In this document: in pieces, positions 1 to 64,000 of the stretch
Numbering within the stretch: position 1 is the stretch's first letter
How the letters are laid out: the number at the start of each line of letters is the position of its first letter
Source of the DNA: Bacteroidia bacterium
GTDB taxonomy: Bacteria; Bacteroidota; Bacteroidia; AKYH767-A; JBBKVM01
NCBI GenBank assembly: GCA_037968415.1
Contig: JBBKVM010000002.1
Location: forward strand, 6,030 to 70,029
Reading direction: 5' to 3'
DNA length: 64,000 nucleotides
The notes under the pieces: model-generated
Seen by the model: the letters and a program-made list of their open reading frames with translations, nothing else
Databases searched by the model: none
What the model was told of the DNA's origin: nothing
Translations under genes and position numbers: made by a program

Positions 1-495
1 CCTTTCTGGGCCAAAGATTCTAAGATTGGATTTAAGATGATTAACGCGCGAGCGGAAGGTATCTTGGAATCGAAAGTATATCGCAAACCATTGGAAAAAA
101 GAAGATGCCTCATTCCTGCCGATGGTTTCTATGAATGGCGCAAAGTGGGTAAACAAAAACTCCCAATTCGGTTTACCCGAAAAGATGATGGGCTTTTTGC
201 ATTTGCCGGTATTTATGAAACCTGGAAAGACCCAAAGAATGGAAATGTCCATTCGTTTTCAATAATCACCTGTCCGCCCAACGAACTTGTAAAACCGGTG
301 CACGACCGGATGCCTGTGATACTGGATGAAAAAGAGGAAATAAATTGGTTGGATAATCACCTCAAACCCGAAGACGCCATGTCCATGCTGAAGCCATTTC
401 CTACAGAGCAAATGCGTGCTTATGAAGTTTCTACTTTGGTAAATTCAGCAGCCAACAATATGCCCGAAATCATTGAAGCAATCAACTCCAATTAG
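1..495 (+). CDS. SOS response-associated peptidase (SRAP/YedK, DUF159 family); 5' end lies outside the window
   Basis: The reading frame is open from nt 1, so the first-Met ORF at 37 is not the true start. The translated C-terminal half carries the SRAP signature ...NARAEG..KP.FR..RRCLIPADGFYEW..PV..RMPVIL; the N-terminal catalytic Cys2 must lie upstream. The stop overlaps the convergent nrdJ by 4 nt. Confidence 0.7.
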   Translation, partial: PFWAKDSKIGFKMINARAEGILESKVYRKPLEKRRCLIPADGFYEWRKVGKQKLPIRFTRKDDGLFAFAGIYETWKDPKNGNVHSFSIITCPPNELVKPVHDRMPVILDEKEEINWLDNHLKPEDAMSMLKPFPTEQMRAYEVSTLVNSAANNMPEIIEAINSN

Positions 496-3062
496 CCGCA
501 TTTAGTTTGCCCGCAGCTTTTACATTTTAAGCATCCTTCTTCATATAACAATCCTTCGGCATCGCCACACTCGGGGCATCGTCTGTCTGCTGCCACCGTG
601 CCATCAGGAATAAACTTCTTGAGCGCACGCTCAATGCCGTTTCTCCACGAGTTGATGGAAGCATTGTCGAGGTGAAGGTTGGTAACCAAATCCACCACTT
701 GTGGCAACGGCATGCCATGACGCAGTATGCCTGAGATAAGTTTCGCGTAGTTCCAGAATTCTTTGTCGAACGATCGCGACAATCCTTCTATCGTTGTTTT
801 ATAACCTTCCTTGTCTTCGAACTGAAAATCGTAACGCGATTTGCCACCGCCATTTTTGCTTTTTATCACCCACCCGCGGTTTACCCAAGTTGGAATTACA
901 AAAGTGTCTTCCGCTTTTCCGGTAAAAATTTCATACGGTCTGGCACCCATCACACCCACTACGGCTATCCACTTCTCATTGTTGTTGGTAAATCTAACCA
1001 CCTCTGCTTCGAGCACTGTGGGGCGCTTAGGCGCATGCGTTTCTACAATGTCGCCCGTTTGTTTGCCACCGGATTTATCATCTTGCGCCATCAACACACC
1101 ACTGCGCGATCCATCACGATACACAGTGATACCCTTAAGACCTTTGCGCCAAGCTTGCATATATATATCCGCCACCTTTTCAGGCTTTACATCGTTGGGC
1201 AAATTGATGGTACTGCTGATAGAATGTGTTACATACTTTTGAACCACGGCTTGCAATTCCACACGCTTCAACCAATCTATCTCACCTGCGGTGGAACCAA
1301 AGTAAGGACTCTTTTCATAGTCGCTTTCGTTGGCTATCTCCATCCAGGTTTTCAATTTAGAGTGGTACACATCAAACTCCTGCCACGCGTCACCCATGTG
1401 ATCGGTGAAATCTATTTTGGCATTTTTGTCGCTGGCATTAACTTTTTTTCTTCGCTTATAAGCCAGCATAAACACGGGTTCCAACCCAGATGAAGTTTGC
1501 GACAAAATACTTAGCGTACCGGTAGGCGCCACCGTGCTGATGGAAATATTACGTCTGCCGTGTTTCAGCATGCGCGCGGTAAGTTCAGGAAATTCTTGTT
1601 CCATCATGTTTACAAAAGCCGAAGTCTTTTCCACCTTTGGATCAAAGGCTTCGAACTTGCCACGCTCTATGGCCATGTCAATGGAACTGTCGAATTCTGC
1701 AGTGCATTTGGTGCGCATCAGTTGATCTATTTCCATCAGTGCCTCGTCAGAATCGAAGCCAAAGCCGAGTGCGGCCATGGCGTCAGCCAGCGCAGTAAAG
1801 CCCAGGCCCGTGCGTCTGCCTTTGCGGCCTGCGTCTTGCAATAGTTTCCATGTGTCGGTTTCTACTTGCTTGATGGCAGCCGGCTCGGGATCACTGCTAA
1901 CTTTACCCAATATGCGGTCTATTGCTTCCAGCTCGAGGTCCACCAGGTCGTCCATCAAGCGCTGTGCTTCATAGGTTACTTCGTAAAACTTTTTGTAGTT
2001 GAACTTAGCTTCGGGTGTAAAGGGCTTGTCAACAAAATTGTAGAGGTTGATAGCGATGAGCCTGCAACTGTCGCCACCCTGCATCGCTATTTCTGAGCAC
2101 GGGTTGGTTGATACATTTCGAAAGCCGGGATACACAGAGGAAGTAGAATACTGGTGCTGCCGGTCCCAGAAAATAAGCCCTGGCTCGGCTGTGTTGTGTG
2201 CACAGGCTACAATGCTATTCCATAGCTCGGTGGCCTTTACAGTTTTATTGTATTGGGGTTGTGCTGCGTCAATGGGCCAACGCAGCGTATAATCTTCATC
2301 ATTCTCCACTGCGAGCATAAACTCATCCGACAATCTGATGGAGATGTTGGCACCCGTTACCCGACTCAAATCTTGTTTGATAGTGATAAAGTTTTCGATA
2401 TCCGGATGGGCTATGTCCATGGTGATCATGAGTGCGCCCCTGCGCCCATTCTGCGCTACCTCGCGCGTGGTGTTGCTGAAGCGCTCCATATATGACACTG
2501 CACCTGTTGTGGTACCGGCAGAGTTTGAAACACTGGCACCGGCCGGACGTAATGTGCTAAGGTCTATACCCACACCACACCTTCGCTTGAATAGTTGCGC
2601 CAATTGTTGATCGGTATAGAAAATGCCGCCATAAGAATCGCAAATCTCTGGCAGAACAATGCAGTTGGATAGGGACGCAAACACATTCTTGTTACCCAGT
2701 GAAGACATAACGCTGCCCTGTGGTATGATGTATTTAAAGTCTTTGAAGTAGTTGTAGATTTTATCCACATTGAGAAGCCCACGCTGGCGGCCATACTCCG
2801 ACAGTTCGCTGTGGCTGAATTGCTTATCAGCATACTTCTGCTCTACACGGCCAAACTCGCGGGCCATGCGATGATGCATATCATCGGGTGTGGATTCCAG
2901 ATAGTTGCCAGCCTTGTCTTTCATGGCGTACTTGCTCATCCAGGTGCTGGTGGCAAGTTCATCACCGCCAAAATAGGCAGTGGCTTTTGTTTTTACTTCG
3001 CTTATTTCCAGGTAGGGAGTTGTTTCGGTATTCATAATTTCATCTTCACTTTCTGAGTTCAA
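492..3062 (-). CDS. nrdJ: adenosylcobalamin-dependent (class II) ribonucleotide reductase
   Basis: 856 aa with an N-terminal ...TSTWMSKYAMKD... motif typical of NrdJ, a large catalytic barrel region and a C-terminal Cys-rich tail (CPECG...CLKCKSCG) common in class II RNRs. No ATP-cone or NrdA-style N-terminus is seen. Confidence 0.8.
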   Translation of the reverse strand: MNSESEDEIMNTETTPYLEISEVKTKATAYFGGDELATSTWMSKYAMKDKAGNYLESTPDDMHHRMAREFGRVEQKYADKQFSHSELSEYGRQRGLLNVDKIYNYFKDFKYIIPQGSVMSSLGNKNVFASLSNCIVLPEICDSYGGIFYTDQQLAQLFKRRCGVGIDLSTLRPAGASVSNSAGTTTGAVSYMERFSNTTREVAQNGRRGALMITMDIAHPDIENFITIKQDLSRVTGANISIRLSDEFMLAVENDEDYTLRWPIDAAQPQYNKTVKATELWNSIVACAHNTAEPGLIFWDRQHQYSTSSVYPGFRNVSTNPCSEIAMQGGDSCRLIAINLYNFVDKPFTPEAKFNYKKFYEVTYEAQRLMDDLVDLELEAIDRILGKVSSDPEPAAIKQVETDTWKLLQDAGRKGRRTGLGFTALADAMAALGFGFDSDEALMEIDQLMRTKCTAEFDSSIDMAIERGKFEAFDPKVEKTSAFVNMMEQEFPELTARMLKHGRRNISISTVAPTGTLSILSQTSSGLEPVFMLAYKRRKKVNASDKNAKIDFTDHMGDAWQEFDVYHSKLKTWMEIANESDYEKSPYFGSTAGEIDWLKRVELQAVVQKYVTHSISSTINLPNDVKPEKVADIYMQAWRKGLKGITVYRDGSRSGVLMAQDDKSGGKQTGDIVETHAPKRPTVLEAEVVRFTNNNEKWIAVVGVMGARPYEIFTGKAEDTFVIPTWVNRGWVIKSKNGGGKSRYDFQFEDKEGYKTTIEGLSRSFDKEFWNYAKLISGILRHGMPLPQVVDLVTNLHLDNASINSWRNGIERALKKFIPDGTVAADRRCPECGDAEGLLYEEGCLKCKSCGQTKCG

Positions 3063-3343
3063 TTTTCATGAGGGTCGGCAAGATATAAACATCGAACTGG
3101 GAGCGAAAATTACAGCGCCATGATTTATAAACATTGAGCGACCATTTTTCAACAAAGCGCCATTTTACGCCTATTTCAAAGAAATTTAATTTCAATAAAC
3201 TGAACTCAAAAGTTAATTATTTTTTTCGTATTGGCCAAGCCATCCAGCGTCTACATGCCGATCTTTTATCTCCATATTAAAAGCTTATTAAAAACCTCAG
3301 ACCAATTGAATTATTATATACCTTGTTTCGTAAATCACTCATC

Positions 3344-6007
3344 ATGACAAAATATTTAATCTCCGTTTTGTGTATTCTATATATAGCACCCATGCCTGGG
3401 TTTAGTTCTAACCTAAACTCAAGCACTTGTTCAAAATCCGAAAACAATCCTCCGTTGAGTGTATTTCTCAATACAGTGAGTTCTGCATGCACACTAAACA
3501 ATGGAAGTATCAATACAAATGTTTCAGGGGGCACCCTTCCAATTACTTACTTATGGTCCACAGGTGCAACTACAGCAAACATCCAGAACTTGTCGGCAGG
3601 CACCTACATGGTGACGGTAACTGATTTTACAGGAAGCACAGCAAGTGCTTCAGCAGCAGTGGCAAACCAATTGAACACCACGGTTGCATTTACTTACGCA
3701 GGAAAATTCCCTTGTGCTGGCCAATGTAATGGATCTGTTTTCGTGATGGATTCAATGATAAACGGAATGCCCCCCTACTCTTATTCTCCCAGTGCGGGAA
3801 CCATGATTCCCAACAGCCCGGGAGCAGGGTCCACAGAGTTTGCAAACTTGTGTGATAACACAATACTTAATGTCACTGTCACCGATGCGCTTGGGTGTAC
3901 CGGTGGGCAAAACATCCCGATTGGGGGCGGTCCGCCTGTTCAAAACCCTTCGTTCGTAATCACTCCGGCTTGCAATTCGCTTGCGAATGGATCAGTAACC
4001 ATATCCAATCTTTCTTGGGCAGCATGGAATTGTGATGCCATGCGTATCTGGCTTACGGACAACTGTTGCAATTTATGCTGCTTTGTGTCCAATGCCATAC
4101 AGGGCGTTCCGTTAAATTTAGCTGCCGGCAATTATCTGGTTGAGACTTACTGCGCCACGGCTTTGCCAGGATACGAGTGCCCGCAATATTTTCCTTTCAC
4201 CATTCCTGACCTGGGCCCCACATGCAGCACCGTGCAAGGCGATGCTTTTGTAGACCTAAATGGCAACTGTGTAAAAAACGTGGGCGACATCAACTTGCCT
4301 AATACTGTGATAGAGTTCACTCCGGGCCCATGGTATGCTTACACAAATAGTGCAGGACACTATTCAACCAATATACCCTGGGGCAACTACAACGTGGTGC
4401 ATTATCCACCTGCCGGGCTCGTGCAACTCTGCCCCGCCAACCCTTTTCCTATCACCTTGTCCTCGTCTAACACCAACGCTACCATAAATTTTGCCGACAC
4501 CAGCGCCATTCCATTTGACATCGTTGCACACATCAGCAATGGAACCGCAAGACCTGGTTTTGATTTTATGTATGCCGTGAAAGCACAAAATAACAGCTAC
4601 ACACCCAGTGGTGTCATCACGGTCACACTCAATTTCGATCCTATGCTCTCATTTGTATCGGCTAACCCTGCGCCTTTCTCTACCTCTTCGGGGCAAGTTG
4701 TGTGGCAATTTAATTCCATCACCAATTTTCAATCTAGTGTTGCCACAGTCACATTGAATGTGCCCGCCAACCCTGCATTGATAGGCACCTCGCTCTCCGC
4801 CAACGTTGCCATGCAGGCCGCCACCACAGAACCCAATACAGCCAACAACTCGGCCACCACCACACACACTATCACAGGATCATTCGACCCCAATGTAAAA
4901 CATGTCCAGCCTTTTGGCGCTTTTTTACCCGCCATTACAAATGAAATTAAGTACACTATTCAGTTTCAAAATACCGGCAACGACACCGCTTTCACCGTAG
5001 AGTTAATAGACACGCTCAGCAGCAATTTGCGTGTGGGCACTTTTGTGGCGGGAGCCTCTTCGCACCCATACACCACAGAGATTACGGGGCAAGGTGTCCT
5101 TCATTTTTATTTCAACAACATAAACTTACCCGACTCTACCACTGACGAAGCCCGCAGCCACGGCTTTGTTTCGTTTACGATAAAACCAAAAGTCAATCTT
5201 CCGCATAACACCAGCATCACCAATCGATCGAATATCATTTTTGATTTCAATCCACCTATCAATACCAACACCACACAAAGTATAGTTGACCTTACACTCG
5301 CCATCAATACCACTGCCGACACTATTTGTCAAGGGCAATCGGTCACACTCACCATGATACCCGAACTGACTAACACATCCTGGCGTTGGCGTGCGGGCAC
5401 ATGCAACAGTACTATCATAAGCACAAGCAATTCAATTACCATTACACCCACCACCACCAACACTTACTTTGTCCGTGATTCATTGGGCACCATACCCGTT
5501 GGCAGCTGTTACCGAAAAACGATTGTGGTGTTGCCTGCGCCCACCACTCCTTTCATCACACAAAATTTTGACACTTTATTTTCCAGCGCTAGTAGTGGAA
5601 ATCAATGGTACCTTAATGGTAATGTGATTGCTGGCGCCATATCGCCCACATATATTCCTACGCAAAGCGGAAGTTATTCTGTTGTGACCACGGCTGCCAA
5701 TGGATGCACCGGTTCATCAGCTGCCTACATGTTTATCACCACCTTGACAGTTGATTTGATCAGGAATGCCGGTATAAAAGTATTTCCGAATCCAACAACC
5801 AGTCAACTTTTCGTTGAAATCGATGAAGAACATCCTTCTCTTAAGAAAATCATTGTTTACGATTGCATTGGAAATGTTGTGATGGAACGGTCCGGAATTA
5901 GTGAAAATAAATTCTCGATTGATCTTACTGAATATATTCCCGGCATTTATTTTCTAAAAATAATCAGCATCAATGGAGTGGAATTAACCAAAGTGTTTAA
6001 AATTTAA
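3344..6007 (+). CDS. T9SS-sorted cell-surface adhesin-like protein (SprB repeats + DUF11 conserved-repeat domain + Por_Secre_tail CTD), paralog 1 of 3
   Basis: Signal peptide, then SprB-type repeats (C..NGSI...GGT.PYTY.WS.G.TT..I.NLSAGTY.VTVTD). A DUF11-like block (SFDPN.K.V.P.G...NYTIQFQNTGNDTAFTV) and a C-terminal T9SS type-A sorting domain (VFPNPTT..LFVEI....IIVYD.IGNVV.....LTEYIPGIYFLKI) follow. The ORF caller's TTG at 3323 is more likely replaced by the ATG at 3344. Confidence 0.75.
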   Translation: MTKYLISVLCILYIAPMPGFSSNLNSSTCSKSENNPPLSVFLNTVSSACTLNNGSINTNVSGGTLPITYLWSTGATTANIQNLSAGTYMVTVTDFTGSTASASAAVANQLNTTVAFTYAGKFPCAGQCNGSVFVMDSMINGMPPYSYSPSAGTMIPNSPGAGSTEFANLCDNTILNVTVTDALGCTGGQNIPIGGGPPVQNPSFVITPACNSLANGSVTISNLSWAAWNCDAMRIWLTDNCCNLCCFVSNAIQGVPLNLAAGNYLVETYCATALPGYECPQYFPFTIPDLGPTCSTVQGDAFVDLNGNCVKNVGDINLPNTVIEFTPGPWYAYTNSAGHYSTNIPWGNYNVVHYPPAGLVQLCPANPFPITLSSSNTNATINFADTSAIPFDIVAHISNGTARPGFDFMYAVKAQNNSYTPSGVITVTLNFDPMLSFVSANPAPFSTSSGQVVWQFNSITNFQSSVATVTLNVPANPALIGTSLSANVAMQAATTEPNTANNSATTTHTITGSFDPNVKHVQPFGAFLPAITNEIKYTIQFQNTGNDTAFTVELIDTLSSNLRVGTFVAGASSHPYTTEITGQGVLHFYFNNINLPDSTTDEARSHGFVSFTIKPKVNLPHNTSITNRSNIIFDFNPPINTNTTQSIVDLTLAINTTADTICQGQSVTLTMIPELTNTSWRWRAGTCNSTIISTSNSITITPTTTNTYFVRDSLGTIPVGSCYRKTIVVLPAPTTPFITQNFDTLFSSASSGNQWYLNGNVIAGAISPTYIPTQSGSYSVVTTAANGCTGSSAAYMFITTLTVDLIRNAGIKVFPNPTTSQLFVEIDEEHPSLKKIIVYDCIGNVVMERSGISENKFSIDLTEYIPGIYFLKIISINGVELTKVFKI

Positions 6008-6027
6008 TCAGACTTAAATTTATCGAA

Positions 6028-8682
6028 ATGCATAAGCGAATTGTATTCACGTTGATAATATTAATGCTTGCATCAGAAAAAGCATTTACGCAAATTGTTG
6101 AATCCACACCTCCACCATTATTGTCTGTTTGGTGTGATTCCCACGCGGATGCTTGTAATGGTGGTTCAGGATTGGTTTTGTCATCACCTTCAGGAGGCAC
6201 TGCGCCATACACTTACAACTGGTCTAACGGTACAAACACACAAAATATCTATAATCTAACATCCGGCTCATACAATTTGACGGTGTATGATGCTGTGGGT
6301 GATTCCGCTGTCTGCAATGCATATGTCTCCAATCAAACGACATTGGCTCCATTCATAGTGGCAGTTCCATACACTATATTCCCTTGTGCAAGTCAATGTA
6401 ATGGGTCTATCAAATTTGATAATCAATATTTGCTTGGAACACCTCCATTTACCATAACAACAACTAGCGGGACGGTCTGGCCTCCGAGTCCCAACAATGG
6501 CGTGTTCGACATCATCAACTTATGTCCTAATACTTCTGTCAATGTTACCATCACAGATGCCAACGGCTGTACAGGTAACGATTTTCAGGGCATGATTCCA
6601 CCGCCACCTCTCAACCCGCTAATAACGATTACCCCCGCTTGCAATTCATTGGCAAATGGCGCTGTTACCATTGATAATATCCAGGCTAATTGGAATTGGA
6701 AGTTAACACTGTTTAATTCGATCAACCAACCGGTGAGTTGGTGCCAGAGTAACTGGGGACCCTGTTCATTAAACAATCTGCTTCCCGGCAACTATACGAT
6801 TCAAGTTACTTATGAATTTCATGGGGAGACTTTGCCTGATTATTATGGTTGTCCTCAAATTTCTGCATTTACCATTCCTGATTTGGGTCCAGCCTGCGGA
6901 ACAGTCGCGGGCAATGTTTTTATTGATCAAAACTCAAATTGCATCAAGGATGTGGGGGAATTCGGCATTCCCAACAGCATCATACAGTTTAGCCCAGGTC
7001 CATATTACGCAAGCACCAATAGCCTGGGACAATATGACACCCCGCTTCCGTGGGGCATCTACAACGTAACGCAAACTTCCTTCCCGGGCGTCACTCAAAT
7101 TTGTCCTGCCAGCCCTGTTCAAATCACAGTATCTTCCTCTACCCCGGCTATCAACTTAGATTTTGCAAATGGCAGTAGTATTCCTTTCGATCTTGTCGCT
7201 TCGTTGTCAGCCGGTATCGCAAGACCCGGATTCGATTTTAGTTATGGAATAAACAGTTCCAATCACAGCTACGATTCTAGCGGAGTGCTCACCGTCATTT
7301 TTAACTATGACCCCTTGCTTTCATTTGTTGCCGCCAATCCTGCGCCCATGAGCACTTCACCCGGACAAGTTGTTTGGCAACTCAACTCTATCAATAACTT
7401 TCAGTCCTCGTTGGCCACAGTACAATTGCACGTACCTGCCAATCCCGCCCTCATCGGCACCATCCTCCTTGCTGATTGCAGTATCACCGGCACCACCACC
7501 GAAGCCAACCTCACAAATAATAGTGCGACTTTCTCCCGCATCATCACAGGATCATTCGACCCCAATGAGAAAGAAGTTACGCCTGCGGGAAAATTTCTGC
7601 CCGCCACAAACGGGTTACTCAATTACACCATCCAATTCCAGAACACGGGTAACGATACCGCTTTTACTGTGGAGTTGATAGACACATTGAGCGCCAACTT
7701 GCAAGTGACCAGTTTTGTGCCGGGAGCCGCTTCGCATCCTTACACCACAGAGATTACGGGACAAGGTATTCTTCATTTTCATTTCAACAACATCAACCTG
7801 CCCGACTCCACTACTGACGAAGCCCACAGCCATGGCTTTGTGTCGTTCACGATAAAACCCAAAAACAATCTTCCTCACAATACCAACATTACCAATCGAT
7901 CGAATATCATTTTTGATTTCAATCCGCCCATCAATACCAACACTACGCAAAGTATTGTGGACCTCACACTTGCCATCAATACTACTGCCGACACTATTTG
8001 TCAGGGGCAATCGGTCACACTCACCATGATTCCCGATCTGACCAACACATGGTGGCGCTGGCGCGCAGGTACATGCAACAGCACACTTATCGGCAGCGGT
8101 AATTCAATTACCATTACGCCCACCACTACCAACACATACTTTGTACGCGATTCATTAGGCACCATACCCGTTGGCAGCTGTTACCGAAAAACAATTGTGG
8201 TGTTGGCTGCTCCCGCCACTCCCGTCATCACACAAAATCTGGATACTTTATTTTCGAGTGCCGCCAGTGGAAACCAATGGTATCTGAATGGCAATGTGAT
8301 TGCAGGTGCCATAACGCCCGCGCTTATCCCTACCCAAAGCGGAAGCTATACTGTGGTTGTTACCAACAACAATTTTTGTGCGGTAACATCTACTCCGTAT
8401 ATTTTTATTACTACAAATTTGATTGCTCCGGAACAGGAAAATGGAATCATTGTGGAACCTAATCCGGCAACGTCTGCGATAAATATCTTTATCCCAAAGT
8501 TGCAGAAAGGCACTACATACTTGACAGTATTCGATTGTGTGGGGAACAAAATGCTTGAGCGAAACAAACTCACAGAAGCCCTACTCCAGTTGAATATCAG
8601 TGAACTTCCTGCGGGTGTTTATTTTGTAAATATCAAAGACAACACCACATCGGTAAATAAGAAAATAATCAAAGTTGATTAA
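6028..8682 (+). CDS. T9SS-sorted adhesin-like protein (SprB repeats + DUF11 + CTD), paralog 2 of 3
   Basis: Same architecture as the 3344-6007 gene. The C-terminal ~450 aa are nearly identical to the other two paralogs. The T9SS CTD is ...VEPNPATSAINIFIP....YLTVFDCVGNKM...LPAGVYFVNI. Confidence 0.75.
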   Translation: MHKRIVFTLIILMLASEKAFTQIVESTPPPLLSVWCDSHADACNGGSGLVLSSPSGGTAPYTYNWSNGTNTQNIYNLTSGSYNLTVYDAVGDSAVCNAYVSNQTTLAPFIVAVPYTIFPCASQCNGSIKFDNQYLLGTPPFTITTTSGTVWPPSPNNGVFDIINLCPNTSVNVTITDANGCTGNDFQGMIPPPPLNPLITITPACNSLANGAVTIDNIQANWNWKLTLFNSINQPVSWCQSNWGPCSLNNLLPGNYTIQVTYEFHGETLPDYYGCPQISAFTIPDLGPACGTVAGNVFIDQNSNCIKDVGEFGIPNSIIQFSPGPYYASTNSLGQYDTPLPWGIYNVTQTSFPGVTQICPASPVQITVSSSTPAINLDFANGSSIPFDLVASLSAGIARPGFDFSYGINSSNHSYDSSGVLTVIFNYDPLLSFVAANPAPMSTSPGQVVWQLNSINNFQSSLATVQLHVPANPALIGTILLADCSITGTTTEANLTNNSATFSRIITGSFDPNEKEVTPAGKFLPATNGLLNYTIQFQNTGNDTAFTVELIDTLSANLQVTSFVPGAASHPYTTEITGQGILHFHFNNINLPDSTTDEAHSHGFVSFTIKPKNNLPHNTNITNRSNIIFDFNPPINTNTTQSIVDLTLAINTTADTICQGQSVTLTMIPDLTNTWWRWRAGTCNSTLIGSGNSITITPTTTNTYFVRDSLGTIPVGSCYRKTIVVLAAPATPVITQNLDTLFSSAASGNQWYLNGNVIAGAITPALIPTQSGSYTVVVTNNNFCAVTSTPYIFITTNLIAPEQENGIIVEPNPATSAINIFIPKLQKGTTYLTVFDCVGNKMLERNKLTEALLQLNISELPAGVYFVNIKDNTTSVNKKIIKVD

Positions 8683-8692
8683 AACAAAAAAC

Positions 8693-11320
8693 ATGAAGAA
8701 CCTGCTTAAAAAACTATTGCTATACACAATATTGTCACTGATCACTTCGGCAAGCTGTTTTGCATTTAATGTCTATTTAAATGGTGTGAATGAGTATTGC
8801 AACGGATCCAATGGGATGGTATGGGTGAATTCGATCAACGGTGGCACAGCACCCTATTCTTATTCATGGTCCACGGGTTCCAACAACGATACCATTTTCA
8901 ACTTGTCGGCAGGGAGTTATTCCGTGGTGGTAACTGATTTTACTGGGGCTACTGCAACTGCCATTTCTTCAATTAGTAACTATAATTTAAACATTCAGGG
9001 AGCCTGGTCATATGTGAGTTGTTCAGCGCCAGGGATGCATCCTTGTCCATTCGCTACGCCTTGCAACGGAACCATTGGGTGGTGCGCAAGCATTCTTGGC
9101 GGAACACCTCCCTACTCTATTTTCAGCAACATCGGAACCACAGGAACCTCGCCCAATGGAGATTTATATGTTACCGGCTTGTGTAACATGGACAACTTAA
9201 ATGTTTCCATCACGGACTCTCAGGGATGTGGTGACGTAGTATCGATCACAGTGGTGGGGCCTGCATATCCAAATCCAAGTTTTATTCCATCGGGAGCTTG
9301 CAATGGCCAAAATAACGGATCCGTAGCTGTCAGCATTGCGTTTTCAGGATGGGGGGATCAGGGAAGTCTCCTGGATTCATTGCAAAACCCACTTTCTCAA
9401 TGGAGCAATTTTCCCGGTAACATTGCCACTTTTAATAATCTGTATGCAGGCAATTATTTTCTTGAGTATGGCTACTCAGGTGCTGTATCCCAACCTTGCT
9501 CCGGTTTGTTCCCTTTTGCGATTCCAGACTTGGGTCCAACCTGCAGCAATGTGAACGGCAGCGCGTTTGTAGATTTAAATACCAACTGCACAAACGATCC
9601 AAGCGACATTGCGTTGCCAAACACCATTGTGGAATTTACCCCAGGCCCTTACTATGCGATCACAAATGTAAATGGAACATTTTCCACCAACTTGCCGTGG
9701 GGCAATTACAGTGTGGTGCATTATCCCCCATCAGGATTATTGCAACTATGTCCTGCTAATCCTTTGCCGATTACCCTTTCAGCTTTAACACCCACAGTCA
9801 CCGTGAACTTTGCCGATACCAGCGCCATCCCGTTTGACATTTCAGCCAAAATCAGCCATGGTATCGCAAGGCCGGGATTCGATTTTCAGTATGGCCTCAG
9901 AGTCGATAACCACACTTATGTTGCCAGTGGGATGCTGACCGTAACGCTGAATTATGACCCGTTGCTTTCATTTGTATCTGCCAACCCTACACCATTAAGC
10001 ACTTCTCCCGGCCAGGTGGTCTGGCAGCTTAATTCTGTTTCAAATTTCCTTTGGACCAATGCCAGCGTTGTGTTTAATGTGCCTGCCAATCCAGCGCTCA
10101 TCGGAACGCAACTCAATGCAACGGTAACGGTAAATGCTACAACCACCGAACCAAACATCACCAACAATTCGGCTACCACCACCCATCTCATTTCAGGTTC
10201 ATTCGACCCCAATGAAAAACAAGTCACGCCATCGGGGAAATTCCTGCCCGCCACAAACGGGTTGTTCAATTACACCATCCAATTCCAGAACACCGGTAAC
10301 GATACCGCCTTCACCGTGCAGATCATCGACACGCTGAGCGCAAACCTGCAGGTGACCAGTTTTGTGCAGGGAGCCTCTTCGCACCCATACACCACGGAAG
10401 TCAGCGGCCAGGGCGTGCTGCGGTTTACTTTCAACAACATCTACCTACCCGACTCCACCACTGACGAAGCCCGCAGCCACGGCTTTGTTTCGTTTACGAT
10501 AAAACCAAAAGTCAATCTTCCGCATAACACCAACATCACGAATCGATCGAATATTATTTTTGATTTCAACCCACCCATCAATACCAACACTACGCAAAGT
10601 ACTGTTGACCTCACACTCGCCATCAATACCACTGCCGACACTGTCTGCCAAGGTCAATCGGTTACACTCACTATGATTCCCGAACTGACAAACACATCCT
10701 GGCGCTGGCGCGCGGGCACTTGCAACAGCACTATTATAGGCACCGGCAATTCCATCACACTCACTCCTACTGCCACCAATACCTATTATGTCCGAGATTC
10801 ATTGGGCACTATACCTGTTGGCAGCTGTTACCGAAAAACAATTGTGGTGTTGCCCACCCCCGCCACACCTTCCATCACACAAAATTTTGACACGTTGTTC
10901 TCCAGTGCCGCCAATGGAAACCAGTGGTACCTGAATGGCAATGTGATTGTTGGCGCCCTATCTCCCGCATTTATTCCTACGCAAAGTGGAAGTTATTCCG
11001 TAGTGACCACGGCTACCAATGGATGCACTAGATCATCAGCAGCGTATATGTTTATCACCACTTCACAAGTGGGTGTATCAGCAAATCAACATACCATCTA
11101 CCCCAACCCCACTACAGGCATGATTACCACAGAATTGGGCGACACTAATTTTGAAGACGCTGCTATTGTAATCACCAATGTGTTGGGAGAAAAAATAATC
11201 GAAGTAATTTCTCACACCTCCGAATTCTCTTTTGATCTCACAGATTATCCGCAGGGAATATATTTTATCAATTTATCAGTTAACGGTTTAACCACCTCTC
11301 GCAAAATAGTTCGGATGTAA
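8693..11320 (+). CDS. T9SS-sorted adhesin-like protein (SprB repeats + DUF11 + CTD), paralog 3 of 3
   Basis: Same architecture. The CTD is ...IYPNPTTGMITTELGD....AIVITNVLGEKI....LTDYPQGIYFINL. The ORF caller's TTG start at 8675 would overlap paralog 2 by 8 nt; the ATG at 8693 (MKNLLKKLL signal peptide) is preferred. Confidence 0.75.
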   Translation: MKNLLKKLLLYTILSLITSASCFAFNVYLNGVNEYCNGSNGMVWVNSINGGTAPYSYSWSTGSNNDTIFNLSAGSYSVVVTDFTGATATAISSISNYNLNIQGAWSYVSCSAPGMHPCPFATPCNGTIGWCASILGGTPPYSIFSNIGTTGTSPNGDLYVTGLCNMDNLNVSITDSQGCGDVVSITVVGPAYPNPSFIPSGACNGQNNGSVAVSIAFSGWGDQGSLLDSLQNPLSQWSNFPGNIATFNNLYAGNYFLEYGYSGAVSQPCSGLFPFAIPDLGPTCSNVNGSAFVDLNTNCTNDPSDIALPNTIVEFTPGPYYAITNVNGTFSTNLPWGNYSVVHYPPSGLLQLCPANPLPITLSALTPTVTVNFADTSAIPFDISAKISHGIARPGFDFQYGLRVDNHTYVASGMLTVTLNYDPLLSFVSANPTPLSTSPGQVVWQLNSVSNFLWTNASVVFNVPANPALIGTQLNATVTVNATTTEPNITNNSATTTHLISGSFDPNEKQVTPSGKFLPATNGLFNYTIQFQNTGNDTAFTVQIIDTLSANLQVTSFVQGASSHPYTTEVSGQGVLRFTFNNIYLPDSTTDEARSHGFVSFTIKPKVNLPHNTNITNRSNIIFDFNPPINTNTTQSTVDLTLAINTTADTVCQGQSVTLTMIPELTNTSWRWRAGTCNSTIIGTGNSITLTPTATNTYYVRDSLGTIPVGSCYRKTIVVLPTPATPSITQNFDTLFSSAANGNQWYLNGNVIVGALSPAFIPTQSGSYSVVTTATNGCTRSSAAYMFITTSQVGVSANQHTIYPNPTTGMITTELGDTNFEDAAIVITNVLGEKIIEVISHTSEFSFDLTDYPQGIYFINLSVNGLTTSRKIVRM

Positions 11321-11405
11321 TTTCACCAGGTTGTATTGCTCCTTCTTGGGTTTCAAATATTTTATCATGTTTAGAAAACACCGTTAACCAAAAACAAAAA
11401 ATACC

Positions 11406-12260
11406 ATGCGCTGGAAAGGACGACAACAAAGTGGAAACGTAGACGACCGCAGAGGGCGTGGCATCAAGCGCGGTGCCGGGCTGGGTGTAGGCACCATTAT
11501 TATTTTGCTCATCGCGTGGATGATGGGCGCCAACCCGTTGCAACTTTTGCAGCAGGTGCAGGAGCAAAATCCGCAGGCCGAAGTGAGCGGTGACTACCAA
11601 CCTACGGCCGAAGAAGAAGAGTTAGCCGATTTTGTAAAAGTGGTTTTACAAGACACCGAAGATGTATGGAACGAACAGTTTCAAAAGGAATTTGGTACCG
11701 ATTATGAGGAACCTCAGCTGGTATTGTTTACGCAAGTTGTGCGTTCGGCATGTGGCAATGCTTCATCCGCTACGGGCCCGTTTTACTGTCCTGCAGATCG
11801 CAAGGCCTACATTGATTTGAGTTTTTACAACGATTTAAAAAATCGTTTTGGCGCACCGGGCGATTTTGCCATGGCGTATGTGATAGCCCATGAGATAGGC
11901 CACCACGTACAAAATCTGATGGGCATAAGCGAAAAGGTGCAGGGCATGCGCGGCAGTTTATCGGAAGCCGAGTACAACCAGATGAGTGTGCGGGTGGAGT
12001 TGCAGGCCGATTATTTTGCCGGACTGTGGGCGCACCACGCGCAACGCATGAACAACATATTGGAAGAAGGCGATATAGAAGAAGCGTTGAATGCTGCCAA
12101 CGCCATTGGTGACGACCGCCTGCAAAAACAAGCGCAGGGGTATGTGGTGCCCGATGCATTTACACACGGCACTTCGGAGCAACGTATGCGTTGGTTTCGA
12201 AAAGGATATCAGTCGGGAAGCATTCGCGATGGCGATACGTATGGCGCAGTAAATTTATAA
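11406..12260 (+). CDS. YpfJ-family neutral zinc metallopeptidase
   Basis: N-terminal basic/Gly-rich segment plus a single TM, a HEIGHH zinc motif (AHEIGHHVQNLMG) and overall YpfJ/DUF931-like sequence. Confidence 0.75.
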   Translation: MRWKGRQQSGNVDDRRGRGIKRGAGLGVGTIIILLIAWMMGANPLQLLQQVQEQNPQAEVSGDYQPTAEEEELADFVKVVLQDTEDVWNEQFQKEFGTDYEEPQLVLFTQVVRSACGNASSATGPFYCPADRKAYIDLSFYNDLKNRFGAPGDFAMAYVIAHEIGHHVQNLMGISEKVQGMRGSLSEAEYNQMSVRVELQADYFAGLWAHHAQRMNNILEEGDIEEALNAANAIGDDRLQKQAQGYVVPDAFTHGTSEQRMRWFRKGYQSGSIRDGDTYGAVNL

Positions 12261-12264
12261 CCCT

Positions 12265-12738
12265 TCAGCAAAATCGTGGGTCGGCCAGGGCGGGCAATCG
12301 CGCCATGCGGCTTACCTCCAACATGGGGAAGTCAAACTCCTCCACCACCTTGCCTTCCAGCAGGTACACGCCATATCCGGTAAAGGGATTTTTTTTGAGT
12401 GAGGGCGGGAAGTGTGTGGTGTCATAAAATTTTCCTTCGCGGTCGAAGAAAGTGCCAAAGATCATAAGTTCTCTGCGCACGGTGGTCACGTATTTGCGTG
12501 TCACCAGGTTGCCGAGCATGCGCACGGTGCGGCCGGTGTGGGCGGGCAGTTCGCGCGCCAGCACGCCTCCGCGGTAGGTCGTCTTGAGCATATCGAAATG
12601 CGTGCACGACACCGGAAAACCCAGCAGTTCCATTTCGTCATAGGCATCCTCGAGCGGATGGTGTACCAGCGCGGGCAGCTCAAACGCGCGCGGGGCGGTG
12701 CGAAAAAGCTCTTCCTGTATTTTGAGTTCGTATTTCAT
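12265..12738 (-). pseudogene. dnaE2: C-terminal fragment of a DnaE2/ImuC-like error-prone DNA polymerase (OB-fold region); gene interrupted upstream
   Basis: GC-rich ORF encoding ...MELLGFPVSCTHFDML (the ELLGF.SGHP-like post-HhH motif) followed by the DnaE OB-fold signature VRMLGNLVTRKYVTTVRRELMIFGTFFDREGKFYDTT. The open frame runs only about 12 codons upstream of the Met, to a stop at 12775, into AT-rich DNA. Its N-terminal partner is the ORF at 19276-21741. Confidence 0.6.
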
Positions 12739-12851
12739 GGGCGTTTTGTGACGAAAATATTGACGAAAATGGTTTTAAAAATATAGCAATAAAAAGGTGA
12801 ACACCGTTCACTTTTTACTTAACTTACATGTTGCATCAAAAAGAAGCATCA

Positions 12852-14435
12852 ATGAAATTAAAAACACATCTGCTGCAATTTATTTTTGTTCTGTGGTGCA
12901 TGCCTTCTGCATTTGCGCAGCAACTCAGCTCGCCACAAAGCATAGAAACAAATAATGTGAAAGCGCTGGTTCATTCAAACGGACCCCTGTTTTGGGATCT
13001 GACAACCAACGCAGGGTATGAAGTTCCGAAAGGTTCGGGCTTATCCACGATTTTTGTCAGCGGTTTATGGATTGGTGGATTTGACGCAAACCAAAACATG
13101 TATTTTGCGGCCGAACGACATCGCACACCAACAAAAATGGATTTTTTCTCAGGCCCGCTGGATACTGTGAATGGCAACGCCCCGAACCCACTCAATTGGT
13201 CGAAAACATGGAGAATAAAACAGAGTGAAGTGGACTACCACAAAAACTTCTGGAACCAACCGGGATATACCATGCCCGTATCAGTGGCTCAATGGCCCGG
13301 ACCGGGTTTCGGAACGCTGCCATCAAGCCTGGCCCCGTTTGTCGATATCAACAACAACCAGATATACGAGCCCATGCTGGGCGACTATCCGGCTATAAAA
13401 GGTGATGAGTGTCTCTACTTTATCATGAACGACAACTATGCTGCCCACACCGAATCCAACTGCCCGGCCATGAAAATTGAAGTGCGGGGAATGGTATACG
13501 CCTTTGACGCTCCTGCCAACCCGACAATGAATCACACCGTTTTCCTTCACTATGACATCATCAATCGTTCAAACATAATATATGATTCGGTACTGGTTGG
13601 GATGTTCGCAGATTTTGATGTGGGCAATTACGCTGATGATTTCATAGGAACGGATGTGACCAACAAAATGATTTACGCTTACAACGGTGATTCAATTGAC
13701 GAAGGGCCTGATGGCTATGGCCTCAATCCTCCGGCCCAGGGATTGATATTTCTGAATCACCCGTTAAGACGCTCAATGGGGTATACACAAGATTTTAGCA
13801 CATGGCCAGATCCTACGGTAATTTGCGGTGATTTTTACAGGACTTTTAATTGTATATGGAAGGATGGCACACCGCTTACTTTTGGGGGCAACGGATACAG
13901 TCCCGGTGGCGGAGGTATCCCCACCAATTATATTTTCCCGGGCAACACCGATCCTGCTTTTCAGGGACAGAACTGGGTGGATGTTTCGCCCCCGGCTGAC
14001 CGAAGAATCATTGGTTCTGTTGGCCCTTTTCAATTTGCACCCGGTGATCACATTTATATGGAGACGGCCTATGTGTATGCCCGCGCCACAAGTGGCGGCC
14101 CGTGGGCCAGCGTGATGCAATTACAGCAAGCAGCCGCACAAGTCAACACCTGGTATAGCGGAATTTCAAATGCACCTTCATACCCGGCAAGCCGTGATAA
14201 GGTAAATATTTACCCCAACCCCATGTCAGAGCGTGCCACCGTATATTTTGACAACGCCCAGCGCACGGCCTACACACTTTCTGTGGTCGACATTACCGGC
14301 AGAGAAGTATTTACGCAACACAACATCACCGAGGGGCAAGTAGAAATTCAACGCGGCAACCTGCCTGCCGGAATGTATGTGCTCGCGCTTCAATCCAACA
14401 CGCAACTGCTCACCAAAAAATTTGTGATTCGATAG
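12852..14435 (+). CDS. secreted protein of unknown function with T9SS C-terminal sorting domain
   Basis: Signal peptide MKLKTHLLQFIFVLWCMPSAFAQQ. The C-terminal Por_Secre_tail-like domain is VNIYPNPMSERATVYFDN....LSVVDITGREVF....LPAGMYVLAL. Composition is AT-richer than the flanking dnaE2 fragments. Confidence 0.7.
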   Translation: MKLKTHLLQFIFVLWCMPSAFAQQLSSPQSIETNNVKALVHSNGPLFWDLTTNAGYEVPKGSGLSTIFVSGLWIGGFDANQNMYFAAERHRTPTKMDFFSGPLDTVNGNAPNPLNWSKTWRIKQSEVDYHKNFWNQPGYTMPVSVAQWPGPGFGTLPSSLAPFVDINNNQIYEPMLGDYPAIKGDECLYFIMNDNYAAHTESNCPAMKIEVRGMVYAFDAPANPTMNHTVFLHYDIINRSNIIYDSVLVGMFADFDVGNYADDFIGTDVTNKMIYAYNGDSIDEGPDGYGLNPPAQGLIFLNHPLRRSMGYTQDFSTWPDPTVICGDFYRTFNCIWKDGTPLTFGGNGYSPGGGGIPTNYIFPGNTDPAFQGQNWVDVSPPADRRIIGSVGPFQFAPGDHIYMETAYVYARATSGGPWASVMQLQQAAAQVNTWYSGISNAPSYPASRDKVNIYPNPMSERATVYFDNAQRTAYTLSVVDITGREVFTQHNITEGQVEIQRGNLPAGMYVLALQSNTQLLTKKFVIR

Positions 14436-14662
14436 CGCGCTAATTATTCTGTTTTTTCCCCTTCGATAATTTGCCTTTACCGTTGGTAATAAAATTACCA
14501 TGCATTGAAAACCCCTTCGGATTTTAATTTCGTATTTCACAGCGTATCATGACAATTCTTCAGGCAGGTTAGCCTAAACAATCTTAAAAAAACCTGAATG
14601 CTTGTAAACAGTCTTAATAAGCATTAAGAACTAAGAAGTTGCATGAAACAAAGCAGAAAAAA

Positions 14663-14699
14663 TAAAAGGGGCTGACAATTGCCAGCCCTTTTGTTTTTA
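14663..14699. terminator. bidirectional intrinsic terminator between convergent genes
   Basis: aaaaGGGGCTGacaattgcCAGCCCtttt gttttt: a GC stem of about 7-10 bp with an A-run 5' and a T-run 3', so it is usable on both strands. It lies between the stop of the 12852-14435 (+) gene and the stop of the 14700-15500 (-) gene. Confidence 0.5.
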
Positions 14700-15500
14700 T
14701 TATTGTCCTGTCTTATGCGTCAGGTCTGTAATAGCCACGATATATTGTTTGGGATTCGTGGAATACTTTATCATATAGTTGAGAGGATAATAACCTGTGT
14801 GCTTCACAGCCTGTGGCTGACGAATCGGCAATACCTCATCTGGTTGCGACAGCAGGTGAGCCAATGTGATCATGGGCTCATAAAAAATAAACTCGCCATC
14901 GTAACTTCCATAAATAAATGTACGGGAGAAAGGCTGGCCGTTAAATTCGGGCGCCAACAAATCTATCCAATGCGCTCCCATCTGTGGTACCCCTCCGGGT
15001 GTGTGCAGATATGCAGGCGGCCGATACATGGCCGCAGGCGCATTTGAAAACTGTGTTGAGTCAAATGGACCAATTGACAAACGGGTCGCCAAAGGCATGG
15101 TGTAAAAGTGAAAATCAAAGTGCGGGGAATCGTACACTCCGGGAGGCTCATGCCCTTGTGGATTCCAGTCAAAAAGCACGTGCGTGAAATTGATTGACAC
15201 ATGCGTTGGCAATGCCAGCGAATATTGTCTTGGATCGGCAGGCAGGTTCTGCAATGCCTTATCCGACATACTTAAACCCACTGACAACGGGATGCCATTC
15301 TGATCCTGCGATACCCAGGCGCGCACTACGCCATTTCCAAGCGGTTGGGCGGGTCCGTAAAATGTCATCACTTCTTTGCGCTGGTCGACCATCGTCTGGT
15401 CACTTGTTGATGAGTCTATCATAGGCTCTTCTTTCTGGCACGATGCAAGCATCATCGTGGCTGCCACAAGCAGGCAGCTTAACTTCATGGTGGTTTTCAT
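14700..15500 (-). CDS. hypothetical lipoprotein
   Basis: 266 aa with a lipoprotein signal (MKTTMKLSCLLVAATMMLASCQKEE). No recognisable catalytic motif. Confidence 0.5.
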   Translation of the reverse strand: MKTTMKLSCLLVAATMMLASCQKEEPMIDSSTSDQTMVDQRKEVMTFYGPAQPLGNGVVRAWVSQDQNGIPLSVGLSMSDKALQNLPADPRQYSLALPTHVSINFTHVLFDWNPQGHEPPGVYDSPHFDFHFYTMPLATRLSIGPFDSTQFSNAPAAMYRPPAYLHTPGGVPQMGAHWIDLLAPEFNGQPFSRTFIYGSYDGEFIFYEPMITLAHLLSQPDEVLPIRQPQAVKHTGYYPLNYMIKYSTNPKQYIVAITDLTHKTGQ

Positions 15501-15769
15501 GGTGAGATTTTTAAGTTAAATAAACATGACAATTGGACAATTTATCATTTCATTTTGGGATTGTCAATACCCTATCATGTAATTTATTTCGCCACCGCCA
15601 TGTGGGTTTCATTAATATTGCAACATAACTTTCCTCACATAGTTTATACTCGTGGCCTTGTCCTCAAAGTGCAACAGTTACACACCTTTGTGAGTCTGAG
15701 AACCATCCATGACAGTTTCTTGAACAAATGAAGCATTGAATTACTCTTGCGCTAACACATTGCGAATGT

Positions 15770-17029
15770 TTAATCACAAACCACCAGTTTCCCTGAAAAG
15801 TGCGAATTATCTCTCCCGGTAATTCTGTAAAAATATATTCCGGCAATCAAATTATCACTCAATCGAATTGTATTATCATCAGTGGCTACTTCATATACCA
15901 ACACACCCAAAGTATTATAGAACTGAATAGTATATGTATTGCTGGAGCTAGATGGTAAGAACAACTGATTTCCTGTTTTTGCAGGATTTGGGTAAATTTT
16001 TACAAATGATTCATGACTTTGATTCATAATTGAAGTATTCCAATCACAACCTACCCCCCCACCTATCAAATAATTCCCGTTATCCCAAAAACATGCTGTC
16101 TGAGAACCATAATTAATACATGCATATTGAGGTATTTCCATGTAAAAAGAACCAATAAAAGCACCGATTCCCTCAATCCAGTAAAATCCAGCTTCGCAGG
16201 TAAAGCCCCACACATTCATCGGGTTCAATGGTGTCATTTGATGCAAAAGTCTCATTCCATTACCAGTATAAAACTGAGCAAAGTGTTCAAGTTTAAAAGA
16301 GAAAACCGAATCGCTGACGTAGTTAAATAATCTTACATTAAATGTATCGCCAGGCTGTAGATTATAATCAAACAAAAGGAGTTCTGTAGTATCAAAGCCA
16401 GAGGTCAAAGGATATTTGACATACCATTTGCGCGATTCTTCCCGAAGGAAGCAATGAAGTGTATCGGAAGGGGCATTATAATTCAAATCAATCCCGGAAT
16501 ATATTTTGTTGAACACTTTATTATCAATAACAGTGTCGCCTCGCATCTTATATTGTGTTGTTCTGGAAAATGGAATCAGGCTATTGGATAGCCGAATACT
16601 CCATTGAACGCTGTCTTCCGGCATTTTAATATATGGGAAATATATGTATCTGATTGTACCCAATACAACCGGTGCAACACTGCATGGACGCATATTAGTT
16701 AGGGCCCTGAAAGTACCGGTGTATGGAGCTTTCCAATACAATCCAAATGCTCCACTAGGGTGAGTACCGTCATAAGCATAGCTAAAAGTTCCGGTCGAAT
16801 CGAGTATTGTAATTTCACCCGGATTTACTATTGTTTGGCTTGTCCAAAAGTAACGGTCTCCAGAATCGGCATGAAAGGTATAATATCGGTTACCGGTTAC
16901 TAAAATAGTTTGATCAGTATTTGAAAAATTTAATGTCCCGCCAAAAAATCCACCGGTACATTGCGCCAGCGAACATGCGGGAATAAGATTGGCAATGAGC
17001 AGCATTATAATTGTGGCTTTCGTTTTCAT
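15770..17029 (-). CDS. secreted protein with T9SS C-terminal sorting domain (paralog of 17046-17966)
   Basis: The true start is probably MKTKATIIMLLIANLIPACSLAQ at 17029; the ORF caller's 17086 start reads through the neighbour's 3' end. The CTD ...TYTIQFYNTLGVLVYEVATDDNTIRLSDNLIAGIYFYRITGRDNSHFSGKLVV is near-identical to that of the upstream gene. Confidence 0.7.
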   Translation of the reverse strand: MKTKATIIMLLIANLIPACSLAQCTGGFFGGTLNFSNTDQTILVTGNRYYTFHADSGDRYFWTSQTIVNPGEITILDSTGTFSYAYDGTHPSGAFGLYWKAPYTGTFRALTNMRPCSVAPVVLGTIRYIYFPYIKMPEDSVQWSIRLSNSLIPFSRTTQYKMRGDTVIDNKVFNKIYSGIDLNYNAPSDTLHCFLREESRKWYVKYPLTSGFDTTELLLFDYNLQPGDTFNVRLFNYVSDSVFSFKLEHFAQFYTGNGMRLLHQMTPLNPMNVWGFTCEAGFYWIEGIGAFIGSFYMEIPQYACINYGSQTACFWDNGNYLIGGGVGCDWNTSIMNQSHESFVKIYPNPAKTGNQLFLPSSSSNTYTIQFYNTLGVLVYEVATDDNTIRLSDNLIAGIYFYRITGRDNSHFSGKLVVCD

Positions 17030-17045
17030 TTCAAATATTTTGTGT

Positions 17046-17966
17046 TTAATCACAAACCACCAGTTTCCCTGAAAAGTGCGAATCATCTATTCCGGTAATT
17101 CTGTAAAAATATATTCCGGAAATCAAATTGTCATTCAATCTGATTGTGTTATCATCAGTGGCTACTTCATACACCAACACACCCATAACATTATAGAACT
17201 GAATAGTATAAGTTTTGCTGGCGCGTAACGTCAAGTACAACTGACCTCCCCTTTTTACAGGATTGGGATGTACCAATACTTTATTATCATGTTCAATATT
17301 TTCGACAGTTGTAAAAATCGGACAGGCTGTGTTGGTGTCAGGATATAATGTGATTCCATCAATCGAAAAACACACCAACTGACTTGAACTTTCAAAAGGA
17401 TCTAACATTTCTATTAATCCCTTGGTGCTTCCGATGCCCTCTATTAAAAAAGCATAATTCATCGGAAACCCACAGCCATTCATCAGATTAATTTTTTTTC
17501 GATAACTGCTCCCAATCTGTATAGAATCAATTGAAGTTATTATTTTATATGGACATTGTCCGAGAAGTGGAGGGGGTATTGTGTCACCAATCTGGAGCGA
17601 AAAATCATATAAAACAGAAAGCGTGCCCAAAGATCCATCTAAAAAGTAAACTTTTTTCTGTGATGTATCTTGTCGAATTGCACCCATGTAAAACCAACTT
17701 TCGTAGATTGGAAATCCTGAATTATTAAACCATCCGGATCTAATCAACTTTGTATATGGAACACCGTTTATTAATGTATCATTTCCCAGTTCATATTGAT
17801 ACGCAGACAAGTAATTAGTTCCAAATGGATTATCCCATCGTACCAGATCAACCCTCCACACCGCACCTGAATCAGGGAAAGGATGATACACGTTGGTTTG
17901 CGCATGACTTATCCCGCCATAGTGTAACAGCAATGTGATGATAGCGGATATGAAAAAAAATTTCAT
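17046..17966 (-). CDS. secreted protein with T9SS C-terminal sorting domain
   Basis: Signal peptide MKFFFISAIITLLLHYGGISHAQ. The CTD ...KTYTIQFYNVMGVLVYEVATDDNTIRLNDNLISGIYFYRITGIDDSHFSGKLVV shares roughly 150 nt of near-identical DNA with the 3' end of the 15770-17029 gene. Confidence 0.7.
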   Translation of the reverse strand: MKFFFISAIITLLLHYGGISHAQTNVYHPFPDSGAVWRVDLVRWDNPFGTNYLSAYQYELGNDTLINGVPYTKLIRSGWFNNSGFPIYESWFYMGAIRQDTSQKKVYFLDGSLGTLSVLYDFSLQIGDTIPPPLLGQCPYKIITSIDSIQIGSSYRKKINLMNGCGFPMNYAFLIEGIGSTKGLIEMLDPFESSSQLVCFSIDGITLYPDTNTACPIFTTVENIEHDNKVLVHPNPVKRGGQLYLTLRASKTYTIQFYNVMGVLVYEVATDDNTIRLNDNLISGIYFYRITGIDDSHFSGKLVVCD

Positions 17967-17977
17967 GAATTGAATTA

Positions 17978-18949
17978 TTAAAAATGCTTAACAAACTTTT
18001 TAGCATATCTGTTGGTCGGTGTTTCAATAACAATGTTGTAAATACCATCAGGCAAACTCTGTATATATAAATCAATACCGCTTATTATCTCTTTGTCTAA
18101 TACTAATTTTGCGTTTATATCATAAATGTAAATGTGAAAACTAAAATCTTCTCTCGCTTTAATTGATAAGATACTCGAGGCAGGATTAGGAAAAACTGAA
18201 ACTTTTTCTTCAACTTTTATTTCCTCTACGCCTATTAGCGTGCCTATTGCTATAAACAAATCTTCTAATAGCCAACCTCCTCTGTTATTCTGAATACTAT
18301 CGCTAGCAAAAAGAAATTTTATCATAATACTGTCAGGTGTTATAATATTGGGATTAAAAATCCAATACCAGTATTTTTCATGGTGTATCCAATTACTGAG
18401 AAATGAAACATCTTTTGAAATTCCTGAATAACCGGGCGCATTTAAGCTTTGAACAAAACCGTTTGGATCATAAATTAAATTTCCTTCATCATATATTGGA
18501 TCATGTACTGCATTTATCCAGTTTTGTCCTCCATCATAAGAAATTTCAATAGTGCCCCCATCTGTTAATGTATCTGTATCATACTTACTATGAAAGCTTA
18601 AGACAGTATAATCACATTGACATTTAAAAATACTATTTACGTCATCATTGCCCATAAATTGAAAGGGCACGGTGAAAATAAAGGAAGAATAAGCGTTGGT
18701 TGGGTAGGGTAGAAAAGTATCTGTGACTATTCCTTTTTGCTGAGATATTGCTGCTCCGTTAAAATTAATAATACTTTTATTTGGTGTTCCAATTTGCCAG
18801 ATATTATTGGTTGAAGTATCGATTTTAATATAGTCTTCATAGAAGCTGCCCATATTATCCTCAAAAGAGATTAGCAGCCCTGTATTACTAATTTGTGCAT
18901 GGGTACAATTAAAAATCAAAATCAGGAATACTGTTAGTGATGTTTTCAT
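17978..18949 (-). CDS. secreted protein with T9SS C-terminal sorting domain
   Basis: Start chosen at MKTSLTVFLILIFNCTHAQ (18949). The CTD is VFPNPASSILSIKAREDFSFHIYIYDINAKLVL....LPDGIYNIVI. Confidence 0.65.
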   Translation of the reverse strand: MKTSLTVFLILIFNCTHAQISNTGLLISFEDNMGSFYEDYIKIDTSTNNIWQIGTPNKSIINFNGAAISQQKGIVTDTFLPYPTNAYSSFIFTVPFQFMGNDDVNSIFKCQCDYTVLSFHSKYDTDTLTDGGTIEISYDGGQNWINAVHDPIYDEGNLIYDPNGFVQSLNAPGYSGISKDVSFLSNWIHHEKYWYWIFNPNIITPDSIMIKFLFASDSIQNNRGGWLLEDLFIAIGTLIGVEEIKVEEKVSVFPNPASSILSIKAREDFSFHIYIYDINAKLVLDKEIISGIDLYIQSLPDGIYNIVIETPTNRYAKKFVKHF

Positions 18950-19134
18950 AATAATTGATTTTGCAAATTTAACATCACGTGCCAAATGTTAGTTGAAGTG
19001 GTATTTATGGTAATATAATTTTCATAGAAATTGCCCATGCTATTTTTAAAGCTGATCATCAATGATGCATTTCCGAGTTGTCCTAAAGCAACTTGGATTG
19101 AAAGAACAAAAACTAGTGAGATAATTAATTTCAT
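18946..19134 (-). pseudogene. 5' fragment duplicating the N-terminus of the 17978-18949 T9SS protein (probable gene remnant)
   Basis: The 62-aa ORF MKLIISLVFVLSIQVALGQLGNASLMISFKNSMGNFYENYITINTTSTNIW parallels ...AQISNTGLLISFEDNMGSFYEDYIKIDTSTNNIW of the adjacent gene and then terminates. Confidence 0.35.
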
Positions 19135-19275
19135 AATCCTATGATTTAATTACTTTAAAATCAACGGTTATTCCATTTTCATTTTACAAGGTACAGTTGA
19201 TGAATGAATAATCAAGTGGTTTTATTGCAGTCTCAAAAATTCAAAGATTTTTTTTGGTCGTATTGCCTTTCCGTT

Positions 19276-21741
19276 TCACTTCGCCACTGCCATGTGGGCC
19301 TCCCACAGCAGGGCTTGCTTGCTGTGGCCGGTAAATCGCAGTGCCCCCGCGCGTATGAGTATGATGAGCTGGTCGCGCGTGATGCCGGTGCGCGTTACAA
19401 AATCATCGAGCGACAGGTAGGGCCCTCCGCGCTCGCGCTCGTGCGGTATGGCCGCGGCCGCCCCGCTCTCCAGGTCTTTGATGTGGATGAAGCCCAGCCA
19501 GATGGTGGTGCCGCTGATGGTGGTGAGGTGCTCGCTATGGTTTACACACGGGTTCTCTATGTGCGCGCCCGCCAGCCGCGCCTCGTTTACATACACCCAT
19601 GTGGAATAAAAGCCGCCAAAGTTGTTGATCACCGCCACCATAAACTCCAGCGGATAGTGCGCCTTGAGGTACAGACTCTGATAGCTCTCCACGGCAAAAC
19701 TGGCCGAGTGCGCCTTGGAGAATGAGTACCCCGAAAAACTTTCTATCTGCCGCCACACCTCCTGCGCCAGCGTGTCGGAGTAGCCGCGGTCGCGGCAGTT
19801 GTCGAAAAACTTTTTGACGATGCGGTCGAGCTCGGCCCGCCCGCGAAACTTGCCGCTCATGGCCCTGCGCAGCACATCGGCCTCGCTCAGGTCGAGCCCC
19901 GCAAAATGGTGCGCCACCTTGATCACATCTTCCTGGTACACCATCACCCCGTAGGTTTCTTTGAGCAGCGCTTCCATCACCGGATGCAGGTATTCAAAAT
20001 CGTTGGGGTGATGAAAGCGGTGTATGTAGGCGCGCATCATACCGCTTTTGGCCACGCCCGGGCGGATAATGGAGCTGGCAGCCACCAGCGAAATATAGTT
20101 GTCGCAGCGCAGCTTCTTGAGCAGCCCGCGCATGGCAGGGCTCTCCACATAAAAACAACCGATGGTGTCGCCTTTGCGCAGTTGCTCGGCCACCTGCGGA
20201 TCTTGTTTGAAGCGGGGCACATCGTGTATGTCGATGCGGGTGCCGCGGTTGCGCTGTATGATGTTTACACTGTCTTGTATGTGTCCGATGCCGCGCTGGC
20301 TCAGTATGTCGAGTTTCTCGAAGCCTATCTCTTCGGCCACATACATATCAAACTGTGTGGTGGCAAAGCCTTTGGGCGGCATGTCGAGGGCGGTGTAGCT
20401 GAAGATGGGCTCTTCGCTCACCAGTATGCCGCCCGCGTGGATGCTGCGCAGGTTGGGATAGTCGGCTATGCGCTTGCCGAGCGAAAAAATATTGCGCGCT
20501 ATGTCGTCACATCTCTCTTCGGGAGGCGGGTTCTCCACCAGCGCGTCTATCTCTGTTTTGGGCAGGCCGTACACCTTGCCCAGCTCGCGGATGATGCTCT
20601 TGCCTTTGAAGGTGCTGTAGGTAGCCATAAGGGCGGTGTGGCTGCTGCCGTAGCGTTTGAACACGTAGTCGATAACCTGGTCGCGGTCGCGCCACGAGTA
20701 GTCGATGTCGAAGTCGGGCGGGCTGGTGCGCGCGGGGTTGATAAAGCGTTCGAAGTAGAGGTCGAGTTCGATGGGATCTACATCGGTGATGCGCAGGCAG
20801 TAGGCCACAATGCTGTTGGCTCCGCTGCCACGACCCACGTGGTAGAAGCCGCGCGACATGCTGTAGCGTATCACGTCCCAGGTGATGAGGAAGTACGCGA
20901 GAAAGCCAAGCCGGGTGATCACTTCCAGCTCGTGGGCGATGCGTTTCTGCGCCTCTTTGTTGCGCAGGCCGTAGCGGTATTCCATGCCTTCGTGCGCGAG
21001 TTTTTCGAGCAGCAGGCGGTCGTCATAGGCGTTGCCGGTAAATGTCTTTCTGTTTTTCACCACGCGGTAGTCGAAGTCGAAAGAGCAGTCGGCCGCGAGT
21101 TGCGAGGCGTTGGCAATCAGTTCGGGGTATGCCGCGCAGCGGGCGGCCAGCGCGGCCGGTGTGTGCACAACCTCGCCCGCATGGCATGTGGCCGTAGGCG
21201 GCAGCTTGCTCAGCACCACATTGTGATCGATGGCGCGCAGCAGGCGGTGCACCTGCATGTCGGTCGGCTGGGCGAGCGTAACGGGCTGCATGAGCACCAT
21301 GCGCTGTCGCTGGCGGGCGGTGGTGGTGGCCAGCCGCGAGAGTGCCGCCAGCGGCACGCCTATGTATTCGTTGTCGCGCAGCGGATGGGTGGTGCCCAGC
21401 GGATACACCACGTGCACATGGTCGAAAACAGGCGCGCGCGCGGGCAACGCCTGTGCGGCTATATGATAGTGCGACACAAAAGCGTTGATCTCGGCAAAGC
21501 CGCGGTTGTTGCGCGCCAGGCACGTGTACAGCAATGTGTCGCCATGCCTTATCTCCATGCCCGCCACGGGGGTGATGCCCGCGGTGCGGCAGGCTTTTAC
21601 AAAATCGAACGTGCCCGACACATTGTTGATGTCGGTGAGGGCAAGCACCTGCGCGCCCGCGGCAGAGGCCTGCTGCACGAGCGCCTCTACAGGCAGGGTG
21701 CCGTAGCGCAGGCTGTAATAGGAATGGCAGTTGAGGTACAT
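19276..21741 (-). pseudogene. dnaE2: N-terminal 821-aa fragment of DnaE2/ImuC-like error-prone DNA polymerase (PHP domain through HhH); truncated by insertion
   Basis: MYLNCHSYYSLRYGTLPVEALV (PHP start), then the pol III alpha palm/fingers core, ending in the HhH-like segment ...GGPYLSLDDFVTRTGITRDQLIILIRAGALRFTGHSKQALLWEAHMAVAK and a stop. Composition is visibly GC-rich and changes abruptly to AT-rich at 19275. The continuation is at 12265-12738. Confidence 0.65.
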
Positions 21742-21754
21742 CGTTAAAAAAAGT

Positions 21755-21766
21755 AATGACGATTAT
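21755..21766. promoter_or_regulatory. candidate SOS operator motif AATGACGATTAT within the palindrome TAATGA-N11-TCATTA (dnaE2 / DnaJ-protein divergent promoter region)
   Basis: The 12-mer matches 11 of 12 positions with the reverse complement of 34024-34035 in the lexA-like/dinB intergenic region. A 22-nt extended alignment has about 16 of 22 identities. Confidence 0.3.
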
Positions 21767-21869
21767 TTCATCATTAACAGGACGAATAAGTTAGCAACAT
21801 AAATCATAAAAACCGCAAAAAAGTTGCGGCCAATATGTACTTTTAAGACACACAGGCAGTTGTAAAACC

Positions 21870-22676
21870 ATGGCCGATCGGCATTATCACATATTGGGCA
21901 TACCACCGGGCGCAGGCAAAACAGAAATACGCAAGGCGTATCGCAGAAAAGTGTTGCTGCTGCACCCCGACCGCAACCCGTCACCGGCAGCGCGCGAAGA
22001 GTTTTTGCGTGTGCGCGAGGCCTATGATGCGTTGATGGAAAGAGGCGCGCAGCCCGTGCGCCCAGCGCCAAGGCCCGATGCCAAACCCTATCCGAAATAT
22101 TCGCGCCAGGCCAACGACCCGTTTTACAAAGCACGGTGGCAGGAGTACCGCAGACAACAACAGGCCAGACGTGCAGAAGAAGAAATAGAAAACACAAGCC
22201 TCTACTCTTTTCTGGTGTACACGGCCCGCGCGGTGGCCATTGCAGGTACGGCCTTGTGCCTGGCACTGCTGGCCGATTTTGTGTTGCCTGCACATACACA
22301 AGAGCAAACCATACTCAACCGAAATATTGAGATAGTGCAACAGCGAAGCATCGCAATTGAAAACAGAAGAATACATACCGAACGCTATCAAATACCGGTG
22401 CAGCGTGAAATGTTTTTCCTAATAGCCGAAGGCGACAAAATTACGGTGCAGGCAAGCCCGTTGTTTGAAATTCCGAGGCGGATGACGTACACAGGAACAG
22501 AGTTCAAGCCCGCTTATGGAATCTTCTCAAACTTCGCCATGTTTGCCATTGCATTATTTGCATTGTCGCTTGCCGGCTTGTGGTCATGGAAGCGCAAAGG
22601 CGATTTGCTGATCAATAGTTTTTTCAATCTGGCGCTGCTGATTATCGTGCTGTTTATCATGAATGCTTCGCATTGA
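21870..22676 (+). CDS. DnaJ (J-domain) membrane protein
   Basis: N-terminal J domain (YHILGIPPGAGKTEIRKAYRRKVLLLHPDRNPS...EEFLRVREAYDAL with HPD), a basic linker, then three to four predicted TM helices. The 5' half is GC-rich. Confidence 0.6.
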   Translation: MADRHYHILGIPPGAGKTEIRKAYRRKVLLLHPDRNPSPAAREEFLRVREAYDALMERGAQPVRPAPRPDAKPYPKYSRQANDPFYKARWQEYRRQQQARRAEEEIENTSLYSFLVYTARAVAIAGTALCLALLADFVLPAHTQEQTILNRNIEIVQQRSIAIENRRIHTERYQIPVQREMFFLIAEGDKITVQASPLFEIPRRMTYTGTEFKPAYGIFSNFAMFAIALFALSLAGLWSWKRKGDLLINSFFNLALLIIVLFIMNASH

Positions 22677-22736
22677 AGTACGAAACAAATCCATTTCGAA
22701 AATTAAGCTACTTTAGACTAACCAAAAACAACGACT

Positions 22737-25400
22737 ATGAAAAAACAAATCTACTTATTGCTTTTTTGCACCATCGCGATGATGAGTGCGTCAGCCCAAA
22801 ATAGTCTCACTGGAAAAATAACAGATGAACAAGGGGAAACCCTTATTGGTGTTACCATTTATGAAAAAGGCACCACCAACGGAACTACCTCCGATTTCAA
22901 TGGTAACTACAATTTAAAGTACTCAAAAACCAATGCGCTAATTGTATTCAGTTACGTAGGCTTCACCACACATGAAGTAAATGCGAATGGCAGAACTACG
23001 CTTGACATGGTGATGAAACAAGGTTTGGATTTAAATGCGGTGGAGATAGTGGGCTCGCGCAGACTCAACCGCACCGCAACTGAAACCACCGTACCGGTAG
23101 ACATCATTGATGTTTCAAAAGTGACCAGTACCACCGGAATGGTAGAGATAAATCAACTGCTGCAATATGCTGCACCCTCTTTCAACTCCAACAAACAATC
23201 GGGTGCCGATGGTGCTGACCACATAGACCCTGCAACTCTACGCGGACTGGGTCCTGATCAAACTTTGGTTCTTATAAATGGCAAGCGAAGACATCAATCC
23301 TCGTTGATTAATATTTTCGGATCACGTGGTCGTGGTAACACAGGCACTGATCTAAATACCATCCCTGCATCTTCAATAGAACGCATTGAGATTTTACGCG
23401 ATGGTGCTTCTGCACAATACGGTTCAGATGCTATTGCTGGCGTAATCAACATTGTGTTGAAATCAAACGTGAATGAATTCACCGGAAGTTTCTCTACCGG
23501 AACATTCAACGCAAAGCCACCTTCGGATGTGAATGTATTGAGTACCGAAGATTACGATGGAGGCACGGTGCAGGTAAATGGAAATTACGGTGTCAAAATC
23601 AAAGACGATGGGTATCTGAATCTGACCATGGATTACCAGGATAAGCAGCATACTAACAGGCCATCGGACCCTACAAAATTTGATATATACCGCAACCAGT
23701 TTGGCGATGCAGCGCAAGAAAATTTTGGTGCTTACTTCAATTCTGAGTTTAGTGCGGGAAGCAATGCAAGGGTTTATGCCTTTGGGGGATTCAACCATCG
23801 ATTTACAGACGCATACGCATGGACGCGTGTGCCTGATGAAGAAAGAAATGTGATTGAAATATATCCTAATGGTTTCGATCCAAAAATTCAATCTGTGATA
23901 AATGATAAATCTGTTTCAACGGGTATAAAGTCACAGATAAATAAATGGAACATGGATTTCAACAATACATTTGGAAGCAATCGTTTTCATTTTATAGTTG
24001 ACAACACATTGAATGCAACGCTGCTCGCCAATTCTCCTACACGATTTGATGCAGGAGGGTTTGAATTGTCGCAAAACACCACGGGCATGAACATGTCAAG
24101 ACTATACAACAGTTTTTGCAGCGGACTTAACCTGGCCATGGGTGCCGAATACCGTGTAGAAAACTATAGCATTTTTGCCGGTGAAGAAGGTTCTTATCAG
24201 AACTATGGTCCGGTGTATTTTGTGTATGATTTGTTTGATGATGATGGAAACGTTGTTGGACAGGATTCTACTTTACGTCCGGGCGGATCGCAGGGTTTCC
24301 CGGGGTTTCAACCTTCCAACGAACTAGATGAATCAAGAACCAATCTTGGAATTTACGCAGATGCTGAACTGGATGTAACGCAAGCTTTTGTAGTAAGTGC
24401 GGCAGGCCGGTTTGAAAGATACAGCGACTTTGGAAACACAGTGAATGGTAAATTAGCAGCGCGTTACAAAATCACATCAGCTGTTTCTATAAGAGCAGCA
24501 GCAAGTTCCGGATTCCGCGCGCCTTCATTGGCACAACTATACTACAATACCACATTTACCGATTTTGTTGCCGGAGTGCCAATAGACAAAATCATAGCAA
24601 AAAATAACAGCCCCATTACGCGCGCGCTGGGCATACCCGAACTGAAAGAAGAAAATTCTGTAAACATAAGCGGTGGTATCGCAGCAAATTACAAAGCATT
24701 CACAATTACCCTGGATGGATACTCAGTCAAAATAGAAGACAGGATAGTGTTGACAGGTGCCTTTACTGATGATGATCCGGATATTGGAGCAGAGCTGCAG
24801 CAGCTGAATGTAGGAGCTGCACAATTTTTTACCAACGCGGTGAATACCACCACCACCGGTGTAGACGCTATACTCAGTTATTCATTATGGCTTGCCGGCA
24901 AACACAATCTAAAATTTACGCTTGCAGGTAATTTTAATGAAATGAAAATTGATAAAATATATACCAACAAAAAACTCGAAGGCAAAGAAGGAACGTATTT
25001 TGGAGTTCGCGAACAGTATTTCTTGTTAGCCTCTGCGCCCAAAAGCAAAATGACTTTCGGAGTGGAATATGGATACAGTAATTTTGTGGGCTCGCTCAGA
25101 TTTACTCAGTTTGGTAAAGTTGAACTCATCAACTTCAATGACGATGGGGATGATGTGATCACTGTAAGTGATGATCCGTTTACCAATGAGTTGGATGTGT
25201 ACGACCCCAAAGTAACCACCGACTTATCTATTGGATATAAGTTTAAAAACGCACAACTAACTATTGGTGGCAACAACGTCCTCAATACGTATCCCGATCA
25301 ACAAGATCCCGCCCTTACCGAGTCTGGCGGGTTGTGGGATGCGGCACAAATGGGTTTTTCAGGAGCCTATTATTATACCCGACTTTCGTTTAAGTTTTAA
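22737..25400 (+). CDS. TonB-dependent outer-membrane receptor (CarbopepD_reg N-domain + plug + barrel)
   Basis: Signal peptide, a carboxypeptidase-regulatory-like N-domain (SLTGKITDEQGETLIGVTIYEKGT..TSDFNGNYNL) and a plug with DHIDPATLRGLGPDQTLVLINGKRR...IERIEILRDGASAQYGSDAIAGVINIVLK. The barrel ends in an aromatic residue (SFKF). No SusD-like partner follows it. Confidence 0.8.
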   Translation: MKKQIYLLLFCTIAMMSASAQNSLTGKITDEQGETLIGVTIYEKGTTNGTTSDFNGNYNLKYSKTNALIVFSYVGFTTHEVNANGRTTLDMVMKQGLDLNAVEIVGSRRLNRTATETTVPVDIIDVSKVTSTTGMVEINQLLQYAAPSFNSNKQSGADGADHIDPATLRGLGPDQTLVLINGKRRHQSSLINIFGSRGRGNTGTDLNTIPASSIERIEILRDGASAQYGSDAIAGVINIVLKSNVNEFTGSFSTGTFNAKPPSDVNVLSTEDYDGGTVQVNGNYGVKIKDDGYLNLTMDYQDKQHTNRPSDPTKFDIYRNQFGDAAQENFGAYFNSEFSAGSNARVYAFGGFNHRFTDAYAWTRVPDEERNVIEIYPNGFDPKIQSVINDKSVSTGIKSQINKWNMDFNNTFGSNRFHFIVDNTLNATLLANSPTRFDAGGFELSQNTTGMNMSRLYNSFCSGLNLAMGAEYRVENYSIFAGEEGSYQNYGPVYFVYDLFDDDGNVVGQDSTLRPGGSQGFPGFQPSNELDESRTNLGIYADAELDVTQAFVVSAAGRFERYSDFGNTVNGKLAARYKITSAVSIRAAASSGFRAPSLAQLYYNTTFTDFVAGVPIDKIIAKNNSPITRALGIPELKEENSVNISGGIAANYKAFTITLDGYSVKIEDRIVLTGAFTDDDPDIGAELQQLNVGAAQFFTNAVNTTTTGVDAILSYSLWLAGKHNLKFTLAGNFNEMKIDKIYTNKKLEGKEGTYFGVREQYFLLASAPKSKMTFGVEYGYSNFVGSLRFTQFGKVELINFNDDGDDVITVSDDPFTNELDVYDPKVTTDLSIGYKFKNAQLTIGGNNVLNTYPDQQDPALTESGGLWDAAQMGFSGAYYYTRLSFKF

Positions 25401-25413
25401 AAGTTAATGATTT

Positions 25414-25452
25414 AAAAAAGACCGCCCCCATAGCTATGGAGGCGGTCTTTCA
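25414..25452. terminator. bidirectional intrinsic terminator between convergent genes
   Basis: aaaaaAGACCGCCcccatagctatggaGGCGGTCTtt: an 8-bp GC-rich stem flanked by an A-run and a short T-run. It lies between the TonB receptor stop and the stop of the 25481-26425 (-) gene. Confidence 0.45.
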
Positions 25453-25480
25453 ATTAACACTAAAACAACAAAGCAATAGA

Positions 25481-26425
25481 TTATTTGCGGGCAAAGGCGT
25501 TGATGTGCAGCGCAAAATCTTTGGCCACCAGCGCGGATCCTGTGAGAGCGGGACTGCTGTAGCATACATCAATGCCCATAGAAACAGAGGGCGAATTCAC
25601 ACTGTCGCACGCACCAATTTTTGAAAGAAAACTGTGTGCCTCAATCTTAAAATCATCGGCATCGAGTTTGGTTTCTGTGGGCTGTGAGTACGCCACGCTC
25701 AGCGCCAGACTGCGAATCAGTTTGTCGTAGATGTCGGCAAATGCCTCTGTGTCGGCAACCAAATCAATACTGGATGCTTTGCCGTTGATGATTGACAGCA
25801 GCCCCTTTTGCCCATAGGTCATTTTGAAGAACGTAGCATACTCTTCGAGGGTGTGGCGTTGGCTGTGAAACACATCTTTCATCGACTCGGTGCGCGAACG
25901 CTCACCGGGAGCCATGCTGCAATTCATCTCCTCAATAGAACTCCACACCTTCATTTGATCGGCTTCAAAATCGTTGCGTTCCATACGCATCGAACGGTCT
26001 ACCAAATCAGCACTCTTATCCGCGCGCAGGCGGTGCTCGGCAATATTGCCTGAGTCATCAAACTTGTCGGAATTATAATTCCAACGACCACGCTCGGTGC
26101 AACTCACAGGCACTTCGGTTACCTGCATTGGCTCCAGCAAAACGGTCACATTTACAATTCTGTTTTGTTTGGCACCCGACAACTCTTCACCATCCACTAT
26201 CAATAGTGGCAACTCACACTTATTCTTCACCAAAAGCTTCCCCACCACCCCCGACTCACTTACTTCCGTGATCTCCGCCAACCCCTTCTGCAATGCCCTT
26301 CGCAAGGTTATAAACCCAAATGGCGCCTTCTCCACTGTCATCAGCGGCACTATGGTTAATCCCCCCATAGTCTTTACATCTCCCATACTCAATGTGTTAA
26401 TCAAACTCGTTACTGCGTTGTTCAT
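25481..26425 (-). CDS. hypothetical cytoplasmic protein (no family recognised)
   Basis: 314 aa with no signal peptide. It is divergent from the DUF4139 gene across a roughly 420-nt intergenic region. Confidence 0.5.
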   Translation of the reverse strand: MNNAVTSLINTLSMGDVKTMGGLTIVPLMTVEKAPFGFITLRRALQKGLAEITEVSESGVVGKLLVKNKCELPLLIVDGEELSGAKQNRIVNVTVLLEPMQVTEVPVSCTERGRWNYNSDKFDDSGNIAEHRLRADKSADLVDRSMRMERNDFEADQMKVWSSIEEMNCSMAPGERSRTESMKDVFHSQRHTLEEYATFFKMTYGQKGLLSIINGKASSIDLVADTEAFADIYDKLIRSLALSVAYSQPTETKLDADDFKIEAHSFLSKIGACDSVNSPSVSMGIDVCYSSPALTGSALVAKDFALHINAFARK

Positions 26426-26842
26426 GATTTTTTTGGTTTTTAACTGTTAGAAATGAACTGAATACAAATTTATACTCCCACTGCGCAGCCTATCTGCGCA
26501 GCGTTTTTTACTTTCCTATAATATACGAAACACCCATAATCGCCTGAAAGTCAGTGGTTTCTATGTTGCAAAAAAGAGTGTCATTTAAACAACCCTCATT
26601 ACCAACACGTTACAAACAGAAAAACGGCATCTTAGAATTGCAAAACCGCAGTTCAGCGAAAAAAATAATTTCAAAAAAGTGAAATAGTTATCAACAGGCG
26701 GAACAGTGAACGATTTCAATAACTGCAGCCAATTCTCAAAGCTGAATAACCCCAAGCACGGAATTGATAATTTTGTGGAAATGGATGATGCGTTGCATCT
26801 AACCGAAAATGCATTTTAAACGCACACAAATAAATCTACAAC

Positions 26843-28495
26843 ATGAACTTACCAACAAACACTTTTTCGAAATGGGTGAACCAGATTATGCTTCTCCCCG
26901 CCCTCCTACTCATCACTTTCTCTGCAGCGCATGGCGATGACGAAACCAAACTTGGCAACACTACCGTCAAAGACATTGTAATCTACCGATCGCAAGCCAT
27001 GGTTACCCGTACCGTTGAATTCAATCACAAAGCCGGAGAAACTATCTACATCATTGAAGGCTTGTCGTCCAAACTGATAGCCAACAGTATAGAAGTACGG
27101 GGCAAAGGCGATTACGTAATTCTGTCGGTGAGTACTCAACTCAATTATCTTGAGCCCACACCCAAATCGCGCCAGCAAATACAACTGGAAGATTCGCTAG
27201 AGATGTTTAAAAAAGACCAGGATCAACTGGCCAACCGCAAGGCAGCCTATAATGATGAGGTGGCACTACTGCAAGCCAACAAAAACATTGGCGGGGCCAA
27301 TGTAGGGATTAAAACAGAAGAGCTAATCAAAATGGCCGACTTGTTCAGAACACGGCTCTTTGATCTGAAGGAAAAAATTACCGACATCAATAACAAAGAA
27401 AAAAAATTGAATGAGCGTGTAAAGCAAATCAACAACCAATTGAAAGAAATAAAGAAAGTGGATCAACCTACAAGCCGCATTTTTGTGACCACCATAGCCA
27501 AAGGCGCGGGGCGCGGGCAGTTTGAGATAAACTATCTGGTAAACAATGCCGGATGGGAACCACTCTACAATTTGCGTTCGGCCGGCACCACCAGCAAAAT
27601 CACACTGGAAATGCGTGCGCAGGTGTATCAGCAAACGGGCGAAAAGTGGGACAAGATCAATCTAAAATTATCGACTGGTCAGCCCAGCCTTGGCGCAATC
27701 AAGCCGGTGTTGAATCCGTGGTACATTTCTTTCAGCAGACCTATGCCGCGTGTGCACACGCTCAAGTCGATGGAGATAACGACCTCGGGAAAGAAACGCG
27801 AAAATGATGAAATGATGCAGGATGCATCAGCATACCAATTATCTACTGCAGAAAGTTCAGGTTCATACACCGTGGCCACCGACCAAACTTTGCAAACCGA
27901 ATTTGAAGTGAAACTACCCTACTCCATTCCTTCAGACGGAAATAAATACACCATCGATTTGCAAACCAATGACCTCCCTGCCTCTTACACCTACAGCGCA
28001 GTACCCAAACTGGATAAAGATGCATTCTTAACTGCGGCCATCACCGGGTGGGAAGACATGAATCTGGTGGCAGGCAAAATGAGCATATTCTTTGAAGGCT
28101 CTTTTGTGGGTGAGTCATTTATTGATCCCGCTTCGGTACTTGATACTCTGAATGTTTCGTTGGGCCGCGACAAGCGCATTGTGATTAAGCGAACTTTACT
28201 TCGCGAAAAGAGCGGAAATCAGTTTTTGGGAGGCAACCGTGTGGTGGATCGCAAATATGAGATAGTGATTAAAAACACACGAAAGGAAAAAATAGAATTG
28301 GTGCTGGAAGATCAAATACCTGTTTCGCGCGTGAAAGAAATTGAAATAAAAGACACCGATCTGAACGGGGGCGAACTAAACGCTGATACAGGCATTGTAA
28401 CTTGGAAATTGAATATAAATCCTGGCGATACCGAGAAAAAAACATTGGGTTTTGCTGTCAAATACCCAAAAGACAAAATAATTATTGGCCTGTAA
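26843..28495 (+). CDS. DUF4139 (MuiA-like) family protein with coiled-coil centre
   Basis: Signal/anchor segment, an N-terminal beta-rich region, a long coiled-coil (LEDSLEMFKKDQDQLANRKAAYNDEVALLQANK...NNKEKKLNERVKQINNQLKEIKK) and a C-terminal domain. The architecture resembles TIGR02231/DUF4140+DUF4139 proteins; this assignment comes from memory of that family, not from a search. Confidence 0.45.
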   Translation: MNLPTNTFSKWVNQIMLLPALLLITFSAAHGDDETKLGNTTVKDIVIYRSQAMVTRTVEFNHKAGETIYIIEGLSSKLIANSIEVRGKGDYVILSVSTQLNYLEPTPKSRQQIQLEDSLEMFKKDQDQLANRKAAYNDEVALLQANKNIGGANVGIKTEELIKMADLFRTRLFDLKEKITDINNKEKKLNERVKQINNQLKEIKKVDQPTSRIFVTTIAKGAGRGQFEINYLVNNAGWEPLYNLRSAGTTSKITLEMRAQVYQQTGEKWDKINLKLSTGQPSLGAIKPVLNPWYISFSRPMPRVHTLKSMEITTSGKKRENDEMMQDASAYQLSTAESSGSYTVATDQTLQTEFEVKLPYSIPSDGNKYTIDLQTNDLPASYTYSAVPKLDKDAFLTAAITGWEDMNLVAGKMSIFFEGSFVGESFIDPASVLDTLNVSLGRDKRIVIKRTLLREKSGNQFLGGNRVVDRKYEIVIKNTRKEKIELVLEDQIPVSRVKEIEIKDTDLNGGELNADTGIVTWKLNINPGDTEKKTLGFAVKYPKDKIIIGL

Positions 28496-28611
28496 CACGC
28501 CATAGCAAAGGACAATAGCATTAATTGTTGTTGGTACAATTATTGTTATTATTATACACTGTCACGCAAGTGGCAGTGTATTTTTTTTAACTCCTCAACT
28601 AATAAATAATC

Positions 28612-29226
28612 ATGAAGAAAAGAATCCTTGTAATGCCGGCATTGATAGCAATTTTGACGCTCAGCGCATTTGTTGCCGTAAGCACATTGCATACCGATGT
28701 ATATGTAGTGGACACCAAAGCCTCCACATTAAACTGGACAGGTAAAAAATTCACGGGCCAGCATTCAGGCACAATCAATATTAGCAGTGGAAAGTTGCTC
28801 GACAACCACGGAACCATGTCAGGCTCAATTGTCATTGATATGTCCAGCATTAACAACACTGATCAGGAAGGAGGCATGAAAGGTAAATTGGAAGGCCATC
28901 TTAAATCAGCCGACTTTTTTGATGTGGTTACATACCCTACTGCAACCTTTGTAATCAAATCGATTGTACCGGTAGCAGAAAAGAAAGACGCTCATACACA
29001 TACCATAAGCGGTGACCTCACTATTAAAGACAAGACCAACCCACTTTCTTTTGACGCGGTTTACAAAAACGGAGAGACCGGCATGATCTGGTCAGGAACC
29101 GCAACCATTGACCGTTCAAAATATGATGTGAAATACGGTTCAAAAACATTTTTTGCCGATATCGGAGACAAAGTCATTTATGACGACTTCGATGTACAGT
29201 TTGTAATAGTGGCAAATCAAAAGTAA
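28612..29226 (+). CDS. YceI-like periplasmic polyisoprenoid-binding protein
   Basis: Signal peptide plus the YceI pattern (YVVDTKASTLNWTGKKF...HSGTI......MSGSIVIDMSSINT......LKSADFFDVVTYPTATFV...GDLTIKDKTNPLSF). Confidence 0.75.
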   Translation: MKKRILVMPALIAILTLSAFVAVSTLHTDVYVVDTKASTLNWTGKKFTGQHSGTINISSGKLLDNHGTMSGSIVIDMSSINNTDQEGGMKGKLEGHLKSADFFDVVTYPTATFVIKSIVPVAEKKDAHTHTISGDLTIKDKTNPLSFDAVYKNGETGMIWSGTATIDRSKYDVKYGSKTFFADIGDKVIYDDFDVQFVIVANQK

Positions 29227-29248
29227 GACCACCCACATTTAACGGAGC

Positions 29249-29298
29249 CCTGTCCCCGGGTTGTGAATTTCATTCACAATTCGGGGACAGGTGTTTTT
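29249..29298 (+). terminator. intrinsic terminator after the yceI-like gene
   Basis: CCTGTCCCCGggttgtgaatttcattcacaattCGGGGACAGG then tgttttt: a 10-bp GC stem with a nested inner inverted repeat in the loop, followed by a T-run. Confidence 0.6.
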
Positions 29299-29374
29299 AC
29301 GCTTGTGAGTAACTGTAGATTGGTATAAATTTATTTTTGTTTCTGTTCAAGAATACCCCTCTATTACCTTTCGC

Positions 29375-30988
29375 ATGGAAATCCTTTCCAAAAAAGTCCT
29401 GTCTATCTTCATGGTGTTTGCCATGTTGCATCTGTCGATAAGCTGCACTTCAAAGAAAACATGGGTATATGAAGACTTAAGCAAGGAGCTGACTAAGCAA
29501 GAATTTGTTTCGGCCCAAAACCAGCTTAAGTACATTACTATAAAATCTGGAGGTATTACCGAAACGGTTCAGATTGATGAAATAAACACTATTGAGAATT
29601 ACTTTTTGTGTAAAATAATTCAACCCACTCAACCGAATTCAAAGGACAAGATTTCAAATCAAAAAACAAAAATCAAGGAGGTTCAGATATTTGCCACCAA
29701 CATTGCCCTCAATGACAGTATAATAAAAGTCCCTTTCGGATCCGTGTCAAGAGTCGCGATTACCGAATCTACCGGAAGCAGTGCAGGCAAAACTATTCTG
29801 GCCGTGGTTGGGATTGCAGCTGCCGTTTTTGTATTGGCTCTTGTCATCATTGCATTGACCAAATCTTCATGTCCTTACGTGTATGTGTATGAAGATGGTT
29901 CATACCAATTCAAAGGAGAAATATTTGGAGGCGCCATTTTTTTGCCTCTTGAACGAGAAGATTATTTGACTTTGCTCGAAAACGTGGATTTACATCAAAA
30001 TGGTGAAATCAAGATTCAGATTGCCAATGAACTGCTTGAAAAACAGTACACCAATCTGGCTGAGGTTATAGTAGTGGAGCATGAACCAAATGCAAAAACA
30101 CGGATTGCCTCAAATGGACAGATTCTCCTTGTGGGCGATCCTATTCCTCCCATCACAGCTACACTAAACGGAATCATTGATATTTCAAAACAGATAGCTT
30201 CTTCTGATTCTCTCGTATGTTACTTTGACCAGGCAAATCTCCAAAACAAGGCTCAATTAGATTTGAAATTTGTGAAGCCCCACAATGCTGCTCAAGCCAA
30301 TTTGCTGCTCACCGCTAAAAATAGCTTGTGGCTTGATTACACTTTTGGAAAGTTTACCAGTTTGTTTGGCTCCTACTACAATCAATGGATTGTAAAGCAG
30401 CGGCATGCAAACAAAGATTCATTGCAACAATGGACTAGACAACAACAATTACCCCTGAAAATTGAATTAAAAATTGACAACCGATGGACTGTTGTAGATG
30501 AAATTCCAACCATTGGTCCGCTGGCCAACAGGGATATGTGTGTACCGCTAAATTTATCAGGATTGTATTCGGACACATTAGAAGTACGCCTTTCATGCGG
30601 ATTTATGTTCTGGGAAGTGGACCAGGTAGCAATAGATTTTACTCCACAAACCGCACTGAGAACCTTCACGCTTAAGCCCACATCAGCCGTGAATGAGAAC
30701 AACAAAGACGTGTTGGCTAATCTGATGTGGGATGATAATTATTACTTAAGTCAACCCAAACCTGGGAATGTTGCCACTATTAAATATTTATGCAAGAATG
30801 GCAAATCAGACAAGAAATATGACGTGTATCTGCATGGCAAAGGTTATTATGAACATGTTAGAGAATATTCGGGAATGCCGGACATAGCATATTTAAAATC
30901 ATTCAAACAGCCTGGCAGTTTTACCAATTTTTCCAGACAACTCTATGATAGGTACCTGAACGAAATGGGTCCGATAGTGGCCAAATAA
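29375..30988 (+). CDS. hypothetical membrane-anchored protein (lipoprotein-type signal, one internal TM helix, ~370-aa C-terminal domain)
   Basis: MEILSKKVLSIFMVFAMLHLSISC lipobox-like start and an internal TM ILAVVGIAAAVFVLALVIIALT. No known motif. The stop lies 3 nt before the radical-SAM start, which suggests translational coupling. Confidence 0.55.
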   Translation: MEILSKKVLSIFMVFAMLHLSISCTSKKTWVYEDLSKELTKQEFVSAQNQLKYITIKSGGITETVQIDEINTIENYFLCKIIQPTQPNSKDKISNQKTKIKEVQIFATNIALNDSIIKVPFGSVSRVAITESTGSSAGKTILAVVGIAAAVFVLALVIIALTKSSCPYVYVYEDGSYQFKGEIFGGAIFLPLEREDYLTLLENVDLHQNGEIKIQIANELLEKQYTNLAEVIVVEHEPNAKTRIASNGQILLVGDPIPPITATLNGIIDISKQIASSDSLVCYFDQANLQNKAQLDLKFVKPHNAAQANLLLTAKNSLWLDYTFGKFTSLFGSYYNQWIVKQRHANKDSLQQWTRQQQLPLKIELKIDNRWTVVDEIPTIGPLANRDMCVPLNLSGLYSDTLEVRLSCGFMFWEVDQVAIDFTPQTALRTFTLKPTSAVNENNKDVLANLMWDDNYYLSQPKPGNVATIKYLCKNGKSDKKYDVYLHGKGYYEHVREYSGMPDIAYLKSFKQPGSFTNFSRQLYDRYLNEMGPIVAK

Positions 30989-30990
30989 AT

Positions 30991-32226
30991 ATGGATTCCA
31001 TTACGATTGTTGCAAGTCGAGTATCTAAAAACACCACGCCCTGGAGTCACATCACATTCTGGCTATTAAAAAGAAAAACAGCTGTGATGCGAAGTATTAG
31101 TTTGTTCAATGCACGGTTTGAGCTCAAAATATTTTTACTGAAACAGTTATTATCGTATTATCGAAATCCATTGACTGTATTGCGAAAGGCAAAATACTTT
31201 GAACAATACAGGAGAAGTGTTCATGGTGACATGCCCATAAATAAATTCAAGAAGGTGGGTGATAAAAAGCATTGGTTTTTGTACGCTCCCGGTTTTCCCT
31301 CCCAAAGTTTTGCTAAAATGATACACTTCGAGTTGAACCGGCTCGAAAAAAAAGACAATCACAAAAATGATTTAAGATTTGTTTTTCTGGCTATTACAAA
31401 TAAGTGTCCGCTCAATTGTGAGCATTGTTTTGAAGGGTTGAATCTGAATAAACCTGAAGTTTATAATTACAATGATTTAGAGCAGATTGTATCCGGGTTA
31501 ATAAAAAAGGGCGTGAGCCAGATTCACCTTAGTGGCGGAGAGCCTATGTTGCGTGTAAATGATATCGTATCACTTTCAAAAAAATACAGCAGTTCCATAG
31601 AATTTTGGGTAGTAACTTCAGGATTCAACGTTACCGAAATGAACGCTATGCGTTTGAAGGAGGCAGGGGTTACAGGACTGGTGGTAAGTATAGATCACTT
31701 CGATGCAGAAGTTCATGACAAATTCAGAAGGAGATCCGGGTCATTTGAAGAAGCAGTCAATGCGATTAAAAATGCGAAGCACAATAATCTGGTCACTGCA
31801 ATCTCTATTTGTGCCACCAAATCGTTTATCAGCGAACATAACCTGTTCGAATATGCACACATGGCATTTCGTATGGGAGTTGAATTTATTCAATTGCTCG
31901 AACCCAGACAGGCAGGCAACTATATTGACAAAGATGTGATGCTACATAAATCACACATCCAGACATTGGAACAATTTTACTTTACAATAGCTACTGACCC
32001 TACTTACCAAAATTATCCCATCATTGTGTATCCAGGCTATTATCAGCGAAAAGCGGGGTGTTTTATGGCCGGGCAGCGCTCACTTTATATTGACACCAAG
32101 GGTGATGTGATGTCATGTCCTTTTTGTCATAATAAATCGGGAAATGTGCTGACAGGAAATATTGATGATTGTATATCTAAAACCAAAGACATCGGTTGTC
32201 ATGATTATTCTGTTTCTTCTTTGTAA
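30991..32226 (+). CDS. radical SAM enzyme with C-terminal SPASM/twitch-like Cys cluster
   Basis: CxxxCxxC at residues ~139-146 (ITNKCPLNCEHCFEG), a SAM-binding GGEP motif (HLSGGEPML) and C-terminal Cys-rich motifs (GCFMAG, SCPFCH, DCISK, GCHD). A roughly 110-130 aa extension precedes the core if the first ATG is used; alternative starts at M81 or M110 would remove it. Confidence 0.75.
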   Translation: MDSITIVASRVSKNTTPWSHITFWLLKRKTAVMRSISLFNARFELKIFLLKQLLSYYRNPLTVLRKAKYFEQYRRSVHGDMPINKFKKVGDKKHWFLYAPGFPSQSFAKMIHFELNRLEKKDNHKNDLRFVFLAITNKCPLNCEHCFEGLNLNKPEVYNYNDLEQIVSGLIKKGVSQIHLSGGEPMLRVNDIVSLSKKYSSSIEFWVVTSGFNVTEMNAMRLKEAGVTGLVVSIDHFDAEVHDKFRRRSGSFEEAVNAIKNAKHNNLVTAISICATKSFISEHNLFEYAHMAFRMGVEFIQLLEPRQAGNYIDKDVMLHKSHIQTLEQFYFTIATDPTYQNYPIIVYPGYYQRKAGCFMAGQRSLYIDTKGDVMSCPFCHNKSGNVLTGNIDDCISKTKDIGCHDYSVSSL

Positions 32227-32235
32227 ATTCGGAAA

Positions 32236-32814
32236 ATGGTTAAGCGGCTTTTTCTCTTATTTGTTTTGAATGCGTTTTTATTTCCCCTCGTTGGAAATAG
32301 CCAAACCACAATTCGCAGACTTGAGAAGAGGCCATACATGGCATCAATCGAATCGAGAATGTTCGATACTCCAATTGTTGGCAGCTTGTATGAAGTAAAT
32401 GACAGCAGTATCGTATTATTAAGGAAAGTAACTTCTTCTCGTTCCACGCTACAGCATCTTCAGTTCAATTACGATGAAATCAATACCCTTAGACTAAAAA
32501 GAAAAAACAGCGTTGCGATGGGGATATTTTTGGGATTTTTAGGTGGTTTCCTTTTGGGCGAGTTTGTTGGATTATCAGCTTTTGAAGATGACGAATGCCA
32601 ATCGTCAGGTCCTATATTATTACAAGTCGTTGCTTGTTCTACTGCTCGCTCAAAAGAATACAAAGCATTATCGCTTGCAGTCGGCTTGGGTATTGGTGGT
32701 GGTTTAATAGGCGGTTTAATCGGAACCCAAAATGATATTTTCTTAATCCACCACGATTACAATCGATGGGCTGAGCTTTCGCCCAGGATAACGCGATACG
32801 CTATCATCCAGTAA
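32236..32814 (+). CDS. hypothetical secreted/membrane protein with Gly-zipper segments
   Basis: Signal peptide MVKRLFLLFVLNAFLFPLVGNSQ and two Gly-rich hydrophobic segments (GIFLGFLGGFLLGEFVGL; LAVGLGIGGGLIGGLIGTQ). It starts 9 nt after the radical-SAM stop. Confidence 0.5.
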   Translation: MVKRLFLLFVLNAFLFPLVGNSQTTIRRLEKRPYMASIESRMFDTPIVGSLYEVNDSSIVLLRKVTSSRSTLQHLQFNYDEINTLRLKRKNSVAMGIFLGFLGGFLLGEFVGLSAFEDDECQSSGPILLQVVACSTARSKEYKALSLAVGLGIGGGLIGGLIGTQNDIFLIHHDYNRWAELSPRITRYAIIQ

Positions 32815-32842
32815 CAGCCTTGATTATTAGTTTACTTCATCA

Positions 32843-33997
32843 TCACCGTATGGTCACCGCGCGCATTACGGCTTCTTCGCCAAAGCGTTTTTTGATGCGG
32901 TCCATGGCCTGGTAGAGGCCGGCCAGGCGCTGGGTGTCTTCAAAAAGATTGATCTGCATGGAGCCTTGCACAAGGTGCGAGAGCCTTACGCCCACCAGCC
33001 GTATGAGCATGCGCCTGCTGTACAACTTGTCGAATAGTTCGTGGGCATGGGCCATCAGCACGTGGTCGGCCGCGGTGTAGGGTATGCGCAGCTGGCGTGT
33101 TTCGGTGTCGAAGTTGGCGTAGCGTATTTTCACCGTGATGCAAGAGGTGAGCCTGTTGCGGCTGCGCAGTTTGAAGGCCAGCTCTTCGGCCATGCCGGTA
33201 AGCAGCGCGCGAATGCCGGTTACATCTATGGTGTCTTTGTCGAAGGTGGTCTCGGTGCTTATGGACTTGCGTTCGCTGTACGCCACCACGGGGCTGTTGT
33301 CTATGCCGTTGGCTTTTTTCCATATCACCGTGCCTGCCTTGCCCAGCACGCGGGCAAGCATCTCGGGCGGCGTGCGCTGTAGCGTGTGTATGGTGGCTAT
33401 GCCCATGCCGCGTAGCAGCCGGAAGGTGGCCTCGCCTATCATGGGTATGCGCGCGATGGAAAGGGGCGAGAGAAAAGTCTTTTCGGTGCCGTGATGTATC
33501 TGTATGCGGCCATCGGGCTTGGCTTCGTTGGTCCCTATTTTAGACACGGTCTTATTGGCCGACAGGCCAAAAGAAATGGGCAGCCCTGTCTCGCGCAGTA
33601 TGCCCGCCTTCAGCTCATCGGTGTACTGCAGGCATCCGTGAAAACGATCCATGCCGGTAAGGTCAATATAAAACTCATCGATAGATGCCTTCTCATACAA
33701 CGGTACACTTTCGGCTATCACCTCGGTAACCAGCCCCGAATAGCGCGAGTAAGCCTCCATGTCGCCACGTATCACCAGTGCATCGGGGCACAACTGGCGC
33801 GCCATGCGCATGGGCATGGCCGAGCGCACGCCATACACGCGCGCCTCGTAGCTGCACGAGGCCACCACGCCCCTGTCGCTGAGGCCACCAATAATAAGCG
33901 GCCGCCCGGCCAGCGCGCTATTACGCAGCCGCTCCACGCTCACAAAAAACGTGTCCAGATCCATGTGTACGATATGCCGCGGCTCACTGCTATGCAT
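32843..33997 (-). CDS. dinB: DNA polymerase IV (Y-family, catalytically competent DinB-like)
   Basis: HMDLDTFFVSVE and SIDEFYIDLT carry the D-D-E catalytic residues in the positions of E. coli DinB (VDMDCFF / SLDEAYLDVT). The size is 384 aa. The gene is GC-rich and divergently arranged from the LexA-like repressor. Confidence 0.8.
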   Translation of the reverse strand: MHSSEPRHIVHMDLDTFFVSVERLRNSALAGRPLIIGGLSDRGVVASCSYEARVYGVRSAMPMRMARQLCPDALVIRGDMEAYSRYSGLVTEVIAESVPLYEKASIDEFYIDLTGMDRFHGCLQYTDELKAGILRETGLPISFGLSANKTVSKIGTNEAKPDGRIQIHHGTEKTFLSPLSIARIPMIGEATFRLLRGMGIATIHTLQRTPPEMLARVLGKAGTVIWKKANGIDNSPVVAYSERKSISTETTFDKDTIDVTGIRALLTGMAEELAFKLRSRNRLTSCITVKIRYANFDTETRQLRIPYTAADHVLMAHAHELFDKLYSRRMLIRLVGVRLSHLVQGSMQINLFEDTQRLAGLYQAMDRIKKRFGEEAVMRAVTIR

Positions 33998-34023
33998 GGG
34001 TAACTCTTTCTTTTTACGACTAT

Positions 34024-34035
34024 ATTATCGTCATT
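34024..34035. promoter_or_regulatory. candidate SOS operator (reverse complement AATGACGATAAT; flanked by the inverted repeat GACTATA-N12-TATAGTC) between dinB and the lexA-like gene
   Basis: It shares 11 of 12 nt with 21755-21766 upstream of dnaE2. It sits in the 120-nt divergent promoter region of the repressor and Pol IV genes. Confidence 0.3.
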
Positions 34036-34118
34036 TTATAGTCAATTAAATTAGCAATTTGTTTGCAAATTTATTACCTTGCACTATAATTTTTTATTCA
34101 CAACAAGGAGGAACACAC

Positions 34119-34922
34119 ATGCTGTATTTTGGAAAAAACACCCAACTGCTGCGCAAGCGCAAAAACAGATCGCAGGAAGAAATGGCCACCGCGCTGGGCA
34201 TTACGCGCACCTCACTCAGCGGATACGAACTGGGCAACAACCAGCCACCCTACGAATTGCTCATCGCCATTTCCGATTATTTTAAGGTACCCGTTGACGT
34301 GCTGCTGCGCACCAGCCTGGCAAAAATGAGCGAGTTCAAACTGAGCGAACTGGAGCGCGGCTATGACCACGCACACATCACCGGATCGCAACTGCGTGTG
34401 CTGGCCACCACCACCGACAGCAACAACACCGAAAACACCGAACTGGTACCCGTAAAAGCCAAGGCCGGCTACACCCGCGGATATGCCGACCCCGATTACA
34501 TAAAAGTACTGCCCGCATTCAGCCTGCCCTTTCTCTCGCGCGAACGCAAGTACCGCACCTTCCCCATCAGTGGCGACTCTATGCCGCCCGTAGCGGACGG
34601 ATCGTGGGTGACAGGTGAATACCTACAGAACTGGAACCACATCAAAAACGGATTGCCATACATCATTGTCACCGCTGACGAAGGCATCGTATTTAAAATG
34701 GTGCACAACCATATTAAAGACAAAGGCTCACTGCTGCTGTGCTCTACCAACCCACTGTACAAGCCTTACGAAATAGCCGTAAGCGATGTGCTCGAAGTAT
34801 GGAAATTCGTACACTTCATAAGTTCCGAACTGCCCGAAAGCAACCAACCACGACAGGACCTCACCACCGCAGTCATCAACCTGCAGAAAGAAGTAGCCCA
34901 GCTAAAAATGAAACTGGACTAA
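34119..34922 (+). CDS. LexA-like SOS repressor (HTH_XRE DNA-binding domain + S24 self-cleaving peptidase domain)
   Basis: N-terminal XRE HTH (EEMATALGITRTSLSGYELGNNQP), an A-G cleavage-site candidate (VKAKAGYT), a catalytic Ser motif GDSM (ISGDSMPPV) and a downstream Lys (VFKMV). The ATG at 34119 is preceded by AAGGAGG; the ORF caller's upstream start at 34059 is unlikely. GC-rich. Confidence 0.75.
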   Translation: MLYFGKNTQLLRKRKNRSQEEMATALGITRTSLSGYELGNNQPPYELLIAISDYFKVPVDVLLRTSLAKMSEFKLSELERGYDHAHITGSQLRVLATTTDSNNTENTELVPVKAKAGYTRGYADPDYIKVLPAFSLPFLSRERKYRTFPISGDSMPPVADGSWVTGEYLQNWNHIKNGLPYIIVTADEGIVFKMVHNHIKDKGSLLLCSTNPLYKPYEIAVSDVLEVWKFVHFISSELPESNQPRQDLTTAVINLQKEVAQLKMKLD

Positions 34923-34983
34923 AATAAAGGTCGCTGGTGCGGCCATTTATTCATAACTTTCGGGCATCAATAGCGAAAGTATA

Positions 34984-35610
34984 ATGGTAATAGTAGGTAT
35001 AGCAGGTGGCACAGGCTCGGGCAAAACAACAGTAGTTCAAAAAATAATGGAGCTGCTGAAAGCGGAAAATGTAGGCGTGCTCCATCAGGATGCATACTAC
35101 AAAGACCAGGGCCATCTGTCGCAGGCCGAAAGGCAACGCCTCAATTTCGATCACCCCGACTCTATTGAATTTGATCTGCTGATCGATCACATTAACAACC
35201 TCAAACATGGCGTGGCTGTGAGTGTGCCAGTGTACTCATACCATACCTGCACAAGAGGCGAAGAAACAATTCCATTTGCACCGCGCGAGGTGGTGATAGT
35301 GGAAGGCATACTCGTGCTGAATCATGCTCCACTAAGAGACCTGATGGATATAAAAGTGTTTGTAGATGCTCCTGCAGACGATCGTTTGGTGCGTGTGATA
35401 AAACGCGACATCATCGAGCGTGGGCGCGATGTAGCCAAAGTGCTGGAGCGTTATGAGCATACGCTGAAATTGATGCACGAACAGTTTATAGAACCAACCA
35501 AACGGCATGCAGACATTATCATACCACAAGGTGGCGAAAACAAAGTAGGTATCAAGGTGCTAAGCAACACCATCCAAATGAACCTAAAAAAATATGCTAC
35601 CGGATATTAA
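34984..35610 (+). CDS. udk: uridine kinase
   Basis: P-loop GIAGGTGSGKTT and full-length similarity to Udk (…HQDAYYKD…NFDHPDS.EFDLL…). Confidence 0.9.
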   Translation: MVIVGIAGGTGSGKTTVVQKIMELLKAENVGVLHQDAYYKDQGHLSQAERQRLNFDHPDSIEFDLLIDHINNLKHGVAVSVPVYSYHTCTRGEETIPFAPREVVIVEGILVLNHAPLRDLMDIKVFVDAPADDRLVRVIKRDIIERGRDVAKVLERYEHTLKLMHEQFIEPTKRHADIIIPQGGENKVGIKVLSNTIQMNLKKYATGY

Positions 35611-35650
35611 ATTTCCCGATAGCATATTCTGTTTTTAGTGAGTAGTTAGA

Positions 35651-36013
35651 TTAGTGTATTTCGTTGCGGTCTATTTTGCAACACTCATCCAACCTGTCAA
35701 AAGCTCTTTTATCAGCCTTCATATCGTCCGCATCATAGCCGGCCATATTGATGGCTTTTTTTATTTTGAGTTCATTGGTTTTCTTCGGATTGTAAATAAT
35801 GGTGGCCAATTGCTTTTTTGCATCAACTTTGGTTGAGATGACTCCCTTTTCATAAGCCATCGCTTTCTCTATCGTCTCGGCACACATGTCACACACAGTC
35901 GACACTTTTATTACCACGGTATCTGGTGTCACCTTTGCTATGGCGGGTTGCACCATTAGCATGTATAGTGCCATCATCATGGTGATTCCAAATAAATTTC
36001 TCAAATTTTTCAT
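35651..36013 (-). CDS. periplasmic heavy-metal-associated (HMA) domain protein
   Basis: Signal peptide plus an HMA-like fold with a CxxC motif (VSTVCDMCAETIEKAM...ISTKVD....ATIIY...........IKKAINMAGYDA) and a C-terminal CC pair. Confidence 0.55.
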   Translation of the reverse strand: MKNLRNLFGITMMMALYMLMVQPAIAKVTPDTVVIKVSTVCDMCAETIEKAMAYEKGVISTKVDAKKQLATIIYNPKKTNELKIKKAINMAGYDADDMKADKRAFDRLDECCKIDRNEIH

Positions 36014-36029
36014 TTTATTCTCTTTTTAG

Positions 36030-38249
36030 TTATTTGATTTTATATCGCAATCCTGCATAAATTTTTCGGCCCATTAGCGGGGCCCATATTACTGTTGCAT
36101 CAAATCCAGTGCCAAACGGATCATCCGCTCCAATTATTGGGTTGTTTTGTGTGTAGTCTGTTAAGTTTTCTACTCCGCTGTATACCGACCACTTTTTGAA
36201 ATTACGGGTTATTTGTGCGTTGGCCGTAACGTATGGATCAGAGTAAGATACATTCTCCCCCAACGGATCGGTACTGTAAACCGTAGCAGGCAGTTTCTTG
36301 CGGCCGGTGTATAAAACAGTTCCGTCAAATACCCATTTCTCAAACTTGGTTTTATACGAAATGTTAAACAACACTTTGTCGCGAGCGGTGAGCGGCTTGA
36401 CGCTCTGTACACCATTGTATGTACTCACCACTTTGTCCATGCGATATGCTGCTTTTACATCAAGTCTATCAATAGGTTCATACATCAATTGAGCTTGAAA
36501 GCTGTTGCTGTAGGATTTGCCATCAAGGTTATAAAACAAAATAGAAGCAGCATCGGTATAGGTGTCCACAATCAATTGATTGTCGAAAGTGGTGTAATAG
36601 TAATCAAGACTCAACACACCTTCTCGCCCACGAAACTTATAATCGTGTGTAAGGCTTGTGCCAAAATTCCATGCCACTTCCTGTTTGGGAGCTTCCAGCA
36701 CAATGATATTGCGCGAGCTGGCCAACACACCCACATTATCAGAAATGAGGTTGGCCACACGTGTGCCCTTGCCCGCGGTCAGGCGCAGGTGGGTAGTAGC
36801 TTTTAGGTCGTACTTTATGTGCAGTCGCGGAGTGGCAAACCATCCAAAGTCGTTGTGATAATCCGCGCGCAAGCCGCCCACAATTACATACCTGCCTGGA
36901 TTGGTAAAAGTATATTCACCAAAAACACCGGGCACAATTTCGGTTCGGTCATAAGACTGCTCAGCAAAATTCTCATCAATTTTATCAAACTGGTAAGAGG
37001 CTCCCAATCGGTATAAATGATTGGTGTTATCAATAATGTTTTGAAATATCAGATTGGAATAATAACTAGTCTGCGTGCCCGTGTAATTATTATTGCCGAA
37101 ATAACCATCCTGATCGTGCCATGCCACATTGTTTATCCAACCCAAACTTTTGTGCGGTTTATCAAAGTTTACAAGACCGGTTTTGGCAAATGCTTCATAT
37201 CGATTGGTTGCTAATTTGGTTTTGTACAATCCGTGTTGACCGTGGGCACCATCCAGTTCTGTGTATTGTCCGCCTACGCGTTCATCTCCTAACACCTTCA
37301 CACCTACTTGCGCTTCCAACCTTCCTCCACTACTGTACTTCCAGCGATTGAAGACATTATAGTTTTTCACTTTGGGCATATCCAAAAAGCTATCATGGTT
37401 GTGATCTATATCTGTCTGAAAATATTCTCCATGCGCCATCACCATCGTACTCCAGTTGTCGTTCAACTGACGTGCCGCCTCCACATTGAGTTCGGTATTA
37501 CCGGTACTTGCGCCATACACATTCAGGTTCAGCCTTTCACTTTCCCATGGCTTTTTATATTCAATGTTAATTTGCCCCGTGATGGCTTCATATCCATTCA
37601 AAACAGATCCTGTGCCTTTGGATATCTGAATGTTATCCATCCATGTTCCTGGAATATAATTCAAACCATATATACGTCCCAATCCACGCATGATTGGAAT
37701 GTTTTCTGCCTGCATAAGCGTGTAGCTTCCGGCCAATCCTAACATTTGAATTTCTTTGGAACCGGTCACCGCATCACTATACGATACATCCACAGATGCA
37801 TTTGTTTCAAAGCTCTCAGACAAATTGCAACATGCGGCTTTCAGCAACTCTTTAGAAGTTATCTTTTCAAGGTTGATCGGATCTACAGCACTAAAAAATG
37901 TAGATTGTTGTTTGCTGGCTATCTCCACAATCTTCAGCGATACCGATCGGTTCAACACTACTTTTATCACAGACTTGCCTGCCACATTGATGGTGTCTCC
38001 TGTGAAACCAACAAAACTTACCACCAATATGGGTTCAATTTCTTGAGGGATGTCAATTGCAAAATTTCCATTGATATCAGTAACCGTTCCGGTGGTTGTT
38101 CCGGCCCAATAAACATTTGCACCAGGCAGAGGTGTATTTGATTTCTCTTCACGCGCATACACCACGCCTTTTATTTTTGAAGCTTGAGCCATGACTTCAC
38201 CGTGTGCAAATGTCAATAACAAAAGCAATAATATTAATAAGTTTTTCAT
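36030..38249 (-). CDS. TonB-dependent outer-membrane receptor
   Basis: Start chosen at MKNLLILLLLLLTFAHG (38249). CarbopepD_reg-like N-domain (KIKGVVYAREEKSNTPLPGANVYW..TTTGTVTDINGNFAI), plug and barrel, with a C-terminal aromatic end (…RYKIK). Confidence 0.75.
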   Translation of the reverse strand: MKNLLILLLLLLTFAHGEVMAQASKIKGVVYAREEKSNTPLPGANVYWAGTTTGTVTDINGNFAIDIPQEIEPILVVSFVGFTGDTINVAGKSVIKVVLNRSVSLKIVEIASKQQSTFFSAVDPINLEKITSKELLKAACCNLSESFETNASVDVSYSDAVTGSKEIQMLGLAGSYTLMQAENIPIMRGLGRIYGLNYIPGTWMDNIQISKGTGSVLNGYEAITGQINIEYKKPWESERLNLNVYGASTGNTELNVEAARQLNDNWSTMVMAHGEYFQTDIDHNHDSFLDMPKVKNYNVFNRWKYSSGGRLEAQVGVKVLGDERVGGQYTELDGAHGQHGLYKTKLATNRYEAFAKTGLVNFDKPHKSLGWINNVAWHDQDGYFGNNNYTGTQTSYYSNLIFQNIIDNTNHLYRLGASYQFDKIDENFAEQSYDRTEIVPGVFGEYTFTNPGRYVIVGGLRADYHNDFGWFATPRLHIKYDLKATTHLRLTAGKGTRVANLISDNVGVLASSRNIIVLEAPKQEVAWNFGTSLTHDYKFRGREGVLSLDYYYTTFDNQLIVDTYTDAASILFYNLDGKSYSNSFQAQLMYEPIDRLDVKAAYRMDKVVSTYNGVQSVKPLTARDKVLFNISYKTKFEKWVFDGTVLYTGRKKLPATVYSTDPLGENVSYSDPYVTANAQITRNFKKWSVYSGVENLTDYTQNNPIIGADDPFGTGFDATVIWAPLMGRKIYAGLRYKIK

Positions 38250-38328
38250 CAGAATTCGTTTTTGATAAATAATAGACAACACAAATGTCCATTGTGAAGC
38301 AACAGACACAAATCAAAAAAGAATTAGA

Positions 38329-38739
38329 TCAAATGCGGAAATTGCAAGAAATAATAACCAGGTCGCGGCCAGCGGGAGGCGAGCCATTCACAGCCAATGG
38401 TCGAAAAGAATTGGCTGTTTCAATTGTCCTGGGTGTGTAGGGAGTATTTACAAAGGAAACTGCAGGTAATTCTAAACTCACAGAAGTTAGTACGACTTCA
38501 TTGCTTCTAACCTTATCTACAGTCAGTGCACAACATTTTTTCGCAAATGCAAAATCGCTTGAAGGCACATCAGTGCAGGGCATTTCAGCATCACCACAAC
38601 ATCCAAAGTGATTGTTGAGCGATACTTCACTCTTGTTGCCGGCCAAACATGTATGCGTAAATAAACTAAATCCGGCAGTGGATACAGTCACCACAACGGC
38701 CAACAACAGATTGAAAAATGTTTTAATGCTCGATTTCAT
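38329..38739 (-). CDS. small Cys-rich secreted protein, possibly HYC_CC_PP family
   Basis: Signal peptide, then HTC, GCCGD, KKCC and GSPPAG motifs reminiscent of the HYC_CC_PP family often found beside TonB receptors. This family assignment is from memory only. Confidence 0.35.
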   Translation of the reverse strand: MKSSIKTFFNLLLAVVVTVSTAGFSLFTHTCLAGNKSEVSLNNHFGCCGDAEMPCTDVPSSDFAFAKKCCALTVDKVRSNEVVLTSVSLELPAVSFVNTPYTPRTIETANSFRPLAVNGSPPAGRDLVIISCNFRI

Positions 38740-38932
38740 TTGCCTCGCAAAGGTACGAAATCAGGAGGCGCTATTCAAGTCAATACTCGAATTATAACTA
38801 CCTGAACGCGAGCATAATAACACGAATTAGGCAATCGCACTTATAAATCAATTACTGGATTTGCTAAAGGATTTTCTGTTATCTTCAGTCTCCAAATATT
38901 TCTCCCCTCATTTATCACAACTTAAACCACCA

Positions 38933-40288
38933 ATGAAAAAATTAATTTCAATCACGTTGATCTATGTGTTTGCTTTGATTGCATTTGGCATTCAGGCCGG
39001 CACCACAGAGAAACCCGTATTCAATTATCCCATTCACCAAACAAAACTTTCCAATGGGTTGAATGTAGTGACGGTGCCATATGACAGTCCTGGCATTGCA
39101 GCATTTTACATTGTGGTGCGTGTGGGATCGCGCGAAGAGGTGGAGCCAGGCAAAACAGGGTTCGCACACTTTTTTGAACACATGATGTTTCGGGGTACGG
39201 ATAAGTTCCCTAAACACAAATACACCGAAGTTCTCAAATCAACAGGGGCTTCGGCCAACGCCAATACTTCGCTAGACCGCACTGTCTACCACATGACAGG
39301 AGATGTAGACAAACTCGAAACAATGTTTATGCTGGAAGCCGATCGTTTTCAAAACTTAAAATATTCTGTTCAGGATTTTAAGACCGAGGCAGGTGCCGTA
39401 AAAGGTGAATACACGAAAAACAATGCCAGCCCATTGTCTCAGTTGTATGAAGCAGTTCAGAACACTGCCTTTGACAACCATACCTATAAGCACACCACTA
39501 TGGGTTTCTTCAAAGACATTGTAGATATGCCCAATCAGTATGAATATTCAATTGAGTTTTTCAATCGATTTTACCGACCTGAATATTGTACCATCATCGT
39601 TGTTGGTGATGTAAAAGCCGTTGCGGTAAATGCGTTGGCCACCAAGTATTTTGGCAAATGGAAGAAAGGAAATCATGTGACCAAAATACCTACTGAACCT
39701 GAGCAATCTGAAACAAAAAAAACACACATCCAGGTTACCAAGTACCCACCGCACCTGAGTTTGAACTTCAAAGGCGCCTCTTACAGTGATCTCAGTATTG
39801 ACAATGCAGCCATAGGCATACTAAACCTGATGTTGTTTTCCGATAAGTCAACGCTTTACGATGAACTGGTAAACAAGGAACAAAAAGCTAGATCAATTTC
39901 CGGCTATAATTGGAGCACCCGTGACCCTAACCTCATCACAGTTTCAGCTTCATTGGTCAACAAAGATGACTTACAATATGTGAAAGATGCAGTAATGAAG
40001 ACTATTGAAAAGGCTGCCAATGGAGAAATAGATGAAAAGAAAATGGCTGAAGCAAAATCATATCTCAAATATTCTTTTGCCATGAGCCTTGATAACCCTA
40101 GTTCAATTGCCAACTCACTTTCGCAATATGTGTGGCTGACAGGTGATCCCAACTCGATCAACCGCATGTATGACAACTATGCTAAAGTTACCAAAGCGGA
40201 CCTGGTGCGCGTGGCCCAGCGTTACTACACATCACAGCGACTTACTATCGCAACTATTTCATCTGATTCATCCAACTCAATTCAATAA
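38933..40288 (+). CDS. M16 (pitrilysin) family zinc peptidase, catalytic subunit
   Basis: Inverted zinc motif HFFEHMMFRGT. The signal peptide starts at MKKLISITLIYVF (38933). Confidence 0.8.
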   Translation: MKKLISITLIYVFALIAFGIQAGTTEKPVFNYPIHQTKLSNGLNVVTVPYDSPGIAAFYIVVRVGSREEVEPGKTGFAHFFEHMMFRGTDKFPKHKYTEVLKSTGASANANTSLDRTVYHMTGDVDKLETMFMLEADRFQNLKYSVQDFKTEAGAVKGEYTKNNASPLSQLYEAVQNTAFDNHTYKHTTMGFFKDIVDMPNQYEYSIEFFNRFYRPEYCTIIVVGDVKAVAVNALATKYFGKWKKGNHVTKIPTEPEQSETKKTHIQVTKYPPHLSLNFKGASYSDLSIDNAAIGILNLMLFSDKSTLYDELVNKEQKARSISGYNWSTRDPNLITVSASLVNKDDLQYVKDAVMKTIEKAANGEIDEKKMAEAKSYLKYSFAMSLDNPSSIANSLSQYVWLTGDPNSINRMYDNYAKVTKADLVRVAQRYYTSQRLTIATISSDSSNSIQ

Positions 40289-40296
40289 TTACCTCC

Positions 40297-41841
40297 ATGA
40301 TAAAATACACGCTCAATATATTACTCTTGTTTTGTGTTGCATTTTCAACCAAGGCACAGGAGTTAATCGAATTACCCATGCCAAAGTCTGATGCCATCGT
40401 AATGAAGCTAATGTTTCGAAATGGTAGCATGGCAGACCCCACAGGCAAGGAAGGCCTCACCTCACTGACAGCCAGAATGATGGTCGAAGGTGGCACAAAA
40501 GAGATGACTGCAAAAGAAATTACTGATCTAACATTCCCAATGGCCGCGCGCTATGGCGTTTCCGTAGACAAAGAAGTGACCATATTTACATTCTCTATTC
40601 ACTCCGATTTTCTCGAGCCCTTTTACAAATTGGCGATGCAGTTAATCACCAATCCCGGTTTTCGCGAAGCCGACTTCAAGCGTATCAAATCAAATCAACA
40701 GAACTATGTAGATCAAGTGATACGTGCTTCAAGCGATGAGGATTACAGCAAAAAAGCATTGGAAAATATGTTATTCCGTGGTACGCCTTATGCGCACATG
40801 GAACAAGGCTATTCATCTTCTGTTTCTAAACTCACACTTGAAGATGTAAATGCGCATTTCAAAAGTGTGTTTTCATCAACAAATGTGAGCATTGGTATGG
40901 CTGGAAATTATCCACAAGGCTTTGGGGATCGTATAAAAAAAGATTTGCAGGCGCTCGGAACACATGCGGTCGAACTCCCTTCAGCACCCAAAGTATACAT
41001 GCGCAATGGCATACAAATAGATATCATCGCCAAACCTAATACACTGGGCTCGGCCATTTTCACAGGCTTCCCCTTGCCCATCAATCGCTCGTCTGACGAA
41101 TTTGCTGCGCTAATGGTGGCCAACTCATATTTTGGCGAGCACCGCAAAGCTTATTCGCTGCTCTACAAAAAATTGCGGGAGCAACGTTCCATGAATTACG
41201 GGGCATACTCATACATTGAATGGTACGACAACGGAGGTTCCAACATGCTTCCACCGCCCGGTGTTCCCCGCCAGAGTAATTACTTTTCGATGTGGATTAG
41301 ACCCATACAAACGGCAGCCAGCCTAAAAAGCCAGTATAAAGAACTTGCAAACATATCTACCGGCCACGCACATTTCGCCATCCGCATATCTTTGCGCGAG
41401 CTCGATAACCTGGTAGAAAATGGAATGAGTAAAGAGGATTTCGAACTTACCCGTTCCTTTCTTCGCAGTTATATCAAACTATATCCGCAAAACACTTCAG
41501 CACGACTTGGATATTTGATGGATTCAAAATTTTATGGCCGCTCAGATTATCTTGCAGAAATGGACATATTACTGGCTAAACTGACTGTGGAAGATGTAAA
41601 CAAAGCGATTGCAACTTATTTGCAGAAAGAAACAATGTACATCGCCATCGTCACCGATGAATCCGAAGCCGTGCCATTAAAGGATGCGCTGCTAAGCAAT
41701 CAGCCATCACCAATGAGTTATTCAGATGATCTGCGAAAGGAATTACCTAAGAATATATTGGATGAAGATGAAGATGTTGCCGTTTATCCAATCAACGTTC
41801 AATCGGTGAGAATCATTAAAAGTGATGAGATGTTTCAATAA
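40297..41841 (+). CDS. M16 family peptidase-like protein, non-catalytic partner
   Basis: M16 fold-like sequence that lacks HxxEH. It lies immediately downstream of the catalytic M16 gene, the typical two-subunit arrangement. Confidence 0.65.
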   Translation: MIKYTLNILLLFCVAFSTKAQELIELPMPKSDAIVMKLMFRNGSMADPTGKEGLTSLTARMMVEGGTKEMTAKEITDLTFPMAARYGVSVDKEVTIFTFSIHSDFLEPFYKLAMQLITNPGFREADFKRIKSNQQNYVDQVIRASSDEDYSKKALENMLFRGTPYAHMEQGYSSSVSKLTLEDVNAHFKSVFSSTNVSIGMAGNYPQGFGDRIKKDLQALGTHAVELPSAPKVYMRNGIQIDIIAKPNTLGSAIFTGFPLPINRSSDEFAALMVANSYFGEHRKAYSLLYKKLREQRSMNYGAYSYIEWYDNGGSNMLPPPGVPRQSNYFSMWIRPIQTAASLKSQYKELANISTGHAHFAIRISLRELDNLVENGMSKEDFELTRSFLRSYIKLYPQNTSARLGYLMDSKFYGRSDYLAEMDILLAKLTVEDVNKAIATYLQKETMYIAIVTDESEAVPLKDALLSNQPSPMSYSDDLRKELPKNILDEDEDVAVYPINVQSVRIIKSDEMFQ

Positions 41842-41843
41842 GC

Positions 41844-41874
41844 AAAGAAGCAGGCTAGTAGCCTGCTTCTTTTG
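41844..41874 (+). terminator. intrinsic terminator after the M16 pair
   Basis: AAAGAAGCAGGCtagtaGCCTGCTTCTTTtg: a 12-bp stem followed by a T-rich tail. Confidence 0.5.
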
Positions 41875-41879
41875 CCATG

Positions 41880-41953
41880 TAGCGAGGACGGGAATTGAAC
41901 CCGTGACCTCAGGGTTATGAATCCTGCGCTCTAACCACCTGAGCTACCTCGCC
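41880..41953 (-). tRNA. tRNA-Met (anticodon CAT; elongator Met or lysidine-modified Ile2 cannot be distinguished by eye)
   Basis: The reverse complement reads GGCGAGGTAGCTCAGGTGGTTAGAGCGCAGGATTCATAACCCTGAGGTCACGGGTTCAATTCCCGTCCTCGCTA. It has a cloverleaf with GCTC/GAGC D-stem, a TTCATAA anticodon loop, an ACGGG/CCCGT T-stem with TTCAATT loop, and a G1-U72 wobble. CCA is not encoded. Confidence 0.85.
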
Positions 41954-42014
41954 AAGTTTTCGGGGCTGCAAATATAATACTTCTCTTTTTGGGGAACAAT
42001 TGAAATACTCAAAA

Positions 42015-42758
42015 TCAAGAACGCCCTTCTTCATCGAGCAGTTGAGTAGTGTGCTTGAGGGTACGTAATACGAGCGTGATGCCTACTGCCACGACTATTA
42101 CAACATAATCCGATGGTTTAAAATTTAAGCTGTCGGAATGCATTAAATTCCTGATTATTTTTACAAAATACACTCCTATCACGACTGCCAATACTCCACT
42201 ATATTCGCGTCTCAACACCGATTTAAATGAAAATGGGATTGAAGACGAAGTGAATTTTCCCAGTGCAGGGATAAACGCGGGCACTGTCAGTGACCAATCA
42301 GTGTATTGTTTACCAAATTTTTTTTCTAAAAAGCGCTCTTCGGCAAACATGATACGTTCGTAGTATAACCAGAACAAAAGGCTTACAATGATGATAAAGT
42401 AAATATTGTAAGTAAAGATTACGATACCTATCCACATCAGATAATTACCCAAGTATAAAGGATGCCGCACTGTGCTGTAGATTCCCGTTGAATTTAGTTG
42501 TTCAGCCACTTGTTCGTTGGTATTTCGCCCCGATGTGCCACGTGGTGTGGTGCCTATGGCGTAGGCACGAATGAGCGTCCCCAAAACAATGGCAATAAAT
42601 GCACACCCTTTGTAAATATTGGTTTGCGCAGCCGAAAGGGTAATTGAATCTGTAAAAAATATGACCGGTATAGCCATTAGAAACAGCAACACGGGAACTT
42701 GTCCGCGTATTTTAAAAAGCTGATTTCCATGTTGCTCAAACGAGTGTAGAAGGGCCAT
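42015..42758 (-). CDS. isoprenylcysteine carboxyl methyltransferase (ICMT/PEMT)-family membrane methyltransferase
   Basis: A multi-TM protein with the family motif ...STGIYSTVRHPLYLGNYLMWIGIVI...YERIMFAEERFLEKKFG..Y. Confidence 0.7.
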   Translation of the reverse strand: MALLHSFEQHGNQLFKIRGQVPVLLFLMAIPVIFFTDSITLSAAQTNIYKGCAFIAIVLGTLIRAYAIGTTPRGTSGRNTNEQVAEQLNSTGIYSTVRHPLYLGNYLMWIGIVIFTYNIYFIIIVSLLFWLYYERIMFAEERFLEKKFGKQYTDWSLTVPAFIPALGKFTSSSIPFSFKSVLRREYSGVLAVVIGVYFVKIIRNLMHSDSLNFKPSDYVVIVVAVGITLVLRTLKHTTQLLDEEGRS

Positions 42759-42874
42759 TTTCTATATTTGGCGCAATGTAGCCTTTTTATCATAAATATT
42801 TTTATATTGCCGTTCAAAGCAGTGCAGATGTGCATTTTCAGCACATCTATAAATCTTCCAACTGCCTCTACAGA

Positions 42875-43255
42875 ATGAAGCAAAAGAAAAAAGAAAAATA
42901 CCAGGTAGAATTCGAACTGAAGTCATCTGTAAAGATTTTATACAATTATATCAGCTCACCGAGCGGGTTGTCAGAATGGTTTGCCGATGATGTGACGGTA
43001 CAGGATCACGTTTATACTTTTATATGGGGGAATTCCGAAGAACAAGCAAAAATATCATCAAAGCGAGAACCCGAACTGGTTCGGTTTGATTGGCTGGACA
43101 AAGAGAATTATTTCGAGATGGAAATTTTGTGCGATGACATCACTTCGGAAGTGGCTTTACTCATTACCGACTTTGCATTTCCTGAAGAAATAGAAGCCGA
43201 GAAAAAGCTTTGGGAGTCACAAATCCAAGAGCTTAGGCACACCATAGGGTCATAA
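42875..43255 (+). CDS. SRPBCC (START/AHSA1-like) domain protein
   Basis: About 127 aa from MKQKKKEKYQVEF. The beta-rich pattern with WF/W motifs (LSEWFADDVT...IWGN....FDWLD) is typical of small SRPBCC proteins. The call is weak. Confidence 0.4.
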   Translation: MKQKKKEKYQVEFELKSSVKILYNYISSPSGLSEWFADDVTVQDHVYTFIWGNSEEQAKISSKREPELVRFDWLDKENYFEMEILCDDITSEVALLITDFAFPEEIEAEKKLWESQIQELRHTIGS

Positions 43256-43879
43256 GCGTAGTGCTTTCATAAAATCATCATACGTTTCCAAAGCAAACGG
43301 CATCAGGCTTGCCGCTTCATCCAGCGCCAGTTTACGAGACAGTTTTGCAAATCCGTGTTGGTCCATAGAATTTGTCATTACTTCCTTCGCATCTGTATCA
43401 TATCCACCCAGGTCTACCACGGCTGTAGACGAAAGCGTGTGATCCCATTGGTCAGCAATAGCGGGAATAAGCGTAGGCTTGCGCGCCAATTCATTCGCAC
43501 TGGCAACAATAGACTCTTTATACCTCTCGAAATAAGTCCCGGAAAGATGAAGTGTAAAAGCAAAATGATTTCCCCACCAAAACATGCTTCGGAAAGCAAA
43601 AACATCATGTCGTTTGAAAATGCGGGGATAGTCCAGAATCATATATGGCAACCCTTTGTAGTTTTCACCGCGGCTTATTTTTCCGGAATTTTCAAATACA
43701 ACAGCCGGCACTTGCGTATGAGATAATGAAACTGACTTGAGCTCGTTGTTAAGATGGCCCATTGTTTTTCTGACAGTATCAAACACATCTGACTTGATTC
43801 TAAAAAAATCAGTGTTTCGGATAGCCGATAACTCTTCCGTGCTTAATGTTATTTTTGCGTCAATCATTGATAAGGGCAT
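43250..43879 (-). CDS. hypothetical protein
   Basis: 209-aa ORF with no signal peptide and no recognised family. Confidence 0.45.
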   Translation of the reverse strand: MPLSMIDAKITLSTEELSAIRNTDFFRIKSDVFDTVRKTMGHLNNELKSVSLSHTQVPAVVFENSGKISRGENYKGLPYMILDYPRIFKRHDVFAFRSMFWWGNHFAFTLHLSGTYFERYKESIVASANELARKPTLIPAIADQWDHTLSSTAVVDLGGYDTDAKEVMTNSMDQHGFAKLSRKLALDEAASLMPFALETYDDFMKALRL

Positions 43880-43900
43880 TCAATCAATTATACAAATAAA

Positions 43901-45343
43901 TTGAAGAAGTTAAACATCTTAGTTATCAAATCATTTCTTGGGCCATTTGTCCTCACGTTCTTCATTTCGCTGTTTATTCTTCTGATGCAGTTTATATGGA
44001 AATACATCGATGATTTGGTAGGCAAAGGTTTAGAGTGGTATGTGATAGCGGAATTACTGACATATGCGTCTGCTACGATGGTCCCCTTGGCGTTGCCACT
44101 TGCCATGTTGCTCTCTTCCATTATGACTTTTGGAAGCCTTGGTGAACATTATGAATTGGTGGCAACCAAATCGGCAGGTGTATCGCTGCTTCGTTTTATG
44201 GCTCCGTTAATTGTCACTTCAGGATTAATTTGCGTAGGCGCATTTTATTTTTCAAACAACTTGTTACCCATCACCAACCTGAAAGCAGGATCACTCTTAT
44301 ACGATGTGCGGCAGCAAAAGCCTGCACTATCAATTCGCGAGGGTGTCTTTTACAATGGCATAGATGGGTACGTAATCAAAGTGGGTCGCAAAGATCCTGA
44401 CGGCAAAACCATGTATGATTTAATGATATACGATCATACAGACGGTATAGGAAACAACAAATCATACATAGCAGAATCGGGCACGATGCAAATGTCGGAT
44501 GATGAAAGATATTTGGTTGTGACACTGATGAATGGCCACAGTTACGAAGATGTATACCGCCCACGTAAGGAGAATGGGGGACGCCCTCTCATACGCACCC
44601 AGTTTAAGGAAGAGAAAATAAGGTTTGATCTTTCTGCTTTTAAGCTATCGCGAACCAACGAAGATCTTTTCAAGGACCATCACCAAATGTTGAACATATC
44701 ACAGCTTCAGCACACCGAAGATACGCTCACTCAAATACTGGTAGAACGCAAAGAATCTTTTGCTAAAAATATCGATTCGTATTTCCGGGTTCCGCCACAG
44801 GAATTATTGACCCTCCCACCTGCCTCCGCTCCTATTGCAAATATAAATTTGAGTGCACTGACGGAATCAGAGCGCTCGACCATATTGCAAAGCGCCATGA
44901 ACATAGCGCGCAGTGTGAAATCTTATATAAGTTCTACAAATGACGATATCGACTACAGAACTAAAGTAATCATCCGCCATCAGATTGAATATCACAGAAA
45001 ATTTACACTGTCGTTTGCTGTGTTTGTTTTGTTTTTTGTTGGTGCCCCACTGGGTGCGCTCATACGCAAAGGAGGACTGGGCATGCCTGTGGTAGTAGCC
45101 ATGTTCTTTTTTATATTCTATCACATCATGTCAATCACTGGCGAAAAATTTGCGCGCGAAGGCGTGATATCACCATTGGAAGGCATGTGGGCAGCGACAA
45201 TTATTTTACTTCCGTTGGGGATATTCCTAACCTATAAGGCCAACACAGATTCGAAACTATTGGACAAGGACTCGTACACATCCTGGTTCAAAAAATTGAA
45301 AAAATTGTTTCCACAAAAAAGCACCAAGACCATCGCTCCATGA
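43901..45343 (+). CDS. LptF/LptG (YjgP/YjgQ) family LPS export permease
   Basis: The TTG start followed by KKLNILVIKSFLGPFVLTFFISLFILLMQFIWKYIDDL is the typical LptF/G N-terminus. There are three N-terminal TM helices, a periplasmic beta-jellyroll region and three C-terminal TM helices. Confidence 0.8.
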   Translation: MKKLNILVIKSFLGPFVLTFFISLFILLMQFIWKYIDDLVGKGLEWYVIAELLTYASATMVPLALPLAMLLSSIMTFGSLGEHYELVATKSAGVSLLRFMAPLIVTSGLICVGAFYFSNNLLPITNLKAGSLLYDVRQQKPALSIREGVFYNGIDGYVIKVGRKDPDGKTMYDLMIYDHTDGIGNNKSYIAESGTMQMSDDERYLVVTLMNGHSYEDVYRPRKENGGRPLIRTQFKEEKIRFDLSAFKLSRTNEDLFKDHHQMLNISQLQHTEDTLTQILVERKESFAKNIDSYFRVPPQELLTLPPASAPIANINLSALTESERSTILQSAMNIARSVKSYISSTNDDIDYRTKVIIRHQIEYHRKFTLSFAVFVLFFVGAPLGALIRKGGLGMPVVVAMFFFIFYHIMSITGEKFAREGVISPLEGMWAATIILLPLGIFLTYKANTDSKLLDKDSYTSWFKKLKKLFPQKSTKTIAP

Positions 45344-45372
45344 ATTTTGATGGTGCTTAAATTGACACATCA

Positions 45373-46569
45373 GTGAACATACTGCAACTATGCCTGCGCG
45401 TTCCCTACCCGCCAACCGATGGCGGCAATATAGCCATGTACAACCTGGCTAGTGGACTGCATGAACATGGCCATAAAATCACAATGGTATGTATCAATAC
45501 ACAAAAGCATCACGTGCAAACCGCTCCGCTTCCATCCGCTCTGAAAAAATTCAATTCATTTCATGTAATGGATGTAGATACTTCAGTCAAAATTGTTGAC
45601 GCCATTTCAAATTTGTTCCATAACGAATCATACAACATTGTCAGATTTTATTCAGCAGATTTTGCTGCCATGCTCTCTGATATATTGGATGCAAACGTAT
45701 TTGAAGTAATACAATTGGAAAGTTTATTCATGGCGCCATACATAGAAACTATAAGAAAACACAGCAACGCGAAGGTTTTTTTACGCGCGCACAATGTGGA
45801 GTTTGAAATTTGGGAGAAGTTGGCTAATGGCGAAAAGAACGTTTTAAAAAAATGGTATTTGGGGTTGCTGGCGCGCAGATTAAAGCATTACGAATTGAAG
45901 ATGTTGAACATGTTTGATGGGATACTGCCAATCACTGACGAAGATAAAAATAGATTTAAGGCGTTGGGGTGCGCGGCTCGCATGTGCGTAATACCGGTGG
46001 CGTTGGATCCCGATGTATACAACTTACCAGCGGATGAAGTTCTTCCCAATTCATTTTTTCATTTGGGGAGCATGTCGTGGCTTCCTAATAAAGAAGGCGT
46101 GCGTTGGCTTTTGCGTGAAGTGTGGCCGTGGGTTCAGCAAAAAGACCCAAGTTGCAGGTTATACCTGGCTGGTCATGGTATGCCAGTAGATATAATCAAA
46201 AAGGCTGCTATGGGTGTGCATGCAGAAGCGAGGGTAAAAGATGCAAGGGCTTATATGCAGAACAAGCAAGTGATGGTGGTGCCGCTGCTTTCAGGAAGTG
46301 GAATGCGGGTAAAAATTATTGAAGGCATGGCAATGGGTAAAACCATTATTTCAACTTCCTTAGGTGCGGAAGGCATAGGCGCTACACATGGTGAAAATAT
46401 AATAATAGCGAATAGCGTAAAGGAGTTTGGTGACGCCATCATGAATTGCAAAAGTGATTCTAATTGGAGCAAAGCGATTGGTGCCGCAGCGAGAAAATTC
46501 TTTGAAGTTACCTTTACTAGCAATGTGGTTTCGGAAAAGCTGAGTCAGTTTTATTCGGAGGAGGTGTAA
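45373..46569 (+). CDS. glycosyltransferase family 4 (GT-B fold) protein
   Basis: The N-terminal ILQLCLRVPYPPTDGG and the C-terminal ...VPLLSGSGMRVKIIEGMAMGKTIISTSLGAEGI are GT4 donor-binding motifs. Confidence 0.8.
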   Translation: MNILQLCLRVPYPPTDGGNIAMYNLASGLHEHGHKITMVCINTQKHHVQTAPLPSALKKFNSFHVMDVDTSVKIVDAISNLFHNESYNIVRFYSADFAAMLSDILDANVFEVIQLESLFMAPYIETIRKHSNAKVFLRAHNVEFEIWEKLANGEKNVLKKWYLGLLARRLKHYELKMLNMFDGILPITDEDKNRFKALGCAARMCVIPVALDPDVYNLPADEVLPNSFFHLGSMSWLPNKEGVRWLLREVWPWVQQKDPSCRLYLAGHGMPVDIIKKAAMGVHAEARVKDARAYMQNKQVMVVPLLSGSGMRVKIIEGMAMGKTIISTSLGAEGIGATHGENIIIANSVKEFGDAIMNCKSDSNWSKAIGAAARKFFEVTFTSNVVSEKLSQFYSEEV

Positions 46570-46602
46570 AAAAAATCAGGTGCCACCGGCATTAGCCTTG
46601 TG

Positions 46603-47045
46603 ACACCTGAAACCTAACCATGAAACCAAAAAACTGTCTTTGTTTCATTCAAATGGTCCCCGGCCTTACGGGGCCGGTTCACATCTGAAACCTAACCTTG
46701 AAACCAATCTTAAATTTCCTGTTTCCCTTTTCATCCAGATGGTTCCCGGCCTTACGGGGCCGGTTCACATCTGAAACCTAACCTTGAAACCAATCTTAAA
46801 TCTCCTCTGTTTCTCTTTTCATTCAGATGGTTCCCGGCCTTACGGGGCCGGTTCGCATCTGAAACCTAACCTTGAAACCAATCTTAAATTTCCTGTTTCC
46901 CTTTTCATTCAGATGGTCCCCGGCCTTACGGGGCCGGTTCACATCTGAAACCTAACCATGAAACCAATCTTAATATCTTAACTCTCTTTTCAATTTTCAG
47001 ATGAAGTCCGACCTTACGGGGTTGGTTCACACCTGATACCTAACC
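46603..47045. repeat. tandem array of ~5 copies of an ~86-bp unit, each containing a GC hairpin (CCGGCC-TTACGG-GGCCGG)
   Basis: The unit CACATCTGAAACCTAACCTTGAAACCAATCTTAAATTTCCTGTTTCCCTTTTCATTCAGATGGTYCCCGGCCTTACGGGGCCGGTT repeats head-to-tail. Unit boundaries are near 46603, 46680, 46766, 46854 and 46940, and the last copy is degenerate. Both ends carry sequence drift but the hairpin is conserved. The array sits between the convergent 3' ends of the GT4 gene and the 47066-47587 gene. No ORF of 60 aa or more lies in it. Confidence 0.8.
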
Positions 47046-47065
47046 AATTAATTATCTTATGTAAA

Positions 47066-47587
47066 CTAGTTGTTGTTCAAATTTTGAATGGATGCAGTTG
47101 ACACTTTCTGTTTTCCATCGCTATTCATCACTGGCAATGCGGCAGTCATTATTTCGGGTTGATTGTTGATACCCACACGCGACAATCTGTAGTATGCAGC
47201 ACCGCTTATTGGCTCGTGATCAATCCAGCTGTATAGCAATTCTAATCTTGAAGCCATCACTTCCTTAAACCCTATCGCTGAAAACGATTTCCCATCTGTT
47301 GAGCGCTCCACCAAATAAATTCCATCATTGGTCTCCCCTTTTACCATCCAGTTTATATAAACCTTGCCTGTATTAAACACTACGTTGATGTTTGACACAT
47401 TCTGACTCACTGATTTAGAGCTAGAGAAATTCTCTACATTCTCCTGGCGTTGCGCCATTGATGTAAGAGAAAATGCAAGTGCTGTTACCAACAATATTGT
47501 ATTCAGCTGAATGCGTGGGAATGATAAAAGAATTCGCTTAGAGATCACGCTGCTTTTTTTAAGGATTGCTAATTTTTTGTTTTTCAT
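47066..47587 (-). CDS. hypothetical secreted protein
   Basis: 173 aa with a hydrophobic signal-like segment (ILLVTALAFSLTSMAQ). No recognised family. Confidence 0.45.
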   Translation of the reverse strand: MKNKKLAILKKSSVISKRILLSFPRIQLNTILLVTALAFSLTSMAQRQENVENFSSSKSVSQNVSNINVVFNTGKVYINWMVKGETNDGIYLVERSTDGKSFSAIGFKEVMASRLELLYSWIDHEPISGAAYYRLSRVGINNQPEIMTAALPVMNSDGKQKVSTASIQNLNNN

Positions 47588-48013
47588 TTTTGGGATCGTT
47601 TATGATACAATGATACAGCCCATTTTGAGCGTGATTATACACAAGTGGCTCACTCCTTTGCACATGTAAGAAAATCGAATTCTTACCTCGGTTTCTAATA
47701 CTCATTACAAGGCTATGGAAGCCACTATAATCCTTTTCACATAAGGATTTCGGCTTATTTATCCGCTCTAAAAAATATCTTATGTGGTGAAACAAGAATG
47801 CAATAAACCAGCCGAATTGATGTAAAAAAGCCCTCTTGATGAGAGACTATTACCGGTTTTCTAACAAAACCATGCCAACGGGCCTCATCCTACTATCCAT
47901 AAACAGGTCCTCCCCCAGCTTAAAAACTGAATGAATATCCTTGATTTTTCTTTATTCCAAAAAAACAGCCCCAAAACATGGGGCTGAATCTACAAATAGT
48001 ATGTATTGACTAT

Positions 48014-48574
48014 TTACATCTTATTTTTGTCTGACATCATCGCCATAGTTGCACTCATTTCAGCATGGTTGTTTCCTTCTTTCTCCATCTCTTCATTCAT
48101 TGCCGACATCATTGCGTCCATTTTTGCCTGCAACTCGCCCATATTAGCACGCATCGAATCTAATTTGGCCTTGGCATCTTCTTCTTTTACTTTTCCAGCG
48201 TCTACATCGTTTTTCCAGGCTGCAAATTCACTGGTCATGGTTTCCATATTGGCCATTGCTGCTACACCTTCTTCCTTCAACTTATTGAGCGCCTCGGTTG
48301 AAGCCTCGCAGCGCGCCATGTGTTCGGCCGCTTTTGACATCATTTCTGAATTCATGTCACCAGGAATGTTTGCTTTTATCTCATTATGCGAATTATCAAG
48401 CCCTGCTGCCGTACTATTAAGTGTTTCCATGGCGCCAGCCATATTGGTGCTCATGGCTTGCCAGTCATTACTGAATTGATCGATATCGGCTTTTACTTCA
48501 TCGCTCATCTTATTGGCACAAGCCGACAGGAGAGCCATAACAAATACCAAAATGGAAATTTTAGCTGTTTTCAT
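48014..48574 (-). CDS. methionine-rich alpha-helical lipoprotein
   Basis: Lipobox MALLSAC. About 27 Met in 186 aa, in recurring A/S-x-M-x(3)-M spacing (AMSTNMAGAMETL, MDAMMSAMNEEMEKE, MSATMAMMSDKNKM). The antisense ORF at 48006-48479 is considered spurious. Confidence 0.55.
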   Translation of the reverse strand: MKTAKISILVFVMALLSACANKMSDEVKADIDQFSNDWQAMSTNMAGAMETLNSTAAGLDNSHNEIKANIPGDMNSEMMSKAAEHMARCEASTEALNKLKEEGVAAMANMETMTSEFAAWKNDVDAGKVKEEDAKAKLDSMRANMGELQAKMDAMMSAMNEEMEKEGNNHAEMSATMAMMSDKNKM

Positions 48575-48752
48575 ATTATTTAGTTTAGTTGTTTTTCAAT
48601 GTGATTGTAAAATTAAGAAATAAAAGGCTCGCCCACCATCAATTTATCTCTACAGAACAATTGGATTGCAGCCATACTATATAAGGTGTGCAATGTTTAG
48701 TAACTTTGCGGCACTACGCCTACACCTAATATATAGAGCGTTTGTCAATACT

Positions 48753-49976
48753 ATGAATGATTCAAAGATGCCCTTAAACAGCATACCAGAAGCCCTGGAA
48801 GACATCAAAAACGGGAAACTGGTAATAGTCGTGGATGATGCCGACCGAGAAAATGAAGGTGACTTTGTAACAGCAGCTGAAAACGTAACACCTGAGATCA
48901 TCAATTTTATGGCTACACAAGGGCGCGGATTGATTTGTGCTCCTTTGACCGAAGAACGCTGCGATGAATTGGGGCTTGAATTGATGGTATACAAAAATAC
49001 ATCATCGCACAAAACGCCCTTTACCGTTTCTGTAGATTTAATAGGCCACGGTTGCACCACCGGAATTTCGGCCAGCGACCGTGCAAAGACGATTCAATTT
49101 CTTGTGGATCCCAAAACAGATCCTGCCGAATTGGGCCGTCCGGGACATATATTTCCCCTCAGAGCCAAAAGCGGTGGCGTGCTTCGCAGATCGGGGCACA
49201 CCGAAGCTACAGTGGATTTGGCGCGTATGGCCGGATTTAAGCCAGCCGGGGTGTTGGTGGAGATTTTGAACGATGATGGCACCATGGCCCGATTACCAAA
49301 CCTGCTGAAGATTGCCGAGCGGTTTGATCTTAAAATCATATCTATTGAAGACCTTATAGCTTACCGCCTACTTACCGAATCGCTGATTGAAAAGGAAGTA
49401 ATGGTTGACTTGCCCACCAAATACGGGGATTTCAAGTTGCATGCATACAAGCAAATAAATACGGGGCAAGAACATCTTGTATTGACACGTGGGGAGTGGC
49501 AAAAAGACGAACCTGTGCTCGTGCGTGTTCATTCATCATGTCTGACAGGCGATGTGTTCGGATCGTGCCGGTGCGACTGTGGACCTCAGTTGCAGCAGGC
49601 CATGCAAATGATAAATGCAGCGGGCAAAGGCGTGATTGTATATATGAATCAGGAAGGGCGTGGCATTGGGTTGTTGAACAAACTTAAAGCATACAAACTG
49701 CAGGAGGAAGGTTACGACACCGTAGAAGCGAATGTGAAATTGGGATTCAGGATGGATGAAAGAGATTATGGTGTAGGTGCGCAAATGCTGCGTGATCTGG
49801 GTGTAACGAAAATGAAATTGATTACAAACAACCCAACTAAGCGCGCAGGACTAATTGGTTATGGACTCGAAATAGTTGAAAATGTGGCAATTGAAATTGA
49901 ATCCAATAAACACAACCAGAGCTATCTAAAAACAAAAAGAGACAAGATGGGTCACGCCATCAAGCTTTCATCATAA
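48753..49976 (+). CDS. ribBA: bifunctional 3,4-dihydroxy-2-butanone-4-phosphate synthase / GTP cyclohydrolase II
   Basis: DHBP synthase motifs ([14 protein letters not shown]...GLICAPL) followed by the GTP cyclohydrolase II zinc site ([20 protein letters not shown]). Confidence 0.9.
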
Positions 49977-49977
49977 A

Positions 49978-52900
49978 TTAAGGTGTGGAGATGCTTTCAA
50001 CCGGTGGTTCACTGGTTTCTTCCTCCGGCTTCAGAGGTTGATCATTGGCGGGCTGCGATTTTACTCTCTTCAACAGTTCTTTCAGACTATTGAATTCGCG
50101 GCCATAAAATATACCTACACCTTGTGTATAGGGCGCAATGTTGTTAAGCAATCCTGTATTGTTTGATCTGTTGAATGCCTTCAGCCGCAACCGGCCATCG
50201 GGACTCACTTTATATTCTACAGTAAAGTCACCTACAATATTGCCGGCATATTGATCTTTGGCCACCCCTACGTTTCCATCGAGTATCAACCTTTGATTGA
50301 AAATTTCAGTGCTCACCATCAACTCCACTTCTTCTCTGCCCACCGCATCTCCCGCCCTGTAGTTGACACCTAAATTAACATCATTACTAATCTGTGATAT
50401 CCAATTGCTCAATTGATTGGATAATAGTTCGCTTACATTGGCTGATACGCCTGCATTATAATTAGAGCTAAAGCCACTTGGGGGCGCAAATCTATTCATC
50501 ACAAGCAATGAAAATACCTGCCTGTTCATGTCCTGCTCATTGTTCACCAGATTCTGGATCTGATCTTCAATGCCTACGGGTGCGGTGGGAACTTCAATGT
50601 CGAAAGTAATGTTGGGATTCAATAACTTATTCTTCATATTAAGTATCACATTTACCGGCACGCGCGAACTTATAGAATCGGCTTCAGGAAAAAGCTCCTG
50701 CATTGAAGCCTTCAGTTTATAAACTGCATTAATGTCCACAATGGCATCGTAGGGATCGCCACTCCATGTGATCACACCTCCTCTTGCAATACGGAATCGT
50801 TTGTTGATTACATTCTGTAGAGTAAATAAATAATCTCCTGACTCTACCACATAGGTGCCATACATATTGAAATCACCCAGAGTGTTGATTTCCAAGCGCA
50901 GGTTTCCAGATCCGTTTCCTTTTATAATGTCTCCTATTTGAGGATCAAAAATCAATTGCACTTCTGCGGCAGGAGTAATTTCCAATTCAAGATTCAATTC
51001 AATGCCACTCATATTAGCCTGATAAGGATCCACATTCACCTGTATGGTATCGTGGCTGATAAAGTGTATAAATGAAGTTGCATAAACTTCTTCTGGATTG
51101 TTTAGCGGAATAAATATTTGCGTTCCTTTTTCGGATTTTGCCGCTACGTCTATTTTCAATTTCTCTACTGGTCCACTAAATGCAATTAATCCCGAAGCAT
51201 ATGCTGAACCATAAAACAACTCGTTGTCTGATTGTTTTGTATCCAACACCTGTAAATTGGATGTAGTTATGGTAAAATCAAGTCTAAGTTTCTTAAAGTT
51301 GTCATGCAAAATTGCCCCGCTTGCGGTTGCTGTATTCCCTTCTGAATCGTTCAACAACATATTACGAAAAGCAATTCGTTGCTTATCAAATACTATTTCG
51401 TCAGCAAAAGAGTATCGTGTTTTCAAGTAATCAACCGTAAAACTTGTTTTCTGCAAACTAATTTTACCAAGCAGCGTTGGATCTTCAATGCTCCCTATGA
51501 GCTTCAGCCGCCCGCTTGCCACGCCTTTTAACTCCGAAAATACTCCCCTTACAAAAGGCTCGAACACTTTCACGTACAGTTTATTTATATCAATAGTAAA
51601 GTCAATATTATTTGATTTCTTGGCAGTATTGTAAGTCCCGCTAATTTCAAGTGTGCGAAGCACATTTTGCATTATTATTGCATTAAGCAGCACGACTTCA
51701 GCCTTTCGATCCCACACACTGGTCAGGAACAGAGTACCCATCGGTTCATCACCGAATTTGAAATTTTCTATTGTGATGTTGGAATCTATTTGTGGTTTTT
51801 TCTTGACCGAAGAAATCTGAGCGTAGCCATCTATCAGGCCGGTCATTCTGAGCCCTGCCATGGCCAGCAGTGGCTTAAAATTCACGAGATCAAGTTGTGT
51901 GAATGTGAGGTTGAGTTTATCGGCAGGTTCATCCGAAATAATTCCTGTCAGTTGTACAAACTGAGATTTATTACTAAAAGCAAAGTCAGTAAAACTCAAT
52001 GCATCTTTGGTAATCAACAGTTGATTATTAGCGTTGATCTGCCAAGGTGTATTATTCAGCAACAATTGCCCCGGCAACAATTTTACATTGAGATCATAAT
52101 TCGCATTGATTGTTGTATTAGCCGTTATGTTGAAACGCGTGCTCGATGTGTCAAAATCAGCCAATCGTACATTTGTCAAAAACCCATCAGACAAAGATTG
52201 GGCTGAAACAAATAAACTATCAAATGACAATGCTTTATTAGTAACAATATGCGCTGCGTTTGCATCAAGAAAGAGCTTACCAGCAGTTGTATTGGCTACC
52301 AAATTCAACTCATCAAATGAGTTCCCTTCAATTTCCAATTTATCGGTATGCGATTGAAAGGTTAAATAGTTTTCATCGGTCTTAAACTCTCCTTTTAGTG
52401 TGGTATTGTTTGCCAATGTCAAAACAGGTAGAAACATATCAGTCACCTGGTTTGTGTTTTTCAACTTGACATCAAAAGAAAAATTTTGTCTAACATTTGA
52501 TTTGGCATTTACGCGAGGGTATGTCTCAATTATTTGGCCCAGAAAATACTCAAATGAAACAGGCAATGAAGCGAGGTTAAAATCTCCCACCAATGAGATG
52601 TCAGCTACATCACTTGACATATCAAATGTTCTGATTCTATCTCCAATGTTGCTGCTTATGCTTATAGTATCTGCATTCAGGTTCTTGCTATTCTCGGCAT
52701 AAGAAAAATTGGTAATGTGTGCGGTGCCTTGCACATTGTCTATGCTATTCCCGGAAAATTGTAATCTTACGTCAGCGGATAAAATAGAACTTGGATCTCT
52801 GTCAATCAAGTTGAGCTTTGCCAAACGTGTATTGGTGAGTTTCGCTTTGAGGTCGAACTCAGGAAGCTTGGGATTCATGTTAATGCTACCATCGAAAGCG

Positions 52901-54387
52901 AGATCCACATTATCGTCTGCTACGTTGAGCTGCCCTTGAAATTCGCCTTTGGCAACCTGCCCATCAACCACTATGTTTTTGTAGTTATAACCTTTTACAA
53001 AAAATTCGTGGACGCTTCCTTTTAAGTTAGCATTCACGTCATCAAGGGTAAAGCCACTTCCATTAATATCCGCGTCCAATGAAATACTTCCAAAATTCTG
53101 TGGGTCGCTCAAGAATGTGCCTAACTCAAAATTTCTTGCTGCTACATGACCATTGTAAGAAGTGGTTTTACGCTCACGATTGTACTTCAAATTAATGTCG
53201 GATGACACATGCCCAATGGAAGTATGAAGATTTCCATAAGCCACGAAATCATTAGGGAATCCGTTAAACTTACCATCAATTTTCACTCGACCCAATGCTT
53301 TGATATTGGCGGGCAACTCGAGCATTTTCTTATCTGCGAAAGGCGGCACCGGTATGGTGACCAGATCGGCTTGTGATGTATAAAATTCGTTTACCACCAG
53401 GTCAATGTATGTTTCATGGATATGTGGCAAACCGGTGAGGCTCACATTGCCTGTGAAAGTGGTAGACTTTCCATATGAAAAGCTCACATTCCTTCCTTTT
53501 AACTGATCCACCCGGCCGCGTACATCACCAGTAAAGGTAATGGTGCGGTCCAGATCATTTAGCTCGCGCGCAAAATATGCAACGTCTTTTGATGCAATAG
53601 CGGATGCTTTGAATGAAGCGCGTATGTTCACTTCGCTTATAAAATGGTCGAACTGATTCCAATTCTCGTACTCAAAAGCAATGTTGGTGAACACAGAGGA
53701 GTGAGGTGTTTGCACAACCAGGTTTCTGAAATCCATTCCTTGTGGGGAAATGAATACTACGGCCGACAAGTTATTTACTTTAAAACCGCTGTGATCAGCG
53801 AATTTTATTTTCCCGATTTGCGTGATGATGGAATCACCTTCTATTCTTACATCGCGGAAGCTGGCATCCAGTCCATCTATTTTTAAGTGGTTAAAATCAA
53901 CCCCTGTAGCAAGCCGTTCTTTATTCTGATTTTCTCGTGTGAAAGAAAAATTATTTATCGTAATACCATCCGCGCCAATGTTCCATCCGGGTGTAGCCAC
54001 AGTGTCTTTTTTTTCGGATGAAAAATAATTGAGTAAAAAATGAATATTGCTTTTTTCTTCACCAGCGTATGTTATCAGCTTAAAATTGGTTGCGTTAAGC
54101 GATATTCTACTCAATTGAATTATTTGCTTTTCACGATCAATTTTCTTGAGATTAACTGATAGTTCATCTGCATATATAAGCGTGTCGCCATGCAAGTCTT
54201 CAATATATAATCCTTTCAATACCACGTTGTTGATGAGGCGAATTTTTAACCTTGAAATTTCAACACGTGTGCCTAACTCTTTTGATAAAAAAACCGTAGC
54301 GCGTTGGGCCATCCATGTCTGTACTCTTTCGGAAGAAAGCAGCAAGTTGATGGTCACTACGATTAGCGTAACCAACAATACGACCAC
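49978..54387 (-). CDS. TamB-like translocation and assembly module protein (AsmA-like/DUF490)
   Basis: 1469 aa. An N-terminal TM anchor (MVVLLVTLIVVTINLLL) and a long beta-rich body. The C-terminal region resembles DUF490. Confidence 0.7.
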   Translation of the reverse strand: MVVLLVTLIVVTINLLLSSERVQTWMAQRATVFLSKELGTRVEISRLKIRLINNVVLKGLYIEDLHGDTLIYADELSVNLKKIDREKQIIQLSRISLNATNFKLITYAGEEKSNIHFLLNYFSSEKKDTVATPGWNIGADGITINNFSFTRENQNKERLATGVDFNHLKIDGLDASFRDVRIEGDSIITQIGKIKFADHSGFKVNNLSAVVFISPQGMDFRNLVVQTPHSSVFTNIAFEYENWNQFDHFISEVNIRASFKASAIASKDVAYFARELNDLDRTITFTGDVRGRVDQLKGRNVSFSYGKSTTFTGNVSLTGLPHIHETYIDLVVNEFYTSQADLVTIPVPPFADKKMLELPANIKALGRVKIDGKFNGFPNDFVAYGNLHTSIGHVSSDINLKYNRERKTTSYNGHVAARNFELGTFLSDPQNFGSISLDADINGSGFTLDDVNANLKGSVHEFFVKGYNYKNIVVDGQVAKGEFQGQLNVADDNVDLAFDGSINMNPKLPEFDLKAKLTNTRLAKLNLIDRDPSSILSADVRLQFSGNSIDNVQGTAHITNFSYAENSKNLNADTISISSNIGDRIRTFDMSSDVADISLVGDFNLASLPVSFEYFLGQIIETYPRVNAKSNVRQNFSFDVKLKNTNQVTDMFLPVLTLANNTTLKGEFKTDENYLTFQSHTDKLEIEGNSFDELNLVANTTAGKLFLDANAAHIVTNKALSFDSLFVSAQSLSDGFLTNVRLADFDTSSTRFNITANTTINANYDLNVKLLPGQLLLNNTPWQINANNQLLITKDALSFTDFAFSNKSQFVQLTGIISDEPADKLNLTFTQLDLVNFKPLLAMAGLRMTGLIDGYAQISSVKKKPQIDSNITIENFKFGDEPMGTLFLTSVWDRKAEVVLLNAIIMQNVLRTLEISGTYNTAKKSNNIDFTIDINKLYVKVFEPFVRGVFSELKGVASGRLKLIGSIEDPTLLGKISLQKTSFTVDYLKTRYSFADEIVFDKQRIAFRNMLLNDSEGNTATASGAILHDNFKKLRLDFTITTSNLQVLDTKQSDNELFYGSAYASGLIAFSGPVEKLKIDVAAKSEKGTQIFIPLNNPEEVYATSFIHFISHDTIQVNVDPYQANMSGIELNLELEITPAAEVQLIFDPQIGDIIKGNGSGNLRLEINTLGDFNMYGTYVVESGDYLFTLQNVINKRFRIARGGVITWSGDPYDAIVDINAVYKLKASMQELFPEADSISSRVPVNVILNMKNKLLNPNITFDIEVPTAPVGIEDQIQNLVNNEQDMNRQVFSLLVMNRFAPPSGFSSNYNAGVSANVSELLSNQLSNWISQISNDVNLGVNYRAGDAVGREEVELMVSTEIFNQRLILDGNVGVAKDQYAGNIVGDFTVEYKVSPDGRLRLKAFNRSNNTGLLNNIAPYTQGVGIFYGREFNSLKELLKRVKSQPANDQPLKPEEETSEPPVESISTP

Positions 54388-54462
54388 AAGTAATATCTTC
54401 CTTAAGTTTTTGATAATTTTGAAACGAATAAAGGGGACTTATAATTACACAAAGCTAATCAA

Positions 54463-55497
54463 TTGAGAACAGTGGATGCGGAAGCACGTACATATATACT
54501 AGGTATAGAATCATCTTGCGATGATACTTCTGCGGCCGTATTGTGTAATGACAAAGTCCTTGCCAATGTGGTGGCGGGGCAGGACATTCATAAGCTATAT
54601 GGTGGTGTGGTACCTGAGTTGGCATCACGTGCGCATATGGCCAACATAGTGCCAGTAGTAAGTGAGGCCTTGAGGCAAGCAAACATTGACAAGAGCCAAT
54701 TAAGCGCAGTGGCCTTTACGCGCGGGCCGGGCCTTATGGGCGCACTGCTGGTGGGCACATCTTTTGCCAAATCGCTGGCGCTAGCCTTACGCATACCACT
54801 TATAGAAGTGAATCATATGCAAGCACATGTGATGGCTCATTTTATTGCTGACCCTGATAAGCAAAAACCACCCTACCCATTTCTTTGTTTGACCGTGTCG
54901 GGCGGGCACACCCAAATCGTAAAAGTAAACGGATACAATAAAATGGAGGTGCTCGGCACCACGCGCGATGACGCTGTGGGCGAGGCTTTCGACAAGGCTG
55001 CTAAAACCTTGGGATTGCCATACCCCGGAGGTCCGCTCATAGATAAATATGCCGCGCTAGGAAATGCCTCCGCTTTTAAATTTCCTTTCCCGCGCATCGA
55101 TGGTTTGGATTATAGTTTTAGCGGTTTGAAAACTGCCATACTTTATTTCGTGCGCGACTCAATAAAAGTAGATGCACAATTCCTTGACCACAACTTGAAT
55201 GATTTATGCGCGAGCATCCAACACACAATCGTTTCCATATTGATAGATAAATTTCTGGCTGCAGGCGCACAAACCGGCATCACACATTTGGCGCTGGCAG
55301 GTGGTGTGTCGGCCAACAGCGGCCTGCGCGCGGCACTGCATACCGAGTGCGAAAAGCAGGGGTTGCAAGCATACATTCCTAAATTTGAATACTGCACAGA
55401 CAATGCGGCCATGATCGGAATTGCAGGGTATTACAAGTTTCTTGACGAAGACTTTGCCCCACAAAGCATCACAGCCATTGCCCGGTACCCCATTTAG
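54463..55497 (+). CDS. tsaD: tRNA N6-adenosine threonylcarbamoyltransferase
   Basis: ILGIESSCDDTSAAV N-terminus and Kae1/TsaD metal-binding motifs (…NHMQAHV…GGVSAN..L…). Confidence 0.9.
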   Translation: MRTVDAEARTYILGIESSCDDTSAAVLCNDKVLANVVAGQDIHKLYGGVVPELASRAHMANIVPVVSEALRQANIDKSQLSAVAFTRGPGLMGALLVGTSFAKSLALALRIPLIEVNHMQAHVMAHFIADPDKQKPPYPFLCLTVSGGHTQIVKVNGYNKMEVLGTTRDDAVGEAFDKAAKTLGLPYPGGPLIDKYAALGNASAFKFPFPRIDGLDYSFSGLKTAILYFVRDSIKVDAQFLDHNLNDLCASIQHTIVSILIDKFLAAGAQTGITHLALAGGVSANSGLRAALHTECEKQGLQAYIPKFEYCTDNAAMIGIAGYYKFLDEDFAPQSITAIARYPI

Positions 55498-55837
55498 CCC
55501 CAAAATCAAAACTTCGTTCTTTTCGATGATTCAAATTGTACATGCATGACGCTACAATCCTTTACTGTATTGGGTTACAGCGAATCTTAACTCCGCTTCA
55601 AATACACCATTTTATTGACATGTCACAATGTAGACTGGTAGCGGACTACAGGATAATGGCCGCATGAAAGCCAATGGGAATAGGCCTTTTGAGAATAAAA
55701 TCATAGAATGCTGTTTTTCAGCTTGTTACAGGGCTCAATTGGCGTAAACAATAGGAAATATAGGCACTTTATGAACAGGCTAACACCGAATTGTTAATAA
55801 AATCAGGGGTTTCAGGCCTCTTTTTTTTCTAAAACAC

Positions 55838-55869
55838 TTGCTGAAAGCGAGTTTCAATGTTTATATTTG
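55838..55869 (+). promoter_or_regulatory. putative Bacteroidota-type promoter of the HU gene (TTG -33 element, 21-nt spacer, TAnnTTTG -7 element)
   Basis: TTG at 55838-55840 and TATATTTG at 55862-55869, about 50 nt upstream of the HU start codon. This matches the Bacteroidetes sigma-A consensus TTG-N19-21-TAnnTTTG. Confidence 0.3.
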
Positions 55870-55918
55870 TTGCATAATAGTTCTTAACCATTTATTTATT
55901 AACCTAAAATTTATTAAA

Positions 55919-56191
55919 ATGAACAAAGGTGATTTAATTAAGAAGATTTCAACTGATGCAAAAGTAACCAAGGTTCAAGCGCAAGCTGCTTTGAATTCTT
56001 TCATCACTGCTACCACTGGTGCATTGAAGAAAGGTGACAAAGTTACTCTGGTTGGTTTTGGCACATTTGCAACTTCTAAGCGTTCTGCAAGAAAAGGCAG
56101 AAACCCTCAGACTGGCAAGCCAATCAACATTCCTGCAAAGAAAGTTGTTAGGTTCCGTGCTGGAACTGAGCTTTCGAAGAAAGTGAAGTAA
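55919..56191 (+). CDS. HU family DNA-binding protein
   Basis: 90 aa: MNKGDLIKKIS......KVQAQAALNSF.....LKKGDKVTLVGFGTF....SARKGRNPQTGKPINIPAKKVVRFRAG.EL. The ORF caller's longer 5' extension is unlikely. Confidence 0.85.
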   Translation: MNKGDLIKKISTDAKVTKVQAQAALNSFITATTGALKKGDKVTLVGFGTFATSKRSARKGRNPQTGKPINIPAKKVVRFRAGTELSKKVK

Positions 56192-56214
56192 TCTTACTTT
56201 CCTTTAAAAGTATG

Positions 56215-56247
56215 AACGCTCCGATACATATCGGAGCGTTTTTTTTT
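56215..56247 (+). terminator. intrinsic terminator after the HU gene
   Basis: AACGCTCCGATAcataTCGGAGCGTT followed by TTTTTTT. Confidence 0.7.
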
Positions 56248-56293
56248 GAATCAGTATCAAATCTGTTTTTATAATTTTGCAAAAAAAGAATCC

Positions 56294-57391
56294 ATGTTAA
56301 GATTATTATTAATCAGCCTTTCAGTTGTTCTATTATCATTCGCCTGCACGTCCACTACCCAATTGGCGAACGGGGAGAAAAATCAATCAGACACGTTGCG
56401 GTACCCTGAAGAGACTAACCTCAAAAATGTCCGTCAACTCACCTTTGGTGACGACAATGCCGAGGCCTATTTTAGTTTTGATGACCGCATGCTGGTATTT
56501 CAATCAAACAACAAAGAGTGGTCAAATGGTTGTGATCAAATTTTTTACACCACAATTGCCGGCTCCAAAATGAAAACCAAGGCACCTGCGCGCGTGAGCA
56601 CTGGCATGGGACGCACCACATGTGCCTACTTCATGCCGGGCAACAAAAGTATCATTTATGCATCCACCCACCTTGGCGGGAAAGATTGTCCGCCAGAGCC
56701 CGAGCGTAGGAGCGATGGCAAATATGTGTGGCCGGTATATGATACATTCGACATATTTGTAGCAGACCTAAAAGGCAACATCACAAAACAATTAACAAAT
56801 ACCCCCGGCTATGATGCGGAAGCTACCGTATCGCCCAAAGGCGATAAGATAGTTTTCACATCGATGCGCTCCGGAGACATGGAATTGTATACCATGGACA
56901 TTGATGGCAAGAATGTAAAGCAAGTAACCAATCAACTTGGATACGATGGCGGAGCATTCTTTTCACCAGATGGCACCCAGTTAATTTTCCGGGCATCGCG
57001 CCCCACCACGCCCGAAGACATAAAAATATACAAAGACTTACTTGCCGATGGTCTGGTGATGCCTACCAACATGGAATTGTATATCTGCAATGTAGATGGC
57101 AGCGAATTGCGTCAACTTACTTCATTGGGGAAAGCTAACTGGGCTCCTTTTTTCCATCCATCAGGCAAGAAGGTAATATTCTCATCAAATCATACTTCGT
57201 CAAGAGGCTATCAGTTCAATTTGTTTATGATAAACACTGATGGAACCGGGTTGAAGCAAATCACTTTTGATCAAACTTTTGACGCGTTTCCAATGTTCTC
57301 TTTTGACGGAAAAAAACTGGTGTTTTCTTCAAACCGATTTAATGGCGGAACACGCGCCACAAACATGTTTATTGCTGATTGGATAGACTAA
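56294..57391 (+). CDS. TolB-like WD40/PD40 beta-propeller lipoprotein
   Basis: Lipoprotein signal MLRLLLISLSVVLLSFAC. PD40 repeats recur (…SPKGDKIVFTSMRSGDMELYTMDIDGKNVKQVT..LGYDGGAFFSPDGTQLIF…). Confidence 0.65.
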   Translation: MLRLLLISLSVVLLSFACTSTTQLANGEKNQSDTLRYPEETNLKNVRQLTFGDDNAEAYFSFDDRMLVFQSNNKEWSNGCDQIFYTTIAGSKMKTKAPARVSTGMGRTTCAYFMPGNKSIIYASTHLGGKDCPPEPERRSDGKYVWPVYDTFDIFVADLKGNITKQLTNTPGYDAEATVSPKGDKIVFTSMRSGDMELYTMDIDGKNVKQVTNQLGYDGGAFFSPDGTQLIFRASRPTTPEDIKIYKDLLADGLVMPTNMELYICNVDGSELRQLTSLGKANWAPFFHPSGKKVIFSSNHTSSRGYQFNLFMINTDGTGLKQITFDQTFDAFPMFSFDGKKLVFSSNRFNGGTRATNMFIADWID

Positions 57392-57463
57392 TACTGCCCG
57401 ACCTTAAAAGAAAAAGGCTTCATTAAACAACGAAGCCTTTTTCTTTTAATCTTAACTTGAATC

Positions 57464-59845
57464 TTAATTTGCTTTCACTACTTTAATAGTGTTGAGCTGC
57501 GATCCGTTTTTTAATCTCACCATGTAAATACCTTGTGGCAACTGCGCGCCCAGCACAACGCTTCCTTGTGTGAGTCGGATGGGTCGTGATTCCACTTCTT
57601 TACCCAAAATGTTGATGACAACAATTTGCGCATCATTCTGGAGTGCTGATTTGATTGAATAGTGAACAGTCACGTCTCCGTTAAATGGATTGGGGAATGC
57701 TTGCAACTGTAGCTTGTTATCGGTGACTTGCGGTAGACCTAAACCTATGTCTATCACTTTCCACGCATCTACACCGGCTTCCACAATGTGGCCTGAGCCA
57801 GTCCAGTCGGCTGCTTCAAATGTGATTGTCATGTTGGCGGTAGGTGTTAGATAATCTAGAACCCTATGGTTTTTGAACACCCATGAGGAATTGCCGGTTG
57901 TGGTTGCCACCACACGCTCTATTACTGCAGAAGTAATTCCGTTGTGTAAAGTAACCGTAAGTGTATCATTAGGTGTTGAGCCAAATCCGCCTCCACCATT
58001 GTAAAACCAACGGTAGTAATCCACTCCGGGGTCGGCATTACCGGTGAGATTGAAAACTGGCGAAGTAAGCACTGTATTTCCATCGTCTACGTCATCAGTT
58101 CCAGCTCCTCCGCCACCATTGCCGGTGATATAGCACTGTGTCAAACAATCGCCCGTTACATCCACTCCGGGGTTGGCCTGTGAGTTACCATTCGTGGTGC
58201 CTATCGGCACTCCACGCACCCATTTGCCGGTAGCAGCTGAACCTGCTTCTGTCCATCCGAAATCGAATGCAAAATCGTCATAATAGCCAGGTTGCAACGC
58301 TACTGATACAGATCCGGAACCGCTGGTAATAGCCTGTTGGCTCACGCAATACGTAACGTAACCCCAATGACCTACCGCCACATCGTAATCACCTTGTATG
58401 AACCCGGGAATAGAAAAGTTACCGCCTGCATCAGTAGATACATTGTAAGTACTCCCACTGTTGGTGATCACTACAGGGGCGCTGGCTACCGGTTGATTAG
58501 TTATAGCATTGTACACATTGCCACTCACTGTGATAGGTGGGCCAATGGTTGCCAGCTGAACATTGAGCGTGGTAAGAACACCGTTTACAAGGTTGACATT
58601 GTTAAATGTTTTGGTGATGTATCCGGGTTTGGAAATTCTTACAGAATAAGAACCTGCGGCAGCCAAACCCGTTTTATACACACCGGTTATCTTGGTGCTT
58701 TTTGATGCTGAAGTGCTGAGAATTTCTACAAGTGCGTTGTTGATTGGAAATGATGTGGTACTGTCTGTAACAATACCCTCGAGGTAGCAACCTCTAATAT
58801 AATTAGGTGCCAGCACATACAACCCCAACTCAATATCGGAGACCACAAGATTGCCCGAAGGCAAGAAAGGATCTACACCCCAGCATCCGGCAAATCCATC
58901 TCCGGACTGCGGTGAGGTATCAAACCAACCCACCAGAATCATATTGTCAGGTCGGCTCACATCATGTATTACTACACCATCTTTGTACCACGATGTAATA
59001 GCATAATCATTTCTGATGTGTGTATTGTGTACTATGGAATTGGATCCGGGATTCTGCGATTGCACACGGCCCAGCTCAGTAATGTTATTAATGTTGCGCA
59101 CATCATAAGCAGTGAGATGTGTGTTACTCTTTTCATCTGTTGTAAACAACGCACTGCCCTCAGTGTTAAGCCAAGAATTATGCGTGAAATTTAGTGGCGT
59201 ATTTTGTGTGTTTAATAATATTGGGTTAGCCTTGTTGCTCACATCAATGGCAGAAAAATATCCTGCATTGATATGACATGCCCACAGCGTGTCGTTTCGC
59301 ACATAGCCATCATGCACATAACTACCCGCGCGCTGACCCAAATATACTGGGTTCCACGGGTCGCTCAGGCTGGCAATAATCGGCCCACCGTTGGCCAAAT
59401 TGGTGCCGTATAGGTATACATACCCCGCATCGATGTGCAAAGCATGAATGGTGTTGATCTGGTTGGCAATGGCTCCACTACCTTTCCAGGTTTTAACTTG
59501 GATAGAATCAGGCAAGTAACTGAGGTTAACAATTTGCAAGCCTACGTTGCCGCCTTCAGTAGTTACATAGGCATAACTACCCCATGTTTTTACCTCCCGC
59601 CAATCTGATGTAGGTCCAACTACATCAAACTTGTTCACCGGAGCTGTGGGTACAGTTACATCCACAATTGACAATCCTGTTTCGGTTCCTACCAGCGCAT
59701 ACTCTTTACCGTTGGCAGCATAACTTCCTATGTTAGAAAGCACTTTGCCCGGAAACGGCATGTTTGCTTTCAGGGTCACATTTAATTGGGCATTGACAAA
59801 AGTGTAGCTGCACAGCAGGCAGGCCCACAGTAATAGTTTTTTCAT
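57464..59845 (-). CDS. choice-of-anchor B (LVIVD-repeat) family protein with T9SS C-terminal sorting domain
   Basis: Signal peptide. N-terminal LVIVD-like repeats (GLSIVDVTVPTAPV..., YVYLYG..., LYVLAPN), a CarbopepD_reg-like middle region and a CTD LQAFPNPFNGDVTVHYSI......IVVINILGKEV.....LPQGIYMVRL. Confidence 0.6.
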   Translation of the reverse strand: MKKLLLWACLLCSYTFVNAQLNVTLKANMPFPGKVLSNIGSYAANGKEYALVGTETGLSIVDVTVPTAPVNKFDVVGPTSDWREVKTWGSYAYVTTEGGNVGLQIVNLSYLPDSIQVKTWKGSGAIANQINTIHALHIDAGYVYLYGTNLANGGPIIASLSDPWNPVYLGQRAGSYVHDGYVRNDTLWACHINAGYFSAIDVSNKANPILLNTQNTPLNFTHNSWLNTEGSALFTTDEKSNTHLTAYDVRNINNITELGRVQSQNPGSNSIVHNTHIRNDYAITSWYKDGVVIHDVSRPDNMILVGWFDTSPQSGDGFAGCWGVDPFLPSGNLVVSDIELGLYVLAPNYIRGCYLEGIVTDSTTSFPINNALVEILSTSASKSTKITGVYKTGLAAAGSYSVRISKPGYITKTFNNVNLVNGVLTTLNVQLATIGPPITVSGNVYNAITNQPVASAPVVITNSGSTYNVSTDAGGNFSIPGFIQGDYDVAVGHWGYVTYCVSQQAITSGSGSVSVALQPGYYDDFAFDFGWTEAGSAATGKWVRGVPIGTTNGNSQANPGVDVTGDCLTQCYITGNGGGGAGTDDVDDGNTVLTSPVFNLTGNADPGVDYYRWFYNGGGGFGSTPNDTLTVTLHNGITSAVIERVVATTTGNSSWVFKNHRVLDYLTPTANMTITFEAADWTGSGHIVEAGVDAWKVIDIGLGLPQVTDNKLQLQAFPNPFNGDVTVHYSIKSALQNDAQIVVINILGKEVESRPIRLTQGSVVLGAQLPQGIYMVRLKNGSQLNTIKVVKAN

Positions 59846-59937
59846 GATGGGTTTTTAAATTTAGATTAAGGCTTGATTATCTGATGCAGCAAGGTACCAA
59901 AGGTTTAATACCCTGTTTGTCATGACGCTAACAAATA

Positions 59938-61128
59938 TCACACTTTTTTCTGAAGTATTGCAACAAACATGGAATCGCTTTTTTGGGTCATCCCATCAAG
60001 AATTTTGCCGGATACAAACTCCGCTCCTTCCATCGATTTGGCAAGTTCGCCTACCATGTCCTCGTTTTCGGCCTTGAAGACCGAACAGGTAATGTACACC
60101 AATTTGCCACCAGGCTTAAGCGCAGGCCATGCATTAGCCACAATGGTCCGCTGCAAGTGGTTATAATCTGCCATCTCTGCCGCTCCAAAAGTTGCTATTT
60201 GTTCAGGTGATCGCGCCCATGTGCCCGATCCACTGCATGGCAAATCTGCCACAATAGTGTCCATACTTTCAGGTTTAACTTCTTTGCATCTGCCCTTCTC
60301 CAAATCGCAGTTGTGCAGATAATATTTTTTGATGCCTGCCTTCTCAAACCGTTTACTCAGGTTGTGAAGTATCGACTCGCGCACATCGCTTACCGTTAAT
60401 TCCACTGCGGCCGCATCAGCTACCATCAGGCTCTTGCCGCCTGCCCCTGCGCAGCAGTCCCACACTTTGTCGTTTGCTGTAGGCGCTACATCGTCTATGG
60501 TGTTCTGAGAGGATAAGTCTTGTATCTCGATCAACCCCTGCTCGTAACATTTGAGCGCAGTCAGTTGCGGGTTGCCTTCAAATCCTAGCGCCAGGCCTTT
60601 GCGCAGGCTTGCCACCGGCACTATATTTTGTTTTTGAAGTTCCTCATTTACCACCGAAGCGTGCGCATGCCTTACGCGCACCCACACAAGAGACTGAACA
60701 AACAGAGAGGTGGTATATTTTTCGTGATCCACATTGTCACTGAGCGTGGCCGTGGGCGGCAATATATCTTTTGCCGAAAATTCAGGTATCAACTTCTCTA
60801 GCAGCTGAATCCGGTCTGCTATTTCTGCTGGCGCGTGGGCCAATGCACCCGGAAATTCCTGTTCATAAAGCCACTGGTCAAATTCAGCAAACCGGGTGTC
60901 ATTTACCAAAAACAATGCTGCGGCCAGGCGCGCGGTAGGCTGTGCATTTGGCAGCGCATGGCCCAATCGAAACCAGGCATATGTTTTTGAAGCCACAAAT
61001 TTTCTGTCGCGCGAGCCCATGTTGCGGTGCAGGCGTGCGTGATCTTTTAGGTAAAGGTTGAGTGGCTGGGGTGCGGGGTATTCTTCTATTACTTTGAGAA
61101 CGATGCGCAACTTATTTTCGAAATGCAT
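59938..61128 (-). CDS. RsmB/NOP2/Sun-family RNA m5C methyltransferase
   Basis: SAM-binding DCCAGAGGKS and the catalytic PC motif DLPCSGSGTW. A NusB-like N-terminal region is present. Confidence 0.75.
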   Translation of the reverse strand: MHFENKLRIVLKVIEEYPAPQPLNLYLKDHARLHRNMGSRDRKFVASKTYAWFRLGHALPNAQPTARLAAALFLVNDTRFAEFDQWLYEQEFPGALAHAPAEIADRIQLLEKLIPEFSAKDILPPTATLSDNVDHEKYTTSLFVQSLVWVRVRHAHASVVNEELQKQNIVPVASLRKGLALGFEGNPQLTALKCYEQGLIEIQDLSSQNTIDDVAPTANDKVWDCCAGAGGKSLMVADAAAVELTVSDVRESILHNLSKRFEKAGIKKYYLHNCDLEKGRCKEVKPESMDTIVADLPCSGSGTWARSPEQIATFGAAEMADYNHLQRTIVANAWPALKPGGKLVYITCSVFKAENEDMVGELAKSMEGAEFVSGKILDGMTQKSDSMFVAILQKKV

Positions 61129-61135
61129 GGCGATA

Positions 61136-63286
61136 TCAGAATTCTAATTTAGTTTGTTCTTTGTCATTTCCTTTTTCCTTTTGCTTTTTCAATTTTGGTT
61201 CCGCTTCTTTTTTTTTTGAAACAACCGGTTCGCTACCAGGGACTTTTGGTTTTGCAACAGGTTCCATGACCTTAACCTTTGGTGTGGTGGGATCGCCCTT
61301 CTTATAAACTATTTTCTGAATGGTGTGGCGGGTAATGATGTTACCCTTGGCATCGCGTCCTTTTATTAACTGCTCATCAAGTGGAATGGTAAAATTGCGA
61401 ATTTTAAGCTTGGCTTTGGGTCGCAAAGTGATTTCAAGACTTCCGGCATTCTCGACTTCTGATAAACCAAAATATAAAACCTTGCTGCCTGCAGTGCCTT
61501 TTGTAAGCACATAATCTTTGTCGCGCGTGATGCCGCCTATCGAAAATCTTTTCAGCATCACATTCCCTCGCGGCCCATCTGTATACACAATATTGTACAC
61601 TACATTCTCCTCCCCTTTTCTGAAAATATCTATGTGGATAATATTCTTTCCAAAAAATGATTTGTCAGATATACGGTTCACTTTCATCACACCTTCCGCA
61701 GTAAACACAATTACATCATCAAGGTCAGAACAATCGCATACAAACTCGTCTTTCTTTAATCCATATCCTGCAAATCCATCTTCCCGGTTCACATACAATT
61801 TTTGGTTGTTTACGATTACGGCAGATGCAACGATGGTATCAAAGGAGGCAATTTCCGTCTTACGTTCCCGGCCTTTACCATACTTCTTGAGCAACGCTTT
61901 GAAATAATCCACTGCATATTTGGTAAGGTTCTTCAGGTTATTTTTCACTTCCTCCATTTCGTTCTCCATGCCTTTGATCTTGTCATTGGCTTTGAACGAG
62001 TCAAACTTTGAAATACGTTTGATCTTAATTTCAGTCAGTCGCACAATATCATCCTGAGTAATAGCTCGCTTGAATTTTTTCTTGTATGGCTTAAGTCCGG
62101 TGTCAATGGCTTCCAGTACAGCTTCCCAGGTTTCGCATTCTTCAATCAAACGATAAATGCGCTTCTCAATAAATATTTTCTCAAGCGAACTAAAGTGCCA
62201 TTCTTCTTCAAGTTCTCTAAGCCTTATCTCCAATTCTTCTTTCAGCAATGCCACCGTATTCTGAGTCGACATTTCAAGCATTTCATTCACACCCAGGAAG
62301 TAGGGTTTGTCTTGAAGAATTACTGAATTGTTGGGAGATATACCTATTTCGCAATCGGTAAAGGCGAACAGTGCATCCATGGCCTTGTCAATGTCTTCGG
62401 CCAAATCAGGATGCAGATGAACAAGAATTTCTGCCGTGGCAGCGGTATTGTCTTCTACCTTTTTGATTTTTATTTTTCCCTTGTCGTTGGCAGCCAGTAT
62501 AGAGTCGATCAAACTTGAGGTGGTCGTGCCAAAGGGGATTTCAGTGATTACCAATGACTTCTTATCTCGCTTCTCGATGCGGGCACGCACACGCACCTTG
62601 CCACCGCGCAGGCCTTCATTATACTTCGAAAAGTCGGCTACACCTCCGGTAGGGAAATCAGGTTTTAAATCTACCTTCTTGCCACGCAACACTTGTATCG
62701 AAGCTTCTATGAGTTCACAAAAATTGTGAGGCAAAATTTTGCATGCCATGCCCACCGCAATGCCTTCCGCACCCTGTGCCAGCAACAATGGAAACTTCAC
62801 CGGCTCATTTACAGGTTCTTTACTGCGTCCGTCATAGCTGGCTTGCCATTGCGTGGTTTTAGGATTGAACACCACCTCCAGCGCAAACTTGGATAATCGT
62901 GCTTCTATATATCGCGATGCGGCAGCGTTGTCGCCCGTGAGCGTATTGCCCCAGTTACCTTGTGTATCTATCAGCAGATCTTTCTGTCCCATCTGCACCA
63001 ACGCATCCCCTATGGATGCATCGCCATGCGGATGGAAGCGCATCACATTACCTATTATATTGGCCACCTTGTTGTAACGCCCATCTTCCAATTCGTACAT
63101 GGCATGGAGGATTCTGCGCTGCACAGGCTTCAAGCCATCTTCCATAGCCGGTACCGCACGCTCCAGTATCACATACGAAGCATAGTCAAGAAACCAATTC
63201 TCATACATTCCCGAAACCGGAATCAGTTTAGACTCGCTATGGTTCCGCGCTTGAGGTTTATCGTCTTTAGGGTTATCCTTCTTCAT
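61136..63286 (-). CDS. type IIA topoisomerase A subunit (ParC-like topoisomerase IV subunit A; reduced C-terminal domain)
   Basis: The GyrA/ParC N-terminal breakage-reunion domain (…LDYASYVILERAVPAMEDGLKPVQRRILHAMYEL…) is present and a lysine-rich C-terminal tail follows. At 716 aa it is shorter than GyrA, so ParC is favoured. Confidence 0.7.
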   Translation of the reverse strand: MKKDNPKDDKPQARNHSESKLIPVSGMYENWFLDYASYVILERAVPAMEDGLKPVQRRILHAMYELEDGRYNKVANIIGNVMRFHPHGDASIGDALVQMGQKDLLIDTQGNWGNTLTGDNAAASRYIEARLSKFALEVVFNPKTTQWQASYDGRSKEPVNEPVKFPLLLAQGAEGIAVGMACKILPHNFCELIEASIQVLRGKKVDLKPDFPTGGVADFSKYNEGLRGGKVRVRARIEKRDKKSLVITEIPFGTTTSSLIDSILAANDKGKIKIKKVEDNTAATAEILVHLHPDLAEDIDKAMDALFAFTDCEIGISPNNSVILQDKPYFLGVNEMLEMSTQNTVALLKEELEIRLRELEEEWHFSSLEKIFIEKRIYRLIEECETWEAVLEAIDTGLKPYKKKFKRAITQDDIVRLTEIKIKRISKFDSFKANDKIKGMENEMEEVKNNLKNLTKYAVDYFKALLKKYGKGRERKTEIASFDTIVASAVIVNNQKLYVNREDGFAGYGLKKDEFVCDCSDLDDVIVFTAEGVMKVNRISDKSFFGKNIIHIDIFRKGEENVVYNIVYTDGPRGNVMLKRFSIGGITRDKDYVLTKGTAGSKVLYFGLSEVENAGSLEITLRPKAKLKIRNFTIPLDEQLIKGRDAKGNIITRHTIQKIVYKKGDPTTPKVKVMEPVAKPKVPGSEPVVSKKKEAEPKLKKQKEKGNDKEQTKLEF

Positions 63287-63456
63287 CCTACAAATCAGTG
63301 TTAATATTGCAAAGTTAGAAAATTACACATGCTGCATTTTGCGCTGGCGGGGCATATGCTATCAATATATCAACAGGGAAATTAACAGCGCGGAGCGATT
63401 GAAAGATTTTGATTGGATGTTTATAATGTTCAATTTTGAGTTTAAATAAAATTCAT

Positions 63457-63864
63457 ATGAACGAACAAGTATTCATCAATCTTCCTGTTAAGAATCTTGA
63501 CAAAACCATTGATTTTTTTACCCAACTTGGTTATGAGTTTGACGCCCAATTCACCAACGAGAATGCCACATGCATGATCGTAAATGACGCTATCAGTGTG
63601 ATGTTGTTAGTGGAGCCTTTTTTTCAGACGTTTATGAAAAAGGAGGTGTGCGACACCGCGCGCAGTGCCGAAATGATTCTTGCATTGACAGTGGAAAGCC
63701 GTGCGGAGGTAGATGCATATATGGACAAAGTGCTGCGTGCGGGAGGCAAAGAACCGCGCGAGGCTACTGATCACGGGTGGATGTATCAACGCAGCTTCGA
63801 AGACATCAACGGTCATCTGTGGGAAGTGTTCTGGATGGACCCAAACGGGGTGCCTGAGGAGTGA
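63457..63864 (+). CDS. VOC (glyoxalase/bleomycin-resistance fold) family protein
   Basis: About 135 aa from MNEQVFINLPVKNLDKTIDFF..LGYEFD. The beta-alpha-beta-beta-beta pattern is typical of VOC proteins. Confidence 0.6.
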   Translation: MNEQVFINLPVKNLDKTIDFFTQLGYEFDAQFTNENATCMIVNDAISVMLLVEPFFQTFMKKEVCDTARSAEMILALTVESRAEVDAYMDKVLRAGGKEPREATDHGWMYQRSFEDINGHLWEVFWMDPNGVPEE

Positions 63865-64000
63865 GGTGGGCTGCAGATGATCCAGTTCAAATATTATTAG
63901 GAGTAATTCTGTAAGTTCGCAATGAACCGATTAGAACAGTGTTTGATGACAATGGACCAACCCCAATTTACCCGAATAAACAAGTACCTGAGCGAGGTGG

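What the first reader, a model, noticed from the sequence alone, without database searches (positions are those of the whole stretch)
12265..21741. DnaE2/ImuC-like error-prone polymerase gene split cleanly by a ~6.5 kb AT-rich island of T9SS cargo genes
The minus-strand ORF at 19276-21741 encodes the PHP domain, polymerase core and HhH of a DnaE-family polymerase and stops right after ...HSKQALLWEAHMAVAK. The minus-strand ORF at 12265-12738 encodes what should come next: the ELLGF...SGHP-like segment and the OB-fold (VRMLGNLVTRKYV...ELMIFGTFFDREGKFYD). Together they make about 980 aa, which is DnaE2-sized with no tau-binding tail. Only a handful of residues seem to be missing at the junction. 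Both fragments are conspicuously GC-rich. The intervening 12739-19275 segment is AT-rich with sharp composition breaks exactly at the fragment ends. It encodes four proteins with Por-type T9SS C-terminal sorting domains plus one lipoprotein, and carries no integrase or transposase. This points to a recent insertion that inactivated the mutasome polymerase. It is an unusual route by which secreted-protein cargo could knock out inducible mutagenesis. No target-site duplication was visible at the junctions.
Basis: partly seen in the sequence, partly recalled or inferred. Interest (0 to 1): 0.75.

Follow-up and report, generated by a model that had tools for sequence, protein, structure and literature searches.

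The report
Two-piece error-prone polymerase gene with cargo between
A damage-inducible DNA polymerase gene (dnaE2) of a Bacteroidota bacterium sits as two intact, undecayed reading frames cut exactly between two protein domains and separated by 6.5 kb of secreted-protein genes, and the evidence suggests a tolerated, probably older gene split that later collected inserts, not a fresh knock-out.

Summary
ORFs 19276-21741(-) (821 aa) and 12265-12738(-) (157 aa) are consecutive parts of one ~978-aa DnaE2-type polymerase. In about 155 related loci the two parts are contiguous and in frame, and nothing is missing at the break.

The break lies about 9 residues before the motif that aligns with the internal clamp-binding motif of E. 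coli Pol III alpha. The N ORF therefore resembles alpha(1-917). The C ORF is the clamp motif plus an OB fold.

The interpretation (one recent inactivating insertion, no target duplication) is only partly supported:
- Both ORFs keep 296 of 298 family-invariant positions.
- The closest relative (L084) also has two ORFs at this linker, overlapping by ATGA, and the window keeps a remnant of that overlap after the N stop.
- The island has three segments bounded by internal copies of the N-ORF end and the C-ORF start. Four of five differences in the N-end copy are silent.
- The partner Y-family polymerase and LexA-like repressor lie 11.1 kb upstream, intact.
- The four SOS genes have the highest GC3 in the window, so the polymerase is the compositional outlier.

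No recombinase is present and no sister genome was available. Function of the split enzyme is inferred, not shown.

The parts
19276..21741 (-). dnaE2 N ORF, 821 aa: PHP, palm/thumb, fingers and HhH (beta-binding) domains. It ends ...LLWEAHMAVAK*. It is equivalent to about residues 1-917 of E. coli Pol III alpha.
   Evidence: It is 74% identical to the intact 980-aa P0113. It aligns collinearly with 5fku_A. Conserved columns are retained.
12265..12738 (-). dnaE2 C ORF, 157 aa: MKYELKIQEELF... (QEELF is at the position of the internal clamp-binding motif), followed by an OB fold at residues ~70-146.
   Evidence: It is 71% identical to the stand-alone C ORF P0002 of L084.
19276..19302 (-). A1: the last 9 codons of the N ORF (E A H M A V A K stop). 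One copy of the repeated N-end junction sequence.
   Evidence: (D8).
19252..19275 (-). Remnant of the ancestral ORF junction just after the N stop. AAGGCAATACGACCAAAA aligns to L084 AAGGCATCATGACCGAAA, so the ATGA stop/start overlap is now ACGA at 19258-19261.
   Evidence: The local alignment of the N end plus its flank to L084 beat all 300 shuffles; part of that score comes from the coding end. 14/18 identity beyond the stop codon.
15611..19251 (-). Seg1: three Por-tail (T9SS type A CTD) genes (15770-17086, 17046-17966, 17978-18949) plus a truncated 5' paralog fragment at 18946-19134. GC 31-38%, GC3 0.25-0.34.
15584..15610 (-). A2: internal copy of the N-ORF end (GAA ACC CAC ATG GCG GTG GCG AAA TAA = E T H M A V A K stop). 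22/27 identical to A1, and 4 of the 5 differences are silent. It coincides with the compositional boundary between Seg1 and Seg2.
   Evidence: D8; 18-mer found only at these two sites, 0.08 expected; E=0.004; 0/400 shuffles.
14541..15583 (-). Seg2: TTHB210-like lipoprotein gene at 14700-15500 (lipobox LASC) with its own terminator hairpin at 14665-14692. GC 49%.
14508..14540 (-). B2: internal copy of the C-ORF start (GTG AAA TAC GAA ATT AAA ATC ...GGTTTT).
   Evidence: D10; 0.01 expected; score 31, 0/400 shuffles.
12739..14507 (+). Seg3: 535-aa Por-tail protein gene at 12828-14435 on the + strand, plus an 89-bp divergent intergenic region upstream of the C ORF. GC 48%.
12704..12738 (-). B3: the start of the C ORF (ATG AAA TAC GAA CTC AAA ATA CAG GAA GAG CTT TT). 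It is the partner of B2 and is homologous to the start of the L084 C ORF.
32843..33997 (-). Y-family polymerase (PolY2/DinB-like; IMS + IMS_C). It is the usual upstream partner of this dnaE2, here 11.1 kb away on the same strand.
   Evidence: (67% to the L001 homolog).
34119..34922 (+). LexA-like repressor (HTH_3 + Peptidase_S24), divergent from polY2.
   Evidence: The family is described in PMC8565304.
21755..21775 (-). Palindrome AATGATG-N7-CGTCATT, 13 nt upstream of the dnaE2 N ORF. A candidate operator, with weak support.
   Evidence: A similar AATGACG-N7-CGTCATT lies upstream of the intact dnaE2 of L166.

Best explanation
This is the dnaE2 gene of the Bacteroidota LexA-like / PolY2 / DnaE2 SOS-mutagenesis module, present as two separate intact genes.

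The cut lies in the flexible linker between the HhH (beta-binding) domain and the clamp-binding-type LF motif plus OB fold. The N gene encodes a catalytic core equivalent to E. coli alpha(1-917). The C gene encodes a small clamp-motif + OB subunit.

The most likely history has two stages:
1. Fission came first. In an ancestor shared with L084, the gene became two ORFs whose stop and start overlapped (xTGA).
2. The ORF boundary then accumulated unrelated DNA in at least three steps: Seg1 (three T9SS cargo genes), Seg2 (a lipoprotein gene) and Seg3 (a T9SS cargo gene). Each step was a recombination that duplicated 27-34 nt of the junction. The N ORF therefore always kept its last codons and stop, and the C ORF kept its start.

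Shown: collinearity, intactness, the junction copies, the L084 arrangement, and the dispersed but intact cassette.

Inferred: that the fission preceded the inserts, that both products are still made and work together (or that the N core works alone), and the recombination mechanism.
For: 1. Contiguity is the rule in about 155 loci and in the best 120 protein hits, so the two ORFs are one gene's parts.
2. There is no decay. 296/298 columns that are >=97% conserved are retained, equal to the median of 78 intact homologs. The catalytic PDFDID and KLD motifs can be read in the sequence.
3. L084 is the closest relative (73% at the N end, 71% for C, closer than the intact P0113 at the N end). It has N and C as separate ORFs overlapping by ATGA at the same linker. 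The window's post-stop flank aligns through that overlap. The starts of the two C ORFs are homologous.
4. dN/dS between the two stand-alone C ORFs is 0.11, with dS saturated.
5. Internal junction copies A2 and B2 are non-random. A2 sits at the GC boundary between Seg1 and Seg2. Four of the five A1/A2 differences are silent, including stop to stop (reading). This suggests that both copies diverged while coding.
6. The break corresponds to alpha 1-917 | QxxLF + OB, and the C ORF has an OB fold.
7. polY2 and the LexA-like gene are intact 11.1 kb upstream on the canonical strand. All four SOS ORFs share the highest GC3 in the window.
8. The same linker carries insertions of up to about 45 aa in L026, L037, L043 and L069, so it tolerates change.
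Against: - Every other relative examined has the OB domain covalently attached, so separate function has no precedent.
- The two ORFs are now 6.5 kb apart and cannot be co-translated. A promoter for the C ORF is only guessed.
- L084 is a single 2.1-kb metagenome contig, and its frame change could be an error or an independent lesion.
- The closest full-length relative, P0113, is intact.
- The junction copies are short (27 and 34 nt), and the silent-change argument rests on five differences (p about 0.007-0.03).
- An intact ORF with full conservation is equally expected if the insertion is simply very recent.
- No sister genome was available (best Zn-peptidase hit 70%).
- The source looks like a draft or MAG contig, and read support was not checked.
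Confidence: 0.5

Rival explanations
1. Recent insertional inactivation. An intact dnaE2 was hit by incoming DNA at the linker. Both pieces are young pseudogene fragments that have not yet decayed, and inducible mutagenesis by this polymerase is lost.
For: - The contiguous gene is universal elsewhere.
- The closest full-length homolog is intact.
- The cassette is disorganised, with polY2 11.1 kb away.
- Full conservation is compatible with a very recent event.
- No promoter is proven for the C ORF.
Against: - The insert is composite and carries diverged junction copies, so it was not one event.
- A random hit landing in a ~10-aa linker of a 980-aa protein, with an immediate stop and a start codon in place, is improbable (about 1%).
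- L084 shows a break at the same linker without an insert.
- The N-side flank retains the older ATGA-type junction.
- Seg1 paralogs have diverged to about 40% identity, which does not suggest a brand-new block, although they could have arrived already diverged.
Confidence: 0.3
2. The N ORF alone is the functional polymerase, an alpha(1-917)-like core working with PolY2 and RecA. The C ORF is a dispensable relic that happens still to be open.
For: - The N ORF matches the boundaries of the crystallised, catalytically competent E. coli alpha truncation (chains of 910-918 residues).
- In mycobacteria the clamp contact of the mutasome is provided by ImuB, not by DnaE2 (from the literature: PMC6511836 cites the paper concerned, Warner et al. 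2010).
Against: - The C ORF retains all but one of its conserved positions (F105Y only).
- Its dN/dS against the L084 C ORF is 0.11.
- The OB domain is kept in every relative.
Confidence: 0.1
3. Assembly or binning chimera. GC-rich polymerase pieces from another organism were joined to AT-rich DNA.
For: There are sharp GC steps at the ORF ends. The source is a 74-kb contig with no close relatives in the databases.
Against: - It would need at least six alternating misjoins, because the GC-rich SOS pieces sit at three places.
- The pieces are in canonical order and orientation.
- The junction repeats are imperfect, with exact runs of only <=11 nt, which is too short to mislead an assembler.
- SOS genes are GC-richer than their flanks in all 96 related loci.
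Confidence: 0.04
4. A programmed intervening element, as with skin/sigK or the nifD element, or a split-intein pair, that restores a full-length polymerase on demand.
For: The break is clean and the two halves are in the same orientation.
Against: - No recombinase, integrase or transposase is found anywhere in the 64 kb.
- The only shared end sequence (TGAAA) would leave the TGA stop in place, and the two ORFs are in different frames relative to the L084-type junction.
- There is no intein. The lengths sum exactly to the contiguous protein.
- No ribozyme, intron or other Rfam family is detected.
Confidence: 0.02

Closest known systems
Bacteroidetes PolY2-DnaE2 system (Timinskas & Venclovas 2019, PMC6511836), under a non-canonical HTH_XRE-S24 LexA (Sanchez-Osuna et al. 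2021, PMC8565304)
   Same: [quoted passage not shown] In 72 of 91 relatives polY2 ends less than 1.2 kb upstream of dnaE2.
   Different: Here polY2 and dnaE2 are 11.1 kb apart. dnaE2 is in two ORFs 6.5 kb apart. The candidate operator is not either published motif (CTAA-N5-TTAG or GGA-N5-TCC).
E. coli Pol III alpha truncation 1-917 (PDB 2HNH/2HQA/4JOM) and its internal clamp-binding motif 920-QADMF-924
   Same: The N ORF ends about 9 residues before the aligned QxxLF motif. The C ORF starts with that motif and continues into the OB domain.
   Different: That truncation is a laboratory construct of the replicative DnaE1. Here the cut is natural, in a DnaE2-type enzyme, and there is no tau-binding domain.
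Split dnaE of cyanobacteria (DnaE-n / DnaE-c with a split intein)
   Same: A C-family polymerase is encoded by two distant genes on one chromosome.
   Different: No intein sequences are present and the cut position is different. The halves here cannot be spliced, so if they cooperate they must do so non-covalently.
Split imuA'-imuB / dnaE2 cassette of mycobacteria
   Same: The mutasome genes are dispersed in the genome yet functional, which shows that adjacency is not required.
   Different: In mycobacteria each gene is whole. Here the polymerase gene itself is divided.
Integrations that carry a replacement 3' end of the target gene (e14 or phage 21 in icd), and tandem accretion of integrase-less elements (CIMEs)
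   Same: Short copies of the target gene's end flank the inserted DNA, and the gene product is unchanged. There are several segments in tandem at one site.
   Different: No integrase, att arms or mobility genes are present. The repeats are only 27-34 nt, and two different repeat types (N end and C start) are involved.

Membership tests
C-family DNA polymerase, DnaE type | N-terminal PHP domain, polymerase core (PF07733), fingers (PF17657) and HhH beta-binding domain (PF14579), in this order | tested here: met
   E-values of 1.9e-15, 2.3e-66, 9.4e-42 and 1.3e-20 on the N ORF.
C-family DNA polymerase, DnaE type | Catalytic acidic residues and other family-invariant positions retained | tested here: met
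   PDFDID and KLDIL are read in the translation. 296/298 columns that are >=97% conserved are retained.
C-family DNA polymerase, DnaE type | OB fold after the HhH domain, preceded by an internal clamp-binding motif | tested here: met
   AF2 model and Foldseek. The alignment to E. coli alpha 727-1026 places QEELF on the motif. PF01336 itself gave no hit.
C-family DNA polymerase, DnaE type | All domains on a single polypeptide | tested here: not met
   There is a stop after K821. The C part starts 6.5 kb away.
DnaE2 / ImuC error-prone polymerase | About 1000 aa, ends after the OB fold, no tau-binding domain | tested here: met
   821+157=978 aa. Relatives are 973-1055 aa.
DnaE2 / ImuC error-prone polymerase | Scores above the curated cut-off of NCBIfam NF004225 (error-prone DNA polymerase) | tested here: not met
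   503 bits against a cut-off of 939. The DnaE1 model NF004226 scores 554 against 1002. Only the N fragment was scored and the lineage is divergent, so this weakens the label but does not overturn it.
DnaE2 / ImuC error-prone polymerase | Genomic association with a Y-family polymerase and an SOS repressor | tested here: met
   Adjacent in 72 of 91 relatives. In the window both are present 11.1 kb upstream on the same strand.
Canonical ImuA-ImuB-DnaE2 mutasome | ImuA (a RecA-like protein) and a catalytically dead ImuB with a C-terminal extension | tested here: not met
   No imuA is present. The Y-family protein passes a Pol IV model (NF002677, 274 > 256). The L001 homolog shows the DinB-like active-site motifs MDLD and SIDE. 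This fits the PolY2 variant.
DnaE2 / ImuC error-prone polymerase | Damage-induced mutagenesis depends on it | not testable with these tools
   This needs genetics.
Split-intein DnaE | Intein N and C halves at the break | tested here: not met
   The ORF lengths sum to the contiguous protein and there is no extra sequence.
Integrative or transposable element / genomic island | Integrase, transposase or relaxase gene | tested here: not met
   None in the island or in the rest of the 64 kb. No similarity to plasmids or phages.
Integrative or transposable element / genomic island | Direct repeats of target sequence at the element boundaries | tested here: inconclusive
   Pairs A1/A2 and B2/B3 bound Seg1 and Seg3. 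At the outer ends there is only a weak imperfect repeat, G[C/A]AATACGA[C/A]C.
T9SS type A cargo | C-terminal Por_Secre_tail sorting domain (PF18962 / TIGR04183) | tested here: met
   Found in four island proteins.

The most novel reading that the evidence does not exclude
In this lineage DnaE2 is a genuine two-subunit enzyme: an alpha(1-917)-like catalytic core plus a separately encoded clamp-motif/OB subunit. The stop/start junction between the two genes also acts as a recombination hot spot. There, integrase-less gene cassettes (T9SS cargo, a lipoprotein) are exchanged between strains by short-homology (27-34 nt) integration that always regenerates both gene ends.
Probability: 0.2. Interest if true: 0.7.

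Novelty: new variant of a known kind. Interest (0 to 1): 0.5.

Why it matters
If the two halves work, this is a natural experiment. It would show that the clamp-binding/OB module of a C-family polymerase can act in trans. That bears on how mutasomes are recruited to the sliding clamp and to single-stranded DNA, and on how multidomain polymerases evolve by fission.

It also warns annotators. Database 'C-terminal DnaE fragments' are mostly frameshift or contig-end artefacts, while this locus is a real split.

If the halves do not work, it is an ordinary early pseudogene. Either way, it illustrates how SOS-mutagenesis cassettes get dispersed in Bacteroidota genomes.

Tried and rejected
- **Short C-terminal proteins as evidence of a common native split.** The ~160-aa proteins are not that evidence. 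L001, L002 and L085 are error-laden long-read contigs with frameshifts at other positions. The word-index search favours short hits. The representative search returned mostly fragments.
- **Empty-site comparison.** There is no close genome. The best dnaE2 hit is 74% and the best Zn peptidase hit 70%. The source contig is not indexed. Cluster look-up gave no names.
- **Junction copies inside the 11.1-kb block between polY2 and dnaE2.** None were found. There is only a marginal 12-nt repeat, ATGATGAA[G/A]TAA, at its two ends (14/500 shuffles).
- **Operator hypothesis.** TGACG-N7-CGTCA with <=1 mismatch occurs once, against 1.3 expected. It is kept only as a lead.
- **Sequence match of the C ORF to solved structures.** None was found, so the fold was used instead.
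- **Intein, excisable element, RNA element, tRNA target.** All negative.
- **Island genes next to dnaE2 in 165 other loci.** None.

Full report
**1. The observation**

The two minus-strand ORFs exist as described. The 821-aa ORF (19276-21741) carries PHP, DNA_pol3_alpha, finger and HHH_6 domains. The 157-aa ORF (12265-12738) has no Pfam or NCBIfam hit. An AlphaFold model built on 31 homologs (pLDDT 87.5) shows a five-stranded barrel at residues ~70-146. Foldseek places this barrel among the OB folds of Lys/Asp-tRNA synthetases, RPA, SSB and M. tuberculosis DnaE1 (7pu7_A).

I compared the ORFs with 80 GTDB loci and about 75 metagenome loci that hold the junction. In all of them the match to N residue 821 is followed, in the same frame and about 8 codons later, by the match to C residue ~8-11. 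Complete ORFs are 973-1055 aa, most often 978-980. The best 120 protein hits to the N ORF are 968-1074 aa. The two ORFs are therefore consecutive parts of one protein of 821+157=978 aa. The window's linker (K | MKYELKIQEE | LF) is 11 residues, against 9-10 in relatives, so nothing is missing.

**2. Where the cut is**

I joined N(641-821) to C and searched it against PDB sequences. It aligns collinearly with E. coli Pol III alpha residues 727-1026 (5fku_A). The window's IQEELF aligns with GQLDLF, the engineered internal clamp-binding motif at 920-924. The N ORF thus corresponds to the alpha(1-917) fragment that was crystallised (chains of 910-918 residues in the same table). The C ORF is the clamp-type motif plus the OB fold. 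The LF dipeptide is conserved across the family. The same linker carries insertions of up to about 45 residues in L026, L037, L043 and L069, so it tolerates change.

**3. Which family**

- NCBIfam scores the N ORF below the cut-offs of both the DnaE1 model (554 against 1002) and the error-prone polymerase model (503 against 939).
- The context settles the label. In 72 of 91 relatives with enough upstream DNA, a Y-family polymerase ends less than 1.2 kb upstream on the same strand. A divergent HTH_3 + S24 repressor is usually present as well.
- This is the 'Bacteroidetes PolY2-DnaE2' variant described by Timinskas and Venclovas (PMC6511836). It is controlled by the non-canonical LexA family of Sanchez-Osuna et al. 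(PMC8565304).
- The window does contain these partners. polY2 is at 32843-33997(-) (67% identical to the L001 homolog; IMS + IMS_C; passes a Pol IV model). The LexA-like gene is at 34119-34922(+). They lie 11.1 kb upstream of the dnaE2 N ORF, on the canonical strand.
- The block between them holds ordinary genes: DnaJ-TM, a TonB-dependent receptor, ARPP-1, DUF4139, YceI and a radical-SAM protein.
- The cassette is therefore stretched at two places, and all four ORFs are intact.

**4. Composition**

The window averages 44% GC. The N and C ORFs are 60% and 57% GC (GC3 0.79 and 0.70). Together with polY2 (GC3 0.73) and the LexA-like gene (0.66), they are the four highest of 44 ORFs, whose median is 0.46.

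The island is mixed. The Seg2 and Seg3 genes are 48-49% GC, like the genome. The Seg1 genes are 31-38%. dnaE2 is GC-richer than its flanks in all 96 related loci tested (mean +5.4 points, maximum +13.8). The 'sharp breaks' therefore mostly reflect a family trait, which is extreme here.

**5. Is the gene decaying?**

I aligned the window's N+C with 78 intact homologs. It keeps 296 of 298 columns that are >=97% conserved (the exceptions are G373A and F105Y of C). That equals the median of the intact genes themselves. The ORFs contain no frameshift or internal stop.

**6. The closest relatives**

The closest full-length protein, P0113 (74%), is an intact 980-aa gene that stands alone, with no polY2 nearby.

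The closest relative of the C ORF is P0002 (71%), on the 2.1-kb contig L084. There the N part ends ...AHMQVANAKGAKAS*, and the C ORF (MTEIKTYHEGNLF...) starts in another frame with an ATGA stop/start overlap. Over the N-terminal side of the junction, the window is closer to L084 (73%) than to P0113 (64.5%).

The window's sequence just after its TGA stop (AAGGCAATACGACCAAAA) aligns to L084's AAGGCATCATGACCGAAA, which runs through the ATGA overlap. The local alignment containing it beat all 300 shuffles, although part of its score comes from the coding end; beyond the stop codon identity is 14/18. The first codons of the two C ORFs are homologous, M-(KY/T)-E-(L/I)-K.... dN/dS between the two stand-alone C ORFs is 0.11, with dS saturated.

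The most economical reading is that the two-ORF state predates the island. The alternative is two independent breaks in the same ~10-residue linker. That would itself imply that only breaks at this point are tolerated.

**7. Anatomy of the island**

The island is not one piece.

- The last nine codons of the N ORF (A1, 19276-19302, EAHMAVAK*) recur at 15584-15610 (A2, ETHMAVAK*). The shared 18-mer occurs only at these two sites in 64 kb, against 0.08 expected. blastn-short gives E=0.004, and 0 of 400 shuffles reach the score.
- Of the five differences between A1 and A2, four are silent, including TGA to TAA. The probability is about 0.007-0.03, depending on the substitution model.
- The start of the C ORF (B3, 12704-12738) recurs at 14508-14540 (B2, which begins GTG). 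The 34-nt alignment is matched by 0 of 400 shuffles, and 0.01 sites are expected.

Read along the minus strand, the order is: N...A1 (+ old junction remnant) | Seg1 | A2 | Seg2 | B2 | Seg3 | B3...C.

- Seg1 holds three Por-tail genes plus a truncated paralog.
- Seg2 holds a lipoprotein gene with its own terminator.
- Seg3 holds a Por-tail gene on the other strand.
- A2 coincides with the GC step between Seg1 and Seg2.

I infer at least three acquisition steps, each duplicating 27-34 nt of the junction so that both polymerase ORFs kept their ends. The silent-change pattern suggests that at least one copy came from a diverged relative whose N ORF also ended AHMAVAK*. The mechanism is unresolved. 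It could be short-homology integration of circles, homology-facilitated illegitimate recombination, or template switching.

No integrase, transposase or relaxase is present anywhere in the window. No tRNA or Rfam element lies nearby. The island has no similarity to plasmids or phages. Por-tail genes are common in this genome: eight in the window, including three tandem ~880-aa paralogs at 3344-11320.

**8. Alternatives**

- **A very recent single knock-out.** It explains the intactness. It does not explain the composite insert, the junction copies, the L084 arrangement or the precision of the cut.
- **An assembly chimera.** It would need at least six alternating misjoins, and the repeats are too short and imperfect to cause them.
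- **Excision or intein-based restoration.** Excluded on sequence grounds: no recombinase, no repeat that would remove the stop, and no extra residues.
- **The N ORF alone being functional.** This cannot be excluded.

**9. Verdict**

I put about 0.5 on a tolerated, probably ancestral fission of dnaE2 that later accreted cargo. I put about 0.3 on recent inactivation. The remainder goes to the other readings. Function of the split enzyme is inferred, not shown.

The finding is a new variant of a known system. It rests on one contig plus one short metagenome contig.

Noticed in passing
window 32843-34922, and 12265-12738 / 19276-21741: The four SOS-module ORFs (LexA-like, polY2, dnaE2-N, dnaE2-C) have the four highest GC3 values of 44 ORFs in the window (0.66-0.79, against a median of 0.46). 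dnaE2 is GC-richer than its flanks in all 96 related loci tested (mean +5.4 points). The cause is unknown. It could be horizontal origin or a gene-specific mutational or expression effect.
   Followed up: partly
window 21742-32842: An 11.1-kb block of ordinary genes separates polY2 from dnaE2-N, which are adjacent in 72 of 91 relatives. The block holds DnaJ-TM, a TonB-dependent receptor, ARPP-1, DUF4139/4140, YceI, a 537-aa unknown, a radical-SAM protein and a 192-aa unknown. Only a marginal 12-nt repeat, ATGATGAA[G/A]TAA, lies at its two ends.
   Followed up: partly
window 21755-21775; L166 about 4150-4200; window 34018-34038: The palindrome AATGATG-N7-CGTCATT lies 13 nt upstream of dnaE2-N. 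It resembles AATGACG-N7-CGTCATT upstream of the intact dnaE2 in L166, and partly resembles a site in the polY2/lexA-like intergenic region. It differs from the published Bacteroidetes LexA motifs and is statistically weak.
   Followed up: partly
window 12749-12771: A tandem direct repeat, TTTTCGTCA x2 (minus strand), lies in the 89-bp divergent region just upstream of the C ORF. Its core, CGTCA, resembles a half-site of the palindrome above.
   Followed up: no
window 3344-11320: There are three tandem paralogous ~880-aa T9SS cargo genes (SprB repeat, DUF11, DUF7619, Ig_7, Por_Secre_tail). Another Por-tail gene lies at 57464-59845. Secreted-protein genes are very dense in this genome.
   Followed up: no
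window 15767-15991 and 17043-17267: The 438-aa and 306-aa Seg1 proteins are only 39% identical overall, but their last ~75 codons are 87% identical at the DNA level. This suggests gene conversion of the sorting domain.
   Followed up: partly
window 18946-19134: A 62-aa ORF is a truncated 5' paralog (40% identity) of the adjacent 323-aa Por-tail gene. It is a remnant of an older duplication or deletion at the edge of Seg1.
   Followed up: partly
L001 7508-10498; L002 7537-10480; L085 2826-5760: Long-read MAG contigs show dnaE2, and other genes such as a TonB receptor in L001, broken by frameshifts at varying positions. Many ~160-aa 'C-terminal DnaE' proteins in public databases are therefore artefacts, not native splits.
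   Followed up: yes
L026, L037, L043, L069 (linker region of dnaE2): Low-complexity or repeat insertions of about 25-45 residues (for example GRADKRTS repeats in L069) sit in exactly the linker where the window gene is cut. This marks the linker as a hot spot for length change.
   Followed up: no
L166 9204-9863: An SRAP (SOS-response-associated peptidase) gene and a DinB_2-family gene flank the stand-alone intact dnaE2 of the closest full-length relative. There is no Y-family polymerase within 4.2 kb upstream or 10 kb downstream of that dnaE2.
   Followed up: no

Follow-up and report, generated by a model that had tools for sequence, protein, structure and literature searches.

A Bacteroidota SOS mutasome locus stretched by insertions, with dnaE2 as two probably functional cistrons

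The SOS genes and their order

The DNA considered here (the window) is a 64-kb stretch with a mean GC content of 44.2%, from a Bacteroidia bacterium whose genome is represented by one contig only. The following genes, blocks and candidate sites lie along it:

1-495, + strand: SRAP (YedK-like) gene, cut by the window edge; Pfam SRAP; convergent with dnaE2 as in relatives
492-12260: block 3, from dnaE2 to SRAP, ~11.8 kb; ribonucleotide reductase, three tandem ~880-aa T9SS cargo paralogues, Zn metallopeptidase
12265-12738, - strand: dnaE2 C cistron, 157 aa, starting MKYELKIQEELF; OB fold; GC 57%, GC3 70%
19276-21741, - strand: dnaE2 N cistron, 821 aa; PHP, Pol3 alpha core, fingers, (HhH)2/HHH_6; GC 60%, GC3 79%
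21757-21773: operator-like palindrome TGACGATTATTTCATCA, 16 nt 5' of the dnaE2 start codon
21870-32814: block 1, between dinB and dnaE2, 11.1 kb; eight host-like genes
32843-33997, - strand: dinB, Y-family polymerase (DinB / Bacteroidetes PolY2 type); Pfam IMS and IMS_C, NCBIfam DNA polymerase IV
34017-34033: tentative candidate operator, imperfect palindrome CGACTATATTATCGTCA, in the divergent lexA-like/dinB intergenic region
34119-34922, + strand: non-canonical LexA-type repressor; Pfam HTH_3 (3e-13) and Peptidase_S24

The repressor has an XRE-type HTH_3 domain at its N-terminus and an S24 peptidase domain at its C-terminus, with a candidate AG cleavage site (VKAKAGY) and the catalytic residues GDSM...K; its open frame can be extended to a TTG at 34059. 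Compared with the divergent repressors of 52 related loci, the protein shows 47-57% identity, and a non-canonical LexA family of Bacteroidetes has been described (PMC8565304). The catalytic motifs MDLDTFF and SIDEFY are present in DinB, which is 58-67% identical to the product of the gene directly 5' of dnaE2 in 61 loci.

How are these genes arranged in relatives? All 52 relatives holding the three genes carry them contiguously, with the lexA-like gene divergent from dinB, and in 61 of 61 loci dinB lies immediately 5' of dnaE2 on the same strand, the median gap at the position of block 1 being 221 nt. Gene order and orientation in the window are those of this canonical Bacteroidota cassette, as the initial annotation had recognised (repressor divergent from a Y-family polymerase, then dnaE2). 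Yet dinB and dnaE2 are here 11.1 kb apart (21742-32842), the two pieces of dnaE2 6.5 kb (12739-19275), and dnaE2 and SRAP ~11.8 kb, the first two distances agreeing with those initially given. Canonical order, contiguity in 52/52 relatives and these gaps together support the view that the cassette was pulled apart by insertion. Three blocks of host-like accessory genes, most of them for T9SS-secreted proteins and receptors, stretch the SOS locus from ~7 kb to 35 kb, and every SOS gene of the locus is intact.

Block 1 encodes a J-domain protein, a TonB-dependent receptor, ARPP-1, DUF4140/4139, YceI, orf537, a radical SAM/SPASM maturase and orf192, with a tetranucleotide correlation of 0.86-0.91 to the backbone; profile and repeat searches found neither mobility genes nor junction repeats in it. 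SRAP belongs to the SOS regulon of Bacteroidetes (PMC8565304), and its early placement at the window start is confirmed by the Pfam match. It is a recurrent neighbour of the cassette, lying within 10 kb in 12 of 80 loci. In the closest relative, L081, SRAP lies 2 kb downstream of dnaE2 with one gene between, and the window protein is 65% identical to it.

The dispersal might be thought to come from a chimeric contig in which the cassette of a GC-rich organism is interleaved with DNA of another, given that all of it comes from one 74-kb contig, found a single time, and that GC changes in sharp steps at 19.2, 21.8, 32.8 and 34.0 kb. Such an artefact is very improbable: the four cassette pieces are ordered and oriented as in the canonical cassette, the genes end cleanly, with a stop and a start precisely at the junctions, the insert contains decayed duplicates of the junction sequences, and comparable dinB-dnaE2 insertions are present in four independent assemblies.

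Relatives carry two TGATTA-N5-TAATCA boxes in the lexA-like/dinB intergenic region. At the location of the first of these, CGACTATATTATCGTCA has two mismatches to TGACGA-N5-TCGTCA. The palindrome TGACGATTATTTCATCA is the sole match to TGACG-N7-CGTCA with at most one mismatch in 64 kb; L081 has a perfect TGACGAAAATACCGTCA 17 nt 5' of dnaE2, and the spacing of palindrome to dnaE2 is thus practically the same in the window and L081. The putative operator of this lineage seems, from these motifs, to be TGACGA-N5-TCGTCA, and that of the relatives TGATTA-N5-TAATCA.

Composition and origin of the cassette

The initial annotation had contrasted GC-rich dnaE2, dinB and lexA-like genes with udk and a TonB receptor of lower GC, and measured composition bears this out. 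GC and GC3 are 60.3% and 78.6% in the dnaE2 N piece, 56.8% and 69.6% in the C piece, 58.4% and 73.2% in dinB, and 50.8% and 62% in the lexA-like gene (34059/34119-34922), against a GC3 of 47% in udk and 40% in the TonB receptor. The window has 32 further ORFs with a length of 200 aa or more; their GC3 is 0.45 +/- 0.07 (maximum 0.575), and that of dnaE2 lies 4.8 sd over their mean. Tetranucleotide profiles likewise set the cassette blocks apart from the window backbone, with correlations to the remaining window of 0.11-0.49 versus 0.67-0.92 elsewhere. SRAP is host-like (GC3 0.43). The 5' half of the J-domain gene had also been counted as GC-rich; with a GC3 of 0.57, inside the range of backbone genes, and no place in the cassettes of relatives, the gene was rejected as a member of the module.

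Does this composition point to a recent import? It had been proposed that a 44% GC genome took up a high-GC SOS cassette by horizontal transfer, and that insertions fragmented it afterwards. A GC3 excess of 33 points over the backbone, equal to the largest among relatives and so at the very top of the range, would fit such a transfer, as would the tetranucleotide correlations of 0.1-0.5 and the view that DnaE2 genes in general spread horizontally (PMC3919608). However, the excess is common to all relatives examined, so that high GC does not show recent import: cassette GC is above that of the flanks in 55/55 related loci and GC3 in 39/39 (mean +12 points for dnaE2, +17 for dinB and +8 for the lexA-like gene), it is present also in L081 and the sister lineage L084, and cassette GC3 scales with host GC3 (r = 0.88). 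At the 58-65% protein identity of the loci compared, synonymous sites are saturated; the excess is therefore a maintained state and not an un-ameliorated relic.

The nearest homologues also speak against recent transfer. In a collection of 5.8 billion proteins the best DnaE2 match, encoded by a genome of 38% GC, reaches 74% identity; another near homologue is 71% identical, and no closer high-GC donor was found in that collection; the best matches of the backbone protein ParC, at 71-72%, show a similar divergence. Synteny of dnaE2 and SRAP is common to the window and L081, whose SRAP has host-like GC, the candidate operator is lineage-specific, and no integrase, tRNA or att site was seen at the cassette borders in the window. 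Three big later insertions would, moreover, imply long residence. Recent horizontal acquisition is thus not supported and appears improbable; the locus is better regarded as a resident Bacteroidota SOS mutasome locus.

A DnaE2 polymerase in two pieces

Pfam and NCBIfam profiles identify PHP, Pol3 alpha, finger and HHH_6 domains in the N cistron, which ends ...LLWEAHMAVAK-TGA. Its residues 1-821 are 58-65% identical to 80 intact DnaE2 proteins and it is 74% identical to the protein P0002; the C cistron matches the last 146 aa of 80 intact DnaE2 proteins at 50-65% identity. Within MKYELKIQEELF, with which the C cistron begins, LF is probably a non-canonical beta-clamp motif, its position taken from PMC3919608. 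The AlphaFold model of the C cistron (pLDDT 86) has M. tuberculosis DnaE1 as its best PDB match, followed by the OB folds of SSB, RPA and aaRS; as modelled, the C piece is an OB domain starting at the clamp-motif position.

The break falls in a variable inter-domain linker, just 5' of the probable clamp motif and OB fold, with zero residues lost: in the alignment the linker of intact proteins has 14-17 aa, and that of the window DnaE2 15-16 aa. In 150 of 150 other loci dnaE2 runs through this linker as one uninterrupted ORF of ~980 aa. Across 70 intact homologues 220 residues are invariant, and the two cistrons together keep every one of them, along with 333 of the 337 that are at least 95% conserved. 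Tajima relative-rate counts in the comparison with the intact sister were 53 against 61, with no rate acceleration. Between the window and L084, the C piece has a dN/dS of 0.12 and the N tail one of 0.26.

The insert between the cistrons

The 6.5 kb between the cistrons consists of three segments, bounded by short copies of the broken gene ends:

12704-12738, - strand: junction copy B, start of the dnaE2 C cistron
12739-14507, + strand: segment X1, a 535-aa T9SS cargo gene (12828-14435) opposite to the dnaE2 strand
14508-14540, - strand: junction copy B', decayed duplicate of the C-cistron start, GTGAAATACGAAATTAAAATCC--GAAGGGGTTTT, beginning with GTG
14541-15578, - strand: segment X2, between copies A' and B'; lipoprotein gene (14700-15500), Pfam TTHB210-like
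15579-15606, - strand: junction copy A', decayed duplicate CCCACATGGCGGTGGCGAAATAAATTAC, crossing the N stop into the first C-cistron bases (TAC)
15607-19274, - strand: segment X3, three paralogous T9SS cargo genes and a truncated 5' duplicate
19275-19302, - strand: junction copy A, last N-cistron codons and stop, GAGGCCCACATGGCAGTGGCGAAGTGAA; direct repeat with 15579-15606

The X3 cargo genes (335, 306 and 438 aa; GC 31-38%) all carry a Por_Secre_tail and share the dnaE2 strand; the truncated duplicate at 18946-19134 belongs to a 225-nt repeat at 87% identity. In X1, the 89-nt stretch 5' of the C cistron contains a palindrome, GTGAACGGTGTTCAC, and two half-site-like TTTCGTCA repeats (12749-12756 and 12761-12768), statistically weak at 5 matches versus 2.5 expected.

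The direct repeat of A and A' stands out in permutations (P < 1/300; z = 6.8). When the contiguous junction is reconstructed, copy A' agrees with it at 24 of 28 positions (P < 0.001 against shuffled sequence); the copy includes the stop, the start and the TAC, placed in the out-of-frame register. For B' the values are z = 5.8, P < 0.001 and a permutation P of ~0.01. All copies are short (28-35 nt). Relative to A and B, copies A' and B' show ~18% divergence and a higher AT content, both cistrons having meanwhile stayed intact. The copies may, however, have been non-identical when formed, for example as att-like sites, in which case the timing argument for the insert falls. A Pfam/NCBIfam profile search of the window found no recombinase that could account for ~30-nt duplications.

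Was the gene split before the insert arrived?

In L084, dnaE2 also consists of two ORFs, which overlap by ATGA with no insertion between them, and the start codon of the second aligns codon-for-codon with the C-cistron start in the window. The two lineages are sisters with 78% bootstrap, and form a trio with the intact L081 at 100%. L084 is a single 2.1-kb metagenome contig and weak evidence alone; a one-base deletion error within its positions 233-263, if real, would imply a single ORF with a 23-aa linker, and other short C-terminal 'proteins' in databases stem from multiply frameshifted assemblies. The L084 layout without an insert and the decayed copies of both broken ends inside the window insert together suggest that dnaE2 was probably already two cistrons before the 6.5 kb arrived, and that DnaE2 probably still works as two subunits. 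The idea that later insertions fragmented the locus holds for the cassette as a whole; within dnaE2, the 6.5 kb more probably entered between cistrons already separate than broke an uninterrupted gene.

The main rival is that dnaE2 is a recent pseudogene, an intact gene hit in its linker and too young to have decayed, with the frame break of L084 an unrelated sequencing error. Insertion into a gene is the simplest account of a 6.5-kb interruption, the gene is intact in 150 other loci including the closest full-length relative, one added base would repair L084, and error-ridden dnaE2 fragments are common in databases. On the other hand, none of the 220 invariant residues has changed and no rate acceleration is seen; junction copies with stop and start have drifted ~18% towards AT, set against 2.9 kb of coding sequence with no disruptive change. 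Copy A' preserves the out-of-frame stop/start register, and the only other interrupted gene among the relatives belongs to the sister lineage, with the break aligned at the same start codon. A young pseudogene is accordingly unlikely, although it is the alternative to be taken most seriously.

A working model

The preferred reading, to which a probability of about 0.6 may be given, is that of a resident SOS mutasome locus stretched by inserts, in which dnaE2 was split beforehand and functions as two pieces. In it a non-canonical LexA-type repressor is divergent from a motif-intact PolY2/DinB, predicted to be active, followed by DnaE2 with SRAP nearby. The ancestral state would have been two overlapping dnaE2 cistrons (…AAG-TGA / GTG-AAA…), as in L084 (…TCA-TGA / ATG-ACC…). 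The 6.5-kb insert would then have entered between them stepwise; gene ends being duplicated at each step, both reading frames would have survived. The two polypeptides are predicted to join non-covalently into a functional DnaE2. The dnaE2 gene would be under its own putative repressor-controlled promoter (a TGACGA-N5-TCGTCA-like box), and the C cistron is predicted to be transcribed now from its own upstream region. DNA damage would lead to RecA-stimulated self-cleavage of the S24 repressor and to derepression of dinB and both dnaE2 units, whose products may then carry out error-prone lesion bypass with RecA. The new point is the split of dnaE2 itself, at the linker before the clamp motif and OB fold.

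Comparison with known systems

The locus resembles the putative PolY2-DnaE2 mutasome of Bacteroidetes (Timinskas & Venclovas 2019, PMC6511836): a lexA-type gene lies alongside, no imuA or ImuB-C gene was seen in the window, and the window proteins share 58-67% identity with their counterparts in dozens of these operons. It differs in that the polymerase genes are 11 kb apart and not in an operon, and DnaE2 is in two ORFs. The repressor is like the non-canonical LexA of Bacteroidetes (Sanchez-Osuna et al. 2021, PMC8565304) in combining an XRE-type HTH with an S24 peptidase, in being divergent from a translesion polymerase gene and in having SRAP in the same regulon. The putative boxes differ, being TGATTA-N5-TAATCA in the relatives and TGACGA-N5-TCGTCA in this lineage. 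No such regulators were reported from complete Bacteroidales genomes (PMC8565304); the present MAG relatives, by contrast, include many with the label Bacteroidales.

In mycobacteria, imuA'-imuB and dnaE2 are at separate loci, according to work cited in PMC3919608 and PMC6511836. Such split cassettes are alike in that the components of one LexA-regulated mutasome are dispersed in the chromosome, each unit with its own SOS control; there the split falls between genes, whereas here the coding sequence of dnaE2 itself is divided as well.

Cyanobacterial DnaE is a C-family polymerase alpha subunit made from two separated genes, as is DnaE2 in the window. The cyanobacterial halves are joined by a split intein (cited in PMC3919608). 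By contrast, the window DnaE2 has no intein halves, is not the replicative DnaE1, and is split before the clamp motif and OB fold. Since its two pieces sum exactly to a normal protein, judging by the linker lengths, any reconstitution would be non-covalent. PolC, with its OB domain at the N-terminus, and DnaE3 variants lacking OB (PMC3919608) are comparable in that covalent attachment of OB to the C-terminus of the core is not obligatory; in those enzymes the domain is permuted or lost, whereas in the window it is a separate polypeptide.

Gene order in the window and in related loci

The relatives considered here are 80 loci from a scan of one genome per species, nearly all of them Bacteroidota MAGs, with DnaE2 proteins 58-65% identical to that of the window. 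The dinB gene lies upstream of dnaE2 on the same strand in all 61 loci that have both genes, with a median gap of 221 nt (less than 1 kb in 57 of the 61), and the lexA-like gene is divergent from dinB in 52 of the 52 loci that have all three. The counterparts of the two dnaE2 pieces of the window are contiguous in 80 of 80 loci, as a single ORF of about 980 aa; dnaE2 is likewise unbroken through the linker in a further 70 metagenome loci.

The order and orientation of the SOS genes in the window are exactly canonical. Along the minus strand, the divergent lexA-like gene is followed by dinB, 11.1 kb with eight genes, the catalytic N piece of dnaE2, 6.5 kb, the C-terminal C piece, about 11.8 kb and a convergent SRAP gene. 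Gene identities are confirmed by Pfam and NCBIfam.

Cassette genes in the window
12265-12738, minus strand: dnaE2 C piece, GC 56.8%, GC3 69.6%
19276-21741, minus strand: dnaE2 N piece, GC 60.3%, GC3 78.6%
32843-33997, minus strand: dinB, GC 58.4%, GC3 73.2%
34119-34922, plus strand: lexA-like gene, GC about 51%, GC3 about 62%

The initial annotation had proposed a horizontally acquired high-GC cassette that was later fragmented by insertions, and had suggested the synteny of relatives as a check. The fragmentation stands, since the cassette is contiguous in relatives and the window keeps the same order in a stretched form; the GC content does not hold up as evidence of import. The DNA between the cassette genes carries ordinary accessory genes of host-like composition: a TonB receptor, ARPP-1, DUF4139/4140 and YceI genes, a radical SAM/SPASM maturase locus, seven T9SS cargo proteins, a TTHB210-like lipoprotein, a ribonucleotide reductase and a Zn peptidase. 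No integrase or transposase domain was found among the window genes with Pfam and NCBIfam, and the borders of the 11-kb block carry no repeats above chance level.

Four other lineages (L015, 4612-9802; L060, 1884-9296; L066; L073) have independently gained 2.4-8.4 kb between dinB and dnaE2; in L015 and L060 the inserted genes are of secreted, T9SS or two-component type and lie on the opposite strand. This spacer appears to be a recurrent landing site.

Several inserted genes form groups of their own. Within the 11-kb block, an ARPP-1 family gene is the immediate neighbour of a DUF4140/DUF4139 gene (25481-28495). Convergent with dinB are orf537, a radical SAM/SPASM maturase and orf192 (29375-32814), a possible peptide-maturation (RiPP-type) locus in which the two flanking ORFs belong to no family. 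A reading of the radical SAM gene as half of an SOS-regulated DNA-repair radical SAM/UDG pair was rejected, as NCBIfam assigns it to the SPASM-type maturases and there is no UDG. Between SRAP/RNR and the C piece are three tandem paralogous T9SS cargo genes of about 880 aa (3323-11320), with SprB, DUF11, DUF7619, Ig_7 and Por_Secre_tail domains.

SRAP is a recurrent neighbour of the cassette. It lies within 10 kb in 12 of 80 loci, and in L081, the closest full-length relative, it is 2 kb downstream of dnaE2 and 65% identical to the window SRAP, compared with 34-41% for the SRAPs of other loci. This recurrence explains the earlier impression that DNA-damage genes are over-represented, which had been drawn from SRAP at the window start. 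The ribonucleotide reductase gene (492-3062, minus strand, 856 aa) is convergent with SRAP (1-495), with a 4-nt overlap.

Base composition of the cassette

Measured GC and GC3 bear out the contrast between the GC-rich dnaE2 pieces, dinB and lexA-like gene and their lower-GC surroundings. The window has a mean GC of 44.2%, and GC3 is 47% in udk, 40% in the TonB receptor and 24-34% in the low-GC T9SS genes. The GC3 of dnaE2 is 4.8 sd above that of the 32 other window ORFs of at least 200 aa (0.45 +/- 0.07, maximum 0.575). GC1 and GC2 of the cassette genes are ordinary, so the effect sits at synonymous sites. Tetranucleotide profiling, which had been proposed as a check, agrees: correlation with the rest of the window is 0.11-0.49 in the cassette blocks and 0.67-0.92 elsewhere, inserted DNA included. 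The J-domain gene, earlier counted in the GC-rich module, does not belong there; its composition is ordinary and it is unlinked to the cassette in every relative.

Is the high GC a mark of horizontal acquisition, as had been supposed? Atypical composition relative to the host is a feature of genomic islands and is present in the window. However, the excess is common to every relative, and the feature therefore does not discriminate import. The GC of dnaE2 is above that of the flank in 55 of 55 relatives whose flank spans 5 kb or more (mean +6.3 points). Its GC3 exceeds the flank mean in all 39 relatives that offer six or more flanking ORFs (mean +12.4, range +2.7 to +33) and exceeds every flanking ORF in 35 of them. 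As in the window, dinB and the lexA-like gene are also above their flanks, with average GC3 excesses of +16.6 and +7.8, and L081 (4217-7159) and L084 (1-739), a sister with a two-ORF dnaE2, show the same pattern. Cassette GC3 tracks host GC3 (r = 0.88). Protein identity to the related loci is no more than about 60%, so synonymous sites are saturated, and the excess must be maintained and not inherited from a donor.

Other signs of import were sought. No mobility genes and no cassette-border repeats were found in the window, and its only tRNA is at 41.9 kb; the sister lineages L081 and L084 carry the cassette too, and patchy presence is not seen. The nearest DnaE2 among 5.8 billion proteins is 74% identical and comes from a genome of 38% GC, the next being about 66% identical; the best matches of the backbone protein ParC are at 71-72%. 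The nearest NCBI ParC and the nearest DnaE2 are from different assemblies, and the ParC matches are labelled Bacteroidia/Bacteroidota MAG. A recent horizontal acquisition is quite improbable on these data.

The GC and tetranucleotide anomaly is apparently a phylum-wide steady-state property of one operon. The GC3 of the PolY2-dnaE2 operon would be held 10-30 points above that of the host, across the phylum, by a locus-specific process, and would then be no trace of foreign origin. Candidate processes are GC-biased gene conversion through frequent recombinational exchange, a mutational footprint in cis, and selection at synonymous sites. Standard detectors would call the cassette an acquired island, and composition-based calling would mislabel it everywhere.

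A dnaE2 gene in two pieces

The break in dnaE2 falls in the variable linker after (HhH)2, just before xxxLF, which occupies the position of the beta-clamp motif (PMC3919608). The N ORF (821 aa) ends in LLWEAHMAVAK-TGA, 5 aa past the conserved EAH, and the C ORF (157 aa) starts with ATG-KYELKIQEELF, 10 aa ahead of the conserved LF. The combined tails form a linker of 15-16 aa, compared with 14-17 aa in intact proteins; thus nothing is missing, and there is no space for intein halves.

The joined pieces keep 220 of the 220 residues that do not vary among 70 intact homologues, as well as 333 of the 337 columns conserved at 95% or more, of which intact genes miss 4.1 on average. The intact dnaE2 of L081 (980 aa) encodes a DnaE2 74% identical to that of the window, and no rate acceleration is seen against it (lineage-specific changes, 53 against 61). 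Comparing the window with L084 gives a dN/dS of 0.12 in the C piece and 0.26 in the N tail. The C piece is modelled as an OB fold (pLDDT 86); a fold search with the model gave Mycobacterium tuberculosis DnaE1 as the best PDB match, followed by SSB, RPA and aaRS OB domains. A PDB sequence search with the C piece gave no match, and a metagenome scan found nothing closer than 65%.

Stand-alone C-terminal DnaE2 'hypothetical proteins' of about 160 aa in databases were considered as recurrent splits and rejected. For most of them the first residue is the conserved Met of EAHML. The two loci inspected, L085 (1201-4480 of an 816-kb contig) and L086 (327-4483 of a 25-kb contig), have dnaE2 in two or three ORFs with several frame breaks; in L086, dinB is broken too. 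The breaks in these two loci reflect either indel-rich assemblies or decaying cassettes. The stand-alone proteins are artefacts or pseudogenes and are not comparable to the split in the window.

Age of the split and of the 6.5-kb insert

Did the split precede the insert that now separates the two pieces? L084 is a 2.1-kb JGI contig in which the terminal part of the N ORF runs straight into the complete C ORF with no insertion, the N stop overlapping the C start (TCA-TGA / ATG-ACC). Its C piece is 71% identical to that of the window, and the two C start codons align codon-for-codon. A tree of the 236 aa common to the sequences pairs the window with L084 as its sister (78% bootstrap) and groups both with the intact L081 (100%).

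The insert itself contains decayed duplicates, A' and B', of the junction ends of the N and C cistrons (A and B).

Segments of the insert and junction copies
12739-14507: X1, one T9SS gene
14508-14540: B', matching GTGAAATACGAACTC...CTTTT and starting with GTG
14541-15578: X2, a TTHB210-like gene
15579-15606: A', equal to the reconstructed contiguous junction CCCACATGGCAGTGGCGAAGTGAAATAC at 24 of 28 positions
15607-19274: X3, three low-GC T9SS paralogues and a truncated duplicate

The duplicated gene ends are about 28 and 35 nt long, with permutation P below 1/300 for A' and about 0.01 for B'. A' crosses the stop and the start into the C cistron in an out-of-frame register. From these sequences, the ancestral junction probably read ...GCG AAG TGA overlapping GTG AAA TAC, a GTGA overlap like the ATGA of L084. 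The copies have diverged by about 18% from A and B and have a higher AT content; no disruptive change has meanwhile arisen in 2.9 kb of coding sequence. The L084 layout, the junction copies, their divergence and the dN/dS values together favour a split that predates the insert and a dnaE2 kept as two cistrons under purifying selection.

Accretion of the insert in tandem at an att site was rejected: it would need both arms at every junction, and no extra similarity was found (P = 0.17-0.95). Within X3 there are recent local duplications (15767-19134): two T9SS genes share 87% identity over their C-terminal 225 nt, and the 5' end of the 335-aa gene recurs as a truncated copy (18946-19134) beside the dnaE2-N junction.

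Alternatively, dnaE2 may have been inactivated recently and be a young pseudogene. L084 is one short contig, whose two ORFs would become one if just one base had been lost between positions 233 and 263; other short C-terminal DnaE2 'proteins' come from multiply frameshifted assemblies; and the junction copies are short. Weighed against the conserved residues and the unaccelerated rate, this reading, the main rival, is rather unlikely. A misassembly is very improbable. Exact-sequence look-ups of window proteins in public assemblies gave no match. The window organism is known from one contig of 74 kb, and because of this and the caveats on L084 and the short copies, confidence in a resident locus with a functionally split DnaE2, as predicted from sequence, is limited to a probability of roughly 0.6.

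Under that reading, DnaE2 in a clade of uncultured Bacteroidota would consist of a catalytic core and a small subunit with a clamp-binding motif and an OB fold. The two subunits would first have been translationally coupled through a 4-nt overlap and later unlinked by 6.5 kb. The combined proposal, that DnaE2 is naturally an intein-free enzyme of two subunits and that the GC3 excess is locus-specific, phylum-wide and not of foreign origin, is put forward tentatively.

Repressor, dinB and operator-like boxes

The lexA-like protein has an N-terminal XRE-type HTH (Pfam HTH_3, 3e-13) fused to a C-terminal S24 peptidase, whose Peptidase_S24 match (9e-5, 22.6 bits) is slightly below the gathering score of 23.3. 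A candidate Ala-Gly cleavage site (VKAKAGY) and a putative Ser/Lys catalytic dyad, in GDSM and a downstream Lys, were assigned by eye. The dinB product has IMS and IMS_C domains and keeps the acidic catalytic motifs MDLDTFF and SIDEFY.

In relatives, two TGATTA-N5-TAATCA boxes lie between the lexA-like gene and dinB. This box is not enriched in the window, where TGACGA-N5-TCGTCA-like boxes have four matches against 1.6 expected.

Operator-like boxes in the window
21757-21773: 16 nt upstream of the dnaE2 start, one mismatch to TGACGA-N5-TCGTCA
34017-34033: first-box position of the lexA-like/dinB spacer, degenerate, two mismatches to TGACGA-N5-TCGTCA

The box at dnaE2 is the only match to TGACG-N7-CGTCA with at most one mismatch in 64 kb, and in L081 a perfect copy, TGACGAAAATACCGTCA, precedes dnaE2 by 17 nt. 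In L081 there is no dinB within 4.2 kb upstream of dnaE2, up to the contig end, and no operator upstream of SRAP. These boxes are suggestive of a separate control region for dnaE2 in this lineage, with a putative operator, which fits a long-standing separation of dinB and dnaE2.

A perfect palindrome, GTGAAC-GGT-GTTCAC (about 12795-12809), bordered by runs of A and T, is located between the C piece and a divergent 535-aa T9SS gene; it could be an operator or the relic of a bidirectional terminator. Many relatives have short tandem repeats in the dinB leader, from the operator pair to the dinB start, with several copies of units of about 8-18 nt (L001, with CAACAACTAAACTAC five times, L011, L023, L041, L052, L062, L066, L070, L078 and L080); the window leader has none.

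Comparison with known systems

The PolY2-DnaE2/LexA-like system is already known. What is new is a dispersed Bacteroidota PolY2-DnaE2/LexA-like/SRAP cluster with DnaE2 in two intact pieces, and the main points of interest are the likely two-subunit DnaE2 and the phylum-wide GC3 excess of the cassette. The locus shows secreted-protein accessory genes accreting inside a conserved operon without destroying it, including a gene-end duplication that keeps both reading frames alive. If the clamp-motif/OB module is a separate polypeptide, it would offer a natural experiment on the role of this module in C-family polymerases and would widen the known ways of modular mutasome assembly.

The window repressor has the HTH_XRE plus S24 architecture of the non-canonical LexA of Bacteroidetes. 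The Bacteroidetes PolY2-DnaE2 mutasome has a catalytically competent Y-family polymerase, and the window dinB is predicted to encode one likewise; neither imuA nor ImuB-C was found within the 64-kb window. In that mutasome, polY and dnaE2 share one putative operon, whereas the window genes are 11.1 kb apart. In split-intein DnaE, the N- and C-halves of the intein flank the split, whereas the window has no space for about 100 + 35 intein residues. Membership in DnaE2 is clear by sequence (58-74% identity to intact DnaE2 proteins). DnaE2 is known as one polypeptide, PHP-Pol3-(HhH)2-OB without the tau-binding CTD; the window has all of these domains and no CTD was found, but they are distributed over two ORFs of 821 and 157 aa.

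What the first reader, a model, noticed from the sequence alone, without database searches (positions are those of the whole stretch)
29375..32814. Translationally coupled cluster: membrane-anchored hypothetical protein, radical-SAM/SPASM enzyme and Gly-zipper small protein, a candidate protein- or peptide-modification system
The 537-aa protein has a lipoprotein-type signal, one internal TM helix and a ~370-aa domain. Its stop is 3 nt before the start of a 411-aa radical SAM enzyme with CxxxCxxC at ~139-146, a GGEP motif and a C-terminal cluster of at least six Cys (GCFMAG, SCPFCH, DCISK, GCHD) typical of SPASM/twitch auxiliary Fe-S domains. SPASM radical SAM enzymes normally modify peptides or proteins, as in anSME, sactisynthases and PqqE. 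The ~110-130 aa N-terminal extension could be an RRE-like substrate-recognition domain, which is the sactisynthase layout. Nine nt downstream lies a signal-peptide protein with two Gly-zipper segments and several Cys. No precursor of 60 aa or more is visible. The substrate may therefore be one of the flanking proteins or a short unannotated peptide. I could not place any of the three in a named family.
Basis: partly seen in the sequence, partly recalled or inferred. Interest (0 to 1): 0.6.

Follow-up and report, generated by a model that had tools for sequence, protein, structure and literature searches.

The report
Membrane lipoprotein paired with radical-SAM enzyme
Two of the three genes form an undescribed gene pair found in hundreds of Bacteroidota species: a membrane-anchored lipoprotein and a radical-SAM enzyme that are always adjacent and often sit next to lipid-tailoring enzymes, while the third small gene is only a local neighbour and the biochemical function is still unknown.

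Summary
All three ORFs exist at the stated coordinates.

**Conserved unit.** Only the first two genes are conserved together. The 537-aa protein has a lipobox Cys24, one TM helix, an invariant K-S-S-C-P motif just after it, and a roughly 370-aa double beta-sandwich domain inferred to be cytoplasmic. The 411-aa radical SAM enzyme lies next to it in 76 of 80 species genomes, and in all 72 rSAM-anchored metagenome loci with room to judge. The junction is usually -26 to +10 nt.

**The enzyme.** It has CxxxCxxC, GGEP and four invariant C-terminal Cys. That indicates one auxiliary cluster (twitch type), not full SPASM. Its closest structures are SkfB, BlsE and MoaA. Every NCBIfam equivalog is far below cut-off, so it is not a housekeeping family. 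The conserved N-terminal extension shows no RRE signal.

**The partner.** It has no Pfam, NCBIfam or PDB relative.

**The third gene.** The 192-aa Gly-zipper protein belongs to a diffuse small-envelope-protein family. It accompanies the pair in only 2 of about 160 other loci.

**No precursor peptide.** No conserved small peptide gene fits in the operon.

**Context.** About 40% of loci carry FA_hydroxylase, KASIII-like, SDR or sulfotransferase genes in varying arrangements. About 20% have an outer-membrane barrel-like gene upstream.

**Best reading (about 0.4).** A membrane-tethered two-subunit radical enzyme acting on a lipid-like substrate. The main rival (about 0.3) is that the rSAM modifies its partner's juxtamembrane Cys.

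The parts
29249..29291 (+). Terminator-like hairpin (20-bp stem, 10 G-C pairs, then a T-run) between YceI and the pair. It marks the upstream boundary of the transcription unit.
29375..30988 (+). Partner protein, 537 aa: a bitopic membrane lipoprotein of a family with no Pfam or NCBIfam model
29375..29446 (+). Signal peptide plus lipobox ending at invariant Cys24
   Evidence: G/S/A at -1 in 41 of 43 homologues
29447..29779 (+). Small beta-rich N-domain (aa 25-135). Periplasmic location is inferred. Poorly conserved (mean column conservation 0.41).
29780..29860 (+). Single transmembrane helix (aa 136-162)
29861..29875 (+). Invariant juxtamembrane motif K163-S-S165-C166-P167
   Evidence: also used as the scan pattern
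29876..30985 (+). C-terminal domain (aa 168-537): two beta-sandwich/jelly-roll modules plus helices, with six highly conserved blocks. Cytoplasmic location is inferred from the topology.
30991..32226 (+). Radical SAM enzyme, 411 aa, twitch type
30991..31365 (+). Family-specific N-terminal extension (aa 1-125): helices 35-57 and 60-78, beta hairpin 87-94, helix 105-119. P100 and G101 are invariant; G79 and K85 are nearly so. No RRE signal.
31405..31428 (+). C139-x3-C143-x2-C146 radical SAM cluster motif
31534..31545 (+). GGEP (SAM-binding GGE motif), aa 182-185
31810..31812 (+). Invariant Cys274 on a predicted core beta strand (268-274). A role as H-atom donor or extra ligand is only a suggestion.
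32059..32199 (+). Twitch-like auxiliary-cluster region: C357-x13-G371-x4-C376-x2-C379 ... C403 (four invariant Cys)
32236..32814 (+). 192-aa signal-peptide protein with two Gly-zipper segments. Probably co-transcribed in this window, but not part of the conserved module.

Best explanation
The conserved unit is a two-gene module. The first gene encodes an inner-membrane lipoprotein with a small periplasmic N-domain, one TM helix and a large double beta-sandwich domain on the cytoplasmic side. The second encodes a cytoplasmic radical SAM enzyme with one auxiliary Fe-S cluster (twitch type) and a family-specific N-terminal extension.

I propose that the two proteins form a stoichiometric, membrane-tethered complex. 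The partner's cytoplasmic domain holds the enzyme at the inner face of the membrane and binds or presents an amphiphilic substrate, either a lipid or a lipid-linked head group. The enzyme then carries out 5'-deoxyadenosyl-radical chemistry on that substrate.

In roughly 40% of genomes the same molecule would be built or tailored by adjacent KASIII-like, SDR, fatty-acid-hydroxylase-family and sulfotransferase enzymes. A frequently adjacent outer-membrane barrel-like protein hints that the product is destined for the cell envelope. The invariant Cys166 at the membrane interface would take part in binding or tethering the substrate.

Shown: gene reality, obligate pairing, tight junctions, motif conservation, fold class, and the accessory-gene associations.
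Inferred: the topology, complex formation, the nature of the substrate, and any role for Cys166.
For: Pairing:
- 76 of 80 partner-anchored species genomes have the rSAM immediately downstream.
- Of 80 rSAM-anchored metagenome loci, 69 have the partner directly upstream, 2 have a sulfotransferase gene inserted between, 1 has the order swapped, and 8 have no room to judge.
- The junction is -26 to +10 nt in 65 of 74 loci, as expected for stoichiometric subunits.

The partner looks like a functional domain, not just a modification site:
- 39 invariant residues, many of them polar or aromatic, in six about equally conserved blocks.
- A confident model of the C-terminal domain (pLDDT >90) with jelly-roll modules. 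The only structural resemblances are carbohydrate-binding and ligand-binding jelly rolls.

The enzyme:
- A one-cluster twitch layout.
- Its nearest solved relatives include small-molecule enzymes: BlsE (5e-12 by sequence), MoaA and viperins.

Context (159 pooled loci):
- FA_hydroxylase PF04116 in 44, KASIII-like in 25, SDR in 16, sulfotransferase in 4. At least one of these is present in 66 of 159.
- FA_hydroxylase occurs in four different arrangements and across at least four Bacteroidota orders (record titles).
- A Pfam-less OMP-like gene lies directly upstream in 29 loci, and OMP_b-brl_2 proteins in others.

Against a peptide substrate: no RRE, and no room for a peptide gene.
Against: - No biochemical or structural evidence shows that the two proteins bind each other.
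- No lipid-type accessory gene lies anywhere in this 64-kb window, and 70 of 159 loci show none, so the pair works without them nearby.
- SDR genes are common and partly genus-level synteny.
- The Foldseek matches for the partner are weak (TM <=0.17 on the query) and generic.
- The top structural match of the enzyme is a peptide maturase, SkfB.
- An invariant Cys next to a radical SAM enzyme is a classic substrate signature.
- The charges flanking the TM helix do not independently confirm the topology.
Confidence: 0.4

Rival explanations
1. Protein-maturase reading. The rSAM post-translationally modifies its partner, most likely at the invariant juxtamembrane K-S-S-C166-P motif. Possible chemistries are a thioether cross-link of the SkfB or QhpD type, or oxidation of the Cys. 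The modification would activate the partner's cytoplasmic domain.
For: - The pairing is 1:1 and obligate, with tight junctions.
- Cys166 and its motif are invariant, and sit in the linker between the TM helix and the first strand of the domain. That position should be accessible.
- The best structural match is the thioether-forming twitch maturase SkfB (TM 0.56, E 3e-13). StsB, PqqE and SuiB are also among the hits.
Against: - There is no RRE-like recognition domain.
- The Cys block is only one of six equally conserved blocks.
- It does not explain the recurring, rearranged linkage to KASIII-like, FA_hydroxylase, SDR and sulfotransferase genes.
- The motif is not the anSME C/S-x-P-x-R motif.
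Confidence: 0.3
2. The pair is a trans-envelope device of some other kind, for example signalling or regulated export. The periplasmic N-domain would contact the outer-membrane barrel protein, and the cytoplasmic domain would control or recruit the rSAM. This entry also stands for any function not captured above.
For: - The partner is bitopic, with domains on both sides of the membrane.
- An OMP-like gene lies 11-15 nt upstream in 25-29 loci.
Against: - The N-domain is poorly conserved (0.41).
- No regulator or transporter gene recurs.
- No homology was detected between the N-domain and the OMP-like family.
Confidence: 0.2
3. Classical RiPP system. The rSAM would mature a short, unannotated precursor peptide, or the 192-aa Gly-zipper protein.
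For: - The SPASM/twitch branch is rich in peptide maturases.
- The 192-aa gene lies 9 nt downstream in this window. A relative lies upstream of the pair in L152.
Against: - No conserved small ORF exists. The flanking genes abut the pair within 2-15 nt in many loci.
- The window gap contains only a hairpin-embedded 21-aa ORF and an out-of-frame 34-aa ORF.
- No RRE was found.
- The 192-aa family is absent from all but 2 of about 160 other loci, and its closest relatives are in unrelated contexts.
Confidence: 0.03
4. Housekeeping cofactor or RNA-modification enzyme, such as a MoaA, NirJ/AhbD, PqqE or methylthiotransferase clade member.
For: Weak core similarity to NirJ2 (87 bits), MoaA (80 bits) and AhbD (76 bits).
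Against: - All scores are far below the curated cut-offs (284-650 bits).
- The family is patchy: 393 of 185,579 species genomes, essentially only Bacteroidota.
- It is always tied to a lineage-specific membrane partner.
Confidence: 0.02

Closest known systems
SkfB (sporulation killing factor maturase; twitch-domain radical SAM, PDB 6efn)
   Same: Best structural match (Foldseek E 3e-13, TM 0.56-0.59) and a sequence hit at 1e-10. It has a radical SAM core plus a single-auxiliary-cluster twitch domain and an N-terminal extension. It acts on a Cys-containing substrate encoded next to it.
   Different: SkfB has an RRE-type N-domain and a 55-aa precursor peptide. Here the N-extension has a different order of secondary-structure elements and no RRE signal. 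No peptide gene exists, and the neighbour is a 537-aa membrane protein. The TIGR04403 score is 48 bits against a cut-off of 300.
BlsE (cytosylglucuronate decarboxylase, PDB 7vob) and MoaA (GTP 3',8-cyclase)
   Same: Best PDB sequence hit (BlsE, 5e-12) and the second and third structural hits. Both are small-molecule radical SAM enzymes with one auxiliary cluster.
   Different: Only the core region aligns (residues about 121-339). All family models are far below cut-off. These enzymes are soluble, have no membrane partner, and lack the 125-aa N-extension.
Known lipid-modifying radical SAM enzymes (Tes/GDGT-MAS, Mss, Gms, GrsA/B, Cds, HpnH/J, Jaw5), as reviewed in PMC13459092
   Same: Radical SAM chemistry on membrane lipids. 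The GDGT-MAS core is a weak sequence hit (1.8e-7). The genomic linkage to fatty-acid-type enzymes resembles the logic used to nominate ladderane and Jaw5 enzymes.
   Different: None of the listed enzymes is from Bacteroidota, and none is paired with a dedicated bitopic lipoprotein (no occurrence of 'lipoprotein' or 'Bacteroid' in the review). Tes and Gms carry full SPASM domains with two auxiliary clusters.
TIGR04133 'rSAM_w_lipo' radical SAM/SPASM family. From memory, it is described as partnered with a putative lipoprotein.
   Same: The idea of a radical SAM enzyme partnered with a lipoprotein in Bacteroidota.
   Different: The score is 58 bits against a cut-off of 425. The 537-aa partner matches no NCBIfam model. 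It is therefore a different family. The lipoprotein partnership of TIGR04133 is recalled, not tested here.
anSME / sulfatase maturation
   Same: A radical SAM enzyme that modifies a Cys or Ser in a large partner protein, with Pro close to the target residue.
   Different: The partner lacks the C/S-x-P-x-R motif (its motif is K-S-S-C-P-F/Y-V). The enzyme lacks the second auxiliary cluster.

Membership tests
Radical SAM superfamily (PF04055) | CxxxCxxC cluster motif, GGE SAM-binding motif, and a Pfam score above the gathering threshold | tested here: met
   C139/C143/C146 and GGEP 182-185 are invariant in 37 homologues. PF04055 scores 79 bits against a cut-off of 29.5.
SPASM subclass (two auxiliary clusters) | Seven-Cys motif CX9-15GX4C ... 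CX2CX5CX3C ... C, and a PF13186 match | tested here: not met
   Only four invariant C-terminal Cys (357, 376, 379, 403). There is no CX2CX5CX3C motif and no PF13186 hit at E<=0.01.
Twitch subclass (one auxiliary cluster) | CX9-15GX4C beta-hairpin followed by further Cys ligands for a single cluster, and structural similarity to BtrN, MoaA or SkfB | tested here: met
   C357-x13-G371-x4-C376-x2-C379 ... C403 are all invariant. The top structural hits are SkfB, BlsE and MoaA. Actual cluster binding cannot be tested here.
RRE-dependent RiPP maturase (sactisynthase layout) | N-terminal PqqD-like RRE (winged helix, three strands then three helices) | tested here: not met
   The predicted order is helix, helix, beta-hairpin, helix. 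None of 41 N-extensions hits PqqD or any RRE family at E<=1. The profile search against the PDB finds no RRE protein at E<=10.
RRE-dependent RiPP maturase (sactisynthase layout) | An adjacent, conserved precursor peptide gene | tested here: not met
   Neighbouring genes abut the pair within 2-15 nt in many loci. No credible small ORF lies in the window gaps. No recurrent small-ORF family appeared in the clustering, although that covered only ORFs of 70-80 aa or more.
Housekeeping equivalogs (MoaA, NirJ/NirJ2, AhbC/D, PqqE, MftC) | A score above the curated NCBIfam cut-off | tested here: not met
   The best scores are 87, 80, 76, 66 and 63 bits against cut-offs of 265-650.
TIGR04133 rSAM/lipoprotein system | A score above the TIGR04133 cut-off for the enzyme | tested here: not met
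   58 bits against 425. The partner matches no NCBIfam model.
anSME-type maturase with sulfatase-like substrate | C/S-x-P/A-x-R motif in the substrate, and two auxiliary clusters in the enzyme | tested here: not met
   The partner motif is K-S-S-C-P-[FY]-[VI], with no Arg at position +4. The enzyme has one auxiliary cluster.
Bacterial lipoprotein (partner protein) | N-terminal signal peptide with a lipobox ending in an invariant Cys | tested here: met
   Cys24 is invariant. The -1 residue is G/S/A in 41 of 43 homologues, and the n-region carries 2-8 K/R residues in 19 of the 20 members printed. Lipidation itself cannot be tested here.
Gly-zipper small envelope proteins (192-aa protein) | Repeated GxxxG segments, and a match to the Pfam Gly-zipper families | tested here: inconclusive
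   Two G-rich segments are conserved in 30 distant relatives, but there is no Pfam hit.
Anti-phage defence systems (PADLOC) | A match to a defence-system protein model beyond the generic core | tested here: not met
   Only pVip core similarity over rSAM residues 132-277. There are no hits for the partner or the 192-aa protein.

The most novel reading that the evidence does not exclude
The rSAM covalently joins a lipid chain to the invariant cytoplasmic juxtamembrane Cys166 of its partner. The chain would be supplied by the KASIII-like, SDR and FA_hydroxylase enzymes, either through a thioether to an unactivated carbon or by modification of a Cys-tethered acyl chain. This would be a radical, cytoplasmic-face protein lipidation or carrier mechanism with no known precedent. 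It would reconcile the invariant Cys with the lipid-enzyme neighbourhood.
Probability: 0.07. Interest if true: 0.85.

Novelty: new variant of a known kind. Interest (0 to 1): 0.5.

Why it matters
Radical SAM enzymes with dedicated partners are a known theme, but this pair is uncharted. The partner family has no Pfam, NCBIfam or PDB relative. The enzyme clade has no curated model. The full-text literature searches found no description.

The pair is nevertheless conserved in at least 393 Bacteroidota species across several orders. If it acts on a membrane lipid, it would be a Bacteroidota addition to the short list of lipid-modifying radical SAM enzymes, none of which is from that phylum, and it could explain an unassigned envelope lipid. 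If it instead modifies its partner's juxtamembrane Cys, it would be a new protein modification on a membrane protein.

Either way, the finding now reduces to a clear two-gene knockout or co-expression experiment.

Tried and rejected
- **Three-gene system: rejected.** The 192-aa gene gave only a self-hit in the word-indexed search. No tblastn hit appeared in 80 loci. A profile of its 212 distant relatives hits only L152 and, weakly, L085. Its closest relatives (L164, L165) have no pair nearby.
- **Remote homology among the 192-aa protein, the partner's N-domain and the upstream OMP-like family: none.** hhalign probability was below 8%.
- **RRE hypothesis: no support**.
- **Hidden peptide ORF: none**.
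- **Riboswitch or leader RNA upstream: none**.
- **Defence system: only generic viperin core similarity**.
- **Named families for the partner: none.** Tested with Pfam on 43 members at E<=1 and a PDB profile search at E<=10. Foldseek against the PDB gave only generic jelly-roll hits.
- **Window genes YceI, MuiA/DUF4139, ARPP-1, DinB and LexA-like as system members: rejected.** None recurs near the pair, and a terminator-like hairpin separates YceI.
- **Apparent exceptions to the pairing.** L146 and L021 have the gene order swapped. L152 and L157 have a sulfotransferase gene inserted. L024 diverges from its relative L018 exactly at the end of the partner gene. That is either a loss or an assembly join, and it remains unresolved.
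- **Literature:** four full-text searches found no description of this pair. A fifth search only retrieved papers on known membrane-spanning-lipid rSAMs.
- **TM-flank charge analysis:** it did not independently confirm the topology.

Full report
**1. Observation**

The junctions read TAA-AT-ATG (2-nt gap) and a 9-nt gap.

A terminator-like hairpin with a 20-bp stem and a T-run lies at 29249-29291. It separates the upstream YceI gene from the cluster. On the other side, the third gene ends 28 nt from a convergent DinB gene. Rfam finds no riboswitch or leader element.

Some details need correcting.
- The rSAM has five C-terminal Cys (357, 376, 379, 394, 403), not six or more.
- The 192-aa protein has two Cys, not several.

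**2. The enzyme**

Pfam gives only the radical SAM core (PF04055, residues 135-268) and Fer4_12. There is no SPASM model hit. All 67 NCBIfam hits lie far below their curated cut-offs. The best are NirJ2 at 87 bits against 500, and MoaA at 80 bits against 284. TIGR04133 'rSAM_w_lipo' scores 58 bits against 425. The enzyme is therefore not a housekeeping equivalog.

In an alignment of 37 homologues, the invariant Cys are C139, C143 and C146, then C274, and then C357, C376, C379 and C403. The pattern C357-x13-G371-x4-C376-x2-C379...C403 is the SPASM/twitch beta-hairpin plus enough ligands for one auxiliary cluster. That is a twitch layout rather than full SPASM.

The AlphaFold model is confident (pLDDT 88.2, pTM 0.89). 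Its best solved neighbours are SkfB (TM 0.56), BlsE and MoaA, followed by viperins and SuiB. By sequence the order is BlsE, SkfB, MoaA, PqqE and GDGT-MAS, aligned over the core only.

The N-terminal 125 residues are conserved within the family: P100 and G101 are invariant, and G79 and K85 are nearly so. They are predicted as helix 35-57, helix 60-78, beta-hairpin 87-94 and helix 105-119. That is not the strand-strand-strand-helix-helix-helix order of an RRE. Neither 41 extensions scanned against Pfam at E<=1, nor their profile searched against the PDB at E<=10, touch any PqqD or RRE protein.

**3. The partner**

The 537-aa protein has hundreds of homologues, all labelled hypothetical or lipoprotein. 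It has no Pfam hit even at E<=1 across 43 members, no NCBIfam hit, and no PDB sequence relative.

The alignment shows the following features.
- An invariant lipobox Cys24, with G/S/A at -1 in 41 of 43 members.
- A poorly conserved N-domain.
- One hydrophobic helix.
- Immediately after the helix, an invariant K163-S-S165-C166-P167 motif.
- Then a domain with 39 invariant positions, many of them polar or aromatic: E182, R194, D196, N218, E219, E222, Q224, D278, N316, W319, D321, W371, R386, W413, E414, D416, Q460, Y491, Y492 and R496.

The model (pLDDT 84.6, above 90 in the C-terminal domain) shows a small beta N-domain, a TM helix at 136-161, two beta-sandwich modules (about 168-316 and 361-494), a helical insert and C-terminal helices. 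Foldseek against the PDB returns only generic jelly-roll matches such as CBM35 of Xyn30D, Eph ligand-binding domains and the MAM domain of meprin. Their TM-scores on the query are low.

The topology is inferred. An exported, lipidated N-terminus followed by a single TM helix places the C-terminal domain in the cytoplasm, where a radical SAM enzyme must work. The charges flanking the helix do not add independent support.

The Cys motif block (conservation 0.80) is one of six about equally conserved blocks, not a solitary peak.

**4. Co-conservation**

A scan of 185,579 species genomes found 393 that encode a partner homologue. Nearly all are Bacteroidota: Hymenobacter, Rufibacter, Pontibacter, Adhaeribacter, Flavobacterium, Segetibacter, Saprospiraceae, Lentimicrobium and others.

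In the 80 loci fetched, the rSAM lies immediately downstream on the same strand in 76. Two more end at a contig edge. One has the order swapped (L021). One (L024) diverges from its relative L018 right after the partner gene.

The reciprocal test used 80 metagenome loci fetched through the rSAM.
- 69 have the partner directly upstream.
- 8 lack upstream sequence.
- 2 have a sulfotransferase gene inserted between the two.
- L146 has the partner downstream instead.

Every locus with room to judge therefore has both genes. The distance from the partner's stop to the first ATG of the rSAM ORF is -26 to +10 nt in 65 of 74 loci.

None of the other window genes (the 192-aa gene, YceI, MuiA/DUF4139, ARPP-1, DinB, LexA-like) recurs at tblastn E<=1e-5 in the 80 genome loci. 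The 192-aa, YceI and MuiA queries also found nothing in the 80 metagenome loci.

**5. The third gene**

The word-indexed search found only the protein itself. An exhaustive HMMER search of 1.84 billion representatives found 212 distant relatives of similar length. Their shared features are as follows.
- An 'AQ'-type signal peptide.
- A small beta domain.
- An RRKNSVG motif.
- Two Gly-zipper segments.
- A partly conserved DDPPC.

It is therefore a real gene from a diffuse family of envelope proteins.

A profile of that family hits only two ORFs in the roughly 160 other loci: one directly upstream of the partner in L152 (4.5e-13) and one weak hit in L085. The two closest relatives I could look up lie in unrelated contexts. 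At most it is a sporadic accessory, and it is not part of the conserved module.

**6. Recurrent accessory genes**

I clustered all flanking ORFs from 159 loci that carry the rSAM.

| Accessory gene | Loci |
|---|---|
| Fatty-acid-hydroxylase family membrane protein (PF04116) | 44 |
| KASIII/FabH-like condensing enzyme, about 295 aa | 25 |
| SDR (best resemblance mycolate reductase, well below cut-off) | 16 |
| Sulfotransferase (PF13469) | 4 |
| Pfam-less OMP-like protein, about 265 aa, 11-15 nt upstream | 29 |

- In the L146 copy of the KASIII-like enzyme, the GC(A/T)GG, HQxN and GN motifs are visible by eye.
- The OMP-like protein has a signal peptide and a C-terminal Phe. Other loci carry OMP_b-brl or OMP_b-brl_2 proteins in the same upstream position.
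- FA_hydroxylase occurs in four arrangements: directly downstream; downstream after the KASIII-like gene; upstream and divergent together with the KASIII-like gene; and split around the pair. These are spread over Flavobacteriales, Cytophagales, Chitinophagales and Saprospirales. That pattern argues for functional linkage rather than inherited synteny.
- At least one lipid-type accessory gene is present in 66 of 159 loci.
- None is present in this 64-kb window.

**7. Interpretation**

A classical RiPP system is very unlikely. There is no RRE, no conserved small ORF and no space for one. A housekeeping role is excluded by the model cut-offs and the patchy distribution. Two readings remain.

(a) A membrane-tethered two-subunit enzyme acting on a lipid or lipid-linked substrate. 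Four observations favour this:
- the accessory-gene pattern;
- the many conserved polar and aromatic blocks in a jelly-roll domain sitting at the membrane surface;
- the stoichiometry implied by overlapping genes;
- the small-molecule twitch enzymes among the nearest relatives.

(b) A dedicated maturase that modifies its partner at the invariant juxtamembrane Cys166. The obligate 1:1 pairing, the invariant Cys motif and SkfB as the top structural neighbour favour this.

I rate (a) at about 0.4 and (b) at about 0.3. The remainder goes to other envelope-spanning functions. A hybrid reading, radical lipidation of Cys166 or chemistry on a Cys-tethered chain, is not excluded and would be the most novel outcome (about 0.07).

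**8. Comparison with known systems, and novelty**

A 2026 review of lipid-modifying radical SAM enzymes lists Tes, Mss, Gms, GrsA/B, Gmm, Cds, HpnH/J/P/R, Jaw5 and the ladderane candidates. None is from Bacteroidota, and none is paired with a lipoprotein (PMC13459092). Four full-text searches found no description of this pair.

The enzyme passes the membership tests for the radical SAM superfamily and the twitch layout. It fails those for SPASM, for RRE-dependent maturases, for anSME, for TIGR04133 and for all housekeeping equivalogs.

I class it as a new variant of a known kind: a radical SAM enzyme with a dedicated partner, where both the partner family and the N-extension are uncharacterised. 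Interest is moderate at 0.5. It is a solid, widely conserved and experimentally tractable lead, but the function is unproven, and uncharacterised radical SAM families are common.

Noticed in passing
window 19276-21741 (-), with 32843-33997 (-) and 34059-34922 (+): A GC-rich segment (GC 0.586, against about 0.44 elsewhere) carries an 821-aa ORF. From its sequence it looks like a DnaE2/PHP-type error-prone polymerase (my reading; no family scan was run). A DinB polymerase (IMS domains) and a LexA-like HTH_3 plus Peptidase_S24 repressor flank the cluster on the other side. Together they suggest an SOS/mutagenesis neighbourhood, possibly acquired horizontally.
   Followed up: partly
window 25481-26425 (-) and 26843-28495 (+): A divergent pair: an ARPP-1 domain protein (PF20208) and a MuiA-family DUF4140/DUF4139 protein (TIGR02231, 289 bits). 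Neither recurs near the rSAM pair elsewhere.
   Followed up: partly
window 28612-29226 (+) and 29249-29291: A YceI-like (polyisoprenoid-binding family) gene occupies the position where many relatives have an outer-membrane barrel-like gene. A strong terminator-like hairpin separates it from the pair.
   Followed up: partly
P0242: A 1624-aa protein contains 29 repeats of a roughly 38-aa unit that matches residues 18-55 of the 192-aa protein.
   Followed up: no
L152 3663-4793, L157 3601-4722 (and two more loci): A sulfotransferase (PF13469) gene is inserted between the partner gene and the rSAM gene. In L152 a relative of the 192-aa protein also sits directly upstream of the partner.
   Followed up: partly
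L021, L146, L008: The gene order is swapped (rSAM then partner) in L021 and L146. One Phaeodactylibacter MAG carries two copies of the partner gene, on contigs L008 and L021.
   Followed up: partly
L027 4754-5524 (-) and five other loci: Prolipoprotein diacylglyceryl transferase (Lgt, PF01790) lies near the pair in six loci, five of which also carry the SDR. In L027 (Hymenobacter negativus) it is divergent, immediately upstream. This is probably lineage-level synteny, but it is curious given the partner's lipobox.
   Followed up: no
L164 263-1081 and 2927-3538: The closest relative of the 192-aa protein lies about 1.8 kb downstream of a distant FA_hydroxylase gene (28% identity to the accessory type) and next to an AraC-type regulator. 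There is no rSAM or partner gene on that 4.9-kb contig.
   Followed up: partly
window 22737-25400 (+), 36030-38309 (-), 35651-36013 (-), 34984-35610 (+), 41880-41953 (-): Read from sequence only, with no family scan: two large proteins resembling TonB-dependent receptors, a small signal-peptide protein with a CxxC motif resembling a heavy-metal-associated domain, and a uridine-kinase-like P-loop protein flank the region. The only Rfam hit in the window at gathering score is a tRNA.
   Followed up: no
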